This document shows, one piece after another, positions 1 through 64,000 of a stretch of 64,000 nt of DNA (the stretch's first letter is position 1; each line of letters starts with the position of its first letter). The stretch is from Anaeromyxobacter sp. (GTDB taxonomy: Bacteria > Myxococcota > Myxococcia > Myxococcales > Anaeromyxobacteraceae). A program made the position numbers and the translations under genes. The notes under the pieces are model-generated. The model did not search any database, had not been told where the DNA came from, and saw only the letters and a list, made by a program, of their open reading frames with translations. The stretch covers positions 64,001 to 128,000 of the forward strand of contig JASGJN010000020.1 of assembly GCA_049840735.1 (NCBI GenBank), read 5' to 3'.

Positions 1-1000
1 GCGCCCAGGGGAGAGCGCGGCGGCGATGGCGGCGAGCTCGACCGGATTGCCGGTGCGGGTGCCGGTGCCGTGAGCCTCCACGTAGCGCACCCGCCCGCCC
101 TCGACGCCCGCGTCCCGGTGCGCCGCCCGCAGGAGCTCCTCCTGCCCCGCCCGGCTGGGCGTGCCCATGGAGCCGCTGCTCCGGCCGTCGTTGTTCACCG
201 CGCTGCCGCGGATCACGGCGTAGATCCGGTCCCGGTCGGCCCGCGCAGCCTCGAGCCGCTTGAGCACCACCAGCCCCGCACCCTCGCTGCGCACGTAGCC
301 GTCGCCGGACGCGTCGCCGAACTTGCAGCGGCCGTCGGCCGCCATCATGCCGCTCCTCGAGTACGCGAGCGTCACGTGCGGCTGGAGGATGACGTTTGCG
401 CCGCCCGCCAGCGCCAGCGGACACTCCCCGCTGCGCAGGCTCTGGACGGCCAGGTGGACCGCCACCAGCGACGACGAGCAGGCGGTGTCGAGGGTGAGGC
501 TGGGGCCGCGCAGGCCCAGGACGTAGGAGAGCCGCCCGGAGGCCGCGTACCGCCCGCTCCCGGTGGTCATGAAGAAGTCCAGCTCCTCCGGGCGCGCGAA
601 GAGGCGCGCCTCGAAGTCGCTCACCCACTGCCCCACGAAGACCCCGGTGCGCGAGCCCTCCAGCCGGTGGGCGTCGATCCCGGCGTCCTCCAGCGCCTCC
701 CAGCTGGTCTCGAGCAGCAGCCGCTGCTGCGGATTCGAGCCGCTCCGCCTCCCTGGGGGAGATGCCGAAGAAGCCCGCGTCGAGCTGATCGAGCCGCTCG
801 AGGTAGCCGCCCCACCGCGTCGAGATCCGGCCGGGCGTCCCCGGCCGCGGGTCGTACCAGCGCTCGACGTCGATGCGATTGGCGGGGATGGGCCCCACCG
901 CGGAGCGCCCCTCGGAGAGCAGCCGCCAGAGCCCGTCGGGACCATCGGCGCCGCCGGGGAAGCGGCAGCCGATCCCGACGATGGCCACCTCATCATTCAC
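1..1000 (-). CDS. Type I polyketide synthase, ketosynthase domain (5' part; runs off window; apparent frameshift at ~734)
   Basis: Manual translation [17 protein letters not shown]...[12 protein letters not shown][D]PQQRLLLE...[13 protein letters not shown]...EAHGTGT. The GTG start overlaps the thioesterase stop (GTGA). Removing one base at GATTC 732-736 restores the frame. Confidence 0.92.
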
Positions 1001-1767
1001 GCGACGGCCTCGCGACCGGCCGCGAGGAGGGGCGCGAGCGCTGCCGCGAGGTCCGCCAGCAGCCCGGGCCGCTCCGCCTCCAGGTAGAAGTGCGCGCCCG
1101 GGAAGACGCGCAGCCGGAAGGCGCCCTGGGTCTCCTCGCGCCAGGCCTCGAGGTCCTCGCGGGACACGAGCGCGTCGCCGGCGCCGCCGAACGCGCTGAT
1201 GGGGCAGGCCAGCGGCGCGCGCCTCGGCGCCCGGTGGCGCTCCAGCGCGGCGATGTCGGCCCGGAGCGTGGGCAGGAGGAGCGCCAGCAGCTCCGGCTCC
1301 TGGAGCACCGCCTGGGGGATCCCGCCGTAGCGCTGCCGGATCTCCGCCACGAACGCGGCGTCGGCCAGCCCGTGCAGCGGCGCCTCGCGCGCGGGCAGGT
1401 GCGGCGGCCGGCGGGCCGAGACCAGCAGGTGGTCCGGGAGCGGGCCGCCGCGGGAAGCCAGCGCGCGCGCCACCTCGCTCGCGAGGACGGCGCCCATGCT
1501 GTGACCGAAGAGCGCGAAGGGGCGATCGAGCTGGGGCAGGAGCGCCGGGAGGAGCGCCTCCACCAGCCCGTCGATGGACGGGATGGGCGGCTCGCGCAGC
1601 CGGTTCTCGCGCCCGGGCAGCTGGACCGCGCAGACCTCCAGCGTCTCCGGCAGCGCGGCGGCCCAGAGCCGGAAGGCCGAGGCCCCGCCGCCGGCGTGCG
1701 CGAAGCAGAAGAGCCGGGCCCGCGCGGCAGGCCTGGGACCGTGCCGGATGAACCATGCGCTGCTCAC
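997..1767 (-). CDS. Type II thioesterase (PKS/NRPS-associated)
   Basis: RLFCFAHAGGGAS, VQLPGRENR, FGHSMG nucleophile motif, FPGAHFYL. Start taken at GTG 1767 (uncertain). Confidence 0.92.
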   Translation of the reverse strand: MSSAWFIRHGPRPAARARLFCFAHAGGGASAFRLWAAALPETLEVCAVQLPGRENRLREPPIPSIDGLVEALLPALLPQLDRPFALFGHSMGAVLASEVARALASRGGPLPDHLLVSARRPPHLPAREAPLHGLADAAFVAEIRQRYGGIPQAVLQEPELLALLLPTLRADIAALERHRAPRRAPLACPISAFGGAGDALVSREDLEAWREETQGAFRLRVFPGAHFYLEAERPGLLADLAAALAPLLAAGREAVA

Positions 1768-2274
1768 CGCGGGCACCGCCGCGGCGCAAGGAAGCTGCCT
1801 GAGCACACGGCCCCCATGACCATCACCGGCTCTCCCCCAGGTCGCATGATGGTACTCGAATCCCCGACATGTCGAAGTCCCGCGCTCGGGCGACTGGGAA
1901 AGCGGACATGACCACGAGTGCGGGGCCCCCACGGGCCCGCGACACTTCACCCGTTGCGCGCGGCCCGACGAGGTTCGGGCCGCGCTTCGGGATCCCGACG
2001 AGCCTTCCCCGACGGCGAGGCTCGTCGGGCCCGCGGGCCCGAGCTCCCGCCCGCCTGCAGCGACCGGAGCCGGCGGGCGCGGCGCCCTCGACGCCGGCGC
2101 GAGCGCGACCGCGGGCCATGCGGCGCGCCCTCGAGGAGCGGGCCCGCCCCGGAGACCTGGCCGAGGGCGCTGGGCAGGGTGGCACGCGGAGCGCCAGGGG
2201 ATGCGCCCAGCCCCTCTCCCGCGCCCCCGCCATAGCCTTTGACGCACGCAGCCGACCGGGCCTATGAGGGACCG

Positions 2275-3498
2275 ATGGCGGCCCGCACCAGCCGGAAGAA
2301 GGCGCCCAGGACCCGGGCGGCGCGAGGGCGAGCGAAGGCCGCGCCTCCCCGGGCCGTGCTGGGCAATGACCCCTTCGCGCGCGGCGCGGCCCCTCGCGCG
2401 CCGGCCCAGCCGCCGACGCCCCCGCTCGAGCCCCATCCCCCTCCCCGGGCCCCTGCGCCGGAGCCGGCCGCCGGGACCGGGCAGGCTTACGCCCGCGGTT
2501 CGACGGGCTCACCGGGGACGGACGAGGCGCGGGAGCGGCTGGTGGAGGTCGAGCGCCGGGTGGACGCCGCGCTGGACGGGGTCGAGGGGCGCCTGATGGA
2601 GCTCGCGGAGCGGGCCGGGCTGCGCCAGGCCCGGGCCGAGCTGGGCGAGACGCTCTCCCGGCTCCTGCCGCAGCTGCAGGCCAGGCTGGGCGCGGCGCTC
2701 GATCTGCTCAAGATGGTGGAGCCGCCCAGCCGGCTCGACCGCCACGGCATGGACCCGCGGCTGGTGGAGCGGGCGCTGCCGCTGGTCGAGTTCCTGTGCT
2801 CCACCTGGTGGCGGCTCAGGATCCAGGGCCTGGAGCAGGTGCCGTCGCGCGGGCCGGCCCTGGTGGTGGCCAACCACGCCGGCCTGGTCCCATGGGACGC
2901 GCTGGTGCTCCGCCACGCGCTGCGCCGGGACCACCCCGCCCACCGCGAGCTGCGCCCGCTGCTGGACGACCGCGAGTGCGACCGGCCGCTGGTCGGCGGC
3001 CTGGCCATCCGGCTGGGCGCCGTGCGCGCCACGCCCGAGGCGGCGGAGCAGGTGCTGCGCGGCGGCGACGTGCTGGGCGTCTTCCCGGAGGGGAGCGCCG
3101 CGGCCCGAAAGCTCTGGCGCGACCGCTACCGCATCCAGCGCTTCGGCCGCGGCGGCTTCGTGAAGCTGGCGCTGCGCACCGGGGCCACCATCGTCCCCTG
3201 CGCGGTGGTGGGCAGCGAGGAGGCCTCGCCGGGCATCGCCCGCACCGGCTGGCTGGCCGAGCTGCTGGGGCTCCCGCTGCTCTCCGCCAGCCCCGCGCTC
3301 CGCTTCGGCCCGGCCGCGCTGCTGCCGCTGCCCTCGCGCTGGTCGCTCCGCTTCGGCGAGCCCTTCGAGACCCGCTCGCTGGGGCCGGCCGCGGCCGAGC
3401 ACCAGCCCACCGTCAACGCGCTGGCCGAGCGCGTGCGGGCCTCGCTGCAGGCCATGCTGGACGAGGACGTGGCGGCGCGAGGGAGCGTGTTCCTCTGA
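2275..3498 (+). CDS. Lysophospholipid/glycerol acyltransferase family protein with Pro-rich/coiled N-terminus
   Basis: VANHAGLVPWD (HX4-5D-like), VFPEG, FGRGGFVKLALRTGATIVP. Confidence 0.88.
   Translation: MAARTSRKKAPRTRAARGRAKAAPPRAVLGNDPFARGAAPRAPAQPPTPPLEPHPPPRAPAPEPAAGTGQAYARGSTGSPGTDEARERLVEVERRVDAALDGVEGRLMELAERAGLRQARAELGETLSRLLPQLQARLGAALDLLKMVEPPSRLDRHGMDPRLVERALPLVEFLCSTWWRLRIQGLEQVPSRGPALVVANHAGLVPWDALVLRHALRRDHPAHRELRPLLDDRECDRPLVGGLAIRLGAVRATPEAAEQVLRGGDVLGVFPEGSAAARKLWRDRYRIQRFGRGGFVKLALRTGATIVPCAVVGSEEASPGIARTGWLAELLGLPLLSASPALRFGPAALLPLPSRWSLRFGEPFETRSLGPAAAEHQPTVNALAERVRASLQAMLDEDVAARGSVFL
2493..2521. repeat. Short-form palindromic repeat, in-frame within acyltransferase
   Basis: ccgcGGTTCGACGGGCTCACCggggacgg closely matches the copy at 19469-19497 (cgtGGTTCGACAGGCTCACCgcgaacgg). 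Confidence 0.7.
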
Positions 3499-3525
3499 TT
3501 CTGGGGCACCGGCTCGGTACGGCCT

Positions 3526-3577
3526 GCCTTCGACTCCGGGGCCGCCGCTGGCGGCCCCTACGCTCAGGCTGACCGGA
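3526..3577. repeat. Long-form REP-like palindromic repeat between convergent genes
   Basis: gcCTTCGACTCCG-gggccgcc gct ggcggccc-CTACGCTCAGgc. Confidence 0.9.
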
Positions 3578-3608
3578 ACCGTTTGACTGCTGGCCCGGCC
3601 CGCTCCGA

Positions 3609-4514
3609 TCAGGCCGCCTCAGGCGCGGCCACCGCCACGCCGGACTCGCTGGCCGGCTTCGCCTCCGCCCGCGCCGTCCGCGGCTGCTTGTGCGCCATCC
3701 GCACGTGCTCGGGCGGCTTGCGCAGGTCGCGCACGATCCCCACCGCCGAGAGCGCGCGCAGCGCGTAGTAGCTGACGTCGATCTCCCACCAGAAGAAGCC
3801 CTGGTTGGCGCTGGCCGCGAAGTAGTGGTGGTTGTTGTGCCAGCCCTCGCCGAACGTGAGCAGCGCCAGCACCAGGCTGTTGCGCGACCCCTCGCCGGTC
3901 TCGTAGCGCTTGCGACCGATGACGTGGGCCAGCGAGTTGATCACGTAGGTGCAGTGCCAGAGCACCACCGTGGAGACGAAGTAGCCCCACAGCAGCGCCG
4001 CCCAGCCGCCCGCCAGGAAGAGGACCGCCCCAAGGGCGATCGGCGGCACCACGTGCCAGCGATCGAGCCACCGCAGCTCGGGGAAGCGGGCCAGGTCCTT
4101 CACGCGGTCGAGCTTGGTCTCCTCGTGGGCGCGGGACAGGAACCAGCCCATGTGGCTCCACAGGAAGCCGCGCTGGACGGGCGAGTGGATGTCCTGCGGG
4201 CGATCGGAGAAGCGGTGGTGATCCCGGTGGTGGGCCGCCCACCAGAGCGGGCCCTTCTGCGTGGCCGCGGTCCCCAGCACCGCCAGCACGAGCTGGAACG
4301 CGCGCGAGGTCTTGTAGGCGCGGTGGGAGAAGTAGCGGTGGTAGCCGGCGGTGATGCCGAAGAGCCGGAGCGCCCAGGTCGCCGCCGCGAGCCCCAAGAG
4401 GCCCCAGGTGCCGGGCACCAGGAACGGCGTGGCCAGCGCCACCACGTGGACCGCGATGAACGGGATGGAGGGGAGCCAGGCGATGCGGTCGGCGGCGGGG
4501 GCGGTCTTCGACAT
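3609..4514 (-). CDS. Acyl-CoA/acyl-lipid (delta-9-type) fatty acid desaturase
   Basis: His boxes HRYFSH, HRDHH, GEGWHNNHH. Confidence 0.93.
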   Translation of the reverse strand: MSKTAPAADRIAWLPSIPFIAVHVVALATPFLVPGTWGLLGLAAATWALRLFGITAGYHRYFSHRAYKTSRAFQLVLAVLGTAATQKGPLWWAAHHRDHHRFSDRPQDIHSPVQRGFLWSHMGWFLSRAHEETKLDRVKDLARFPELRWLDRWHVVPPIALGAVLFLAGGWAALLWGYFVSTVVLWHCTYVINSLAHVIGRKRYETGEGSRNSLVLALLTFGEGWHNNHHYFAASANQGFFWWEIDVSYYALRALSAVGIVRDLRKPPEHVRMAHKQPRTARAEAKPASESGVAVAAPEAA

Positions 4515-4735
4515 GGGCCGAGGAAGTGGTGGCCGGCTGTCATGGGCGGGTCACGGCCGGAGCGCTCGCCCGCCGGGCCCTGGCTCGACGCGCCCCTGCA
4601 GCTCCGCGCCCGCTGCGCGGGCGCCACGCTCAGGGCAGGCGGGGTCTGGGGTGCGGGCCCCGGGGGATGCACCGCGCCCTGGTGAGGCGCACCGTGTTTC
4701 CAGAGGGTCTGTGGGCTGGGGAAGGCGGGGGTGCG

Positions 4736-5140
4736 ATGCTCGAGACTGTCCAGGCGTCCGGTGGAGGAGCTGAGCCCCAGAAGGAGGCCTTCATCAGGCT
4801 CATGGCGGAGACGCTGCCGCTGGCTGGCTACTCCGGCGTTCGGGCGGATCTGCCGGGCTGGGATCAGCCGGAGGTGATCCACGGCGCGGTGCGGGATCAC
4901 CGGCCCAGCCTGTTCTGCGACGCGCCCAAGCCGGTCTTCCTGGACGTGCTCGCGCCCGGGCCCATCTCCATCGAGGACGTGGCCAGCCGCTGGCAGCTGT
5001 TCGCGTCGGCGGCGGAGCTCACCTCGGGCGAGTTCCACGTGGTGCTGCCGCGCTGGGTGGCAGGGCGCGACGGCCGCCAGGTGGCGAAGCAGATCGCGGA
5101 GCTGGTGGGGGTGAGGATCGGGTACATCTGGGCGGTGTGA
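4736..5140 (+). CDS. Hypothetical protein (~134 aa)
   Basis: Coding-like codon usage and globular composition (VRADLPGWDQP...SRWQLFASAA...FHVVLP). Confidence 0.7.
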   Translation: MLETVQASGGGAEPQKEAFIRLMAETLPLAGYSGVRADLPGWDQPEVIHGAVRDHRPSLFCDAPKPVFLDVLAPGPISIEDVASRWQLFASAAELTSGEFHVVLPRWVAGRDGRQVAKQIAELVGVRIGYIWAV

Positions 5141-5160
5141 GCGGCGAACGCGATCGCCGC

Positions 5161-6027
5161 TCAGTCCTCCTCTCCTGGCGGCGGCGGCCGCTGCTTCTTC
5201 CCCCTCCCCTCGTCCTCCTCGTCCGGCGGTGGCTCGTTGCCGTCCGGCCCCAGCGCGGCCTGCGCGGCCGCCATGCGCAGGAACGCGTGCAGCTGCGCCG
5301 GCGCCTCCTCCGGCGGCGGCTCGAGGCCGCGCTGGATCCAGCCCGGGTGGCTCGGCAGCAGCTTGCGGAGTGCGTCCAGGCTGACGTGGTCGGCGGCGCG
5401 GGTCAGGTCCGGCCCCTTCTGCCCGCCCACGCCGCGCACCTGGTGGCACCCCAGGCAGCGCCAGCCGAAGACGCCCGCCCCGATGCGCGCGCCGTCCGGC
5501 GCCGCCTCCGGGACGGTCAGCGCCCGCGAGACCACCCGCGCACCGTTGACCACCTCCAGCGCGGTCAGGTCGCGCGCCCACCACTGGATGGCGCGCGGGT
5601 CGGTGGCGATGCCGCGCTGCTCGCCGCTGGGCCAGGCCACCAGCCGCCCCTCCACCGGCGCCCCGTCGGCCCGCTCCGCCAGCACCGGCCGGTACTGCCG
5701 GACCAGGCTCAGCGGCACCGGGACGGCCCGCTTGTCTGCGGTCCGGAGCACCAGGATGTCGGCCCCTGGCCGCAGCTCCACCCGCGCCAGGATGGCCCCC
5801 AGGTCCACCCCTTCGTAGGCCGCGGCCCGCCCGGTGACCGGGTCCACGCCCTGCACCGTGCGATGCGGCAAGGCCTTCAGGTCGGCCTCGCCCAGCTGGA
5901 ACGGGCCGCCCTTCACGGCCCCCTTCACCTCCAGCTGCGGCGGACCGGAGGGGGTCTTCGGCAGGCGGGGCCCGCTGCCGCACGCGGCCAGGAGGAGGAT
6001 CAGCAGGGCGATGGGCGTTCTTGTCAT
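5161..6027 (-). CDS. Lipoprotein with C-terminal c-type cytochrome domain
   Basis: Lipobox LAAC; heme motif CLGCH followed by GPDLT. Start 6027 or 6033. Confidence 0.8.
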   Translation of the reverse strand: MTRTPIALLILLLAACGSGPRLPKTPSGPPQLEVKGAVKGGPFQLGEADLKALPHRTVQGVDPVTGRAAAYEGVDLGAILARVELRPGADILVLRTADKRAVPVPLSLVRQYRPVLAERADGAPVEGRLVAWPSGEQRGIATDPRAIQWWARDLTALEVVNGARVVSRALTVPEAAPDGARIGAGVFGWRCLGCHQVRGVGGQKGPDLTRAADHVSLDALRKLLPSHPGWIQRGLEPPPEEAPAQLHAFLRMAAAQAALGPDGNEPPPDEEDEGRGKKQRPPPPGEED

Positions 6028-6079
6028 GGGCACCTTCGGTTATCCTCGTGACCCGACCTCGACGATGGGAGCATCCTGC

Positions 6080-6296
6080 GTGGCGCGCGCCTTCATCGGA
6101 AGCAAGGAGTGCAGGGTCCAGGTCGATCGCGACCTGGGAGACACCTGGGCCATCGCAGTCTACCCGCCGCCGGACGGTGGGAAGCCCTCCGCCCCGCTGG
6201 TCGTGAAGCTCCAGGGTAACGACCGCGAGGCGGCCACGCGCGGCGCCCTGGAGAATCCTCCAGAAGGCGGGGCAGATCGACACGTTCGAGCCCTGA
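6080..6296 (+). CDS. Small hypothetical protein (~71 aa), apparent frameshift at ~6254
   Basis: MARAFIGSKECRVQVDRDLGDTWAIAVYPPP...RGALE[ILQKAGQIDTFEP*] after removing one A in GAATC 6253-6257. Confidence 0.65.
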
Positions 6297-6397
6297 CCTC
6301 GGCCGTCTGCCCACGCCGTGCCCCAGCGGCATGGCGCTCGATAGGGATGTCCCGCCGTGGTACACCGGCAGGCACACACCGTCGAGCCTGGAGCGTC

Positions 6398-9300
6398 ATG
6401 GCCGAGCGCGATCTCACCCTCTGGCCCCCCGGGGCCGCCTCCACGGGCGGCGCAGACTCCATCGCCGACGAGCTGGCCTCGCGCATCGACGCGGTGCCCC
6501 CCTCCCCCGAGGACGCCATGTCGTGGGCCGCGCTGGCGGCCCGCTATGAGCGCGAGGCCTCGGCGCTGGTGGGCCGCCCCGGCGCAGCCCAGCTGCTGTT
6601 CGAGTCCGGCCGCATCCACGAGGAGCGGCTGGGCGACCCGGCCACGGCGCTGGCCCTCTACCGCCGCTCGATGTTCGCCGACTCCGGCTTCGTGCCGAAC
6701 CTGCAGGCCGCCCGGCGCCTGGCCATGGACCGCGGCGACGACGCCATCGCCGCCGAGGTGCTGGCCGCAGAGGCCGCCGCCACGCCCGAGCCGGAGGGAC
6801 GCGCCGAGCTCCTGCGCCTGCGCGGCCGGCTCCTGGCCGGGCTGGGCCAGGCCGAGGACGCGGCCGCGGTGCTGGCCGAGGCCGACGCGCTGGCGCCGGA
6901 CAGCTTCGCCGCCACCGAGGAGTCGGCCCGGGCCGCCGCCCAGGGCGGGGATCGGTCCGCGCTGGCCGAGGCCTACCTGCGCTGCGCCCAGGCGGTGGGC
7001 GACGACCGGCTGGCGGCCCACTACCTCGCCGCGGCCGCGGCGGTCTGCGGCGAGGGGCTGGGCGAGATGGACCGCGCCGCCGAGCTGGCGCTGCAGGCCT
7101 TCGCCCGCTGCCCCACCGACGCCCTGATCCGCAGCGCCGCCCGGCTCCACGCCGAGCGCATCGGGCGGCTGGACGCGCTGGCCGGGATCCTCCGCACCGA
7201 CGCCGCGGCCGCCTCGGGTCCGGAGGCGGCGCGGGACCTGCTCGACCTCTCGCGCGTGGAGGAGCGGCGCGGCGACGGCGCCGCGGCGGGGGATGCGCTG
7301 GAGCGGGCCTGGACCGAGGCCCCGGACGATCCGCGCGTGCTCTCGGCGCTGGCCGATCTGCGCGAGTCGCGCCAGGAGTGGCCGGCCGCGTCGGAGGCGC
7401 TGGCGGCGCTGGCCGAGGCGCACCAGGCGCGCCCGGAGGACGGCCACCGGCTGGAGGCCGTCGCGGCCCACCTGCGCCGGCTGGAGCTCGAGGAGGTGCA
7501 CCTGGGCCGGCCCGAGGAGGCGCGCCGCGCCTGCCAGGCGGTGCTGGTCCTGGAGCCCGGGCAGCGCACGGCCCTGGCCGCGCTGGGCCGGCTCTGCGCC
7601 CGCGCCGGCGACTGGGAGGGCGTGCTGGCCGCCTTCCGGGCCGAGGCCGAGGCGGCCCGCGACCCGCTGGAGCGGGCGCAGCGGACCTTCAAGGCCGCGC
7701 AGGTGCTGGAGGAGCGGCTGGGCCGCGCCGCCGGGGCGGTGGAGGCCTACCAGGCGGCGCTGGCCGCCGACCCGGACCTGCTGGCCGCCCGGAGCGCGCT
7801 GGAGCGGCTGCTGGAGCGCGAGGGGCGCTGGGCCGAGCTGTGCGCCTTCCTGGAGGAGGACCTGGCCGGCGCCGCGGCGGGCGATCAGGTGGCGGTGCTG
7901 CTCCGGGTGGCGCGCCTGCGCGAGGAGCGGCTGGGCGACCTGGGCGCGGCCGAGGCCGGCTACCGGCGCGTGCTGGCGCTCGACCCGGGCAACGGCGCCG
8001 CCTTCCGCGCGCTGGCCGCGGCGCTGGAGCGGCGCGGCGCGGCCGCCGAGCTGGCCGACGTGCTGGCCCAGCAGGCCGCCGCCACCGGCGACCGGCGCCG
8101 CCGCCTGGCGCTGCTGCAGCGCCGGGCCGAGGCGGTCGAGGAGGCCGGCGGCGCCCCCGAGGACGCCGCGGCCGCCTGGGAGGAGGTCCGGGTGGTGGAG
8201 CCCTTCCACCTGCCCGCGCTCCGCGCGCTGGGGCGGCTCCACGCCGCCGCCGGCCGGTGGGACCGGCTGGCGGACATGTTCCGGGCCCAGGCCGACGCGG
8301 CCTCGGACCCGGCCCAGGCCGCCGAGCTGCTGCTCCGGACCGGCGAGCTGCTGGAGCGGCGGCTCTCGCGGACCGACGAGGCGGTGAAGGCCTACCACGA
8401 GGTGCTCACGCTGGAGCCCTCGCACCTGCCTGCCCTGCTGGCCCTCTCGCGCCTGCACCGGGCCCGCGGCGAGCCGGAGGAGCTGGCCCACGTGCTCCAC
8501 GCGCAGGCGCTGGCCCGCATCGCGCCGGAGGAGCGCGCCGCGGCGCTGGCCGAGCTGGGTCAGCTCTGCGAGGAGCGGCTCTCGGATCCGGGCCGCGCCG
8601 CCGAGAGCCACGAGGAGGCGCTGGCCATCGCGCCCGGGTTCGCCCCCTCGCGCCGCGCGCTGGAGCGGCTCTACGTGCAGCTGGGGCGGCGCGACGCGCT
8701 GCGGGCGCTGCGCCGGGCCGCGCTGGACGACGCCCAGGCAGAGGACCGCGCCGGCCGGCTGCACCGGCTGGCCTGGCTGGAGGCGGACGGGCTGGGCGAC
8801 GCCGCTGCCGCGCAGGAGGCCGCGGCGCGCCTGGCGGAGCTCGAGCCAGGCAGCCCGGCGCCGCCGCTGGTGGAGCTGCGCACCGCCGCCGAGCCGGCCC
8901 GCCGGGCCCGCGCCCGCGAGCAGCTGGCGGCCACCGCCGCGGCCCCAGGCCCGGGCGCGGCGCTGCTGGTGGCGGCCGCGCTGGAGGCCCCCTCGCCCGC
9001 GCCGGAGCGGCGCGAGATGCTGGCCCGGGCCGCGGCGCTGGAGCCGCAGAGCCCGGCCCTCCTGCCCGAGTTCGAGCGGCGCGCCCGCGCCGGCGGCGCC
9101 CACGCCGAGCTGGCGCAGGAGTGCGAGCGGCGCTCCGGCGCAGAGGCCGACCCGGCCGCCCGGGCCGCCTGGGCGGTCCAGGCCGGCGAGGCCTGGGAGC
9201 AGGCCGGCGAGCCGGACCGCGCCCTGGCCGCCTACGGCCTGGCCCTGGAGGCCGCGCCATCCCACCTGGCCGCGCTGCGCGCGGCGCGGGCGCTGCAGGC

Positions 9301-11387
9301 CGCGCGCGGGGACTGGGCCGCCGTGCGCGCCACCTTCCAGGCGGAGGGGCGCGGGCTGGAGGACCCGGTGGAGGCCGCCACCGCGTACCGCGAGGCGGGC
9401 GCCGTGGCCGAGGCCCACCTGGACGACCCGACCGCCGCCGCCGAGGACTACCGCCACGCGCTGGAGCGCGACCCGGCCGAGCCGGTGGCGCTGGCGCGGC
9501 TGGAGGCCTTGCTGGGCGACTCGGGCGGCGCCGAGCTGGCCGAGGTGCACGCCGCCCGCGCCGGCGCCGAGACCGACCCGGGCCGCGCCGCCGAGGCCTG
9601 GCTGGCGGCGGCCCGCGCCCGGCTGGACGCGGGCGCCGCCGAGCAGGCGGTGGCGGACCTGGACCGCGCGCTGGAGCTGGTGCCCGACCTCTCGGCGGCG
9701 CTGGAGCTGCGGGCGCGCATCCGCGGCGAGGCCGGCCAGCCGGGCGACGCGCTGGCCGACCTGGAGCGCTGCCTGGCCATGGGCGGCGACGCCACCACCC
9801 GCGTGCCGCTGCACCTGGCGGCGGCGCAGCTGCTGCAGGACCGGATGGGCGACGCCGAGGGGGCGGTCCGTCACCTCGAGGCCGCCCTGGCGCTCGCGCC
9901 GGAGAGCCCCGAGGGGCTGACGCGCCTGGCCGGCCTGCGGCGCGAGGCCGGCGATCAGGCCGGCGCCGCCGCGGCGCTGCGCACGCTGACCGCCCTCCCC
10001 GGCCTGACCCGCGACGAGGCCGTGCAGCACGGGCTCGCGCTGGCCGACGTGGAGGCGGCGCTGGGCGACGACCGCGCCGCGCTGGCGGCCTGCCGCAAGG
10101 CGCTGGAGCGGGACGCCAGCCACGCGCCGGCCCTGGCCCTGCTCGCCGACCTGGAGCGCCGCTCCGGCACCGCCGCCGGGCTGGCCGCGGCGCTGGAGTC
10201 CTTGGCCTCGGCCTCGCGCGACGCCGGGGTCCGCGCCTCCGCGCACCTCGAGGCGGCCCGCCTCCACGGCGGGCCCCTCCGCTCCCGCCCGGCCGCGATC
10301 GATCACCTGCTGCTCTGCCTGGAGCTCGACCCGCAGCGCGACGAGGCCCGGGCCTACCTGGCCGAGCTGCAGGAGGAGACCGCCCCCGGCAAGGCGCTGG
10401 AGCAGCATCGCATCCTGCTGGCGCGCGATCCGCTCCGGGTGGACAGCTGGACCGCCCTGTTCCGGATCCTGGAGCGGACCCGCGTCCACGACGGCGCCTT
10501 CGTGGCGGCCTCCGTCCTCCGCTGGCTGGGCATCCCGCCGCCCGGGCCGGGCGCCGAGAGCCTGCTGCTGGAGGGCGACCGCCAGGCGCTGGCCTCTCCG
10601 CCGCCCATCGGCGCCGCCGACTGGGAGCTCTTGCGCGCCGCCGGCGACCGCGGCCCGCTGGCCGAGCTGGTGGCGGCCTCCGGGGACGTGCTGGCCTCGG
10701 TGCTGGTCGATCCGCGCGAGACGCGCGGCGCGCCGGTCCGGGGCGATCACCCCTTCCGCAAGGTGCTGGCCGAGCTGGCCCGCTGCCTGGGCGCGCCCGA
10801 GCACGAGCTCTACGCCGCGCCGCTGGGGCGGCTCACCGTCGAGCCCGGCGATCCGGCCGCGGTGCGCGTCGGGGCCGACCTGGCCCACCGCTCCACGCTG
10901 CGCGAGCAGCGCTTCCTGCTGGGCCGCGCCGCCGCCCGGCTGCGCACCCGCAGCGCGCTGGCCGAGGCCTTCCCGGAGGGCTGGAGCGCCGCGCTGGCCG
11001 CCGCCGTGCAGCAGGTCGCGCCCGGCTACGGCGGCCTGGGGCGCCCGGACGAGGAGCTGGTGCGGCGGGTGGCCAAGGCGCTGCCGCGCAAGGTCCGCAA
11101 GGCCATCGAGGAGCCGGCCCGCGCCCTGGCGGCGCGCACCGCGCCCGACCTGGCCGGCTGGCGCGCCTCCGCCGCCGCCACCGCCGACCGCGCCGGGCTG
11201 GTGCTGTGCGGCGACGTGGGGACCGCGCTGGATTCTGATCCTGCGCGAGGGCGCCACCCGCGGCCACCCCACCGGCGAGCGGCTCACCGCGGTGCGCAGC
11301 CGGCCCGAGGCGCTGGCGCTGCTGGCCTTCGCCGCCACCGAGGCCCACCTGGCGCTGCGCCAGCGGGTGCGGGTGGCCATCGCCTGA
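6398..11387 (+). CDS. Very large tetratricopeptide-repeat protein (~1660 aa), apparent frameshift at ~11233
   Basis: Many TPR-like units (AYQAALAADP, YRRVLALDPGN, YHEVLTLEPSH). Removing one T at GATTC 11231-11235 gives ...LDLILREG...LRQRVRVAIA*. Confidence 0.88.
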
Positions 11388-11396
11388 CCTGCGACG

Positions 11397-12146
11397 CTAC
11401 GGCCCCTCCACCCGCAGCACGGTCGCGGCCGGCAGCGCCGCCAGCAGGGCCGCCAGCGCTGCCTGCACCGCAACCAGGTCGCGCGCCTCGACGGTCACCT
11501 TCACGCGGTGGTCGGCCTCGCGGTCGAAGCGCGGGTAGCTGCCGATCTCCACCGCCGGGTGGGCGGCCACCACCGCGTCCAGCGCGGGCGCGATGGCCTC
11601 CTCGCCGGCCGAGAGGTAGACGTTGGCCAGGCGGAAGGGCTCGCCCTGCAGCAGCGCGGCCACCTGGTCGAGCTGGTAGCGGAAGAAGCGCGGCGGCCCG
11701 GGCAGCATGACCACGTTCTCCACCGCCAGCGTGGGGAACTCCGGATCGCCCAGCAGGCGCACGCCCTCGGGCAGGTCCGCCATGCGGAGCGCGGCCTCGG
11801 GGGCCTCGGCGCCGCCGTGGTACCTGCGGTGCATCACCCGGATCACCTCGGCCATCGCGGCCGAGCGGAGCAGCGGGCGGCCGACCGCGGCGGCCACCGC
11901 GCGGGCGGTGATGTCGTCGTGGGTGGGGCCGATCCCGCCGGAGGTGAAGACCCAGGCGGCCCGCCGGCGCTCGGCGGCCACCGCCTCGACCACCTCGTCC
12001 ACCCGGTCGCGCACCACGCGGATGGCCAGCAGCTCAACCCCCAGCTCGCGCAGCCGGCGCGCCGCCCAGGGGCCGTTCTCGTCCTGCACCTTGGCCGAGA
12101 GGACCTCGTTCCCGACGACCACCAGCGCGGCGGTGACGGCGGCCAT
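11397..12146 (-). CDS. CinA-like molybdopterin-binding-fold protein (no C-terminal NMN deamidase domain)
   Basis: VVGNEVLSAKVQDENG, FTSGGIGPTHDDIT, IGSYP. Confidence 0.88.
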   Translation of the reverse strand: MAAVTAALVVVGNEVLSAKVQDENGPWAARRLRELGVELLAIRVVRDRVDEVVEAVAAERRRAAWVFTSGGIGPTHDDITARAVAAAVGRPLLRSAAMAEVIRVMHRRYHGGAEAPEAALRMADLPEGVRLLGDPEFPTLAVENVVMLPGPPRFFRYQLDQVAALLQGEPFRLANVYLSAGEEAIAPALDAVVAAHPAVEIGSYPRFDREADHRVKVTVEARDLVAVQAALAALLAALPAATVLRVEGP

Positions 12147-12805
12147 CAGCGCGCCCTCGCCGCCCCGGCCGCCTTGGCCACCTCGGCCAGGATCGCCGCC
12201 GTGACGGCCTCCACCGGCGCCTCGCCGTCCAGCTCCACGATCCGCTGGCCGGCCTCGCGCAGCTGGCCGATGCACCGGTCGTAGCTCCGCGCCACCTTCC
12301 GCTGGAAGGCCTCGACCTCGTAGATCTCGCGGTCGATGGAGGCGGCGTGGCGGCGGCGGACCGCCACCGCGGGGCGCACCCGCAGGAACAGCGTCAGGTC
12401 AGGCACGGCGGCGCGGCCGTTGATGGCCTCCACCCACGGGCGATCGCCGGTGGTGAGCCCCTGGTAGGCCAGCGAGGAGAGCGTGAAGCGATCGGAGATC
12501 ACGTCCACGCCGTCCGCCAGCTTGGGGGCGATCTCCGCCGCGACGTGATCGAGCCGGTCGGCGGCGAAGAGCAGCGCCAGCGCCTCGGCGTCGAAGGCGC
12601 CGCCCGGCGCGATGACCCGGCGGGTGAGCACCTGGCGGATCAGCGCGCCCACCGGCCCGCCGGACGGCTCGGCGGTGACGTGGACCTTGCGGCCCGCCGC
12701 CTTGAGCGCGTCGCCCAGCAGCCGCGCCTGCGTGGTGGTGCCGGCACCGTCCAGCCCCTCCAGCACGAGGAACCGGCCGCGGCCCGCCCGGGCGCGCCGG
12801 GTCAC
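12146..12805 (-). CDS. tmk: Thymidylate kinase
   Basis: LEGLDGAGTTTQ, EPSGG, LFAADR, SDRFTLSSLAYQ. Confidence 0.95.
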   Translation of the reverse strand: MTRRARAGRGRFLVLEGLDGAGTTTQARLLGDALKAAGRKVHVTAEPSGGPVGALIRQVLTRRVIAPGGAFDAEALALLFAADRLDHVAAEIAPKLADGVDVISDRFTLSSLAYQGLTTGDRPWVEAINGRAAVPDLTLFLRVRPAVAVRRRHAASIDREIYEVEAFQRKVARSYDRCIGQLREAGQRIVELDGEAPVEAVTAAILAEVAKAAGAARAR

Positions 12806-13173
12806 CCGTCGATCCCCAGCTCGCGCCGCAGCGCCTTGAGCCGCTCGAACTGCCCGTCCTCCTCGAGCTGCAGCCGCTTCTGGGCGCGCAGCGCGCGGAT
12901 GGCGACGACCAGCAGCACCAGCGTGACCGCCGTGGCGACGTAGAGGAAGAACGGCCCGCCGGGTGGGATCACCTTCACCTCGCCTGCCTTGGGCGGGCCC
13001 CAGCGATCCCAGGCCAGCGCGATGCAGGTGCCCACGCCGAGCAGCCCGAGGAAGAGCAGGACCAGCCCCCTGCGCGCGGCGTCCACCGAGGCCCGGGCGC
13101 CGAGGCGGGCGGCCAGGGCGTCGTGCTCGGCGCGGAGGGAGGCGGGATCGGACGGGTGTGGAGCGTCGCTCAT
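12802..13173 (-). CDS. Small two-TM hypothetical membrane protein
   Basis: Two hydrophobic stretches; coupled to the tmk start. Confidence 0.7.
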   Translation of the reverse strand: MSDAPHPSDPASLRAEHDALAARLGARASVDAARRGLVLLFLGLLGVGTCIALAWDRWGPPKAGEVKVIPPGGPFFLYVATAVTLVLLVVAIRALRAQKRLQLEEDGQFERLKALRRELGIDG

Positions 13174-13183
13174 GTGCCGCGTT

Positions 13184-14542
13184 CTACCCCCGCCCGAAAC
13201 GGGCGGCAATCGCGTCATGGACCGCGCCCACAGTGGCGGGCAGGGAGACGGCCGGGTTGCGGAGCGGCGAGGCCAGGCCGGGCAGCGTGCCCTCGTGGTA
13301 GCCCACCTTGAAGTCGGAGAACTTGAGCCCGTGGGCGGTGGAGATGACCACCACCTGCTGATCCCGGGTGATCTCGCCGCGGGCGGCCAGCTTCTCCAGC
13401 GCCGCCAGCGCCACGCCGGTGTGGGGGCAGGTGAACATGCCGGCCCGGTCGGCCCGGGCGGCCGCGTCGGCCAGCTCCTGCTCGGAGGCCTGCTCCACCA
13501 CCCCGTCCAGCGCCTCCAGCGCGCGGAGCGCGCGGCGGGCCGAGACCGGCGCGCCGATCTGGATGGCCGAGGCCAGGGTCTTCTTCGCGGTCACCGGGGC
13601 CACCTTCACCTCGGCGGTGGGCTTCACGCCGGCGCCGGCGGTCGCGCGCCAGAGCGGGTTGGCGTGCTCGGCCTGGGCCACCAGCAGCCGCGGCAGCCGG
13701 TCGATGAGCCCCAGCTCCTTCATGAGCAGGAAGCCCTTTCCCACCGCGCTGGCGTTGCCCAGGTTGCCGCCGGGGATGACGATCCAGTCCGGCGCCTTCC
13801 AGCCCAGCTGCTGCACGATCTCGATGGAGGCGGTCTTCTGCCCCTCGATGCGCAGCGAGTTCATGGAGTTGGCCAGGTAGATGTCCGGGGTGTGCGACAG
13901 CTCCTTCACCACCGCCATGCAGCCGTCGAAGTCGGTGTCGAGCTGGAGCACCAGCGCGCCGTTGGCGATGGGCTGGACCAGCTGCGCGGTGGAGATCTTC
14001 CCGCGCGGGAGCAGCACCACGCTGGGGATGCCGGCCGCCGCGCAGTAGGCGGAGAGGGCCGCCGAGGTGTCGCCGGTGGAGGCGCAGGCCACCGCGCGCA
14101 CCTGCCCGCCGCGGGCCCGCATCTCCTTCACCGCCGAGACCAGCACCGTCATGCCCAGGTCCTTGAAGGACCCGGTGTGCGTGACGCCGCACTCCTTGAG
14201 CCAGACCTGGCCGAGGCCGAGCTCGCGGGCGTAGCGGTCGATGCGCAGGAGCGGGCTCGTCCCCTCCGCCATCGAGACCACGTTCTCGTCGGCGAGCTGC
14301 GGGTAGACCCACTCCTTCTTGCCCCACACGCCCGAGCCGTAGGGCCAGGGGCCGGCGCGGAAGCGCCCCTCGAAGAGCGCCTTCCACTCGGCGGCGGAGC
14401 GGCGGGCCAGCGCGGCGCGGTCGTGCTCGACCTCGAGCAGGCCGCCGCAGCGCGGGCACTGGTAGACGACCTCGGTCAGGGCGGCGGTGAAGTCGCAGCC
14501 CTCGGCGCAGCGGAACCAGGCGGAGAAGGCGGGAGCGCTCAA
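13184..14542 (-). CDS. thrC: Threonine synthase
   Basis: [10 protein letters not shown] (PLP Lys), [30 protein letters not shown]. Confidence 0.95.
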
Positions 14543-15741
14543 CGGACCGGCCCCTTCTTCAGCATCGCCGCCAGCCGCTCGGCGGCCTGGGCCAGCCGGG
14601 CCTCGTCCTCGATCAGCGCGATGCGCACGTAGCCGTCGCCGGCGCGGCCGAAGCCGACGCCGGGGGCCACCGCCACCCCGGCCTCGTCGATGAGCCGCTT
14701 GGCGAACTCCAGCGATCCGAGCGAGCGGTAGGCCTCGGGGATGGGCGCCCAGGCGAACATCGAGGCGGCCGGCACGGGGATCTTCCAGCCGGCCTCGCCG
14801 AAGAGCCTCACCAGCGCGTCGCGCCGGCGCTGGTACATGTCACGCAGCGGCGCCAGCGTGTCGTCGCAGTCGTCCAGCGCCGTGATGGCCGCCTGCTGCA
14901 CCGCGCCGAACAGGCCGTAGTCCAGGTAGCTCTTCACCCGCGCCGCCGCCGCCACCAGCGCCGCGTTGCCGGCGCCGAAGCCCACGCGCCAGCCGGGCAT
15001 GTTGTAGCTCTTGGAGAGCGACATGAACTCCAGCGTGCGGTCCTTGGCGCCCGGCACGGCCAGCATCGACGGGGCCCTGCCGCCGTCGAAGACCAGGTCG
15101 GAGTAGGCCAGGTCGGAGATGATGAACAGGTCGCGCGCCTCGGCGAAGCGGACGATCTTCTCGAACAGCTGCGGCGTGGCCACCGCGGCGGTCGGGTTGG
15201 CCGGGAAGTTGACCACCAGCCCCTTGGGCCGGCGCTCGGACTTCTCGGCCGCCTCCATCAGCGACTCGAAGAAGTCCACGCCGGGGCCGACCGGCACCGG
15301 GATGGTCTCGGCGCCGGCGATGACCGCGCCGAAGGCGTGGATCGGGTAGGTGGGCGTGGGGGCCAGCACCGCGTCGCCCTCGGTGAGCAGGCCCACCAGC
15401 GCGTGGCCGATGCCCTCCTTGGAGCCGATGGTGACCAGCACCTCGCGGTCGGCGTCCACCTCGACGTCGAACCGGCGCTTCCACCAGCGCGAGACCGCCC
15501 CCCGCAGCTCGGGCAGGCCGCGCGGGTTGAGGTAGCGGTGCATCTTCGGGTCGCGGGCGGCCTCGGCCAGCCGGGCCACGATGCGGGCCGGGGTGGGCTG
15601 GTCCGGGTTGCCCATCGAGAGGTCCACCACGTCCACGCCGCGGGCCACGGCCTGGTCGCGGAGGCGGTCGGTGATGGTGAAGACGTAGAGCGGGAGCCGG
15701 CGGACCCGCGCGAAGGTCTCGGGATCGGTGAAGGTCTTCAT
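14539..15741 (-). CDS. Class I/II PLP aminotransferase (AlaC/LL-DAP aminotransferase-like)
   Basis: [36 protein letters not shown]. Confidence 0.92.
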
Positions 15742-15819
15742 GTGGGACCGGCCAATTTGCCGGGTGCCGCGGCGCTTGGCAAGCGGGGACTGAGGCAGTA
15801 CCGACCCGGACCCGCGGCG

Positions 15820-16341
15820 TCAGCGCCGGGCGCCGCAGGCGGGGCAGACCTGGCCCCGGACCCGCGCGCCGCAGCCGCACACCCGCCCCTCCTCGGCGGC
15901 CGGGACGGCGGGCGCGACCGCGAAGACCGGGAGCCGCATCCCGCACCGGGAGCAGATGCGCTCGTCCGGCCCGGCGGGCGTGCGGCAGTAGCGGCAGACA
16001 GGCAGCGGCGGCAGCAGGACGCCCTCGTCCGCCGGCAGCCCGTCGGAGATCCGCTCCAGGTCCGGGACCACGTCCAGGGGCACCGCGGCCACCGGCGCGG
16101 CGCGCGTCGCCTCGATGTCCGGCGTCACCTCCGGCGCGACCTGCGCGGCGGCGAAGCGGGTGGCCTCCAAATCCGGCGTCTGCTCTGCGGCCGGGTGGAC
16201 GGGCGCATGGCCAGTCGCCTCCAGCCCCTCCACCGGCGCCACCGGTACGGGCACCGCCACGCCGGCCGGGAAGCGCCGGCCGCAGACCTCGCACTCGTCG
16301 CCCTGGGCCTGGGTGTGCTCGCACAGCGGACAGACGATCAT
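15820..16341 (-). CDS. Zinc-ribbon protein with internal peptide repeats
   Basis: Cys pairs CPLC/CEVC, CRYC/CSRC, CGC/CPAC; repeats PDLEATR/PDIEATR. Confidence 0.75.
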   Translation of the reverse strand: MIVCPLCEHTQAQGDECEVCGRRFPAGVAVPVPVAPVEGLEATGHAPVHPAAEQTPDLEATRFAAAQVAPEVTPDIEATRAAPVAAVPLDVVPDLERISDGLPADEGVLLPPLPVCRYCRTPAGPDERICSRCGMRLPVFAVAPAVPAAEEGRVCGCGARVRGQVCPACGARR

Positions 16342-16369
16342 GCCGGCAGTCTACCGCAGCCCGGGCGGC

Positions 16370-17044
16370 TCACCACCGGCCGTCCGCGTCGCCGTCCGCC
16401 GCCAGCCCGGTGGGCCCGCCCTCGTCGCTGTGGTGAACCAGGGGCACGAAGCGCACCGGCAAGAGGTCGGTCTCGACGGTCTCCCCCTGGCCGCGCCGCT
16501 CCACCAGGTGCAGCACCTGGTCGCCACCCGGGTCACCCAGCGGCAGGAGCAGCCGGCCGCCGGGTGCCAGCTGGGCCCGCAGCGCCGCCGGGACCTCGGG
16601 GGTGGCGGCCGTGACGATGATCCGGTCGAAGGGGGCCGCCTCCGGCCAGCCCTGCGCGCCGTCCCCCACCCGCAGGCGGAGGTTCGCCAGCCCCAGGCGC
16701 TCCTGCAGCACCGCCGCCGCGCGGTGGGCCAGCTCCGGGATGAGCTCGATGGAGAAGACCTCGCGGGCCAGCAGCGCCAGGACGGCCGCCTGGTAGCCGG
16801 AGCCGGTGCCCACCTCCAGCACCTGCTCCTGGCCGGCCAGCGCCAGCTGCTCGGTCATGTAGGCCACCACGAACGGCTGCGAGATGGTCTGGCCGGCGCC
16901 GATGGGGAGCGGGCGGTCGCGCTCGGCCTCCTCCACCGCCTCCGGCGGCACGAAGGCGGCCCGCGGGACCCGGGCGATGGCGGCCAGCACGGCGGGATCG
17001 CGGATGCCCGCCGTCCGCAGCAGCCGGGCCAGCCCCTCGCTCAT
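16370..17044 (-). CDS. pcm: Protein-L-isoaspartate O-methyltransferase
   Basis: GQTISQP, VLEVGTGSGYQAA, APFDRIIVTAA. Confidence 0.95.
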   Translation of the reverse strand: MSEGLARLLRTAGIRDPAVLAAIARVPRAAFVPPEAVEEAERDRPLPIGAGQTISQPFVVAYMTEQLALAGQEQVLEVGTGSGYQAAVLALLAREVFSIELIPELAHRAAAVLQERLGLANLRLRVGDGAQGWPEAAPFDRIIVTAATPEVPAALRAQLAPGGRLLLPLGDPGGDQVLHLVERRGQGETVETDLLPVRFVPLVHHSDEGGPTGLAADGDADGRW

Positions 17045-17111
17045 GGATCACAGTGTAGCGCGCCGGCCCTGCGGCGCCCCCGCCGTCCGAGGGGCCCGAC
17101 GCTCCGGGGGC

Positions 17112-19942
17112 TCAGCCCACCTGCGCCAGCGAGAGCCGCTCGGCCCATCGTTCGTGCAGCGCCTCGCGGGCCGCGGCGTGCTCGGCCTGGGCCAGCGCCG
17201 GGTCTGCCTCCACCAGCGCGAAGGCCTCCTCCCGCGCCTCCTCCAGGATGGCCTCGTCGCGGTAGAGGTCGGCCACGTCGAGCAGCTTCTGGCCGGACTG
17301 GCGCGTCCCCAGCAGCTCCCCGGGGCCGCGGATGGAGAGGTCCACCCGCGCCAGCTCGAAGCCGTCCTGCGTCTTCACCATGGCCTGCAGCCGCTCCCGG
17401 GCCTCGTCGCCGGCGCGCCGGAAGTGGGCGAGGAGCAGGCAGTGGCTCTGGGCGGCCCCGCGCCCCACCCGGCCGCGCAGCTGGTGCAGCTGCGAGAGGC
17501 CGAAGCGCTCGGCGTGCTCGACGATCATCACGCTGGCGTTGGGCACGTCCACGCCCACCTCGATGACCGTGGTGGCCACCAGGACCTTCAGCTCGCCGGC
17601 GCGGAAGCGGCCATCACCGCCTGCTTCTCGTCGGCCTTCATGCGGCCGTGCAGCAGCCCGACGGCGTGGCCCGCGAAGACGCGCGCCAGCTCCTCCGCGC
17701 CGGTGGTGGCGTCGGCCAGGTCGCTCTTCTCCGACTCCTCCACCAGCGGGTAGACCACGTAGACCTGGTGCCCCGCCTCCAGCTCGCGCCGGGCCAGGTC
17801 GTAGGCTCCCTTGCGCTGCGAGTCGCCGAAGAGCCTGGTGGTGACCGGCGTGCGGCCCGGGGGCAGCTCGTCGATCTTGGACTGGTCGAGATCGCCGTAG
17901 AAGGCCAGCGCCAGCGTGCGCGGGATGGGCGTGGCGGTCATGACCAGCACGTCCGGCCGGAGCCCCTTCTCGATCAGCCCGGCCCGCTGCATCACGCCGA
18001 AGCGGTGCTGCTCGTCCACCACCACCAGCCCCAGCTTCTGGAAGTCCACCCCCTCCACCAGCAGCGCGTGGGTGCCCACCGCGATGCGGGCGCGGCCGTC
18101 GGCCACCGCGGCGCGGGCCTCCTTCTGCCCCTTGCCCCGCGCCGAGGCGCCCACCAGCGCCACCTCGACGCCGGTCCCCTCCAGCCAGCGCGCCAGCGTG
18201 CGGGCGTGCTGCTCGGCCAGGATCTCGGTGGGCACCATCAGCGCGGCCTGCCAGCCGCTGTTCACGGCCAGCATCATGGCCGCGAAGGCCACCGCGGTCT
18301 TGCCGCTGCCCACGTCGCCCTGCAGCAGCCGGTTCATGGGCTCGGGCCGCCCCATGTCCTTGGCGATCTCGTCCAGCGTCCGGGCCTGGGCGCGGGTGAG
18401 CTGGAACGGGAGCCGCGCCACCGCCCGGGCGCGGGCCGCGGGCGTGGCCTCGAAGGCGATGCCGGGCGCGCCGCGCACGCCCCGCCGGCGCAGCGCCATG
18501 GCCAGCTGCAGGAAGAACAGCTCCTCGAAGATGAGCCGGCGGAAGCCCGGGGTGGCCCGCTCCGCGGCCGCCAGCAGGGCCGTGCCGGCGTCGGGGAAGT
18601 GGGCCTGGCGCAGCGCGTCGGCGCGCCCCAGCAGCCCGCGACGGGCCCGCAGCGCGGCCGGCAGGTCGTCCACCGCGGCCGGCAGGACCTCGTCCACCAG
18701 CCGCTTCATCAGCTTGCGCAGGGCCGGGTGCTGCGTGTCGGTGGGCCCGGCGTAGACCGGGACGATCCGGCCGAAGTTGGCCGAGTCACCGGCCTGCACC
18801 TTCTCCACCTCGGCGCCCGCCATCTGCCGCCGGGCGCCGAACCCCTCGGTCACCTTGCCAGAGGCGAGCAGCGAGTCCCCCGCGGCGAAGGCCTTGAGCC
18901 GCCAGGGCGGCGGGTTGAAGAAGACCAGCTCCAGCGCCGCGGCCTCGTCCTGGATGACCACCTTGAGGATGGGCCGGCCGTTGCGCATGCGCTGGATGCG
19001 GACGGTGCTCACCCGCCCCAAGACGCTGGCCTCCTCGCCGGTGGTGAGCTGCGAGATGCGCCGGACGCGGCTGCGGTCCTGGTAGGCCTTGGGCCAGAAC
19101 TCCAGCGCCGCCTCGACCGTGTCGCGGCCGCGCTCCTCCAGCTGGGCCCGCGGCGCCGGGTGGGCGCGCGGCAGCTCGGCCAGCTTCATGCGCAGCCGCT
19201 TGCGGCGCGAGGCCCGCTCCTGGGCGGTGCGCGGCTCGGGCAGCGGGTTCCAGGGCGCCTCCGCCACCGGCGGCGTGGGGTCGGGGTCGGGGGGCGGTCC
19301 GCTCTCGTGCTTCGACTCCGCGCGCCGGCCCGGGGCCGGCGCGCTACGCTCAGCACGAACGGACTCAGGCACCAGCGGCTTGCGGGGGGTGAGGGGGCGC
19401 GAGGCTCCGGCCGCGGGCTTCGCTCCTTCCGTCCGCCCTGAGCCTGTCGAAGGGCGAGCGGGTGCCTTTCGTGGTTCGACAGGCTCACCGCGAACGGGCT
19501 TCGCCTCCGTTCGTCCTGAGCGTAGCGAGCCCTCAGGGCTCGCGGAGTCGAAGGACGAAGGCCGAGTCGGCGCCGCTGTCTCCACCCTGCCCGCCCGCGC
19601 CAGCTCGCGCAGCTCCTCCGGCAGCGGGATGAGCGCGCCCAGGTCGCCGGCGATGCGGGCCAGGGCCTGGCGGCGCCCCTGCGGCGGCAGCGCGTCGAAC
19701 CCGGCGGCCTCGGTCTCCAGCCGGCGCAGCGCAGGCGAGTCGGCCGCGCCCAGGCCGCGGGCCCGGGCCACCGCGCCGCGGATGGTCTCGCCGAAGCCGG
19801 CCAGCCGGGCCGCGCCGGCGAAGCCGTCCTTCACGGCAAAGCGGAGCGGCGCCACCAGCGCCTCGAGGGCGCGGGCCGCCGAGAGGCCGGGGACCTCCCC
19901 GCCTGCCTCCCGCTTGTCGCTGGGCTCTCGTCCGCGCTCCAC
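17112..19942 (-). CDS. recG: ATP-dependent DNA helicase RecG with long N-terminal extension; apparent frameshift at ~17610
   Basis: LQGDVGSGKT, DEQHRFG, MTATPIPRT, then in a second frame ATTVIEVGVD, QLHQLRGRVGRG, RGPGELLGTRQSG. Confidence 0.95.
19305..19559. repeat. Array of four palindromic repeat copies in alternating orientation inside recG (19305-19363 long, 19428-19461 short, 19469-19497 short, 19506-19559 long)
   Basis: CTTCGACTCCG..CTACGCTCAG; CCCTGAGCCTGTCGAAGGG; GGTTCGACAGGCTCACC; CCTGAGCGTAG..CGGAGTCGAAGG. Confidence 0.92.
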
Positions 19943-19954
19943 GCGGCCAGGAGG

Positions 19955-20479
19955 TTACGCGCCGGGTCCGACGTCCGGATCCACCTCGGCGGGCAGCTCC
20001 TCCTCCACGAACTCGATGGACTGGATCTCGTACTCCTTCTCGCCGCCCGGGGTGCGCACGGTGACCGTGTCCCCCTCGCTGCGGCCGATCAGGGCGCGGG
20101 CGATGGGGCTGGTGACCGAGATCTTCCCGCGCTTGAGGTCGGCCTCCAGCTCGCCGACGATCCGGTACTTCACCTCGTCGCCCGAGTCGGCGTCGGCCAC
20201 CACCACCGTGGCGCCGAAGACCACGCGCTCACCGGCGTGCTTGCGCACGTCGATGACCTCGGCGCTGGCGATCCAGTGCTCCACCTGCAGGATCCGCCCC
20301 TCGATGTGGCTCTGCTTCTCCTTGGCCGCGTGGTACTCGGCGTTCTCGGAGAGGTCGCCGTGCGCGCGCGCCTCCGCGATCTCCTTCACGATCTTGGGGC
20401 GCTCGATGCTCTTCAGCCGCTTCAGCTCTTCCTTGAGCTTCTGCAGGCCACCCGGAGTCATGGGGACGCGGTCGGACAT
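19955..20479 (-). CDS. greA: Transcription elongation factor GreA
   Basis: ARAHGDLSENAEYHAAKE, ISVTSPIARALIG. Confidence 0.97.
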   Translation of the reverse strand: MSDRVPMTPGGLQKLKEELKRLKSIERPKIVKEIAEARAHGDLSENAEYHAAKEKQSHIEGRILQVEHWIASAEVIDVRKHAGERVVFGATVVVADADSGDEVKYRIVGELEADLKRGKISVTSPIARALIGRSEGDTVTVRTPGGEKEYEIQSIEFVEEELPAEVDPDVGPGA

Positions 20480-20614
20480 CGGTGCACCTTCCCAAAAAAT
20501 GAGGGCGGCCGGCCCGGGAGGCCCGGGCGGCCGCTTCTGGAACCATAGCTAGAGCCGTGGCGGGGCCGAAGTCAACCAGAACAGGCGGTCGGCCGGGGCC
20601 CCGCCCCGCCGGTA

Positions 20615-23851
<3,237 letters not shown>

Positions 23852-23974
23852 GGGGGCGGAACCTAGCACAACAGGGGCGCCGATCGCCCCTGCGGCTTGA
23901 CGTCCAGATCCCCTGATTCTGCCGCCCCGCCGTGCACCCAGCCCCCAGCCGGGCAGGCGCAGGGTTTCGGGACC

Positions 23975-24406
23975 TCACGCCCGCGGCGCGGTGTCCCGCT
24001 CGCGGGCGGCCAGGACGGCCTCGAGGAGCTTGTGGACCTTGGGGAAGCGCGCCGCGATGGCCGAGAGGATGGGGGCCGGGAAGGCCACCACCTGCACGTC
24101 GGTGCGGGCCACCAGGGCCGGGTGGCGCCCATGGCCGAGCACCCGCCCCTCGCCGAAGGTCGCCCCGCGCTCGAGCTGGGCCACCTCGGTCCCGTCCACC
24201 AGGACGGCGGCCTTGCCCTCCAGCAGCAGCAGGAACGAGTCGTCCTCACCGGACGAGATCGTCTCGCCGGGCTCGTAGGCGATCACCTGGGCGATCTGCA
24301 CGACATCCCGCCGCGCCTCCGGATCGAGCGAACGGAACAGCAGGCTCGACTCGACGAAGGCGCTCGTCGCGAGGTCGCCCCACACCTCTCGCGGCGCGCT
24401 GGCCAT
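23975..24406 (-). CDS. Stand-alone cyclic nucleotide-binding domain protein
   Basis: SLLFRSLD...LLEGKAAV...LERGATFGEG. Confidence 0.8.
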   Translation of the reverse strand: MASAPREVWGDLATSAFVESSLLFRSLDPEARRDVVQIAQVIAYEPGETISSGEDDSFLLLLEGKAAVLVDGTEVAQLERGATFGEGRVLGHGRHPALVARTDVQVVAFPAPILSAIAARFPKVHKLLEAVLAARERDTAPRA

Positions 24407-24485
24407 GCCCCAAACGCTAGCATGAAAACCGGCCGGCGCGCTCTGCGCTGGCCCCTGGGCGAGCAGGCTGGCATTGTTCGCCGCC

Positions 24486-25322
24486 ATGCTGACGCCCCTC
24501 GTCGTGGCGCTGATCCTGGCGGCCCCGCAGGCAGACCCTGCCGGGACGGAGGCCCCGGCGGCCCCCACCGCCGAGTCCGCTGCGGCGGCGCCCACCCCCG
24601 CGCCGCCCACCCCCGCGCCGGCCACCCACGAGGCGGCCACACCGGCTCCGGCGCCCGCCGCTGTCCCCCAGGCCCCTCCAACTCCGCCAGCCGCGACTCC
24701 TGCGACCCCCGCCGCCCACCCGGCCGCTGCCACGCCTTCCATGGCCACCCCGGCCCCCGCCGCCGCCGCTGCACCGACCCCGGCGCCGCCGGCCACCGCT
24801 CCGCCGCCGGCTCCGCCGACGGCTCCGGCCGCGGTCCCGCGGACCGCTCCGGTGCCGGCGGCCGCGACCATCCCCGCGCCCGGGGTCGCGCCCGCGCCGC
24901 CCGTCGCGCCGCCCACCGTCACCAGCGCCCCGGTCCCGCCCGGCGAGAAGGCCCAGGTGGCCGAGGCCGCCCTCGCCTTCCTCGACGCGCTGCTGGCCGG
25001 AGATGCCGCCGGGCTCTCATCGGCCTCGGCGGAGCGGTTCAGCTTCGACGGCGACGCCCGCACCGGCCGCCCGGACGTCCGCCGCGGCTTCGACGCGCTG
25101 GTGGTGCGCCGCGCCGGGCTGCCCCGGGCGACCCTGCTCGACCTGGAGGTGCTGCCGGTGGCCGACGCGGCGGCGCGCCTCGGAGCACCGCCCCCGCGCC
25201 TGGCCCCGCTGGCCGCGACGCGCGGCGCGTGGGTGGCCATCGCCGACGTCTCCGGCCGGCCGGTGGTGCTGTTCCTCGTGCGCGAGGGCCCGCGCTGGCT
25301 GGTGGCCGGGCTGCACGGGTAG
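24486..25322 (+). CDS. Secreted Pro/Ala/Thr-rich hypothetical protein
   Basis: Signal-peptide-like N-terminus, long low-complexity linker, C-terminal ~120-aa domain. Confidence 0.75.
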   Translation: MLTPLVVALILAAPQADPAGTEAPAAPTAESAAAAPTPAPPTPAPATHEAATPAPAPAAVPQAPPTPPAATPATPAAHPAAATPSMATPAPAAAAAPTPAPPATAPPPAPPTAPAAVPRTAPVPAAATIPAPGVAPAPPVAPPTVTSAPVPPGEKAQVAEAALAFLDALLAGDAAGLSSASAERFSFDGDARTGRPDVRRGFDALVVRRAGLPRATLLDLEVLPVADAAARLGAPPPRLAPLAATRGAWVAIADVSGRPVVLFLVREGPRWLVAGLHG

Positions 25323-25356
25323 GCCCCGGCAGCCCTTCCTGCGGCCTGGAAAGGTC

Positions 25357-25406
25357 CCGCTCGTCCTGAGCGTAGCGCCCGCGCAGCGGGCGCGGAGTCG
25401 AAGGAC
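25357..25406. repeat. Long-form REP-like repeat between convergent genes
   Basis: ccgctcgtcCTGAGCGTAG-cgcccgc gca gcgggcg-CGGAGTCGAAGgac. Confidence 0.9.
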
Positions 25407-25428
25407 AGGCCGCTGAGCCCGGCGCCGC

Positions 25429-26631
25429 CTACCCCAGGCTCTTCACCATCTCCGCGATCCGGTCGCAGCCCTTGTCAATCTGCTCCATCGACGTGGCGAA
25501 CGAGAGCCGGATGTAGCCGGGGGCGCCGAAGGCGGAGCCGGGGACGGCCGCCACCAGGTGCTTGTCCAGCAAGAGGTCGATGAGCCGGTCATCGGTACCG
25601 AGCGCCTCGGCCGCACCGGGGGCCTTGCGCGAGAGGAGCGCCGACATGTCCGGGAAGGCGTAGAACGCGCCGCCCGGATCGAAGCAGCGGACGCCGGGGA
25701 TGGCGTTCAGGCGGGCCACGATGTGCTTGCGGCGCTCGTCGAACACCTTCCGCATCTTCTCCACCTCCTCGTCCACGCCGGGCAGCGTGAGCGCAGCCAG
25801 CGCGGCCTTCTGTGAGATGGAGGCGGGGTTGGAGGTGGAGTTGTCCTGCAGCTTCTGCATGGCCGCGATGAGCGGCTGCGGGCCGGCGGTCCAGCCGATG
25901 CGCCAGCCGGTCATGGAGAAGGTCTTGGAGGCGCCGTTCACCAGCGCCACCTGCCCGCGCAGCGACGGGTCGAGGTCGAGGACGTTCTCGAACTTCCCCC
26001 TGTAGACGAGGCGGTCGTAGATGTCGTCGGAGACCACCAGGATGTCCTTGCCCTTCACGCAGGAGATGACCGTCTCGAGCGTGCGGCGCGAGAGCATGGC
26101 GCCGGTGGGGTTGGACGGGCTGTTGACGATCACGGCGCGGGTCTTCGGCCCGATGGCCTTGGTGATCTGCTCCGGCGCCGGGTCGAAGCCGGTGTCCATG
26201 GTGGTCTCGACCAGCACCGGGGTGCCGCCGGCCACGCGGACCATGTCGGCGTAGGAGACCCAGTACGGCGTGAAGATGACCACCTCGTCGCCCGGATCGA
26301 GCAGCGCCTGGAACAGGTTGAAGAGCGCGTGCTTGCCGCCGCAGGAGACCAGCACCTCGCTCGGCTTGTAGGCGAGCTGGTGCGCCTTCTCGATGGAGGC
26401 GGCGATGGCCTCGCGCAGCTCCTGGATGCCGGCCGTGGGCGTGTACTTGGTGAAGCCCTGGTCGATCGCCTTCTTGGCCGCGTCCTTGATCATGGCGGGC
26501 GTGTCGAAGTCGGGCTCCCCGGCCCCGAACCCGACCACGTCGATGCCCTTGGCCTTCATGTCACGGGCCTTGGCGGTGATGGCCAGGGTGGGCGAGGGCT
26601 TCACGGCGTCCAGGCGCTTCGCGAGCTTCAC
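25429..26631 (-). CDS. aspC: Aspartate aminotransferase-like PLP aminotransferase
   Basis: FGAGEPDFDTP, NSPSNPTG, SDDIY, SKTFSMTGWRIG; RBS GGAGGGAG before GTG. Confidence 0.9.
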   Translation of the reverse strand: MKLAKRLDAVKPSPTLAITAKARDMKAKGIDVVGFGAGEPDFDTPAMIKDAAKKAIDQGFTKYTPTAGIQELREAIAASIEKAHQLAYKPSEVLVSCGGKHALFNLFQALLDPGDEVVIFTPYWVSYADMVRVAGGTPVLVETTMDTGFDPAPEQITKAIGPKTRAVIVNSPSNPTGAMLSRRTLETVISCVKGKDILVVSDDIYDRLVYRGKFENVLDLDPSLRGQVALVNGASKTFSMTGWRIGWTAGPQPLIAAMQKLQDNSTSNPASISQKAALAALTLPGVDEEVEKMRKVFDERRKHIVARLNAIPGVRCFDPGGAFYAFPDMSALLSRKAPGAAEALGTDDRLIDLLLDKHLVAAVPGSAFGAPGYIRLSFATSMEQIDKGCDRIAEMVKSLG

Positions 26632-26770
26632 GGTCGACTCCCTCCGCTGCGGCCCGCACCGGCGGACCGCGCAAAAACGGCCGTTCAAGATAGCAGAACC
26701 GTGGTGGACCTTCCCTGCGAAGGAGCGCGCAGGCGGTCCCTGGACCACCCCTGCGCCCCGGCGGGGGCCC

Positions 26771-27257
26771 TCAGCGCTTGCCGAGCTTGCGGCCCAGCTC
26801 CCGCAGCACGTTGGCCGGCACGAAGGCCGACACGTCGCCGCCGAAGGTGGCCACCTCCCGCACCAGCCGCGCCGACACGAAGAAGTAGTCCTCGCCGGTC
26901 ATCACGAAGACCGACTCCAGAATCCGGCAGCAGCTTGCGGTTCATGTTGGCCAGCTGGAACTCGTACTCGAAGTCGGACACGGCGCGCAGGCCGCGCAGC
27001 AGCGTGTGGATCCCGCGCGTCTTGCAGTAGTCCACCAGCAGGCCGTCGAAGGCGTCCACCTCGACCCGGGGGTCGTTTCCGATGGCCTCGACGATCAGCG
27101 CCTTGCGCTCCTCGAGCGTGAACAGCGGCGCCTTCGAGGGGTTCTTGGCCACCGCGACCACCAGCCGGTCGAACAGCTTGAGGCCGCGCTGGATGATGGC
27201 CAGGTGACCGTTGGTCAGCGGATCGAACGAGCCGGGGTAGATGGCGAGGCGGGCCAT
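26771..27257 (-). CDS. coaD: Phosphopantetheine adenylyltransferase; apparent frameshift at ~26921
   Basis: [24 protein letters not shown]. Removing one base at GAATC 26920-26924 restores ...LESVFVMT...[17 protein letters not shown]. Confidence 0.95.
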
Positions 27258-27274
27258 GTGGGCGCGAGTATCGC

Positions 27275-27814
27275 CTACTCCCTCAGGTAGATCGAGATCC
27301 CCGTGCCGCCGTAGTCGCGCCGGTCCTCCAGGGCCAGCCCGCCGAACCGATCCGGGGGTGGGCGCCTTGCGTCATGCTCGGCCACCACCCGGGCGCCAGG
27401 CAGGAGCAGGTCGCCCACCGCCGCCAGCGCCGCGTCCGGTCCCTCGGCGTAGGGCGGGTCCACGAAGGCCAGCGCGAACCGGCCGCGCGGCAGCCGCGCC
27501 AGCGCCTCCGGGACCCGGCCGCGCAGGATCTCCACCCGGTCGGCCACGCCGCAGGCCTCGGCGTTGCGCCGGATGACCTCGGCGGCGGCCCGCTCCGCCT
27601 CGACGCAGGTGGCCCGGGCGCAGCCGCGCGAGAGCGCCTCCAGCGCCAGCGCGCCGGTGCCGGCGTACAGGTCGAGCACGTCGCCGCCGTCGAAGAACTG
27701 GCCCAGGAGGTTCATCACCGCGCCGCGGACCTTGTCGCTGGTGGGCCGGGTGGCGTTCCCGGCCGGCGCCGCCAGGCGGCGGCCGCGGGCGGCGCCGGCG
27801 ATGATGCGCGACAC
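27275..27814 (-). CDS. rsmD: 16S rRNA m2G966 methyltransferase RsmD
   Basis: [35 protein letters not shown]; adjacent to coaD. Confidence 0.93.
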
Positions 27815-27820
27815 GGGCGG

Positions 27821-28726
27821 TCAGCCCTCCACCAGGCGCCGCTCCAGCTCGCGGACCACCGCGAGGGCGCTGCGCCCGGCGCCCAGGGCGTCGAGGATCT
27901 CGGTCACCGCGGTGAAGGCCCGGGCCTCCTGCTGCTCGGAGCCGTCGGCCTCGCCCCGCCCCGCGGCCAGCCCGCCGTCCTCGCAGGCGCGCAAAGACGA
28001 GCCGCCCAGCGCCTTGACCACCGCGGCGGAGAGCGGACCGCGCCGGAACACCGGCAGCCCCGCCAGCGCGCCGGAGAGGCGGCTCAGGGCGCCGATCTGG
28101 GCGCGGGCGCCGTCCGGGTCGGTCACGGCCCGGCAGCGGACGCTGACCGCGTCGGCCGGGGCGCGCCGCTTCAGCAGCTCGGCCAGCAGCGCCGCGGCGC
28201 GGCGGCCGGAGAGGCCGTCCGACTCGATGGGCACCACCACCTCGACGTAGAGGCCGCGCTCGACCGCCGGGGCCGCCACCTCGGCGATGACCCGGGCCCG
28301 CTCGGCCTGCGCCACCGCGACGGCGTCCAGGGCCAGGTGGGTGAAGCCGGTGTCCACCAGCTTCCAGGCCTGGTTCACGGCCCCCTCGACCTGGGTGACC
28401 CCCTCGCCCTCCAGCACCAGCTCGGCCGAGAGCCCGAAGGGCAGCCCCGCCGCGAGCTCGTCGGCGGCCTGCGCCACCGCCTCGAACCAGGGCGCGGGCG
28501 CGGTGCCGGGCGGCAGGCCCAGCGCGATGGCCGCCTTCTGGAACTTGGCGGCCACCAGCGCGCCGCGCGCCACCGCGGGCGTGGGCGCGCGCACCATCAG
28601 CAGCGGCGGCTGCCCGGGCCGCGGCTCGCCCAGCAGATCGCGGGGCGAGAGCGGACAGGCGTCGCTGCGCGGCGCCAGTCGCGACACCACGTTGGCTGGC
28701 CGGAACGCGAGGATCCGCGAGACCAC
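27821..28726 (-). CDS. Hypothetical protein, possibly degenerate class II aldolase-like TIM barrel
   Basis: Faint resemblance (ARGALVAAK..., LVDTGFTHLALDA, GLYVEV); catalytic His motifs not evident. Confidence 0.6.
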   Translation of the reverse strand: MVSRILAFRPANVVSRLAPRSDACPLSPRDLLGEPRPGQPPLLMVRAPTPAVARGALVAAKFQKAAIALGLPPGTAPAPWFEAVAQAADELAAGLPFGLSAELVLEGEGVTQVEGAVNQAWKLVDTGFTHLALDAVAVAQAERARVIAEVAAPAVERGLYVEVVVPIESDGLSGRRAAALLAELLKRRAPADAVSVRCRAVTDPDGARAQIGALSRLSGALAGLPVFRRGPLSAAVVKALGGSSLRACEDGGLAAGRGEADGSEQQEARAFTAVTEILDALGAGRSALAVVRELERRLVEG

Positions 28727-28765
28727 GCCAACGGTATAGCACGCGGGGCGGCCGGGCCGGGCGCG

Positions 28766-29783
28766 TCAGTGCTGCAGATCGTACACGTGGGCGTAGTCGG
28801 CGGTCTCGATCTGGAGCGTGGTGTGCTCGATCCCGAAGCCCCGGCGCAGATCGCGCTTGACCGCCTCGAGGATCTGGTCGTTCCGGCCGATGGCGGTCTC
28901 GTCCACCACGAGGTGCGCCGAGAGGGCGTACAGGCCGCTGGAGATGGTCCAGACGTGCAGGTCGTGCACGGCCCGCACGCCCGGGCAGCAGGCCATGTGG
29001 GCCTGGACCCGGGCCACGTCGATGTGGGGCGGCACGCTCTCCATCAGGATCTCGGTGATCTCCAGGATCAGCCGGATGGCGCCCCAGACGATCAGCCCGC
29101 CGATGGCGAGGGACAGCACCGGGTCGAGCCACTGCAGCCCGGGGCGCAGCGCCATGACGCCCGCGACCAGCAGGATGGCCACCGACGAGAACCGTGTCGG
29201 AGAGGACGTGGAGGAAGGCCGAGCGGGCGTTGAGCGTGTGATCGCCGTGCAGCACGCCCAGGATGGCCAGGTTGGCCAGCAGGCCGACCACGCCGACTCC
29301 GGCCATGACGCCAAGCTGGATGGGCGGGCCGGGGTGGCGCAGCCGGTCCACCGCCTCCCAGGCCACCCAGGCCGAGAGGACCAGCAGGGCGCCCACGTTG
29401 ATCTGCGCGGCCAGCACCTCGGCGCGGCGGTAGCCGTAGGTCCGCCTGGCGTCGGCCGGGCGGCTGGCCAGGTAGGTGGCGATCAGCGCAAGCCCCAGCG
29501 CGCCCACGTCGGTCAGCATGTGGCCGGCGTCCGAGACCAGGGCCAGCGAGCCGGACAGCCAGCCGCCCACCGCCTCGGCGATCATCACCGTGCCGGTGAT
29601 GCCGATGGAGATGGCCAGCCGGCGGAGGCTGGTGCCGGCCCCGTGGCTCCCCAGCGCCTGGGGGTGCCCGCTCTCCTCCACCCGCAGGTGCGACGGGTGG
29701 TCGTCCGGCAGCCCGCGACAGACGTCGTCGTGATCGTGGTGCCGTCCGTCGTGGGCGTGACCGTGCGAGTGGCCGTGCGACAT
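28766..29783 (-). CDS. Cation diffusion facilitator (CzcD/ZitB-like) with His-rich N-terminus; apparent frameshift at ~29190
   Basis: SLALVSDAGHMLTD, TYGYRRAE, FLHVLSD, VHDLHVW, HTTLQIE. Confidence 0.93.
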
Positions 29784-29908
29784 TCCGCTTGAACCTCCGA
29801 GCAGGGCATTCTACGCCATGGAGGCTGGTTTCGAGCAGGGGGCAGCCGCGCGCCCCTCGCCCGGCGGGCACCACCCCCGGCGCTCGCCCCGGCGGCCTTG
29901 CCCTGTCC

Positions 29909-30844
29909 ATGGATCCAACCCTTCAAATCGCCACCGCGCGCGACGGAACCCGGCTGGCGTGGACCAGCACCGGGGCCGGCGGTCCTCCGGTGATGCTGGT
30001 GGACGGCATCGGGTGCGCCGGCTACGTCTGGCGCCACCTCCGCCCGGCGCTGTCGGACCACCGGCGGGTGATCCACTGGAACTACCGCGGCCACGGCCAC
30101 AGCGAGGCCCCCCGGGATCGCGACCGCGTCACGGTGGACGACTGCGTGGACGACCTCTTCGCGGTGCTGGATGCGGCCGGGGAGCAGGAGGCCCTGCTGG
30201 CCGGCCACTCCATGGGCGTGCAGATCGCCCTGGAGGCCCACCGCCGGGCGCCCAGCCGGGTGAAGGGGCTGGTGCTCCTCTGCGGCGCCCCCGGCCACCC
30301 CATCGACACCTTCCGCGACTCCGGGCTGCTCCGGGCCGCCTTCCCCTTCGCGCGCGCCGCCGTGGAGCGCTGGCCGGACCTGGCCCGCAACCTGATCCGG
30401 GCGGTGGTGCCGACCGAGGTGGCGCTCGAGCTGGCGCTCACCTTCGAGGTGGACCGGACCCGCGTGGCGCGCGAGGACCTGGCCCGCTACCTGGACGACC
30501 TCTCGCGCGTGGACCCGGTGCTGTTCACGCGCCTGCTCCACTCGGCCGGCGAGCACGACACCACCGACCACCTGCCGGAGGTGGACGTGCCCACGCTGGT
30601 GGTGGCCGGCGAGCGCGACACCTTCACGCCCATGCGCCTGTCGGTGGCCATGCACCAGGCCATCGCCGGGAGCGAGCTGCTGGTGCTGCCCGGCGGCACC
30701 CACGTCGGCCCGCTGGAGCACCCCGCGCGCGTGGCCGAGCGGGTGCTGGCCTTCCTCGCCCGGCACGCCGACGCTCCCAGACCGCCTCGACGGCCGGCCC
30801 CGCTGCGGGCCGCGCGCCGGGGGAGAAGGGCCGGACCTCGATGA
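29909..30844 (+). CDS. Alpha/beta fold hydrolase
   Basis: WNYRGHGHS, AGHSMG, GERDTFTP, GGTH. Confidence 0.9.
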   Translation: MDPTLQIATARDGTRLAWTSTGAGGPPVMLVDGIGCAGYVWRHLRPALSDHRRVIHWNYRGHGHSEAPRDRDRVTVDDCVDDLFAVLDAAGEQEALLAGHSMGVQIALEAHRRAPSRVKGLVLLCGAPGHPIDTFRDSGLLRAAFPFARAAVERWPDLARNLIRAVVPTEVALELALTFEVDRTRVAREDLARYLDDLSRVDPVLFTRLLHSAGEHDTTDHLPEVDVPTLVVAGERDTFTPMRLSVAMHQAIAGSELLVLPGGTHVGPLEHPARVAERVLAFLARHADAPRPPRRPAPLRAARRGRRAGPR

Positions 30845-33800
30845 AGCGCCTCCTCGCCGCGATCACCCTCCTGGCTGCCCTCCCCGCCTCCGCCCAGCTC
30901 TACAATCCCGGCTTCCGCTGGCGCACCATCGAGACGGTGCACTTCCGCGTCCACTACCACCAGGGCGAGGAGACCTTGGCGGCGGAGGTCGCGGCCGCGG
31001 CCGAGCGCGCCCACCTGGCCCTGACGCCGGTGCTCGGCTACGCGCCGCGCCCGCGCACCGAGCTGGTGCTCTCGGACGACACCGACGACGCCAACGGCTC
31101 GGCCACGCCGGTGCCCTACAACATCATCCGGCTCTACGCGGTGCCGCCGGACGGCATGTCCGAGCTGGCCAGCTACCGGGACTGGGTGACGGCGCTGGTC
31201 TTCCACGAGTACGTCCACATCCTCCACCTCGACAACGTGGGCGGCGTGCCGGACCTCGCCAACCACGTCTTCGGCAAGCTCTTCGTCCCGAACGGCCTGG
31301 TGCCGGGGTGGATCGCCGAGGGGCTGGCGGTGGCGCACGAGGCCGACGGCGACCCCGGCGTCCGCTCGGGGCGCAACCAGAGCGCCATGCAGGAGATGTA
31401 CGCCCGGGCGTTGACGGTGGAGGCGCCCGGCTTCCCGCGGCTGGACGAGATCTCGAACCCGCTCACCGAGTGGCCGCTGGGGAACGTGCCCTACCTGATG
31501 GGCGGCCGCTTCATGGCCTGGCTGGAGGCGCGCTACGGCCAGAAGCAGCTGGCCTGGTTCCTCCGCGACCAGGGCTCGCGCATCTGGCCGTACGCGCCCA
31601 GCTGGTCGGGCGAGTCCGCCTTCGGGCAGGACTTCCAGGCGCTCTGGAAGCAGTTCCGCGCCGGAGAGGAGGCCCACTTCGCCGCGCAGCTCCAGGAGGT
31701 GCGCCGCCGGCCCGTCACCGCCTACCAGCGCCTCACCTTCGACGGCGGCCGCGCGGTGACGCCGCGCTGGGCGCCGGACGGCGCGTCCATCGTGTACCGC
31801 CGCGGCAGCCTGGACGAGCGCTCCGGGCTGCGCCGGATCTCGCCGGAGGGCAAGGCGCTCGGCGACGAGGTGCCGGTGGACGCCAACGGCAACCTGACCC
31901 TGACCTCCGGCGATGAGGCCGTGGTGGCCATCGCCGACGTGTGGCACGAGCACCGGCTCTACGACGACCTGTGGCGCGTGACGCTCCGGAACGGCCGCCG
32001 CACGCGGCTCACCGACGGCGGGCGCGCCACCGATCCGGCCTTCGACCCGGCCAGCGGGCTCCTGGCCTTCGTCAAGCGGACCGGCCCCGGCGAGATGGCG
32101 CTGGTCCGGCGCCCCCTGGCCGGCGGCGCCGAGGCGGTGGCGCTGGCCCGCCCCGGCGCGCAGGTCTTCGCTCCCGCCCTGGCGCCCGGCGGCCGGCGGC
32201 TGGCCGTGGAGCTGCACGAGGGCGGCCGGCGTGACGTGGTGGTGCTGGACGGCGGGCGCGAGGTGCGCGTCACCGAAGACGCCGCGCTCGACCTCTCGCC
32301 CTCCTTCACGCCGGACGGCAAGTGGCTCGTCTTCTCGTCCAATCGGAGCGGGATCTTCAACGTGTACGCCTGGCCGGTGGAGGCGTGCCTGGCGGAGGCG
32401 GTTGCAAGCGAGGCGCCGGCAGCCACGACCGAGGCGGAGCCGGCGGCGGCTGAGGAGACGCCGGCACAGGCTGAGGAGACGCCCGCACAGAATGAGGAGA
32501 CGCCCGCACGGGATGAGGCTGGGCCGGCTCCCGCCGAATCCGTTCGCCCTGAGCGTAGCGAGCCCGAAGGGCTCGCGGAGTCGAAGGGCGAGGAGCGAAC
32601 GGAGCCGAAGCGCGAGCCCTGCGCCCTCCGTCAGGTCACCAACGTCGAGACCGGCGCCTTCCAGCCCTCCGTCTCGCCCGACGGCCGCACCCTGCTAATC
32701 GTCTCCTACTCGCGGGCCGGCTACGACCTGGCCACCCTGCCCTTCAATCCCACCGCCTTCCTCGAGCCGGCCGCCCCGCTGCGCGAGACCGTGGCCCTGC
32801 CTGCGGCGGTGACCGCCCCGGTCGCGCCGCCGCCGTCCAGGCCCTACTCCGCCTGGTCCACCCTCGCGCCCACCTGGTGGTTCCCGGTGTGGGGCACCGA
32901 CGCCGGCGGCAACCTGTACGGCGCGGCCACGGGTGGCATGGACGTGCTGGCGCGCCACGCCTGGGCGGCGCAGGCCTGGTGGAGCGTGGAGGCCAAGCAG
33001 CTCAGCTACAACTTCGCCTACCAGGGCGGCTGGTCCTGGCCGACCTTCGATCTCTCCTCGTACCGCTACCTCGACACCGCGCCGGGCGGCCCCGAGGAGC
33101 TGCAGGCCATCTGGACCCCGGCCGACGTCGGCGCGACCTTCACCTTCACGCACCTCGACTCGAGCTTCGCCTTCCGCCCGGGCTGGCGCGGCACCATCCA
33201 CGACGTGCTCGGCACCGACGCCAAGGCCACCACCTCCGAGGAGATCGGGCTGGGCGACGGCTTCCTCTCCGAGCTGACGCTGGGGGCCGCCTGGTCCAAC
33301 GCGCGGCGCTACGTGCGGTCCATCTCCGCCGAGGAGGGCACCAGCGCGGCGGTGTTCGGCCGGCTGGCCCTGCCGGAGCTGGGCAGCGACGTGAAGCTGG
33401 CCCGGGTCGAGGGGGCGCTCTCGCAGTACCTGCGCATCCCCTACACGCGCCACGGCGTGCTGGCGCTCCGGGCCGCCGGGGGCGCCGCGGACGGCTCGCT
33501 GGGCTTCCACCGCCCGTTCACGCTGGGTGGCGTCAGCTCGCCGGACCTGGTCTCGGTCCTGCTCCTGCAGCCGTCCATCGGCGCCAACGAGCTGCGCGGC
33601 TACCCCAGCAGCTGGCTGGGCGGCACCGGCTACGCGCTGGCCAACGCCGAGCTCCGCTTCCCCATCGCCGTCCCGGAGCGCGGCTACTCCACCTGGCCCA
33701 TCTTCCTGCGCCGGGTCCACGGCGCCGTGTTCGGCGACCTGGGCGACTGCTTCGACCTGCCCGGCGAGCTCGCCTTCGCCGGCCACTCGTTCTCGACCGA

Positions 33801-33978
33801 CCAGCTCAGGCTCGGCGCCGGCGGCGAGCTGCGGCTGGAGGTGGCGGTCGGCTACTACGCCGTCTTCGACGTACGGCTCGGGCTCGCGCACGCCTTCGGG
33901 CGCGTCTTCGCCGGCGAGGCCAGCGAGCCCGGGGTGGACCCGGTCACCGGCTACTTCACGGTGGGACAGAGCTTCTAG
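30841..33978 (+). CDS. Outer-membrane protein: N-terminal zincin-like domain, TolB/PD40-like propeller, C-terminal Omp85(BamA/TamA)-like barrel
   Basis: Signal peptide; HEYVH...WIAEG; repeats PRWAPDG/PSFTPDG/PSVSPDG; ELRGY, NAELRFP, terminal GQSF. Confidence 0.85.
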   Translation: MKRLLAAITLLAALPASAQLYNPGFRWRTIETVHFRVHYHQGEETLAAEVAAAAERAHLALTPVLGYAPRPRTELVLSDDTDDANGSATPVPYNIIRLYAVPPDGMSELASYRDWVTALVFHEYVHILHLDNVGGVPDLANHVFGKLFVPNGLVPGWIAEGLAVAHEADGDPGVRSGRNQSAMQEMYARALTVEAPGFPRLDEISNPLTEWPLGNVPYLMGGRFMAWLEARYGQKQLAWFLRDQGSRIWPYAPSWSGESAFGQDFQALWKQFRAGEEAHFAAQLQEVRRRPVTAYQRLTFDGGRAVTPRWAPDGASIVYRRGSLDERSGLRRISPEGKALGDEVPVDANGNLTLTSGDEAVVAIADVWHEHRLYDDLWRVTLRNGRRTRLTDGGRATDPAFDPASGLLAFVKRTGPGEMALVRRPLAGGAEAVALARPGAQVFAPALAPGGRRLAVELHEGGRRDVVVLDGGREVRVTEDAALDLSPSFTPDGKWLVFSSNRSGIFNVYAWPVEACLAEAVASEAPAATTEAEPAAAEETPAQAEETPAQNEETPARDEAGPAPAESVRPERSEPEGLAESKGEERTEPKREPCALRQVTNVETGAFQPSVSPDGRTLLIVSYSRAGYDLATLPFNPTAFLEPAAPLRETVALPAAVTAPVAPPPSRPYSAWSTLAPTWWFPVWGTDAGGNLYGAATGGMDVLARHAWAAQAWWSVEAKQLSYNFAYQGGWSWPTFDLSSYRYLDTAPGGPEELQAIWTPADVGATFTFTHLDSSFAFRPGWRGTIHDVLGTDAKATTSEEIGLGDGFLSELTLGAAWSNARRYVRSISAEEGTSAAVFGRLALPELGSDVKLARVEGALSQYLRIPYTRHGVLALRAAGGAADGSLGFHRPFTLGGVSSPDLVSVLLLQPSIGANELRGYPSSWLGGTGYALANAELRFPIAVPERGYSTWPIFLRRVHGAVFGDLGDCFDLPGELAFAGHSFSTDQLRLGAGGELRLEVAVGYYAVFDVRLGLAHAFGRVFAGEASEPGVDPVTGYFTVGQSF
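32449..32511 (+). repeat. Three 21-bp tandem repeats encoding (A/N)EETPA(Q/R)
   Basis: gctgaggagacgccggcacag / gctgaggagacgcccgcacag / aatgaggagacgcccgcacgg. Confidence 0.9.
32539..32603. repeat. Long-form repeat in-frame within the outer-membrane protein gene
   Basis: tccgttcgccCTGAGCGTAG-cgagccc gaa gggctcg-CGGAGTCGAAGggcga...cgaacgga. Confidence 0.92.
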
Positions 33979-33985
33979 GTCCGGC

Positions 33986-34336
33986 TCAGGCCCGGCCCGC
34001 CGCGTCCGCCGGCGAGAGCGGCCGCCGGGCCCGCCCGCGCCGCCAGGCCTGCGCCAGCCGGAAGGGCGCCAGGGAGAGCGACCGCAGCAGCCGGATGAAG
34101 TCCTGGGCCAGCTCGGCCAGCACCGCCTCCACCGGGACCCCCAGCTCCTCCGCCCGGCGGGTGGCCGCCTGGACCTCCGCCATGCGCTCCACCCGCTCGC
34201 GCTCGTCGCGCTTCGCGGCCTCCCGCTGCGGCGCCGTGTCGCCGATGAACTTCTTCCCCGGCGCCCCCCGCCGGAAGCCAGCCTCCTGTTTCCCCAGCGC
34301 TTCCTTGGCCGCGCCCGGCCGGTTCTTCACCGCCAT
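33986..34336 (-). CDS. Hypothetical protein
   Basis: Coding-like ORF preceded by TACCTT 6 nt upstream of ATG. Confidence 0.7.
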   Translation of the reverse strand: MAVKNRPGAAKEALGKQEAGFRRGAPGKKFIGDTAPQREAAKRDERERVERMAEVQAATRRAEELGVPVEAVLAELAQDFIRLLRSLSLAPFRLAQAWRRGRARRPLSPADAAGRA

Positions 34337-34401
34337 GTCGCCAAGGTAGGCGCGACGCGTCGCAGCGGCGACCGCCCGACGGAAGGGGGGCGGCTGAACC
34401 C

Positions 34402-34430
34402 TTGCGGCCCGTGCGCGGCGGTGCTAGAAA
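34402..34430 (+). promoter_or_regulatory. Sigma70-type promoter of tRNA-Thr
   Basis: TTGCGG-17 nt-TAGAAA with TGn extension, 13 nt before the tRNA. Confidence 0.6.
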
Positions 34431-34443
34431 GCCCGCGCTTCAC

Positions 34444-34519
34444 GCCGACATAGCTCAGCTGGCAGAGCAACTGATTCGTAATCAGTAGGTCCCCAGTTCA
34501 AGTCTGGGTGTCGGCTCCA
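34444..34519 (+). tRNA. tRNA-Thr(CGT)
   Basis: Acceptor GCCGACA/TGTCGGC, D arm TAGCTCAG..GG..AGAGC, anticodon stem ACTGA/TCAGT with loop TT-CGT-AA, T loop GTTCAAGT, encoded CCA. Confidence 0.97.
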
Positions 34520-34526
34520 GTTTTTC

Positions 34527-34568
34527 GACGGGCGCCCCGCCACACGGCCGGGCGCCCGTCGGCTTTTC
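34527..34568 (+). terminator. Probable intrinsic terminator after tRNA
   Basis: gacgggcgccc...gggcgcccgtc stem followed by ggctttt. Confidence 0.6.
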
Positions 34569-34596
34569 ACCGACCACAGCTGCGCCGGCTCGAGCC

Positions 34597-34866
34597 TCAC
34601 TTCAGCAGCTCATCGCCCCAGTCCTTCACCTGGTAGGCCTTCACCAGCCCCTCCAGCAGGAACGGATCGCCCTTCGCGAAGGCCTCGGCGGCGGCGCGGG
34701 TGCGGAAGAGGGCCATGTTGCCGCCGGCCGGATCGAGGAACGGCCCCACGCCGACCACCTCGCCGCGCGCCAGGAACTGATCCAGGAACGCCTTGTGGCG
34801 GGGGTACACGGCCATGACCTCGTCGCGGCTGCGGCCTGCGCTGGTCCCGATGACTGCAAAGAGCAT
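34597..34866 (-). CDS. YciI family protein
   Basis: HKAFL, GVGPF, AEAFAKGDPF; RBS GGAGG. Confidence 0.85.
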   Translation of the reverse strand: MLFAVIGTSAGRSRDEVMAVYPRHKAFLDQFLARGEVVGVGPFLDPAGGNMALFRTRAAAEAFAKGDPFLLEGLVKAYQVKDWGDELLK

Positions 34867-35075
34867 CTCGCCTCCCGAGGTGATGCGCGACTGTAGCGCG
34901 TCGGCTCCCTCCCGCGCACCAAGCGCGTGAGCGGCTCCACGGGGCCTCGACCCACGAGCCGGACGGTGCGCCTCGGGCCGGCGGTGCAGCAAGCCGGGGC
35001 TGACCCAGTTGACACCGGCGGTCGCGATCCGCGACGGTGGCCCGGCTTCCTCGTACCTCCTCCCGGAGACCCACG

Positions 35076-35431
35076 GTGACCGAGCCTCGCCCTTCCCTGA
35101 GCGCCCTGGACTGGATCGGGCCGCGGTGGTCGCGTCCGCCCTGGCCTACCTGGCGGCCTTCCCGCTGGCGATGGCGCCCTCGTTCCGGCGGATGTTCGAC
35201 GCGGCCGGCGGCTCCCTGCCCGAGCTCACCCAACTCGCGCTCACCCGCTGGTTCCCGCCGGTGCTGACCCTCCTGCCGGCGGTGCTGCTGTTCGCGGCGC
35301 TCCTGCCCCTGCTGACGCCCAGGTGGCGCCGCGCGCTGATCATCCTGGGCTTCTGTGCCGCGTCGGCCGCCCTGGCACTGCTCCACGTCGCCCTCTACCT
35401 GCCCATCCTGGAGCTCGCGTCGATCAAGTGA
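35076..35431 (+). CDS. Small membrane protein with PilC/GspF-like membrane segments; probable frameshift at ~35119
   Basis: RBS GGAGA + GTG gives MTEPRPSLSALDWI, joining AAVVASALAYLAAFP...FRRMFDAAGGSLPELTQL...ALYLPILELASIK. Confidence 0.65.
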
Positions 35432-35450
35432 TCGCGCCCGCCCTCCAGTC

Positions 35451-35837
35451 ATGCCCCCCTTCTTCACCGTCCTCCTCGCCGCCGTACTCCCGGCCATCCT
35501 GACCCTGGTGGCCCTCTTCCCCCTGTACGCAGTGGGCCGCTACGTGCTCCTGCGCCGGTACGGCGCCGGTCCAGCGCTGACGCGCTTCAAGCGCTGGACG
35601 GTGGGCGTGGGCCTCGGCGCGGGTCTCTTCGCCTACGCCGCCATCATCACCGGCGTGTTCTTCCCCGCCGCGGTCCCCGCCCTCTCGCGCTTCATCGCGA
35701 AAGGCGGGCTGGCGGCGGTCACGCCGCTGATCCTGCTGGACGGGGTGTTGGTGGCCGTCCTCCACCCGGACCGGGCGCTGGCCACCCGCGAGCGCTCCCA
35801 GCGCGCCGGAGCGGGCGAGCCGGGCGCGGCCGCCTGA
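35451..35837 (+). CDS. Small three-TM hypothetical membrane protein
   Basis: Three hydrophobic segments. Confidence 0.7.
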   Translation: MPPFFTVLLAAVLPAILTLVALFPLYAVGRYVLLRRYGAGPALTRFKRWTVGVGLGAGLFAYAAIITGVFFPAAVPALSRFIAKGGLAAVTPLILLDGVLVAVLHPDRALATRERSQRAGAGEPGAAA

Positions 35838-35896
35838 CCCGGAGCGGGGGCCCCGCCAGGAAAGTGTAATGTGGGAGGGTCTGACCCCTATTCCCC

Positions 35897-37139
35897 CTAT
35901 TCCAGCGCCCGACGGATGTCGGCGATCAGGTCGTCCGGGTCCTCCAGGCCGACCGAGACGCGGATCATGTTGTCGCCGATGCCGGCGGCGCGACGCTCGT
36001 CCGGCGTCATGTCGGAGTGGGTCATCGAGGCCGGGTGCTCGATGAGGGTCTCGATGCCACCCAGGCTCACCGCCAGGTGGAAGACCTTCACCGCGTCGAG
36101 CACGCGGAAGGCCTCGCCCTCGCCGCCGCGGACCAGGAAGCTCACCAGGCTGCCGCTCCCGCCCAGCTGGTGGCGGGCCAGCGCCACCTGCGCCTGGCCC
36201 ATCTCCGGCAGGCCGGGGTAGAGCACGCGCTCCACGCGCGGGTGCTCCCGCAGCACGGCCACCAGCCGCCGGGCGTTCTCCTGCTGCTTCTCCATGCGGA
36301 GCTGGAGCGTGCCCAGGCTGCGCAGGATCAGCCAGGCTGTGTCCGGGTCGGAGTTGGCGCCAAAGATGGTGCGGGTGGCCTTGATCTTCCCGATGTCCTC
36401 GCGCGACCCCATCGCGATGCCGGCCACCAGGTCGGAGTGGCCGCCGATGAACTTGGTGGCCGAGTAGAGGATCACGTCCGCGCCCAGCTCGCGCGGCCGG
36501 GCGAAGATGGGCCCCATGAACGTGTTGTCGACGAAGACCTGGATGCGCTTGCCGCCGGCGGCGCGCCGGTCGGCCACGCGCCGGGCGGCGGCCACGTCGG
36601 TGAGCACGTTGGTGGGGTTGGCGGGCGACTCGACGTAGATGACGCGCGTGTCCGGGTGCGCCGCCACGATGGCGTCCAGCTCGCGCTCGTCGGTGCCGGC
36701 CGGGAACGGCGTGCTCTGGATCCCGAACTCGGGCAGGAGGTGGCGGAACAGGTACTCGGTGCCGCCGTAGACCGGGTCGGAGAAGAGGACCCGATCGCCG
36801 GGGCGCAGGAAGGTGAGGCAGGCGCAGGAGATGGCGCTCATCCCGGAGGAGAAGAGCGCGGCCGCCTCCATGCCGTCCCAGGCCGTGACCCGGTCCTCCA
36901 CCATCTCGCAGTTGGGGTTGTTGACCCGCGTGTAGATCAGCGCCGGCTGCTCGCCCGGCTCGGCGGGTCGCAGCCCGTAGGCGATCTCGAAGGCCCGCTT
37001 CCCCGCCGCGGCCTTCTTGAAGACGAAGGTCGAGGTCCGGAAGATGGGCGGCACCGCCGCGCCCTCGGAGAGCTGCGGATTCGTAGCCGCGGTTCAGGAT
37101 TCGGGTCTGGGGACGGAGGCTGCGGGGGACGTCGGCCAT
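35897..37139 (-). CDS. Cys/Met metabolism PLP enzyme (methionine gamma-lyase/cystathionine gamma-synthase family); apparent frameshift at ~37080
   Basis: PPIFRTSTF, YTRVNNP, FSSGMSAI, VDNTF, YSATKFIGGHSD, AVSLGG, HPASMTH. Confidence 0.93.
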
Positions 37140-37273
37140 GGCGGCACCTCCGGGCGGGAGCCTAGCACCCGCGCGCGTGGACGCCGCCAGCCCAAGGGCT
37201 GGGTCGGTAGTTTTGCGGAGGGAGGCGCGCCTCGCCGTTGCTGCAACCAGGGCGCAGCGGGCGAAGGCCCTTC

Positions 37274-40021
37274 CTAGAAGTCCTTCAGCGTGACCTCGTC
37301 GCCTTCGTCCATCGGGAACGGGTCCGCGGTCTTGCCGTTCTTGCGGACCGTGCGTGCGGGCGGCGGCACCGGCGGCCTGGCCGCGGGCAGCGCCGGGCGC
37401 GCAGCCGGCGCCGGCACGGCACGGCCCTTCCGCGCCGGGCCGCTGGCTCCCTCCAGCTTGAAGGTGGCCACCATGGCCGCCAGCTCCTCGGCCTGGCTGT
37501 TCAGCTCGGAGGCCGCGGAGGAGGACTGCTCGGCGCTGGCCGCGTTCTGCTGGGTGACCTTGTCCATCTCGGAGATGGACCGGTTCACCTGGGCCACGCC
37601 GCCGGCCTGCTGGACGGCGGCGGAGGAGATCTCGGCCACGATGTCCGACACCTTGCCCACGCCGGCCACGATCTCCTGCAGCTTGCCGGAGACGCGCTGG
37701 GAGGCGCCGGCGCCCTCCCCCACCTGCTTCACCGACTCGCGGATCAGCCCCTCGGTCTTGCTGGCCGCCTCCTTGGCGCGCAGCGCCAGCGAGCGGACCT
37801 CCTCGGCCACCACCGCGAACCCGCGGCCGGCCTCGCCGGCCCGGGCCGCCTCCACCGCCGCGTTGAGCGCCAGCAGGTTGGTCTGGAAGGCGATGTCGGT
37901 CACGTCCTTGATGATCTGCGAGGTGGCCTCGGCGCTCTCGCGGATGCGGGACATGGCGCCCTGCAGCCGCTCCATCTCCCCTGCGCCGTCGCTGGCGGCC
38001 GCCCGGGCGCCCTGGGCCAGCGCGCTGGCCTGCTGGGCGCTCTCGGTGGTGTGGGCGGTCATGGCCGCCACCGACTCGAACGTCGAGGTGGTCTCCTGCA
38101 GCGTGGCGGCCTGCTCGGAGGCGCCGCTGGCCACCGCCTGCGAGGAGCTGGCGATCTGCGCCGCCGCCGAGGAGACCTGCCCGGCCGCCTGGGAGACCTG
38201 TGACATGGCCTCGTGGAGCGCCTTGCCGGTGGCGTTGACGGCGTCGCGGAGCCGGGCGTGACCGCCGCGGTACTCGCCGCTCATGCGGACCCGCAGATCG
38301 CGCTGGGACAGCGCCTCCAGCACCCGGGTGACCTCCTCCATGGGCGCGAGCAGGGCCGCCACGGTGGCGTTGAGCTGCTCCGCCATGGTCCGGGCGTCGT
38401 GCTGGTACCGGGCGGTGTCGAGGCGTTCACCCAGCTCCCCGGCGGCCAGCCGCTGCAGGAGCGCGGCCGCGTCCCGGTTCGGCGCCAGCGCCGCGTCCAG
38501 CGTGGCGTTCACGCCCTGGAGGATGCGGCGGTAGTCGCCGGCGTGCCGGGCCGCGTCCGCCCGCACGCCCAGGTGCCCCTCCGACGCGGCCCTGGCCAGC
38601 GCGTCCACGTCCGCGATCAGCGCCTGCAGGCGCTCCCGCACCCGCTCCACCGCCTCGTTGACGGCCGCGCGCTTGCCCGGGAACCGCTCCAGCTTCACCT
38701 CGAAGTTGCCCTGGCTGAACTGCTCCACGCACGCCAGCAGCTTCCGGGTGAGCGCCAGCTGGTCGGCCGCCATTCCGTTCACGCCCTGCGCCAGCGCCTT
38801 GAACCCGCCCTCGAAGCGGCCCGCGTCGATGGTGGCGTCGCTGTCGCCCGCCGCCTGCGCCGCGGTCATGCGGGTCAGCTCGCTCACCAGCCCCTTGAGG
38901 CTGCCGCGCACCTGCTCCAGCGTCTCGTTCACCTGCCGCATCTTGCCGGGCAGCGGCGGCAGCGTCGCGTCGAAGTTGCCCCGCGCCAGCTGGGCCACCG
39001 TCTCCATCGCCTGCCGGGTCAGGGCCACGTGGCTCGCCACCATGGCGTTCATGCTGCGGGCCAGCTCGCGGTAGGCGCCCGGAAAGCGGGCCTCGTCCAG
39101 CCGCACGTCGATGTCGCCGGCCTCGTGCGCGCCGCTCATGTGGCCCAGCTCTTCGGAGAGCCCGCCCACGGTGCCGGCGAGCGCTCCCAGCTCCTGGGCC
39201 ACGTACGCCAGCTCGCTGGTGGTGCCCTGCGCCGCGCCATGGGAGTCGAACCGGCCCTGCGCCACGGCGTCGATGCGCGCCACCAGCCCCTCGATGGTGC
39301 GCGAGGTCCCCTGGGCGGAGGTGCGGACGGCGATCACGAGCGAGAGCAGCGCCAGCGCGCCCACCACCAGCAGGTGGACGGCCAGGTGCGTGTAGACCAC
39401 GCCCGAGGCCGCCAGGGCGAACAGGTAGGCCAGCATCACCAGCGGGCCGATGCCCACGCAGAGCGCCAGCCAGACCCGGCGCGCGTTCTCGTCCACCACC
39501 ACCAGCTCCTCGCGGCGCAGCCGGATGGACGCGAGCCGCGGGTCGTCCAGGATGGGCCCGACCGCCCCCTCCACGATGACGAGGGAGATGAAGTAGTTGT
39601 AGGGGCCGACCAGCAGGGGCACGGCCACGCAGACCGCCAGCTGCACCGGCGTGGCGCCGGCCAGGAGCCAGACCGCCACCGTGAGCGCGCTCGGGCCGAT
39701 GGTCCAGCGCAGCGCGGTGCGCCTGGCGTCGGCCGCGGGGAGCCGCAGCAGCGCCAGCTTGGCGGCCCGGAGCGAGGCGGGCGTGCCCTCCGCCACCTGC
39801 GCCGTGATGCTCCGCACGCTGCCGCGCAGCGTGAGCACCGCGTGCAGGGACATGGCCGCCAGCGCCACCGCCGCGCCGGGCAGGAAGACCTTGAGCTGGT
39901 CGCCGGTGAACCGGGCGGAGAAGGCCACGAAGTACATGCCGAAGGGCATGCTGACCGCCGTCGCGAGCAGGTCTCGACGCGTCTTGATCTTCTTCACCAG
40001 TCCGGCGAGCAGGGCTTCCAC
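37274..40021 (-). CDS. Methyl-accepting chemotaxis protein (multi-TM sensor, poly-HAMP)
   Basis: [34 protein letters not shown]; repeated HAMP-like units; RBS AAGGAGGAGG. Confidence 0.95.
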
Positions 40022-40404
40022 ACGTACCTCCTCCTTCACGCATCGTCGCAGCCGAGTGGCGAACGACCCGCGGGCCCCCTGGCACGTGCATCGACGGCGC
40101 CACCCCACGGGCGGGCGTCACGCGCGGTCTCACGCGGGTTTTTCACGCCCCGGCGCAGGGCCTGGGCGGCGGCGCGGGGACCCAGGGTCAGGTGTGGGCA
40201 GCCCTGCCCAGCGCCGGCGAGCCGATCGGCACCCCATCCGGGACCGATGTGTGCCGCCAACCTCTCGGGTTCCCGGACGTTTACGCCGATGGCTTACCTT
40301 GATTGGACGTAATGTCGCAGCTAGCATGCGCCCGCCCCATGGATGAGTCTGGGGCACCACTCCCTGGGCCACATCACCCTCACCACGCGCGAGGTCACCC
40401 CGAC

Positions 40405-41922
40405 ATGGCCGGCAAGAAGAGCTTCTACGAAGAGGCGATGGAGATCTTCCACCGCGCAGCGGACCTCATCCACATGGATCCGCGGGTCCGGCTGGAGCTG
40501 GAGGAGCCTGACTTCGAGCACATCTTCTACGTGACGGTCGACCTGAACGACCGGCTGGTGCCGGTGCCGCCGGCCGAGGCCGCCCCCTTCGCCGACCTGC
40601 CCGCCTCCGGCGTGAAGGCGGCCGACGCGCTGGAGCCCCTGGCCAGCGGCGCGTTCATCCTGCACCGGCGCGCGCTGCTGGAGGCCGACCTCGCCATGCG
40701 CCAGGGCGTGATCCGCATCCCCGGCAAGGGGCTCTTCCGCCTGGAGAAGGGCGGCCCGCGCAAGTACAAGGCCTACCGCATCCAGCACAACGCCGTGCGC
40801 GGCCCGTACAAGGGCGGCATCCGCTACCACAAGGCCTGCACGCTCGACCTGTTCAAGACGCTGGCGGCGGACATGACCTGGAAGACCGCCATCGCCGAGA
40901 TCCCCTTCGGCGGCGGCAAGGGCGGCATCCGCTTCGACCCCTTCGCGCACTCGAAGGAGGAGATCGAGCGCATCACGCTGCGCTACGTCTACAAGCTCAA
41001 GAACCTGATGGGCCCGTACCTGGACATCCCGGCCCCGGACGTCGGCACCAACGGCCAGGTCATGGCCATCATGATGCGCCAGTACACGGATGGTGAACGC
41101 GACAAGCACGCGCTGCGCGGCGTGGTCACCGGCAAGGACGTGCGCATCGGCGGCTCGGAGGGGCGCGTCAAGGCCACCGGCCAGGGCGTGGTCTACTGCA
41201 TCGAGGAGTGGGCCCGCGAGCACGAGCTGCAGCTCAGGGGCGCCCGGGTGCTGATCCAGGGCTTCGGCAACGTCGGCTCGGCCGCGGCCGAGATCCTGGC
41301 GGCCATGGGCGCGAAGATCGTGGCGGTCAACGACGCCAACGGGACGGTCCACCGCGACGGCGGTCTGGACGTGGCCGCGCTGGTCCAGCACGTCCACGCG
41401 AACCCGGCCAACCTGGCCCGCACCGTGGCGGGGTTCAGCGGCGGCACCGCCATCTCCAAGGACGACTTCTGGGGCGTGGACGCCGACATCCTGATCCCGG
41501 CCGCGCTGGGCGAGGAGATCGACGGCCCGGTGGCGGAGCGGCTCAAGGTGAAGCTGGTGGCGGAGGGCGCGAACGGCCCCACCACGCGCGAGGGCGACCG
41601 GGTGCTGGCGGCCCGCGGGATCGAGACCATCCCGGACATCATCTGCAACGCCGGCGGCGTCACCGTCTCCTACTACGAGTGGCTGCAGAACCAGCGGCTC
41701 GAGACCTGGAGCGAGGCCGAGGTGAACAGCCGGCTGGAGCGGGCCATCAAGCGCAACTGGGCCATCATCCGCGACGTGGCCCGCGACCGGCCGCAGCGCA
41801 CCGCCATGCACGACTCCCGCCCGTTCTGCGTGGGGCAGCCGGTGGACGTGCGCACCGCGGCCATGATCCTGGCCCTGAAGCGGATCGAGGCGCACTACCT
41901 GCTGGAGGGGTTCTCGCAATAG
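40405..41922 (+). CDS. gdhA: Glu/Leu/Phe/Val (glutamate) dehydrogenase
   Basis: RGPYKGGIRY, FGGGKGG, DIPAPDVGT, QGFGNVG, EGANGP, NAGGVTVSY. Confidence 0.92.
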   Translation: MAGKKSFYEEAMEIFHRAADLIHMDPRVRLELEEPDFEHIFYVTVDLNDRLVPVPPAEAAPFADLPASGVKAADALEPLASGAFILHRRALLEADLAMRQGVIRIPGKGLFRLEKGGPRKYKAYRIQHNAVRGPYKGGIRYHKACTLDLFKTLAADMTWKTAIAEIPFGGGKGGIRFDPFAHSKEEIERITLRYVYKLKNLMGPYLDIPAPDVGTNGQVMAIMMRQYTDGERDKHALRGVVTGKDVRIGGSEGRVKATGQGVVYCIEEWAREHELQLRGARVLIQGFGNVGSAAAEILAAMGAKIVAVNDANGTVHRDGGLDVAALVQHVHANPANLARTVAGFSGGTAISKDDFWGVDADILIPAALGEEIDGPVAERLKVKLVAEGANGPTTREGDRVLAARGIETIPDIICNAGGVTVSYYEWLQNQRLETWSEAEVNSRLERAIKRNWAIIRDVARDRPQRTAMHDSRPFCVGQPVDVRTAAMILALKRIEAHYLLEGFSQ

Positions 41923-41936
41923 GCCGATCGACGCCT

Positions 41937-41990
41937 GGCCTTCGACTCCGGGCCCGCCTCAGGGCGGGCCCTACGCTCAGGCCGAACGGA
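41937..41990. repeat. Long-form REP-like repeat between convergent genes
   Basis: ggcCTTCGACTCCG-ggcccgcc tcag ggcgggcc-CTACGCTCAGgccgaacgga. Confidence 0.9.
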
Positions 41991-42046
41991 CCGCGAGGCG
42001 AACGGACCGCAAGGCGAACGGACCGCAAGACGAACGGACCGCCAGG
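41983..42046 (+). repeat. Four 16-bp tandem repeats
   Basis: cgaacggaccgcgagg / cgaacggaccgcaagg / cgaacggaccgcaaga / cgaacggaccgccagg. Confidence 0.92.
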
Positions 42047-42053
42047 CCACACT

Positions 42054-43694
42054 TCACGCGTCGTCGCCGGCCACCGCGTCCAGCACCGCCTCCCGCCGCC
42101 GGGCCAGCAGCCGGCCGGTGCGCGGGAGCGCGGCCCGGTAGACGGCGGCGCCGGCCAGCCCGAGCGCCGCCCAGCCGCCCACCATCGCCCAGGGCGAGTC
42201 CAGCCAGAGCCCGACCAGGACCGGGACCGAGAAGATCCCGCCGCCGACCACCAAGATCGCCATGCCGAGCAGCGCCGAGAGCGGCGGGATCCAGCCGCCG
42301 CGCTGCACGGTGCGCGGCATGGCCCGCGGGTTGAGCGTGGACACCAGGTTCCCGGCCGACAGGAACCAGGGCGCGAGCGACAGGAACAGCACCGCCGCGC
42401 CCACCGCGGCCCAGGCTGGCGGCGCGCCCTGCGTGGCGGTCAGCGCCGAGGCGCTGGCCCCGAACAGCACCAGCGCCATCACCACCGCGCCCACGTTCTT
42501 GGCCCGCAGCACGTCGCCCGGGTCGACCGGGGCCAGGAACCAGAGCCGGGTCCCGCCGCGATCGCTCCCCAGCGCGTTGAGCCAGAAGACCTGCGTGACC
42601 AGGTGCGCGTAGAGCGCGAAGCCGAGCAGCGGCACGGCGGTCACCACCTCGCTGGCCTCGGCCTGCGTGAAGCGGGCGGCCCGCCAGCCCACGAAGGCCG
42701 CGAACCCCGGCACCACCAGCGCCAGCACGCCGGAGAGCGGGTGGCGGAGCAGGTACTTGAGCTCCTTCTCCAGCAGCGGCCCCAGCCGCCCCGGGAGCCG
42801 CCAGCCCGCGCCGGCCCCGCTCCCGCCGACGCGGGTGGGGACGCCGTCCGACCCGGAGCGCGCCTCGGCCAGCGCCAGCCGGAAGGCGGCCCAGCCCATG
42901 GCCGCGCCGGACAGCGCCAGCGCCCCCAGCCAGGGCAGCGCGGCCAGCGGCCGGCCCTGGTAGAGCGGCCGTGCGGCGAGGTCGGCCAGCGACGCCGGCA
43001 GCGCCAGCCAGCGGACCGCCTTCAGCACGCCCAGGAGCTGGGACACCGCGCCCCAGCCGCGGCTGCTGCCCCAGGCCAGCAGGAACGCGAGGCCGACGTA
43101 GATCGCGGCGATGCCCACCTCGCGCACGCGACGGCGGCCCCGCATCACCCGGGCCGCCAGCTCCTGGAGGAGCGCCGTGCCGGCCGCGGTCGCGGCGGCG
43201 AAGGTCAGGTTGACCAGCGCGAGCAGCACCGCCCAGGGCCCGGGGCGGGCCAGGGTGGCGCCGGCGAAGGCGCCCAGCAGGATCAGCGACCAGAACACGG
43301 CGAAGGGATCGCCCAGCACCGAGGCGGTCAGGCCGTAGGCGTACACGCGCCCAGGGCGCAGGGGGTAGACCAGGTAGCGGCGCAGGTCGAGCGCCTCCCG
43401 GTCGTTCATGGTCAGCGCCATGGCGGTCCAGGCCTGCCAGACGCCGAAGTAGAGCGCGGTGACGGTCCAGGTGGCGGCCAGGCCGTGCCCGGTGCGCACG
43501 GCGCCGAAGGAGCTCCAGCCGGCCATCACGGCGAAGGCCACGCCGGCGGGGATGGCCATCACCACCGTGAAGATGCGCGCCACCAGGTCCGGCACCCCGG
43601 CGCGCCCGCGCAGCGCCCGCCAGAGCAGCAGGAGCCGCAGCTCCACCAGGGCGCGCAGCGTCGCGCCGCCGTGCCCCTCCCGCGCCGGCGTCAC
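42054..43694 (-). CDS. ABC-2-type transporter permease
   Basis: Roughly 12 TM segments, EKELKYLLR motif, coupled to the ATPase gene. Confidence 0.85.
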   Translation of the reverse strand: MTPAREGHGGATLRALVELRLLLLWRALRGRAGVPDLVARIFTVVMAIPAGVAFAVMAGWSSFGAVRTGHGLAATWTVTALYFGVWQAWTAMALTMNDREALDLRRYLVYPLRPGRVYAYGLTASVLGDPFAVFWSLILLGAFAGATLARPGPWAVLLALVNLTFAAATAAGTALLQELAARVMRGRRRVREVGIAAIYVGLAFLLAWGSSRGWGAVSQLLGVLKAVRWLALPASLADLAARPLYQGRPLAALPWLGALALSGAAMGWAAFRLALAEARSGSDGVPTRVGGSGAGAGWRLPGRLGPLLEKELKYLLRHPLSGVLALVVPGFAAFVGWRAARFTQAEASEVVTAVPLLGFALYAHLVTQVFWLNALGSDRGGTRLWFLAPVDPGDVLRAKNVGAVVMALVLFGASASALTATQGAPPAWAAVGAAVLFLSLAPWFLSAGNLVSTLNPRAMPRTVQRGGWIPPLSALLGMAILVVGGGIFSVPVLVGLWLDSPWAMVGGWAALGLAGAAVYRAALPRTGRLLARRREAVLDAVAGDDA

Positions 43695-44458
43695 GCGGGC
43701 GTCCCCTCGCCCAGCCAGGACAGGCCGGCGCGCGGGACCTTCTCCTCGCCCACGGTGCGGATGAAGACCTCCTCCAGCGTGCCGGCGCCGCGGACCTCCT
43801 CCAGCGTGCCCTGCGCGGCCAGCCGCCCTTCGCGGATGATCCCGACGTGCGTGACCAGCCGCTCCACCACCTCCAGCACGTGGCTGGTGAGGAAGATGGT
43901 CATGGCCCCGCGGGCCACCAGCGCCTGCAGCAGCTGGCGGATGCCGGAGACGGCCACCGCGTCGATGCCCTCGAAGGGCTCGTCGAGGAACAGCAGCCTG
44001 GGCCCGTGGATGAGCGCGCAGCCCAGCGCCAGCTTCTTGCGCATGCCGTGGCTGTACGCGCCCACCAGCTTCCCGGCGTGCTCGGTCAGCTCCAGCGCGG
44101 CCAGCAGCTCGTCGGCGCGCCGCGCGGCCACGGTCCGGGGGAGGCCGTAGAGCTGGCCGTGGATGCGCAGCTGCTCGGCGCCGGAGAGCCGCTCGAAGAG
44201 CCCGAGCCCGTCGGGGACCACACCGATTTGCCGCTTCACCTCCAGCGCGTCGCGCTCGACGTCGAGCCCGAGGACGCGCGCGGTGCCGGTGCTGGCGGCG
44301 AGCAGGCCGGTGAGGATCTTGATGGTGGTGCTCTTGCCGGCGCCGTTGGGGCCGAGGAAGCCGTAGAAGGCGCCGGCGGGGACCGCCAGCGACAGGTCGG
44401 CGACCGCGGGCCTGCCTTCGAACAGCCGCGTCAGGCCTCGGGTCTCGATCGCGAGCAT
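43691..44458 (-). CDS. ABC transporter ATP-binding protein
   Basis: GPNGAGKS, YSHGM, LFLDEP, TSH. Confidence 0.95.
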   Translation of the reverse strand: MLAIETRGLTRLFEGRPAVADLSLAVPAGAFYGFLGPNGAGKSTTIKILTGLLAASTGTARVLGLDVERDALEVKRQIGVVPDGLGLFERLSGAEQLRIHGQLYGLPRTVAARRADELLAALELTEHAGKLVGAYSHGMRKKLALGCALIHGPRLLFLDEPFEGIDAVAVSGIRQLLQALVARGAMTIFLTSHVLEVVERLVTHVGIIREGRLAAQGTLEEVRGAGTLEEVFIRTVGEEKVPRAGLSWLGEGTPA

Positions 44459-44515
44459 CCCGAGTCGGGTAACACGGGGACCGGGGTGCGGCAACGACGG
44501 CGGCGTGCGCCGATG

Positions 44516-44881
44516 TCAGTGGACGTCGGAGGTGGTGCCGGGCTCGGGCTCGAAGAAGAGGAAGCGCAAGCCCATCCCCCGCATGGCGAGCGGCCCGGGG
44601 TTGGGGCCGCGGGCGCGGCCCAGCAGGTGGCAGACGTACCTCACCTCGGCCACCGCCAGCATCTCGCCCTTCTCCGACGGGAAGGTGATGCGCACCTGTG
44701 ATCCGATGGGCTGCGGATTGCGGGTCTCGACGAAGAGGCCGCCCTCGGAGATGTTCCGCGCGATGCCGAGGGCGCAGCCCTGGTCGCCCTCCAGGTACAC
44801 CCGGAACACCTTGTCCAGGCGCGGCCCATCGCGCCGTTCCGCCGACTCCAGAGCCGCCCCACCGCGCCGAGACCAGAGCAT
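44516..44881 (-). CDS. PilZ domain protein
   Basis: RRDGPR (RxxxR), NISEGG (D/NxSxxG), GMGLRF; start uncertain. Confidence 0.85.
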   Translation of the reverse strand: MLWSRRGGAALESAERRDGPRLDKVFRVYLEGDQGCALGIARNISEGGLFVETRNPQPIGSQVRITFPSEKGEMLAVAEVRYVCHLLGRARGPNPGPLAMRGMGLRFLFFEPEPGTTSDVH

Positions 44882-45044
44882 CCGTCTCCCTCCGAACGGC
44901 TCCAGCCTATGGTGGTGGTCTGATGTAGTCAAAATTCCGACCTTAACCTACGCGCAGGCCTGACTATCCTCCAGGGTCGTCCCGTATCCTGAGTACGCTG
45001 GATTCCGGTGGTTTTCCCTCCCCCGCCGTCCGAGGTCGCGCCGA

Positions 45045-45641
45045 ATGTCCCTTCGCTCCCTGGCCGTGCTGGCCCTGGCGCTCGCTGGCTCCCCTGCTCT
45101 CGCCGACTTCGACTCGCTCTCCGCGGCCGCCCAGCGGCTCGACACGCTGGAGACCTTCCTGGCGGGCTACGTGGGCAAGTGCACCGACATCTACGAGCGG
45201 CAGACCTGCGAGGCCAACGTGGCGGCCGCCCGCCGCGCGGCCGCGGGCAAGACCTTCTCGGTGCGCGTCTCCAACGCGACCCAGCTCGTTCACCCGCAGC
45301 GCAAGGGCGGCGCCTACGTGCTGCTCCTCACGCCCTTCGTGGACGGCGGCGGCCTCGCGCTCACGCACGGCCAGCCGTCCGGCCAGGACGCGGCCGGCAA
45401 CCCGCGCATCGCGCTCATCCCCATCAACAGCCCGCTGCCGCCCGGCATGATGGAGATGGACTTCGAGCGTCCGTTCCGCACCGGGTCGATCGAGCTGGAG
45501 ATCATCTTCCGGCCGGAGCGCACCTGGAAGCTGCCCCGCCGCGGCGAGTCCGGCTCCATGGACGGCGTGGCGGCCCGCTTCCTGGGCGTGCAGGTGATCG
45601 ACGCCCGGTCCGGGCAGGTGATCGCGACGCGGCTCCTGTAG
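45045..45641 (+). CDS. Secreted hypothetical protein
   Basis: Signal peptide ending ALA, two Cys. Confidence 0.8.
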   Translation: MSLRSLAVLALALAGSPALADFDSLSAAAQRLDTLETFLAGYVGKCTDIYERQTCEANVAAARRAAAGKTFSVRVSNATQLVHPQRKGGAYVLLLTPFVDGGGLALTHGQPSGQDAAGNPRIALIPINSPLPPGMMEMDFERPFRTGSIELEIIFRPERTWKLPRRGESGSMDGVAARFLGVQVIDARSGQVIATRLL

Positions 45642-45664
45642 CGCTCCTCGGTCCGCGCCCCCGG

Positions 45665-47266
<1,602 letters not shown>

Positions 47267-47348
47267 GGGGTCACGTCTCCGCGGTGAGGGGGCTCGGCCA
47301 CGACTTCACTGTTCTAAGGCCAGGACGGCCTGCCTGGCCTGCGCCGGA

Positions 47349-47888
47349 TCAGGCCTGGGCCAGGCGACCCACCCGCACCCGGGCGGGGCGCAGGATCCGC
47401 TCGCCAATCCGGTAGCCGGCCCGGAGCTCCTGGAGCACCAGGCCGTCCTGGGCGGTGTCGGCCACGGCCATGGTGTCTACCGCCTCGGCCAGCCGCGGGT
47501 CGAACGGCTGCCCCATGACGGTCAGCCGCTCCGCCCCCAGCTCCGCCACCCGCTTGTGCAGCCCCATCAGCGAGAGCCGGACGCCCTCCGCCAGGTTGTG
47601 CAGGGCGTCGCCATGGGCCTCGCCGGCCAGGCTCACCGCCGCCAGCGCCCGCTCCAGGTCGTCCGAGGCCTCCAGCAGCGCCTGGGCCACGCCGGCCCGC
47701 TCGGCCTCGACGACGCGCGCCCGCTCGCGCTCCTGGCGCTGCCGGAAGGCCTTGTTGTCCTCCAGCAGCGCGGCGTAGGCGCGCGACAGCTCGTCGATCC
47801 GGGCGGCCTGGGCGGCCAGCTGGGCGTCGCGCGGATCGGGGGCGGTCTCTCCGGCGACATCCTCGCAACCATCTTGCGGCATCGGCAT
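47349..47888 (-). CDS. grpE: Nucleotide exchange factor GrpE
   Basis: DDLERAL, GQPFDPRLAEAV, GYRIGERILRPARVRV. Confidence 0.9.
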   Translation of the reverse strand: MPMPQDGCEDVAGETAPDPRDAQLAAQAARIDELSRAYAALLEDNKAFRQRQERERARVVEAERAGVAQALLEASDDLERALAAVSLAGEAHGDALHNLAEGVRLSLMGLHKRVAELGAERLTVMGQPFDPRLAEAVDTMAVADTAQDGLVLQELRAGYRIGERILRPARVRVGRLAQA

Positions 47889-47950
47889 CGGTCTCGGTCT
47901 CCTCCGGAGCCGAACCTAAGCAGGCGATGGGGCGTGTCAAACCGGACGCG

Positions 47951-48190
47951 TCAGGCGTCCGGCCCGGGCGCGTCCTCCTCGCGGGCGTGGTCCTCGACCG
48001 GCCGGTCCTGGCCGTCCCGGATCTCCACCCCGGCCGCGCGCAGGCTGTAGAACAGCAGCCAGCGCTCCGCCGCCGAGAGGCTCCCCTGCGGCAGCGAGCG
48101 GTCGATCTCGTCCACCGTCAGGTGGCCCTCGCGGATGCCCCGCTGGAAGAGCGCCTTGCGCGCCTCGTGGCTGTCGCTGGTGTGCTTCAC
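47951..48190 (-). CDS. Stand-alone sigma70 region 1.1-like protein
   Basis: [21 protein letters not shown]...LRAAGVEI matches the region 1.1 pattern (LIxxGKxxGxLTYxEIxxxLP...LxxxGIEV). Confidence 0.75.
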
Positions 48191-50207
48191 GGGCCCTCCC
48201 CGTCCGGCGCCGGCCCGGCCACCGCCTGCGGCAGCGTCCAGCGGGATCCCTCCGACACCGCCACCGGCCGGTTGGGCGACTCCGGCGGCGCCTCGGCGTG
48301 CCCGCGCCCCTCGATGGTCTCCGGGCGCGTCACCTTGGGCCCCCAGAGCCGGTGATCTCCTCCTCCTCGATCACCTCCACGGTCAGGAGCCGCGCCGCCA
48401 GCGATCCCAGCTTGTCACGGTGGGTGCGCACCAGCTCCCGGGCCCGCTCCAGCGCCTCCCGCACCATGGCCTGGACCTCGCGGTCCACCGCCAGCGCGGT
48501 GTGATCCGAGTAGGTGCGCTGCTCGAGCCCCTTCACGCCCAGGAAGCTCGGCCCGGAGGCGTCGCCCAGCGAGACCGGGCCCAGCCCGCTCATGCCGTAG
48601 TCGCGGACCATCATCCGGGCCAGGCCGGTGGCCTGCTGCAGGTCGTTGGAGGCGCCGGTGGACGGCTCCCCGAAGACCTCCTCCTCGGCCACGCGGCCGC
48701 CCATCAGCCCCGCCATCCGGTCGCGCAGCTCGCTGCGCGTCAGGAGGTACCGGTCCTCGAGCGGCAGCTGGAGCGTGTAGCCCAGCGCCCCCAGGCCGCG
48801 CGGGATGATGGAGACCTTGGAGACGCGGTCGGCGTGGGGCAGCATCCAGGAGACCAGCGCGTGGCCGGCCTCGTGGAAGGCGACGATTTCCTTCTCGCGC
48901 TCGTTGATGCGCCGGCTCTTCTTCTCCAGGCCGGCCACCACGCGCTCGATGGCCTCCTCGAACTCGGCCCGCGTGACGTGGCTCTTGTTGCGGCGGGCGG
49001 CCAGCAGGGCCGCCTCGTTCACCACGTTGGCCAGGTCGGCCCCGGCGAACCCCGGCGTGCGGGTGGCCACCGCGCGCAGGTCCACGTCCGGCCCCAGCTT
49101 CACCGCGCGTGCGTGGATTTGCAGGATGCGCTCGCGGCCCCGCTTGTCGGGGCGGTCCACCAGCACCTGCCGGTCGAAGCGGCCGGGCGCATCAGGGCCG
49201 GGTCGAGGATCTCCGGCCGGTTGGTCGCGCCCATGATGATCAGCCCGGCCCGGGCGTCGAAGCCGTCCATCTCGGCCAGCAGCTGGTTCAGGGTCTGCTC
49301 GCGCTCGTCGTGCCCGCCCATCACCCCGGCGTTGCGAGACTTGCCCAGCGCGTCCAGCTCGTCGATGAAGACGATGCAGGGGGCCTTCTGGGTGGCCTGC
49401 TGGAACAGGTCGCGCACGCGCGCCGCGCCCACGCCCACGAACATCTCCACGAACTCGGAGCCGGAGAGCGAGAAGAACGGCACCCCCGCCTCGCCGGCGG
49501 TGGCGCGGGCCAGCAGCGTCTTGCCGGTGCCGGGCGGCCCCACCAGCAGCACGCCCTTGGGGATCCGGCCGCCCAGCCGGCGGTACTTCTCCGGCGTCTT
49601 CAGGAACTCGACGATCTCCTGCAGCTCCTCGACCGCCTCGTCGATGCCGGCGGCGTCCTGGAAGGTGACGCCGGTGTCCGGCTCCATGTGCACGCGGGCC
49701 CGCGACTTCCCGAAGGCCATCACGCCGGGCGGGCCCTGGCCGATCTGGCCGGACATGCGCCGCATCACCCACGCCCAGAACAGCAGGCCGATGGCGATGG
49801 GCGCCACCCAGACCCAGAACAGATCTCCCATCCCCGCCCCCCGAGACCGCGTCGTACGGGATGCCCGCCTTCTCGATGGCGGGCACGAGGTCGTCGCCGC
49901 CGCCCGGGATCCGGGTGGCCACGTAGGGAAGCGCCGCGTCCTGCGTCTTCGCGCTCTCCATGGGCCGCGGCACGCCGCGGACCCAGTCCGGGCCGATCAC
50001 CACCCGCTCGAAGGCGGACTGGTGGATCATCTCCTTGAACTGCGAGTACGGGATGCGCCGGACGCCCACGTCCTGGAAGGCGCGGAACAGGAACACGGCC
50101 AGCGCGATCAGCACCAGCCAGGCCGCGGGCGAGGCCAGGGGCACGCGCGGCTGCCCCGGCACCTTCCCCCGCTCCCCGCGGCCCTGGGGCTTCTTTTCGT
50201 CGGACAC
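48187..50207 (-). CDS. ftsH: ATP-dependent zinc metalloprotease FtsH; apparent frameshifts at ~49830, ~49185, ~48348
   Basis: Two TM segments, [27 protein letters not shown] (split), HEAGH. The corrected 3' end stops overlapping the next GTG. Confidence 0.93.
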
Positions 50208-50427
50208 CAGGCCTCCTGCCCCCTTCCCAGGCAATGTGCGCATGGGAGGGGTCCGGGCAATGCGAGGACCCAACCGCCTCGGGCCCGCCGGGGGCGCGCC
50301 GCGACCACCGCGGACGGCCCCCAGCCGTTCTCACGATCGGTGGATAACGGGGCGGGCGCGCGCGCGCCGCAGCAGCCAGGCGGGCGCCTGGTCGCGAGGG
50401 GTCACAGGGAGGGGGAGGAGCGGCTGC

Positions 50428-50818
50428 CTACAGCCCGAGCAGCTTGGCGATGCTCTTCTCGTCCGCCGGCGGGAACTCGTACTGCTCCAGCTCGTCCGGG
50501 CGGACCCAGCGGTGATCGTGGACGCGCAGGTGCTGGATGGGGCCGGCCACCAGCCTGCAGCGGTACACGCAGAAGTCGATGTCGTAGGCCTCGTACGCGT
50601 GCTCGACGTGGATGACGCGGTCGTCCACCACCACGTCGATGGCCATCTCCTCGCGCAGCTCGCGCGCCAGCGCCGCCTGGTCGGTCTCCGCCGGTCTCCA
50701 CGCGACCGCCGGGGAACTCCCAGAGCAACGGCAGGGAGGCGGTGGGCGGGCGCTGGGTCAGCAGGTACCGGCCGTCCTTCTCGATCATCGCGCCCACGAC
50801 CCGGATCTTGCGACGCAT
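50428..50818 (-). CDS. NUDIX hydrolase (MutT-like); apparent frameshift at ~50690
   Basis: [11 protein letters not shown][[15 protein letters not shown]]; C-terminal FPPAD. Confidence 0.9.
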
Positions 50819-50996
50819 GTGCTCGCTCCCGTCCCTCGCGCTCAGCCCCGGACGGTACCGCAGGGGGCACCCCCGTGGTCCCGACCATACCGGAGGGTGA
50901 ATTGTAGAATCCGGCCCTCATGCCGTCCATCCGCTTCCTCGGCGCGCCCGCTGAGAGCCCGGCCGCCGCGCGCCGTCCGGCGTACCTGGGGGTCCC

Positions 50997-51851
50997 ATGA
51001 GCAGCGCCGCGGTGCCTGCCGACCCGGGCCTCCGCCCGGCGCTGCTGGACGGGGCCATGGGCACCGCGCTGCTCGCGCGCGGGCTGCCGCAGGGCACCCC
51101 GCCCGAGCGCTGGCTGGTGGAGCGTCCCGGCGAGATCGAGGCGGTCCACCGGGCGCATGCAGGCGCAGGGGCCGAGGTCCTCCTCACCTGCACCTTCAAC
51201 CTGGCCGCGCCGCGCATCGGCCAGCTGGCGGAGGCCGGGCTGGGGGCGCTGGCCGCCCGCGCCGTGCGGGCCGCCCGCGCGGCCGCGCCGGGGGTGCGCG
51301 TGGCCGGTGCGCTCGGCCCCACCGGCCTGTGCGGCCCGGGCCAGCCGTACGTGCCCTCCGAGCAGCTGCGCGAGGCCTACCGGGCCGCGGCCGAGGCGCT
51401 GGCCGGCGCCGGCGTGGATCTCCTCTGGCTGGAGACGCAGTGGGACGCGGCGGAGGCCTCGGTGGCCCTGGCCGCGCTGCGCGACATGGCACTGCCGGTG
51501 GTGGTCACCTTCGTGCTGCGGACCGAGGCCGGGCGGCTGGTGGCGCCGGACGGCACCTCGGCCGAGGCGCTGCTGCTGCGGGCCGCCGAGGGGGGCGCGG
51601 CGGCGGCGGGGGTCAACTGCGTCGAGCCCGGGCCGGCGCTGACGGCGCTGGCCGGGTATGCGCGGGAGCACCTCTCCATCCCGTTCGTCGCCAAGCCCAG
51701 CCCGGGCCTGCCCGGCGCGATCCGCCCGCCGGAGGTCTTCGCCGCGGCGCTGGCGCCGGTGCTGGCGGCGGGCGTGGGCGCGGTGGGGGCCTGCTGCGGC
51801 GCCACCGCCGATCACCTGCGGGCGGTGGCCGCCGCGCTCGGGCGCGCCTGA
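50997..51851 (+). CDS. Homocysteine S-methyltransferase family protein (stand-alone Hcy-binding domain)
   Basis: LLDGAMGT, GVNC, GACCG (Zn ligands). Confidence 0.9.
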   Translation: MSSAAVPADPGLRPALLDGAMGTALLARGLPQGTPPERWLVERPGEIEAVHRAHAGAGAEVLLTCTFNLAAPRIGQLAEAGLGALAARAVRAARAAAPGVRVAGALGPTGLCGPGQPYVPSEQLREAYRAAAEALAGAGVDLLWLETQWDAAEASVALAALRDMALPVVVTFVLRTEAGRLVAPDGTSAEALLLRAAEGGAAAAGVNCVEPGPALTALAGYAREHLSIPFVAKPSPGLPGAIRPPEVFAAALAPVLAAGVGAVGACCGATADHLRAVAAALGRA

Positions 51852-52843
51852 GCCACCGCCGCGGCCAGCTCGGCCGGATCCACGGAGAGGGCCCCCGGCA
51901 CCCGCGCCAGCGCGCGCTCCGGCATCGACGGCACCACCGCGGTCGCGGGCGCCTGGCAGATGGCCCGGCCGCCGCAGCGCGCCAGCTCGGCCAACCCCTC
52001 GGCGCCGTCCGCGCCCATGCCGGAGAGGACCACGCCGGTGGCGCGCGCCCCCAGCGCCGCCACGCTGCCCAGCAGCCGGTCGGCGCTGGGGACGTAGCGC
52101 GAGACGGCCGGCGCGCTGCGCGCCTCGGGGCCGTCCAGGACCAGGTCCTGCCCGGCGCCGGGCACCAGCGCCACCCCCGGCGCCAGCGGGGCCGCGCCGC
52201 TCACCACCACCGTGGGCCAGCCCGAGGCCGACTCCAGCCAGCGCGCGAAGGCCGGCACGAACTCGCCGTCCATGTGCTGCGCCACCAGCACCGCCCGCCC
52301 CTCGCGCGGCAGCTGGCGCAAGAGCTCGCCCAGCACCCAGACGCCGCCGGTGGAGCTGGCCACCGCCACGGCCTGGAGCTCCGGGTCCCCCGCCCGCGCC
52401 GGCTGCAGCGGCAGCGCCGTCCGCGGCTCGCCGCGCCGCGCCGTCACCACCGGCACCCGCGCCATGAGCAGGATCCGCTCTGCCGCGCGCGGCGCGCCGG
52501 CGGGCACCAGGTCCACCACCCCGGGGCCGAGCAGCTCCCGGCAGGCGGCGACGCCCGGCGGCAGCAGCCCCACCACCGGCGCCACGCCCGCCAGCGTGGC
52601 CGTGGCCCGCTCCAGCCGGTCCAGCAGCCCGGCCCGGTCCGGCCCGCCCACCACCGCGACGCCGGCGTGGCGCCGGAGCAGCTGCGGGTTGGGGAGACCG
52701 CGGAAGGCGCGCATGACCAGCGCCCCGGCCGCCGCCAGCGCCGCGTCCAGCCCGGGGTGGAGCGCCAGCACGTGGTCGTCCAGCACCACCGCGCACGGCT
52801 CGGCGCGCGGCCCGCCCACCCCGCGCGGCGCCGGGGTGCTCAC
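51812..52843 (-). CDS. cheB: CheB-type methylesterase with non-canonical N-terminus
   Basis: ASSTGG, AQHM, PSADRL, LSGMGADGAEG, SMP. Confidence 0.88.
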   Translation of the reverse strand: MSTPAPRGVGGPRAEPCAVVLDDHVLALHPGLDAALAAAGALVMRAFRGLPNPQLLRRHAGVAVVGGPDRAGLLDRLERATATLAGVAPVVGLLPPGVAACRELLGPGVVDLVPAGAPRAAERILLMARVPVVTARRGEPRTALPLQPARAGDPELQAVAVASSTGGVWVLGELLRQLPREGRAVLVAQHMDGEFVPAFARWLESASGWPTVVVSGAAPLAPGVALVPGAGQDLVLDGPEARSAPAVSRYVPSADRLLGSVAALGARATGVVLSGMGADGAEGLAELARCGGRAICQAPATAVVPSMPERALARVPGALSVDPAELAAAVAQARPSAAATARR

Positions 52844-54942
52844 GGGGCCCGCACCCCCAGCCGCGCCAGCGTCTCGGAGAGGACGCCCGCGTTGAAGCGC
52901 GACTTGATCAGGTAGGCGTCGGCCCCGGCCGCGGCGCCGGCGCTGCGGGTGGCGTCATCGTCCTGCGAGGTGAGCAGCACCACCGGCAGCCGCTCGGTGC
53001 CCGCCCGCGCGCGCAGGGCGCGGGTGAGCGAGAGGCCGTCGCGGCGCGGCATGTTCACGTCCGAGACCACCACGTCAGGCAGCCCCTCGTCGATCCGCTG
53101 CAGCGCCTCCTCGCCGTCGGCCGCCAGGCGGACCCGGAAGCCCTGCTGCTCGAGCAGCACGCGCAGCACCTCGCGCGTGGCCAGCGAGTCCTCCGCCAGC
53201 ACCACCTCCAGCGCCCGGCGCGCCGCGGCCGCGGGGGCCACGGCCCCGGCCTGGGCCGGCGGGGCCGCCACCGGCCGCGCCCGGGCGCGGGCCAGCAGCA
53301 GGCGCGGGTGGAGCAGCGCCACCGGCGTGCCGTCGGCCAGCCGCGCGATCCCGGTGACCAGCGCGTCGGCCTGGGCGACGCCGGGCACGGCCGCCGGGAC
53401 CATCCCGGTCACCGCCCCCACGTCCTCCACCGCCACCGCCGCCATGCTCCCCTCGGCCCGGACCACCAGCGCGAACCGCTCGCGCCCGGGCCTGGCCGGC
53501 AGCCCCAGCGCCTCGGAGAGCGGCACCAGCGGCAGGATGGTCTCGTCCACCGCCAGGGTCCGGCCGGCGGGGCCGTCGTGCACCGCCGTGCCGGCGGCGG
53601 CCAGCAGCACCGTCCGCTCCACCGTGCCGATGGGCAGGCCGAAGGTCCGGCCGCCGGCGGTGATGGAGAGCGCCTCCACCGCGTAGACCTCGAGCGGCAG
53701 CGAGAAGGTGACGGTGGCGCCCAGCCCGCGCACGGAGCGGATCTGGATGGCGCCGCCGGTCTCGCGGGCCAGCTGGGCCACCGCCGAGAGCCCCAGGCCG
53801 CGGCCGGAGACGTCGGTGGCCTCGGCGCGGGTGGAGCCGCCCTCGAAGGCCCAGCGCTGCAGCACCTCCTCGTCCGGCAGCGCCTCGGCCGCAGCGGCGT
53901 CGCCGCCGCGCCGCGCCAGCTGGGCCCGGATGGCCACCACGTCGAACCCGGCGCCGTCGTCGGCCACCTCGACCTGCAGCGCCGACTCGGCGGTGGAGAG
54001 CCGCACCGCCACCCGCCCCGCCGCCGGCTTGCCCGCCGCCCGCCGCGCCTCGGGCGGCTCGATGCCGTGGTCGAGCGCGTTGCGCAGCAGGTGGCGCATC
54101 AGGCCGCGGGCGGTCTCGAGCGTGCGCCGGTCGGCCCGCACCTCCCCGGCGACGATCACCGGCACCACCTGCTTGCCCAGCCGCGCCGCCAGCGCCTCGA
54201 TCTCCGCCTCCAGCCCGCCCAGCGCGTGGTCGGCCCGCACCAGCCGCAGCGAGGCGATGAGCCCCTCCAGCGCGGCGGAGGCGGTGGCCAGCCCCTGCAG
54301 CGCCGGATCCTCCACGCGGGCCTCGTGCAGGTGGGCCAGCGCGCGGGACACCGACGCGGCCAGGCGCAGCGCCTCGTCCACGTCGCCGGCCGGCACGCTG
54401 AGCCGCTCCTCGCCCTCCGGCGCCCTGGCCGGGCGCTTCTCGGCTGCGCGCGCCGCGGGCGGCTGCGAGGTCGGGCGCGGCGCGGGGGCCGCGGGAGCCG
54501 CGCCAGGTGCGGCGCCCGCTCGCTGCTCGCCGGGCCCGGCGCCGACGGGTGGCGCCGCCACGGTGGCCAGCAGCGGCTTCAGCAGGTCCTCGGGGAAGGC
54601 GTCGGCCAGCATGGCCGCCATCCGCTCCAGCCCGGCGCCGATCAGCTCCAGCGCCCGGGTGATGCGGCCGTCGCGCACCGCCGCGGCGGCGGGATCGTCC
54701 CCCAGCCGCCCCAGCGCCAGCGCCTCGAGGTCGTGGAGCGCCCGCGCCAGCTCCCGGTACTCCAGCGAGGCGGCGGCGCCCTTGAGCCCGTGGGCGATGC
54801 GGCCGAAGTCGGCCAGCGCCTCGCCGGCCTCGCCCTCGCGCAGCCGGGCCGAGAGCCCGCGCAGCACCTCCAGCGACTCCTTCGCCTCGGCCACGAACAG
54901 GCCGACCAGCCGTGCGCGGGTGGCCGCGTCCACGCCGTTCAT
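52840..54942 (-). CDS. cheA: Hybrid CheA kinase (Hpt-HATPase-CheW-REC)
   Basis: AHGLKG, HLLRNALDHGIE, DDGAG, SGRGLGL, C-terminal LAEDS..SDVNMP..YLIK. Confidence 0.92.
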   Translation of the reverse strand: MNGVDAATRARLVGLFVAEAKESLEVLRGLSARLREGEAGEALADFGRIAHGLKGAAASLEYRELARALHDLEALALGRLGDDPAAAAVRDGRITRALELIGAGLERMAAMLADAFPEDLLKPLLATVAAPPVGAGPGEQRAGAAPGAAPAAPAPRPTSQPPAARAAEKRPARAPEGEERLSVPAGDVDEALRLAASVSRALAHLHEARVEDPALQGLATASAALEGLIASLRLVRADHALGGLEAEIEALAARLGKQVVPVIVAGEVRADRRTLETARGLMRHLLRNALDHGIEPPEARRAAGKPAAGRVAVRLSTAESALQVEVADDGAGFDVVAIRAQLARRGGDAAAAEALPDEEVLQRWAFEGGSTRAEATDVSGRGLGLSAVAQLARETGGAIQIRSVRGLGATVTFSLPLEVYAVEALSITAGGRTFGLPIGTVERTVLLAAAGTAVHDGPAGRTLAVDETILPLVPLSEALGLPARPGRERFALVVRAEGSMAAVAVEDVGAVTGMVPAAVPGVAQADALVTGIARLADGTPVALLHPRLLLARARARPVAAPPAQAGAVAPAAAARRALEVVLAEDSLATREVLRVLLEQQGFRVRLAADGEEALQRIDEGLPDVVVSDVNMPRRDGLSLTRALRARAGTERLPVVLLTSQDDDATRSAGAAAGADAYLIKSRFNAGVLSETLARLGVRAP

Positions 54943-55469
54943 GGGCGCGCCGCCTTCCCTGCCCAGCTCCGCAGCCAGCCCGCGTCCAGCACCGAGGTGC
55001 CGCCCTCCAGCACCCCCGCCAGGCGCACCGCGCCGGTCTCGACCGGCGCGGCCGCCGCCGCCAGCCGCTCCTCCAGCAGCTCCAGCGGCGCCTCGACGGC
55101 CACCGCCACCGGGCCACCCTCCGCCTCGACCAGCAGGGCCGGCCGGCCCTCCAGCCCGCCGGACCCGGCCGCGCCCGGCCCGACCGTGGCGCCAGCGTCC
55201 ACCAGCGGGACCGGTCGCTCGTCCACGAACACCACCCAGCGCTCGCCGCCGGCCGCCAGCGGGACCGCCAGCGGCGGTCCCAGCCGCGACACCGCCCGCA
55301 GCACCGCGTCGGCCTCCACCGCGCAGGGCCGGCCCCCCAGGCCGAAGGCCACCAGCCGCTGCGTGACGCGGTCCTCTCCGGCGACCGCCGGCGCCGCCAG
55401 CTCCTGGGCCCGCGCCTCCAGGCGCGCCAGGTCGGTGGGATGCAGGAGCGGGATCGGCAGCGCGCTCAT
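54939..55469 (-). CDS. cheW: CheW-like protein (divergent)
   Basis: [23 protein letters not shown]; coupled to neighbours. Confidence 0.75.
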
Positions 55470-56698
55470 GGCTCCTCCGCCCCGAGCAGCAGGCGCGCGG
55501 CGTCGGCCAGCTGCCCGACGGAGAGACCGTCGGCGCTGGGGACGTCCAGCTCGGGCGCGAGCCGGGCGGCCGCGGCCACCAGCTCGCGCAGCAGGTGGCG
55601 GGCGCGCGGGGCGTCCACCGGGATGAGCTGCTGGCCCAGCAGCAGGCGCGCGTACAGATCGCGCGGATCGTGGAAGAGCGCGGCCCGGGCCTCGGCCAGC
55701 GCGTCGCCCGGGCGCCCCGCCTGCGCGTGGCGGACGGCCTCGGCCAGGTGGGCGCGCAGCGCCTGGTCGCGGTGCGGGGCGCGGGGGACCGCGCGGGGCG
55801 GCGGGGTGGGCGCGGCGGCGCGCGGGACGGCACGGAGCGGGCGATGGGCGCGGGGCGCGGCCGGGCGACGGGGGCGCGGCGCGGGCGGCGCGGCCTGGCC
55901 CACGCCCAGGGGCCCCAGCGGCCGGAGCCCGCCGGCGGCCAGCAGGTGGGCCTCGGCGGCGGCCAGCACCAGGTGGGCGCCGGGGTCGAGCGCGCGGGCC
56001 AGCGCGCCGGCCAGCCGCTCGGCCTCGGCCGGGCGCGCGTAGATGAGCACGTGGCGGCAGAGCACCAGGTCGTGGCCGCCCAGCGCCGCCGGCCCCCGCT
56101 CCACCACCTCCAGCAGGTTGCCCACCTCGAACCGGCACAGCGCGCGGACCGGCTCGGCGACGCGGTAGCGCCCGCCCTCCTCCGGCTGGACGCGCGCGCC
56201 GATCCAGGCCTGTGGGCCGCGCTGGACCGACCAGGCCGAGAGCGAGCCGGAGCGGGCCGCCTCGATCCGCGCCGGCGAGGCGTCCACGCCGGTCACCTGG
56301 ACCAGCCCGGCGGCCGCCGAGGCCGGCAGCCCGCGCTGCTCCAGCGCGTCGCACAGCGCCATGGCCACGGTGAACGGCTCCTGGCCGGCGGAGCAGCCCA
56401 GCGAGAGCACCCGCACCGGCCGCCCCTCCTCGGCGGCCCGCGCCAGCAGCGCCGGCCCGGCCACCTCGCGCACCCACTCCCAGAGCGCCTCGTCGCGGAA
56501 GAGCCAGCTCTCGTCGATGGGGAGCCGGTCCACCACGCGCGCCAGCCAGGCGGGATCCTCAGGCGAGGCCGGGCCGCCGCCGGCCGCCGACTGCACCGCG
56601 GCGGCAATCTGCGCCTCGCCGACGCCCTGCAGCGCCAGGCCGTAGGCGGCCTCCAGCGCGCGGCGCACCGCCGCCAGGGGGGCGTCCTCGCCGGTCAT
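55466..56698 (-). CDS. cheR: CheR-type methyltransferase with C-terminal TPR
   Basis: [37 protein letters not shown]-like tail. Confidence 0.9.
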
Positions 56699-58822
56699 GC
56701 GCGCGACCCCTCGGGCAGCGCGTAGGCGCCGGCCGACTGCTGCAGGCTGTCGGACAGCTCGTGGGCCCGGGTGGACAGCTCGCCCAGCAGCCGCGCGCCG
56801 TCGCGGATGGACTCGGAGGCCTTCTGCATGGAGCCGAGCGCCTGCGAGACCTGGCTCACGCCGGCCTGGTGCTGGCGGGCCGAGCCCTCCACCTGGCGCA
56901 TGAGCCCGACCGCCTCGGTGACGGTCACGCCCAGCTGGGCCACCACCTCGCCCAGCCGCTGCACCAGCATGGCGCCCTCGGAGACGGTGCGCCCGCCGGC
57001 CTCCACCGAGCCGTCCACCTCGCCGGTGCGCTGCCGGATCTCGCCCAGCAGGTCGCGGATCTCCGCCGCCGCCTTGCGCGAGTCGGCCGCCAGGGCGCGG
57101 AATCTCGCGCGCCACCACCGCGAACCCCTTGCCCGCCTCGCCGGCCCGCGCCGCCTCGATGGCGGCGTTGATGGCCAGGGTGGAGGACTGGTCGGCCAGG
57201 AAGGAGACGGTCTCGGTGATGTCGTCGATGCGGCGCACGCGCTCGGCCAGCGCCGACGAGGCCTGGGCCACGCGGTCCAGCGAGCCGGAGATGGCGCTCA
57301 TGGCGCCCGCCGCCGCGTGGGTGGCCGCGCTCCCCTCCTCCACCACCGCCGTGGCCGCCTCGCCCTGGCGGATCAGCTCGCTGGCGCGGTCGGCCGAGAC
57401 CGCCGAGGTCTGGGCCATCTCGGTCATGGTGTTGGCGGTCTCGGTCACCGCCGCCACCTGCTCGGTGGTGGCGGTGCTGAGCTGCGCCGAGGCCGACTGC
57501 AGGTTCACCACGATGTCGGCCACCGAGCCGGCCACGCCCTGCGTCCGGCCCACCATGGTGCGGAGGTTCCCGGTCATGCGCTGCAGCGCCTGCCCCAGCG
57601 CGCCCGGCAGCTCGGCGTCCTTGCGCAGGTCGCCGCCGGCGATGGTGCGCGCCTGGTCGGCCACGCCCTGCAGCGCCGCCTGCAGCTGCTCGAAGGCCGC
57701 GCCCAGGTCGCCCTGGATGCGCGACGCGTCCACCACCTCGCCGCGGGCCATGGCCGCCATGCGGCGCGACAGCTCCAGCATGGCCTGGCGCGAGGCCCGG
57801 AACGGCTGCAGCAGCCCGCTCTCGCCCTGCAGCTCGCGGGTCAGCTCGCCGGCCGCGATGGCGCGCAGCTGCTCGAAGGCGTGGCCCAGCTCGCGCGCGA
57901 TGGCGGCGGTGGCCACGGCCAGGTCGCCGGTCTCGTCGCTGGCCACCCAGCGCGGCACCGAGGGCGTCCCGGCCACCGTCGCGCGCAGGGCCGCCTGGAC
58001 CTCGGCGGCGGCGCGGGCCTGGCGGCGGGCCAGCAGCGTCCCGGCCAGCCCGAAGGCCACCATGATCACCAGCGAGATGGCCAGCAGCGGCCAGGCGATC
58101 TGCTGGTTGATGTGGAGCAGCTGCAGCTGGACGAACCCGGCGGCGGACGACATCCCCTCCTCGGAGAGGGCCGCCAGGATGTCCGCCACCGCCGTCTGGT
58201 AGCGGGCGTAGAGCACCGCGCCGGTGAACCCCAGCATGGTGACCACCGCCACCGCGAAGGCGTAGGGCAGGAACCAGCCCTGGCGCAGCCAGAGGAGGCC
58301 GCGCCGGCCGACGGGCGGCTGCGGGTCGCGCAGGTACTCGGCCAGCGCCAGCGGGCGCACCTCCTCCTCGACCAGCAGCGTCTGCAGCAGCCCGGGGAAG
58401 AGCGAGGCCAGCAGGCCGATGGCGGGGCTGACGATCAGCAGCCCGGTGGGCCGCTCGAAGAGGACCACGCACCCGATCGCGAACACCTCGCCGCCGAGCA
58501 TCCAGGCCGGCGCGCCGGAGAGCAGCTCGATGCGCCGCGGCAGCTCCAGCAGCCGCACCAGGCGCCGCCCGGCGGCCTCGCCCGGGTGCTGCGCGAGCGC
58601 GGCCCGGAGCAGGCTGCGCGAGACCAGGAACTGGAAGGCGGCGGTCACGGCCAGCACCAGGGCCAGCAGCCCCAGCCCCTGCCACAGGTCGGCGCGCTTC
58701 AGCCCCACCACCAGCGTGAAGACCACCGCCGCCACCACGGCGCCCGGCACGGAGGTGACCAGGATGCGGTTGAAGATGCGCTGGTGCGCCCGGCCGGCGT
58801 CGAGGGACGGTTCGGGCGTCAT
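56695..58822 (-). CDS. Methyl-accepting chemotaxis protein; apparent frameshift at ~57102
   Basis: [32 protein letters not shown][IRALAADS]; continues in the 56695-57018 frame. Confidence 0.92.
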
Positions 58823-59202
58823 GCGGTCTGCTCCGGCGTCGCGCCCAGGTGGCGCCGGATGGCGTCCTGCAGCGGCTGCGGCTGGATGGGCTTGTGCAGC
58901 ACCTCGCGGGCGCCGGCGGCGCGGATGCGGCGCACCAGGGTCTCGTCGCGGCTGGAGGTCAGGATCAGCACCGGCACCTTGCGCAGCGCCGCGTCGGCGG
59001 AGAGCGCCTCGCAGAGGCCGATGCCGTCGAGGTTGGGCATGCGCAGGTCGGCGAGGACCAGATCGGGCGGCGCGGCGCGGATCTTCTCCAGCGCGTCGGC
59101 GCCGTCGGCAGCGTCGTCCAGCTCGACGTCGCGGGCGATGAGATAGACCTTGATGAGCTCCCGGCTCACGCGGCTGTCGTCCACCACCAGGATGCGCGTC
59201 AT
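58819..59202 (-). CDS. Single-domain response regulator (CheY-like)
   Basis: ILVVDDS, ADLRMP, LTS, HKP. Confidence 0.92.
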
Positions 59203-59224
59203 GGAGCTCTCGTCCTTTCGAAGA

Positions 59225-59695
59225 TCAGTCCGGAAGCGCGGCGAGGCTGCGGAGCAGCGCCGGCACGTCCAGCACGGCCAGGGGTCGATCGGTGCCGGAC
59301 CAGCCGGCCACCAGGTCCGGCGAGGGCTGGTCCTCGCCCAGCGGCGCGTGGGCCACCAGGTCCTCGGCGGCGTCCACCCAGAGCAGGCCCCGCAGGCCGC
59401 GGGCGCCGAGCTCGACCAGCTGGTGGTGCGGCGAGAGCGTCACCTCGCGCTCGCCCGCCAGCGCGGCGGCGAAGGCCACCGGCAGGAGCGCGCCGCGCAC
59501 GCCGATGAGCGGCGCGACGGGGGCGGTGGCGGGGCGCGCCGCAGGCAGCGCGGCGGGGTGGACACGCTGGACGTGGCGGAGCGGCACCAGCAGGCGCCAG
59601 GCGCCGGCGCGGACCACCATCAGCTCTTCACCCGCCGTCAAGGGGTCGGCGGAGGTGGTCAGGGGTGCGGCAGCGGGCGGTAGGGCAGGATCCAC
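59225..59695 (-). CDS. cheW: CheW-like protein (divergent)
   Basis: IGVRGALLPV, LWVD, VLDVPALL; start uncertain. Confidence 0.75.
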   Translation of the reverse strand: MDPALPPAAAPLTTSADPLTAGEELMVVRAGAWRLLVPLRHVQRVHPAALPAARPATAPVAPLIGVRGALLPVAFAAALAGEREVTLSPHHQLVELGARGLRGLLWVDAAEDLVAHAPLGEDQPSPDLVAGWSGTDRPLAVLDVPALLRSLAALPD

Positions 59696-59858
59696 GCCCG
59701 ATCCTGCCGTGAAAACTTCGTACCATTTCTCCCCTGCACCGTCCCGCGGGTGCGGGACGAACGCAGCGCGTCCAAGTCCGCGATCCGTGGGGCACCGCCC
59801 CTGTGCGGTCCTGCCGCGGCGCCGGTCACCTCACATGTCACCGAGGGTCACGTTACCG

Positions 59859-59892
59859 TGGGTCAACGCTACCCGGGCGCAACGCTGACCCA
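59859..59892 (-). terminator. RNA hairpin just downstream of pheA
   Basis: 14-bp stem that pairs fully only on the minus strand (3 G-U pairs); no U-tract. Confidence 0.45.
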
Positions 59893-59912
59893 TGCCCAGC
59901 GTGCGGATTTCC

Positions 59913-60747
59913 CTAGGACGGGCTGCCGCACCGCGGGTACGACCCGAGCCGGTGGAGCGCGTGCACCCGCTCCCCCACCGCCACCAGCGCCGCGGCCCCG
60001 GCCTGGTCGTCCTGGTGCCCCTCGAAGTCGAGGAAGAAGACGTAGTGCCCCAGGGCCTCCTTGGTCGGGCGGCTCTCGATCTTGGACAGGTTGATGCCGC
60101 GCCGGGAGAACTCGCCCAGCACCTCGGCCAGGCCGCCCGGGCGGTCCCGGTCCAGCGTGAAGGCGATGCTGGTCCGGTCGGCGCCGGTCGGCGGCTCGGC
60201 CCCGGCCGCCACCAGCACGAAGCGGGTCACGTTCTCGCCGGCGTCCTGGATGTCCTCGGCCAGCACCTCCAGCCCGTACCGCGCCGCGGCCGCGCGCGAG
60301 CCGATGGAGGCCACGCCCGGCCCGCCCGCCGCCACCGTCCGCGCCGCGTCGGCGGTGGAGTGGGTGGCCTCCAGCGTGGCGCCGGGGAGCCGGGTGCGCA
60401 GGAAGCGGGCGCACTGGCCCAGCGGCTGCGGGTGCGAGAGGACGCGCCGCACGTCCTCCAGGCGCGTGCCCGGCGGCGCCAGCAGGTGCTGGCGCACGGG
60501 CAGCAGCAGCTCGCGCCGGATGCGCAGGCCGGGGCGGTGGACCAGCAGGTCGAGCACGGCGCCCACGCTCCCCTCGATGGAGTTCTCGATGGGGAGCAGC
60601 GCCGCCTCGACGGCGCCGCCCAGCGCCGCCTCGTAGGCGTCGGCGAAGGTGGAGTACGGGACCGGTGCGTCGCTGGCCGCGAGAATCGCAGCGCGAGACG
60701 GCCTCCTCGCTGAAGGTGCCGGGCGGCCCCAGGTAACCGATGCGCAT
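59913..60747 (-). CDS. pheA: Prephenate dehydratase; apparent frameshift at ~60685
   Basis: IGYLGPPGTFSEEA, PIENSIEG, SHPQPLGQC, NVTRF, LSKIESRP. Confidence 0.95.
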
Positions 60748-60821
60748 GGTCCCGGGGATTTACCACGCCGACGGGCGGAAGGCTGCCGCGGCATGGCGCG
60801 CCGCGCCGCCGCGGCCGCACC

Positions 60822-61208
60822 TCAGGGGGCGAGGCCGGGGCGACCGCGCTCCGCGGCGTCCGCTACCGCGCGCAGCAGCTCGCGCAGGCCGAACGGCTTG
60901 AAGAGGACGGCGTCCGGCTTCAGCAGGCGCGTCACGTGCGGCGTCTGGATGCCGGTGGTGACCACCACGCGGATGCGCGCCAGCGCAGGGTCGGCGCGGA
61001 GCGTGTTGAGCAGCGACGCGCCGTCGAGCCCGGGCATCATCAGGTCGAGCACCAGCACATCGGGCGGGTCGGCCCGCAGGCGGGCCAGCCCCTCCTCGCC
61101 GTCGGCGGCCACCTGGACCTGGTAGCCCTCCGCGGACAGCACGTCCGCCACGACGTCCCGCTGGACGTCGTTGTCGTCGACAACCAACACCCTGGCGGGC
61201 CCGTTCAC
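60822..61208 (-). CDS. Single-domain response regulator (in frame with upstream HAD gene as sequenced)
   Basis: VLVVDDN, LDLMMP, FKPF; own TACATT 7 nt upstream of GTG. Confidence 0.85.
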   Translation of the reverse strand: MNGPARVLVVDDNDVQRDVVADVLSAEGYQVQVAADGEEGLARLRADPPDVLVLDLMMPGLDGASLLNTLRADPALARIRVVVTTGIQTPHVTRLLKPDAVLFKPFGLRELLRAVADAAERGRPGLAP

Positions 61209-61276
61209 GGCCGGGAATGTAGGGCGAGAGCCCGGCACGCGGGAGGGCAGGCGCTGACTCTCTTGGGATGGGTCCC

Positions 61277-61919
61277 TTAGCGCGGCGAGCAGCGCGGGGA
61301 GGTCCTCGATCCGCTCCAGGACGTGATCCGGGCCGGCGCCGAGCAGCACCGCGCGCTCGCAGGCCCCCCAGGGCGCGGCGACGGTGGCGACGCCGGCGGC
61401 CCGCGCTGCCTCGAGATCGTGCACCGCGTCCCCTACCATGATCGCGTCGGCGGCCGGGACGCCGAGCCGCTCGAGCGCCAGCAGGACCGGCTCGGGATCT
61501 GGCTTGGAGCGGGCGCAGGAGTCGGCGCCGATCACCACCCGCAGGTGCGGCAGCAGGCCGGTGAAGCGGAGCGTCCGGAACGCGCCCTGCTCGGTCTTGG
61601 CCGTGACCACTCCCAGCGGGTGGCCGGCGGCGGCCAGCGAGGCCACGGTCTCGAGCGCGCCGGGGAAGCAGCGGGTCATCCGGTCGTGCTCCGCCAGCCA
61701 GAACTGGCGATAACGGTCCACAAGCCCGTCCACCTCGTGCGCCGGCACCAGGCGGGCAATCTGCTCGCGCAGCGGCGTCCCCACGCCGGCCAGCCACTCG
61801 GCCTCGGTCGGGCCGCGCGGATGTCCCTCGAACGCATGGCGCACCGCAGCGAGGATGAAGGGGATGGTGTCGACGAGCGTGCCGTCGAGATCGAAGAGGA
61901 CCGCCGTGTTCACGGGCAC
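61277..61919 (-). CDS. HAD hydrolase (PpaX/phosphoglycolate phosphatase-like); 3' end uncertain
   Basis: FDLDGTL, VVTAK, KPDP, VGDAVHD. Confidence 0.88.
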
Positions 61920-61980
61920 CCCACGATCATAGTGCAAAAACGCCCTCGCTTCGCCATCGGCGCGTGGCTAGCTTCGGGAG

Positions 61981-62364
61981 GTGACGGGCGCAGCGATCAT
62001 CCGGCGGGAAGCCCAGGGGACGACCGTCCTGGCCGTGCACGGCGCCTTCGACGGCTGCGCCGCCTGGGCGCTGCGCCTGGAGATGGACGCCTGCGGCCCG
62101 GGCGACTTCGTGGTCGACCTGACGCAGGCCGACGAAGCCTGCGAGTTCGCCGCCTGCCTGCTCGCGAGCTACGCGCAGGGCTGCCGCCGGGAGCGGCGCA
62201 TCCGCTTCGTCCCCGGCGCGCCCGACCAGGCGCGGCTGCTGGCGGCGTTCAACCTGGAGTGCGTGCGTGAGCCTCCACCGCTCCACGCGGCCGCGGCCGC
62301 CCGCAACGAGCCGGCCGGTCCGAGGCACGCGCCCGCCTCGCCCCGCCGGACCGGGGTGGCCTGA
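61981..62364 (+). CDS. STAS-like domain protein
   Basis: VLAVHGAFD, VVDLTQ, ARLLAAFNL pattern. Confidence 0.65.
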   Translation: MTGAAIIRREAQGTTVLAVHGAFDGCAAWALRLEMDACGPGDFVVDLTQADEACEFAACLLASYAQGCRRERRIRFVPGAPDQARLLAAFNLECVREPPPLHAAAAARNEPAGPRHAPASPRRTGVA

Positions 62365-62373
62365 GCCAGCCCT

Positions 62374-62480
62374 GGGCTTCGACTCCGCGAGCCCTGTGGG
62401 CTCGCTACGCTCAGCCCGAACGGATCCAACCGTTCGTCCTGGGCGTAGCCGCCGCACAGCGGCGGCGGAGTCGAAGGACG
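62374..62480. repeat. Inverted doublet of long-form repeat (62374-62424 and 62430-62480)
   Basis: gggCTTCGACTCCG-cgagccc tgt gggctcg-CTACGCTCAGcccgaacgga then ccgttcgtcCTGGGCGTAG-ccgccgc aca gcggcgg-CGGAGTCGAAGgacg. Confidence 0.92.
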
Positions 62481-62588
62481 GGGCCCGATGTGGGCGCCCT
62501 CGCCCCCCGGATTCCACCAGCAACTCCCGCCAGTTGACGGAATGTTCGCAGCGCGTGCGCGCCGGCACGGGCGTGCCATGATGGCGTC

Positions 62589-63308
62589 ATGTCGTCCCCC
62601 ACTGGCGAAGGCTTTCGGATCCTGTTCGTGGAGGACGACGAGCGCCTCGCGTCCCTCACCACCCGCTACCTCGAGCTGCACGGCAACGAGGTGACCTGGG
62701 TCGCCGACGGACGCGAGGGGCTGGCCCAGGCGCTGCGCGGCCAGCACGACGTCGTGATCCTCGACGTCATGCTCCCGCGGCTCAACGGCCTGGAGCTCTG
62801 CCGCGAGCTGCGCACCCGCAGCGCCGTCCCGGTGCTGATGCTGACGGCGCTGGGCGAGGAGGTGGACCGGGTGATGGGGCTGGAGACCGGCGCGGACGAC
62901 TACCTCGCCAAGCCCTTCTCCTCCCGCGAGCTGCTGGCGCGCCTCAAGGCGCTGGTCCGGCGGGCCCGCAACGCGCTCGGCCCGCCGCGCGACGTGCTGC
63001 GGGTGGGCGAGCTGGCCATCGACGCCCGCGACTACAGCGCCACGCTGGAGGGCAGGCCGCTCAAGCTCACCACCGCCGAGTTCGTGCTGCTGCGCGTGCT
63101 GGCGGAGCGGGCCGGGCGGGTGCTGACGCGCGAGCAGCTGCTCGACCTCACCAAGGGGAGCGCCGACGAGGCCTTCGACCGCTCCATCGACGCCCACGTC
63201 TCCCGCCTGCGGCACAAGCTGGGCGACGACCCGCGCAGCCCGCGATTGCTCAAGACGGTGCGGGGCGCGGGCTACCTGCTGGCCACCGGCGGCGAGGACC
63301 CGGCGTGA
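62589..63308 (+). CDS. OmpR-family response regulator
   Basis: VEDD, LDVMLP, GADDYLAKPF, RSIDAHVSRLRHKL, TVRGAGY. Confidence 0.95.
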   Translation: MSSPTGEGFRILFVEDDERLASLTTRYLELHGNEVTWVADGREGLAQALRGQHDVVILDVMLPRLNGLELCRELRTRSAVPVLMLTALGEEVDRVMGLETGADDYLAKPFSSRELLARLKALVRRARNALGPPRDVLRVGELAIDARDYSATLEGRPLKLTTAEFVLLRVLAERAGRVLTREQLLDLTKGSADEAFDRSIDAHVSRLRHKLGDDPRSPRLLKTVRGAGYLLATGGEDPA

Positions 63309-64000
63309 CCTCCCCGCGCTGGCGCGGCACGCTGGCCCTGCGCATCTACCTGGTCTCGGTCACGGCCGTCCTGGCGGTGGGCGTGGCGCTGTTCCTGGCC
63401 GCCCGCGCCGCCTCCGACCCCATGCACCCGCAGCCCATGCGCGAGCTCGGCACCTACGCGGCCCACCACCTCGGCGATGAGTGGGGCCGCCAGGAGGCGG
63501 TCCGCCAGGAGCTGGGGCTGGCGCTGCGCGGCTCGCGGGTGGTGGGCACGGTCTACGGCTGGGACGGCGTGCGCGTCGCCACCACCTCCGAGCGGCCGCC
63601 GCCGCCGGTGCGGCCGGAGGAGCTGGACCGGCTCAGGCGCGAGGGCGTGAGCGACAGCGCCGACCGCTGCGACATCGGCCCCTGCAACGTCCGCTTCCTG
63701 ATCGGCCCCGGCGCCGCCCCGCAGGGCTACCTGCTGCTGGAGCCGCGCGACCGCTTCCGGCCCCCGCTGGACCCGCGCGTGGCGACGCCCATCGCGGTGC
63801 TGCTCATCGGCCTGGGGATCGCCGCCGCCGTGCTGGGGCGCGGGCTGGCGCGGCCGCTGGAGCGGCTGGCCGAGACCGCCCGGGCGATCGGCCATGGCGA
63901 CCTGACGGCCCGCACCGGGGTGAAGCGCTCCGACGAGCTGGGCGCGCTGGCGGCCGCCCTCGACGGAATGGCCGAGCGGGTCCAGGGGCTGCTCCGCTCG
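63305..64000 (+). CDS. Sensor histidine kinase (5' part: 2 TM + HAMP; runs off window)
   Basis: GTG overlapping the regulator stop; LALRIYLV.. TM, RPLERLAETARAIGHGDL..RSDELGALAAALDGM. Confidence 0.88.
   Translation, partial: MTSPRWRGTLALRIYLVSVTAVLAVGVALFLAARAASDPMHPQPMRELGTYAAHHLGDEWGRQEAVRQELGLALRGSRVVGTVYGWDGVRVATTSERPPPPVRPEELDRLRREGVSDSADRCDIGPCNVRFLIGPGAAPQGYLLLEPRDRFRPPLDPRVATPIAVLLIGLGIAAAVLGRGLARPLERLAETARAIGHGDLTARTGVKRSDELGALAAALDGMAERVQGLLRS

Follow-up and report, generated by a model that had tools for sequence, protein, structure and literature searches.

The window, a stretch of 64,000 nucleotides from one contig of Anaeromyxobacter sp., holds hairpin-forming repeats both between and within genes, and the question that it raises is what these repeats are and which enzyme recognises and spreads them. 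The eleven copies listed in a preliminary description were all recovered at the positions reported (Table 1). Eight are of a long and three of a short form; five are intergenic and six in-frame within proteins (four in a linker of RecG, one in a loop of a PD40/Omp85 protein and one in a linker of an acyltransferase).

Table 1. Repeat copies and host genes of the window, and the partner nuclease gene outside it.
Feature	Position	Strand	Context
Acyltransferase gene	about 2275-3498	+	host of the copy at 2493-2521
Short copy, degenerate 5' tag	about 2493-2521	-	in-frame on the opposite strand, Pro-rich N-terminal linker of acyltransferase gene
Long copy	3524-3576	-	intergenic; acyltransferase and fatty-acid desaturase genes converge on it
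recG	17588-19942	-	host of four copies; a frameshift near 17,600 is distant from the repeats
Long copy	19306-19362	-	recG linker, in-frame
Short copy	19429-19456	+	recG linker, in-frame
Short copy	19470-19497	-	recG linker, in-frame; head-to-head with the copy at 19507-19557, spacer 9 nt
Long copy	19507-19557	+	recG linker, in-frame
Long copy	25357-25407	+	intergenic, between a + strand gene (end about 25322) and a convergent aminotransferase gene
PD40/Omp85 protein ORF	29818-33978		host of the copy at 32540-32590
Long copy	32540-32590	+	in-frame, within an inserted stretch, about 80 aa long, of a beta-propeller loop in the PD40/Omp85 protein
Long copy	41936-41989	-	intergenic; glutamate dehydrogenase and membrane-protein genes converge on it; three additional 16-bp tandem repeats of the 5' tag, reaching about 42037
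Long copy	62373-62423	-	left half of an intergenic head-to-head dimer, spacer 6 nt
Long copy	62430-62480	+	right half of the same dimer (62373-62480); response-regulator gene downstream
Partner nuclease gene (L001)	G000:C21:263786-264061		outside the window; GIY-YIG domain of 92 aa

The element consists of a 5' tag (CCGTTCG), a variable stem of 3-4 bp and a fixed GAG...TCGA core, the interior of which is a tiny loop in the short form and an inserted GC hairpin in the long form. The eight long copies were scored against a 14-pair structure: 111 of the 112 cells pair (99.1%) and 22 are changed on both sides. Pairing as good was reached in none of 500 shuffles and slid controls paired at 32-46%, which bears out the stem covariation claimed in the preliminary description. 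GTAG is internal in the long form, and the short forms carry CCTG, CTTG or CGAAG in its place. The pair closing the core, as seen with a structure-based motif at the nuclease-homologue loci described below, is T-A in 209 cases and C-G in 73. Among 518 copies the inner loop is C-GNA-G in 217, GNRA in 6 and UNCG in none. As DNA, mini-hairpins of the GCGNAGC type have exceptional stability, and related GNRA-loop mini-hairpins have a far lower stability as RNA (PMC13037366); the loop sequences thus appear to favour a DNA element over an RNA element. Rfam 15 gave a tRNA as its only match in the window, with none to the repeats, and no match at E <= 1 to nuclease locus L001.

Genome-wide, about 586 copies in 399 clusters were counted, from 618 regular-expression matches less 32 that failed a stem filter; the exact long-form pattern matched 349 times and the reversed control not once. 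Most copies sit between genes, often convergent ones (convergent gaps take 178 of 364 clusters vs 794 of 5847 gene pairs, on crude gene calls). Between co-oriented genes there was no strand preference, with 67 copies on the same and 55 on the opposite strand. Isolated single copies number 297 and lie at unrelated sites; tandem arrays are frequent, as are duplicated tags, and 42 of 71 head-to-head pairs have a spacer of 9-11 nt that is free in sequence. A target-site duplication signal was found neither in the 297 singletons nor in 21 dimers, and dimer flanks shared 4.9 words vs 4.8 when shuffled; terminal inverted repeats with target-site duplication, the mark of a MITE, were not seen.

Copy number and site occupancy differ among relatives. 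Within the genus, broad-pattern matches had a median of 304 in 12 nuclease-bearing genomes vs 98 in 11 genomes without the nuclease, these related genomes not being independent. Genomes G023 and G005 gave 263 and 250 matches (the highest such counts, at about 260) although the nuclease was not found in them. Orthologous cluster sites of G006, which bears the nuclease, were empty in 14 of 26 cases in G014, which lacks it, vs 1 of 14 in the reverse direction; clusters lacking an orthologous site (13 and 5) were left out, and on reading, some three of these 14 sites could be called empty only with doubt. No sharp insertion boundary was found at the empty sites. The initial view of a structured, non-autonomous element, scattered in the genome, with an unchanging core and an inner hairpin that varies, is supported, as is its presence or absence between relatives.

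The same description held that over half of the copies are translated in-frame. As regards position in a reading frame, this is true of the window (6 of 11) and fails genome-wide. Of the 586 copies no more than 38, or 6.5%, falling in 32 of the 399 clusters, are flanked on both sides by same-frame coding sequence. Random positions passed the same coding test in 511 of 800 cases, and about 10 of the 32 clusters look like false calls on reading. That addition of peptide to core proteins is a defining trait of the family is not supported; the proposed likeness to in-frame insertion of Rickettsia palindromic elements is supported. Of the 38 internal copies, 19 share one reading frame. Because the core has a stop codon in only one of the six frames, copies may occasionally persist in-frame in variable linkers. 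Those in recG occupy a hypervariable linker that joins an N-terminal extension to the wedge domain, and the motif at 2493-2521 was not found in the same linker of 13 other acyltransferase orthologues, those in which anchors were found. In-frame copies vary among orthologues in place, strand and number and are mostly absent, and insertions recur in the same protein loops from one genome to another. The copies within proteins are likely to be passengers tolerated in flexible linkers, their peptides being neutral.

A search for a repeat-flanked GIY-YIG gene, as had been advised, led to a locus outside the window that is framed by 14 copies, from -638 to +941 around the GIY-YIG match on contig C21; the other two GIY-YIG genes of the genome have no copy within 5 kb. 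The product is a single-domain GIY-YIG protein (PF01541, E 3.8e-19) with conserved Tyr, Arg, His and Glu residues, which we take to be at the positions expected of a GIY-YIG active site. No NCBIfam family is assigned to it, and viral contigs returned 0 loci. In the genome under study (G000) its frame continues past the domain without a stop and extends for 345 aa into the repeat array, which may reflect an impaired enzyme or an assembly error. Of 13 loci from the same genus, 12 have the same MoxR-type ATPase gene beside the nuclease gene, and homologues occur across phyla (Burkholderiales, Sphingomonadales, Dehalococcoidia, Actinomycetota and others). L090, a duplicate of L001, and L003, which is UvrC-like and failed the profile, were dropped; L015, L039 and L041 were left out of the set of 92 homologues, their proteins being identical to those of L093, L100 and L101. 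Of the 92 homologue genes, 84 have the structure-based motif no more than 500 bp away, a figure that is partly circular because the motif was devised after viewing these same loci; among housekeeping UPF0213-like genes the count is 1 of 16, and among Ssn-type genes 3 of 84. The motif is present on both sides in 57 of the 92, and 45 of those 57 are inverted with the tags outward. A stricter sequence motif was found at 63 of 95 partner loci, 0 of 16 UPF0213-like and 2 of 84 Ssn-type loci.

In a quick tree (93 columns kept; with a warning of long branches meeting) the partner was separate from 84 Ssn-type proxies (SH-aLRT 100) and grouped with UPF0213-like proteins. The proxies were found beside NTS matches and then expanded, SsnA itself not being among them; judged against this set, the partner falls outside the cd10448/Ssn clade. 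Its mean identity is 37% to the proxies and 43% to housekeeping UPF0213-like proteins, and its best PDB matches are UPF0213. One proxy matched at E 2.5e-14, and a loose similarity cut-off would catch the partner.

The repeats resemble the Ssn/SRM and REP/RAYT systems; what differs is the GIY-YIG branch and the hairpin. Ssn nucleases with NTS/SRM hairpin repeats (Chenal et al., 2025; PMC11893778; CDD cd10448) and the present system alike combine a GIY-YIG gene that encodes a single domain of about 90 aa and a directional hairpin repeat, with an unpaired 5' tag, on both sides of that gene; in both there are hundreds of copies per genome, few of which lie within genes (2% of NTS copies, no more than 6.5% in this family). 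The Ssn/SRM hairpin is a plain stem-loop, whereas the present one has a fixed internal GAG/TCGA core and a swappable inner hairpin. The published SRM pattern is found beside 58 of 84 Ssn-type genes and beside none of the 95 partner genes, and the published degenerate motif matches only 55 times in the whole genome. Like REP, REPIN and BIME repeats with their RAYTs, the family consists of high-copy palindromes that are mostly extragenic, form tandem arrays and inverted dimers with a spacer, and favour convergent gaps; in both, the enzyme is encoded by a vertically maintained single-copy gene with its repeats around it, and no target-site duplication was found here. Unlike in RAYT REPtrons, the enzyme is a GIY-YIG protein and not a HUH Y1 transposase, and there is no terminal GTAG. 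Features in common with CGTC-tagged repeats and Rickettsia palindromic elements are an unpaired 5' tag, head-to-head heterodimers, no link to a tyrosine transposase and occasional in-frame copies, DNA-repair genes included (recG here). The CGTC families have 8-9 bp stems and 4-5 nt loops, compared with the CCGTTCG tag and GAG/TCGA core here, and Anaeromyxobacter and Myxococcales are absent from the main text of the study on them (Di Nocera et al., 2013; PMC3733652). In the literature covered, outside which most subscription journals lie, no description of this repeat or of a repeat-linked UPF0213 branch was found.

The repeats frame the GIY-YIG gene in many phyla and are therefore likely to be ssDNA targets of that enzyme. 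We consider it probable that the roughly 586 hairpins form a REP-like family that also frames a single GIY-YIG gene, the hairpins being the ssDNA recognition sites of the nuclease and the nuclease the driver of their spread; cutting and mobilisation by the partner are inferred. Tandem G-A pairs would form as the core folds in ssDNA; the nuclease would bind the hairpin and nick a fixed number of nucleotides 5' of the tag, by analogy with SsnA on NTS; nick repair or recombination would then copy hairpins, often head-to-head and 9-11 nt apart; and copies would persist at harmless places, intergenic or sometimes in-frame in variable linkers. We know of no strand-transfer activity for a GIY-YIG domain, which counts against a copying role. 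The nuclease might instead recognise the hairpins without spreading them, as a domesticated host enzyme that limits incoming ssDNA or processes stalled forks, comparable to SsnA modulating transformation, the repeats multiplying by slippage and recombination. The nearly constant MoxR-type neighbour, the frequent arrays and tag duplications and the lack of a target-site duplication signal fit such an enzyme, and SsnA cuts and modulates transformation, transposition not being shown in the accessible part of PMC11893778; the singletons at unrelated sites, the fixed dimer spacing and the more numerous copies where the nuclease gene is present nevertheless speak against it, and we regard it as unlikely.

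It is highly improbable that the repeats act primarily at the RNA level, as terminators or stabilisers of mRNA, or that the encoded peptides are selected for function. The convergent-gap enrichment, the prevalence of one frame among internal copies and the recurrent hits in the same loops would suit these readings, but the loops are of DNA type, Rfam gave no match, both strands are used between co-oriented genes and in-frame copies are inconstant among orthologues. A secondary RNA role may exist. The first proposal, in which a RAYT/TnpA(REP) HUH enzyme mobilises the repeats as REPs of the GTAG type, can scarcely be upheld: GTAG does precede the palindrome in the long form, the genome has six Y1_Tnp matches, and the dimers and arrays recall REPINs and BIMEs, but GTAG is internal and missing from the short forms, and five of the six Y1_Tnp matches are more than 5 kb from any copy, the sixth having one 3.5 kb off. 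A RAYT partner was rejected, none of the six matches in G000 being flanked by repeats.

Beyond the probable link between nuclease and hairpins, a broader and more doubtful picture is conceivable, in which tiny GIY-YIG proteins from the uncharacterised UPF0213-like branch make up a second and independent lineage that has cross-phylum selfish repeats of its own. Its members would read folded ssDNA (a tandem G-A core whose stems are free and whose plug-in hairpin may have any sequence), nick beside it, seed REPIN-like dimers without a HUH transposase and repeatedly write peptide into the same flexible loops. If true, this would amount to a structure-guided ssDNA nuclease of 92 residues and a transposase-free route for the spreading of REPs. 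The family bears on how REP-like repeats without a RAYT spread and supplies a candidate enzyme-substrate pair beyond the Ssn clade, in several phyla; its natural variants (the T-A or C-G closing pair, loops of 2-5 nt, inserted hairpins) map recognition rules, and relatives with and without the nuclease gene are available as pairs. Site-specific ssDNA cutting, if true, would double the known GIY-YIG branches that perform it and offer a very small ssDNA tool. The family also accounts for recurrent low-complexity peptide inserts, an annotation nuisance in these bacteria.

All eleven structured copies placed in the window by the preliminary description were recovered at their sites. In 5' to 3' order the long form has CCGTTCG as its tag, then a 3-bp stem of variable sequence, TGAGCGTAG, a GC hairpin, CGGAGTCGAA and the stem complement; in the short form a loop of 3-4 nt takes the place of the middle. 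The covariation claimed for the stems was borne out: in the eight long copies of the window, 99.1% of the cells of a 14-pair structure were paired, with 22 double-sided changes, and this pairing exceeded that of 500/500 shuffles and of every slid control. DNA folding gave z of about -3.8 for two long copies and an unexceptional -1.1 for the single short copy tried. The 518 long copies of the source genome (G000) comprised 452 distinct sequences and 100 different inner stems around a core whose positions were each 87-100% conserved. The hairpin family is real, abundant and fast-changing.

Inner loops were C-GNA-G in 217/518 copies, GNRA in 6 and UNCG in 0, and short-form loops next to nuclease genes were chiefly CCTG, CTTG and CGAAG. 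The two-base loops CTTG and CCTG are DNA folds. Tandem G-A pairs could be drawn in the invariant core. As DNA, GCGNAGC mini-hairpins have exceptional stability, and as RNA their GNRA-loop counterparts are far weaker, according to the available part of PMC13037366. Comparison of the window and of L001, the locus around the nuclease gene described below, with Rfam gave no match to the repeat.

The window is C20:64001-128000 of the source genome (6.67 Mb, 74% GC), whose proteins point to an Anaeromyxobacter-like myxobacterium. This genome was searched with regular expressions; from 548 long and 70 short matches a stem filter kept 586 copies in 399 clusters. Copies were also found in relatives, the exact pattern being present in 16/24 genomes of the same genus and 2/16 other genomes of the order (reversed-pattern controls, 0-1 matches). 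Coding placement was scored with a codon model trained on G000, and copies were called internal when a single open frame showed coding signal both before and after the copy. That over half of the copies are in frame held in the window (6/11) and failed genome-wide, where 38/586 copies (32 clusters, about 10 of which look false when read individually) were internal, versus 511/800 random positions. The window therefore represents a local excess, inflated mainly by one four-copy cluster. Another 162 copies sat in open frames that had coding signal to one side but not the other, and many of these are probably upstream of the true gene start. Non-internal clusters preferred convergent gaps (178/364, versus 794/5847 gene pairs). 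Head-to-head pairs were separated by 9-11 nt of free sequence in 42/71 cases, and similar spacers of 10-13 nt dominated in the relatives G004, G006 and G010.

Of the six in-frame copies in the window, four lie in the recG linker. The fifth is in a PD40/Omp85 protein, where a beta-propeller loop has an insertion of about 80 aa that contains it, and the sixth is in an acyltransferase linker rich in Pro. Across the 18 genomes in which both recG anchors were found, this linker region measured 64-174 aa and its middle could not be aligned; copies at differing places and strands were present in G021, G012 and G019, a decayed copy in G023, and none in most genomes. The PD40/Omp85 loop was short in most orthologues, with four short copies in G015 and a decayed copy in G010. 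In a subset of these orthologues (L176, L180, L195, L179, L188), this site has a short loop bounded by two cysteines, and it is between these cysteines that the insertions of G000, G015 and G010 all lie. The acyltransferase copy was not found in the 13 other orthologues with anchors. The core closes only one of six reading frames (TGA-GCG-TAG). The in-frame copies are recurrent insertions into permissive loops. Such insertion is already known for GTAG, CGTC and Rickettsia repeats (PMC3733652, available part), and the predicted peptides are a known side effect.

Coordinates of individual features in the window, the source genome (G000), related genomes and retrieved loci
Feature	Location	Observation
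Partner GIY-YIG nuclease gene	G000:C21:263786-264061	
Nuclease reading frame	L001:1492 onward (G000:C21:263786)	no stop after the domain; runs 345 aa into the repeat array
Start of DUF58 gene downstream of nuclease	L001:2635	frame shift
Nuclease off the usual MoxR/DUF58 site	L102 (G020)	flanked by hairpin variant with C-G closing pair
Nuclease off the usual MoxR/DUF58 site	G009:C4:479999	
Nuclease-methyltransferase frame	L030:1992-3068	open frame of ~360 aa through downstream hairpin into SpoU-family methyltransferase (Pfam); similar in Sphingomonadales loci L034, L044, L048, L052
Largest array	G000:C19:65976-67755	17 alternating copies of the hairpin repeat; 217-bp tandem unit
Tag duplications	window 41989-42037	5' tag duplicated three times in tandem, in 16-bp units, beside a copy; similar expansions in G014
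Two separate in-frame copies in one gene	G000:C13:783100 and 783574	
Two separate in-frame copies in one gene	G000:C17:155465 and 155882	
recG frameshift	window 17588-17620 (near 17,600)	1.7 kb from repeats; helicase C-terminal part in another frame

The recG frameshift is either an assembly error or a pseudogene, and the frame change in the DUF58 gene hints at indel errors in the G000 assembly. A repeat-like peptide was present at the C-terminus of 43/92 nuclease homologues. The nuclease-methyltransferase frames are possibly repeat-bridged gene fusions.

Profile searches of G000 returned three GIY-YIG and six Y1_Tnp matches. A GIY-YIG gene flanked by copies, envisaged beforehand as a candidate partner, was found on contig C21, with 14 copies within about 1 kb, a grouping among the three largest in the genome. 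It was the only match so surrounded. The earlier assignment to GTAG-REP/RAYT elements fails, with 0/6 Y1_Tnp matches of G000 surrounded. Homologues of the nuclease were retrieved from 80 GTDB loci (Burkholderiales, Sphingomonadales, Dehalococcoidia, Actinomycetota, Latescibacterota and others). An exact short or long form of the hairpin flanked 44/80 of these, 12/14 close loci from relatives and 0/15 loci that carry the housekeeping paralogue, which is more distant. Many loci missed by the exact pattern carried variants in which the core-closing T-A pair was C-G; a structure-based motif, defined after these variants had been seen, lay near 84/92 homologues (on both sides in 57, of which 45 inverted with tags outward), 1/16 housekeeping genes and 3/84 Ssn-type proxies.

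In 12/13 same-genus loci the nuclease has the same MoxR-type ATPase gene as its neighbour (upstream of DUF58). The junction was retrieved from nine gene-less genomes and held 15-40 bp in six, a repeat pair only in one (G023) and other inserts in two. Like RAYTs, the nuclease gene behaves as a single copy that is inherited vertically and lost on occasion. The C-G variant flanking the nuclease of L102 suggests separate acquisition there. Broad-pattern matches had a median of 304 in genomes with the gene (n=12) versus 98 where it was not found (n=11), kin among these genomes not being independent, and some gene-less genomes carried at least 250. Empty sites were indeed found when 400-kb samples were compared between G006, which has the gene, and G014, in which it was not found (flanks about 95% identical): 14/26 G006 clusters were empty in G014 (about three calls doubtful), 5 partial and 7 shared; in reverse, 1 of 14 was empty, 3 partial and 10 shared. 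No target site duplication or clean insertion boundary was found at copies or empty sites.

The closest system is Ssn/SRM, in which SsnA, a 94-aa GIY-YIG protein, cuts ssDNA upstream of a directional hairpin (PMC11893778, available part). By similarity alone the partner nuclease would pass a loose Ssn cut-off. The Ssn clade was represented by 84 proxies, gathered beside matches to the published NTS repeats and then expanded. The published SRM pattern flanks 58/84 proxies but 0/95 partner nuclease genes, and the reverse holds for the present hairpin. A quick tree, in which the proxies stand for SsnA itself, set them apart (SH-aLRT 100) from the partner branch and housekeeping proteins, and the best PDB matches of the partner nuclease were UPF0213 proteins. 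On these sequence comparisons the pair would not belong to Ssn/SRM, having failed both the SRM-flanking and the clade test. SRM enrichment is absent from two Anaeromyxobacter rows of the published table (PMC11893778, available part), and no description of this hairpin repeat was found in the literature searched. The hairpin family is tied by co-occurrence to a UPF0213-like GIY-YIG branch, whose nuclease would recognise, cut and mobilise the hairpins.
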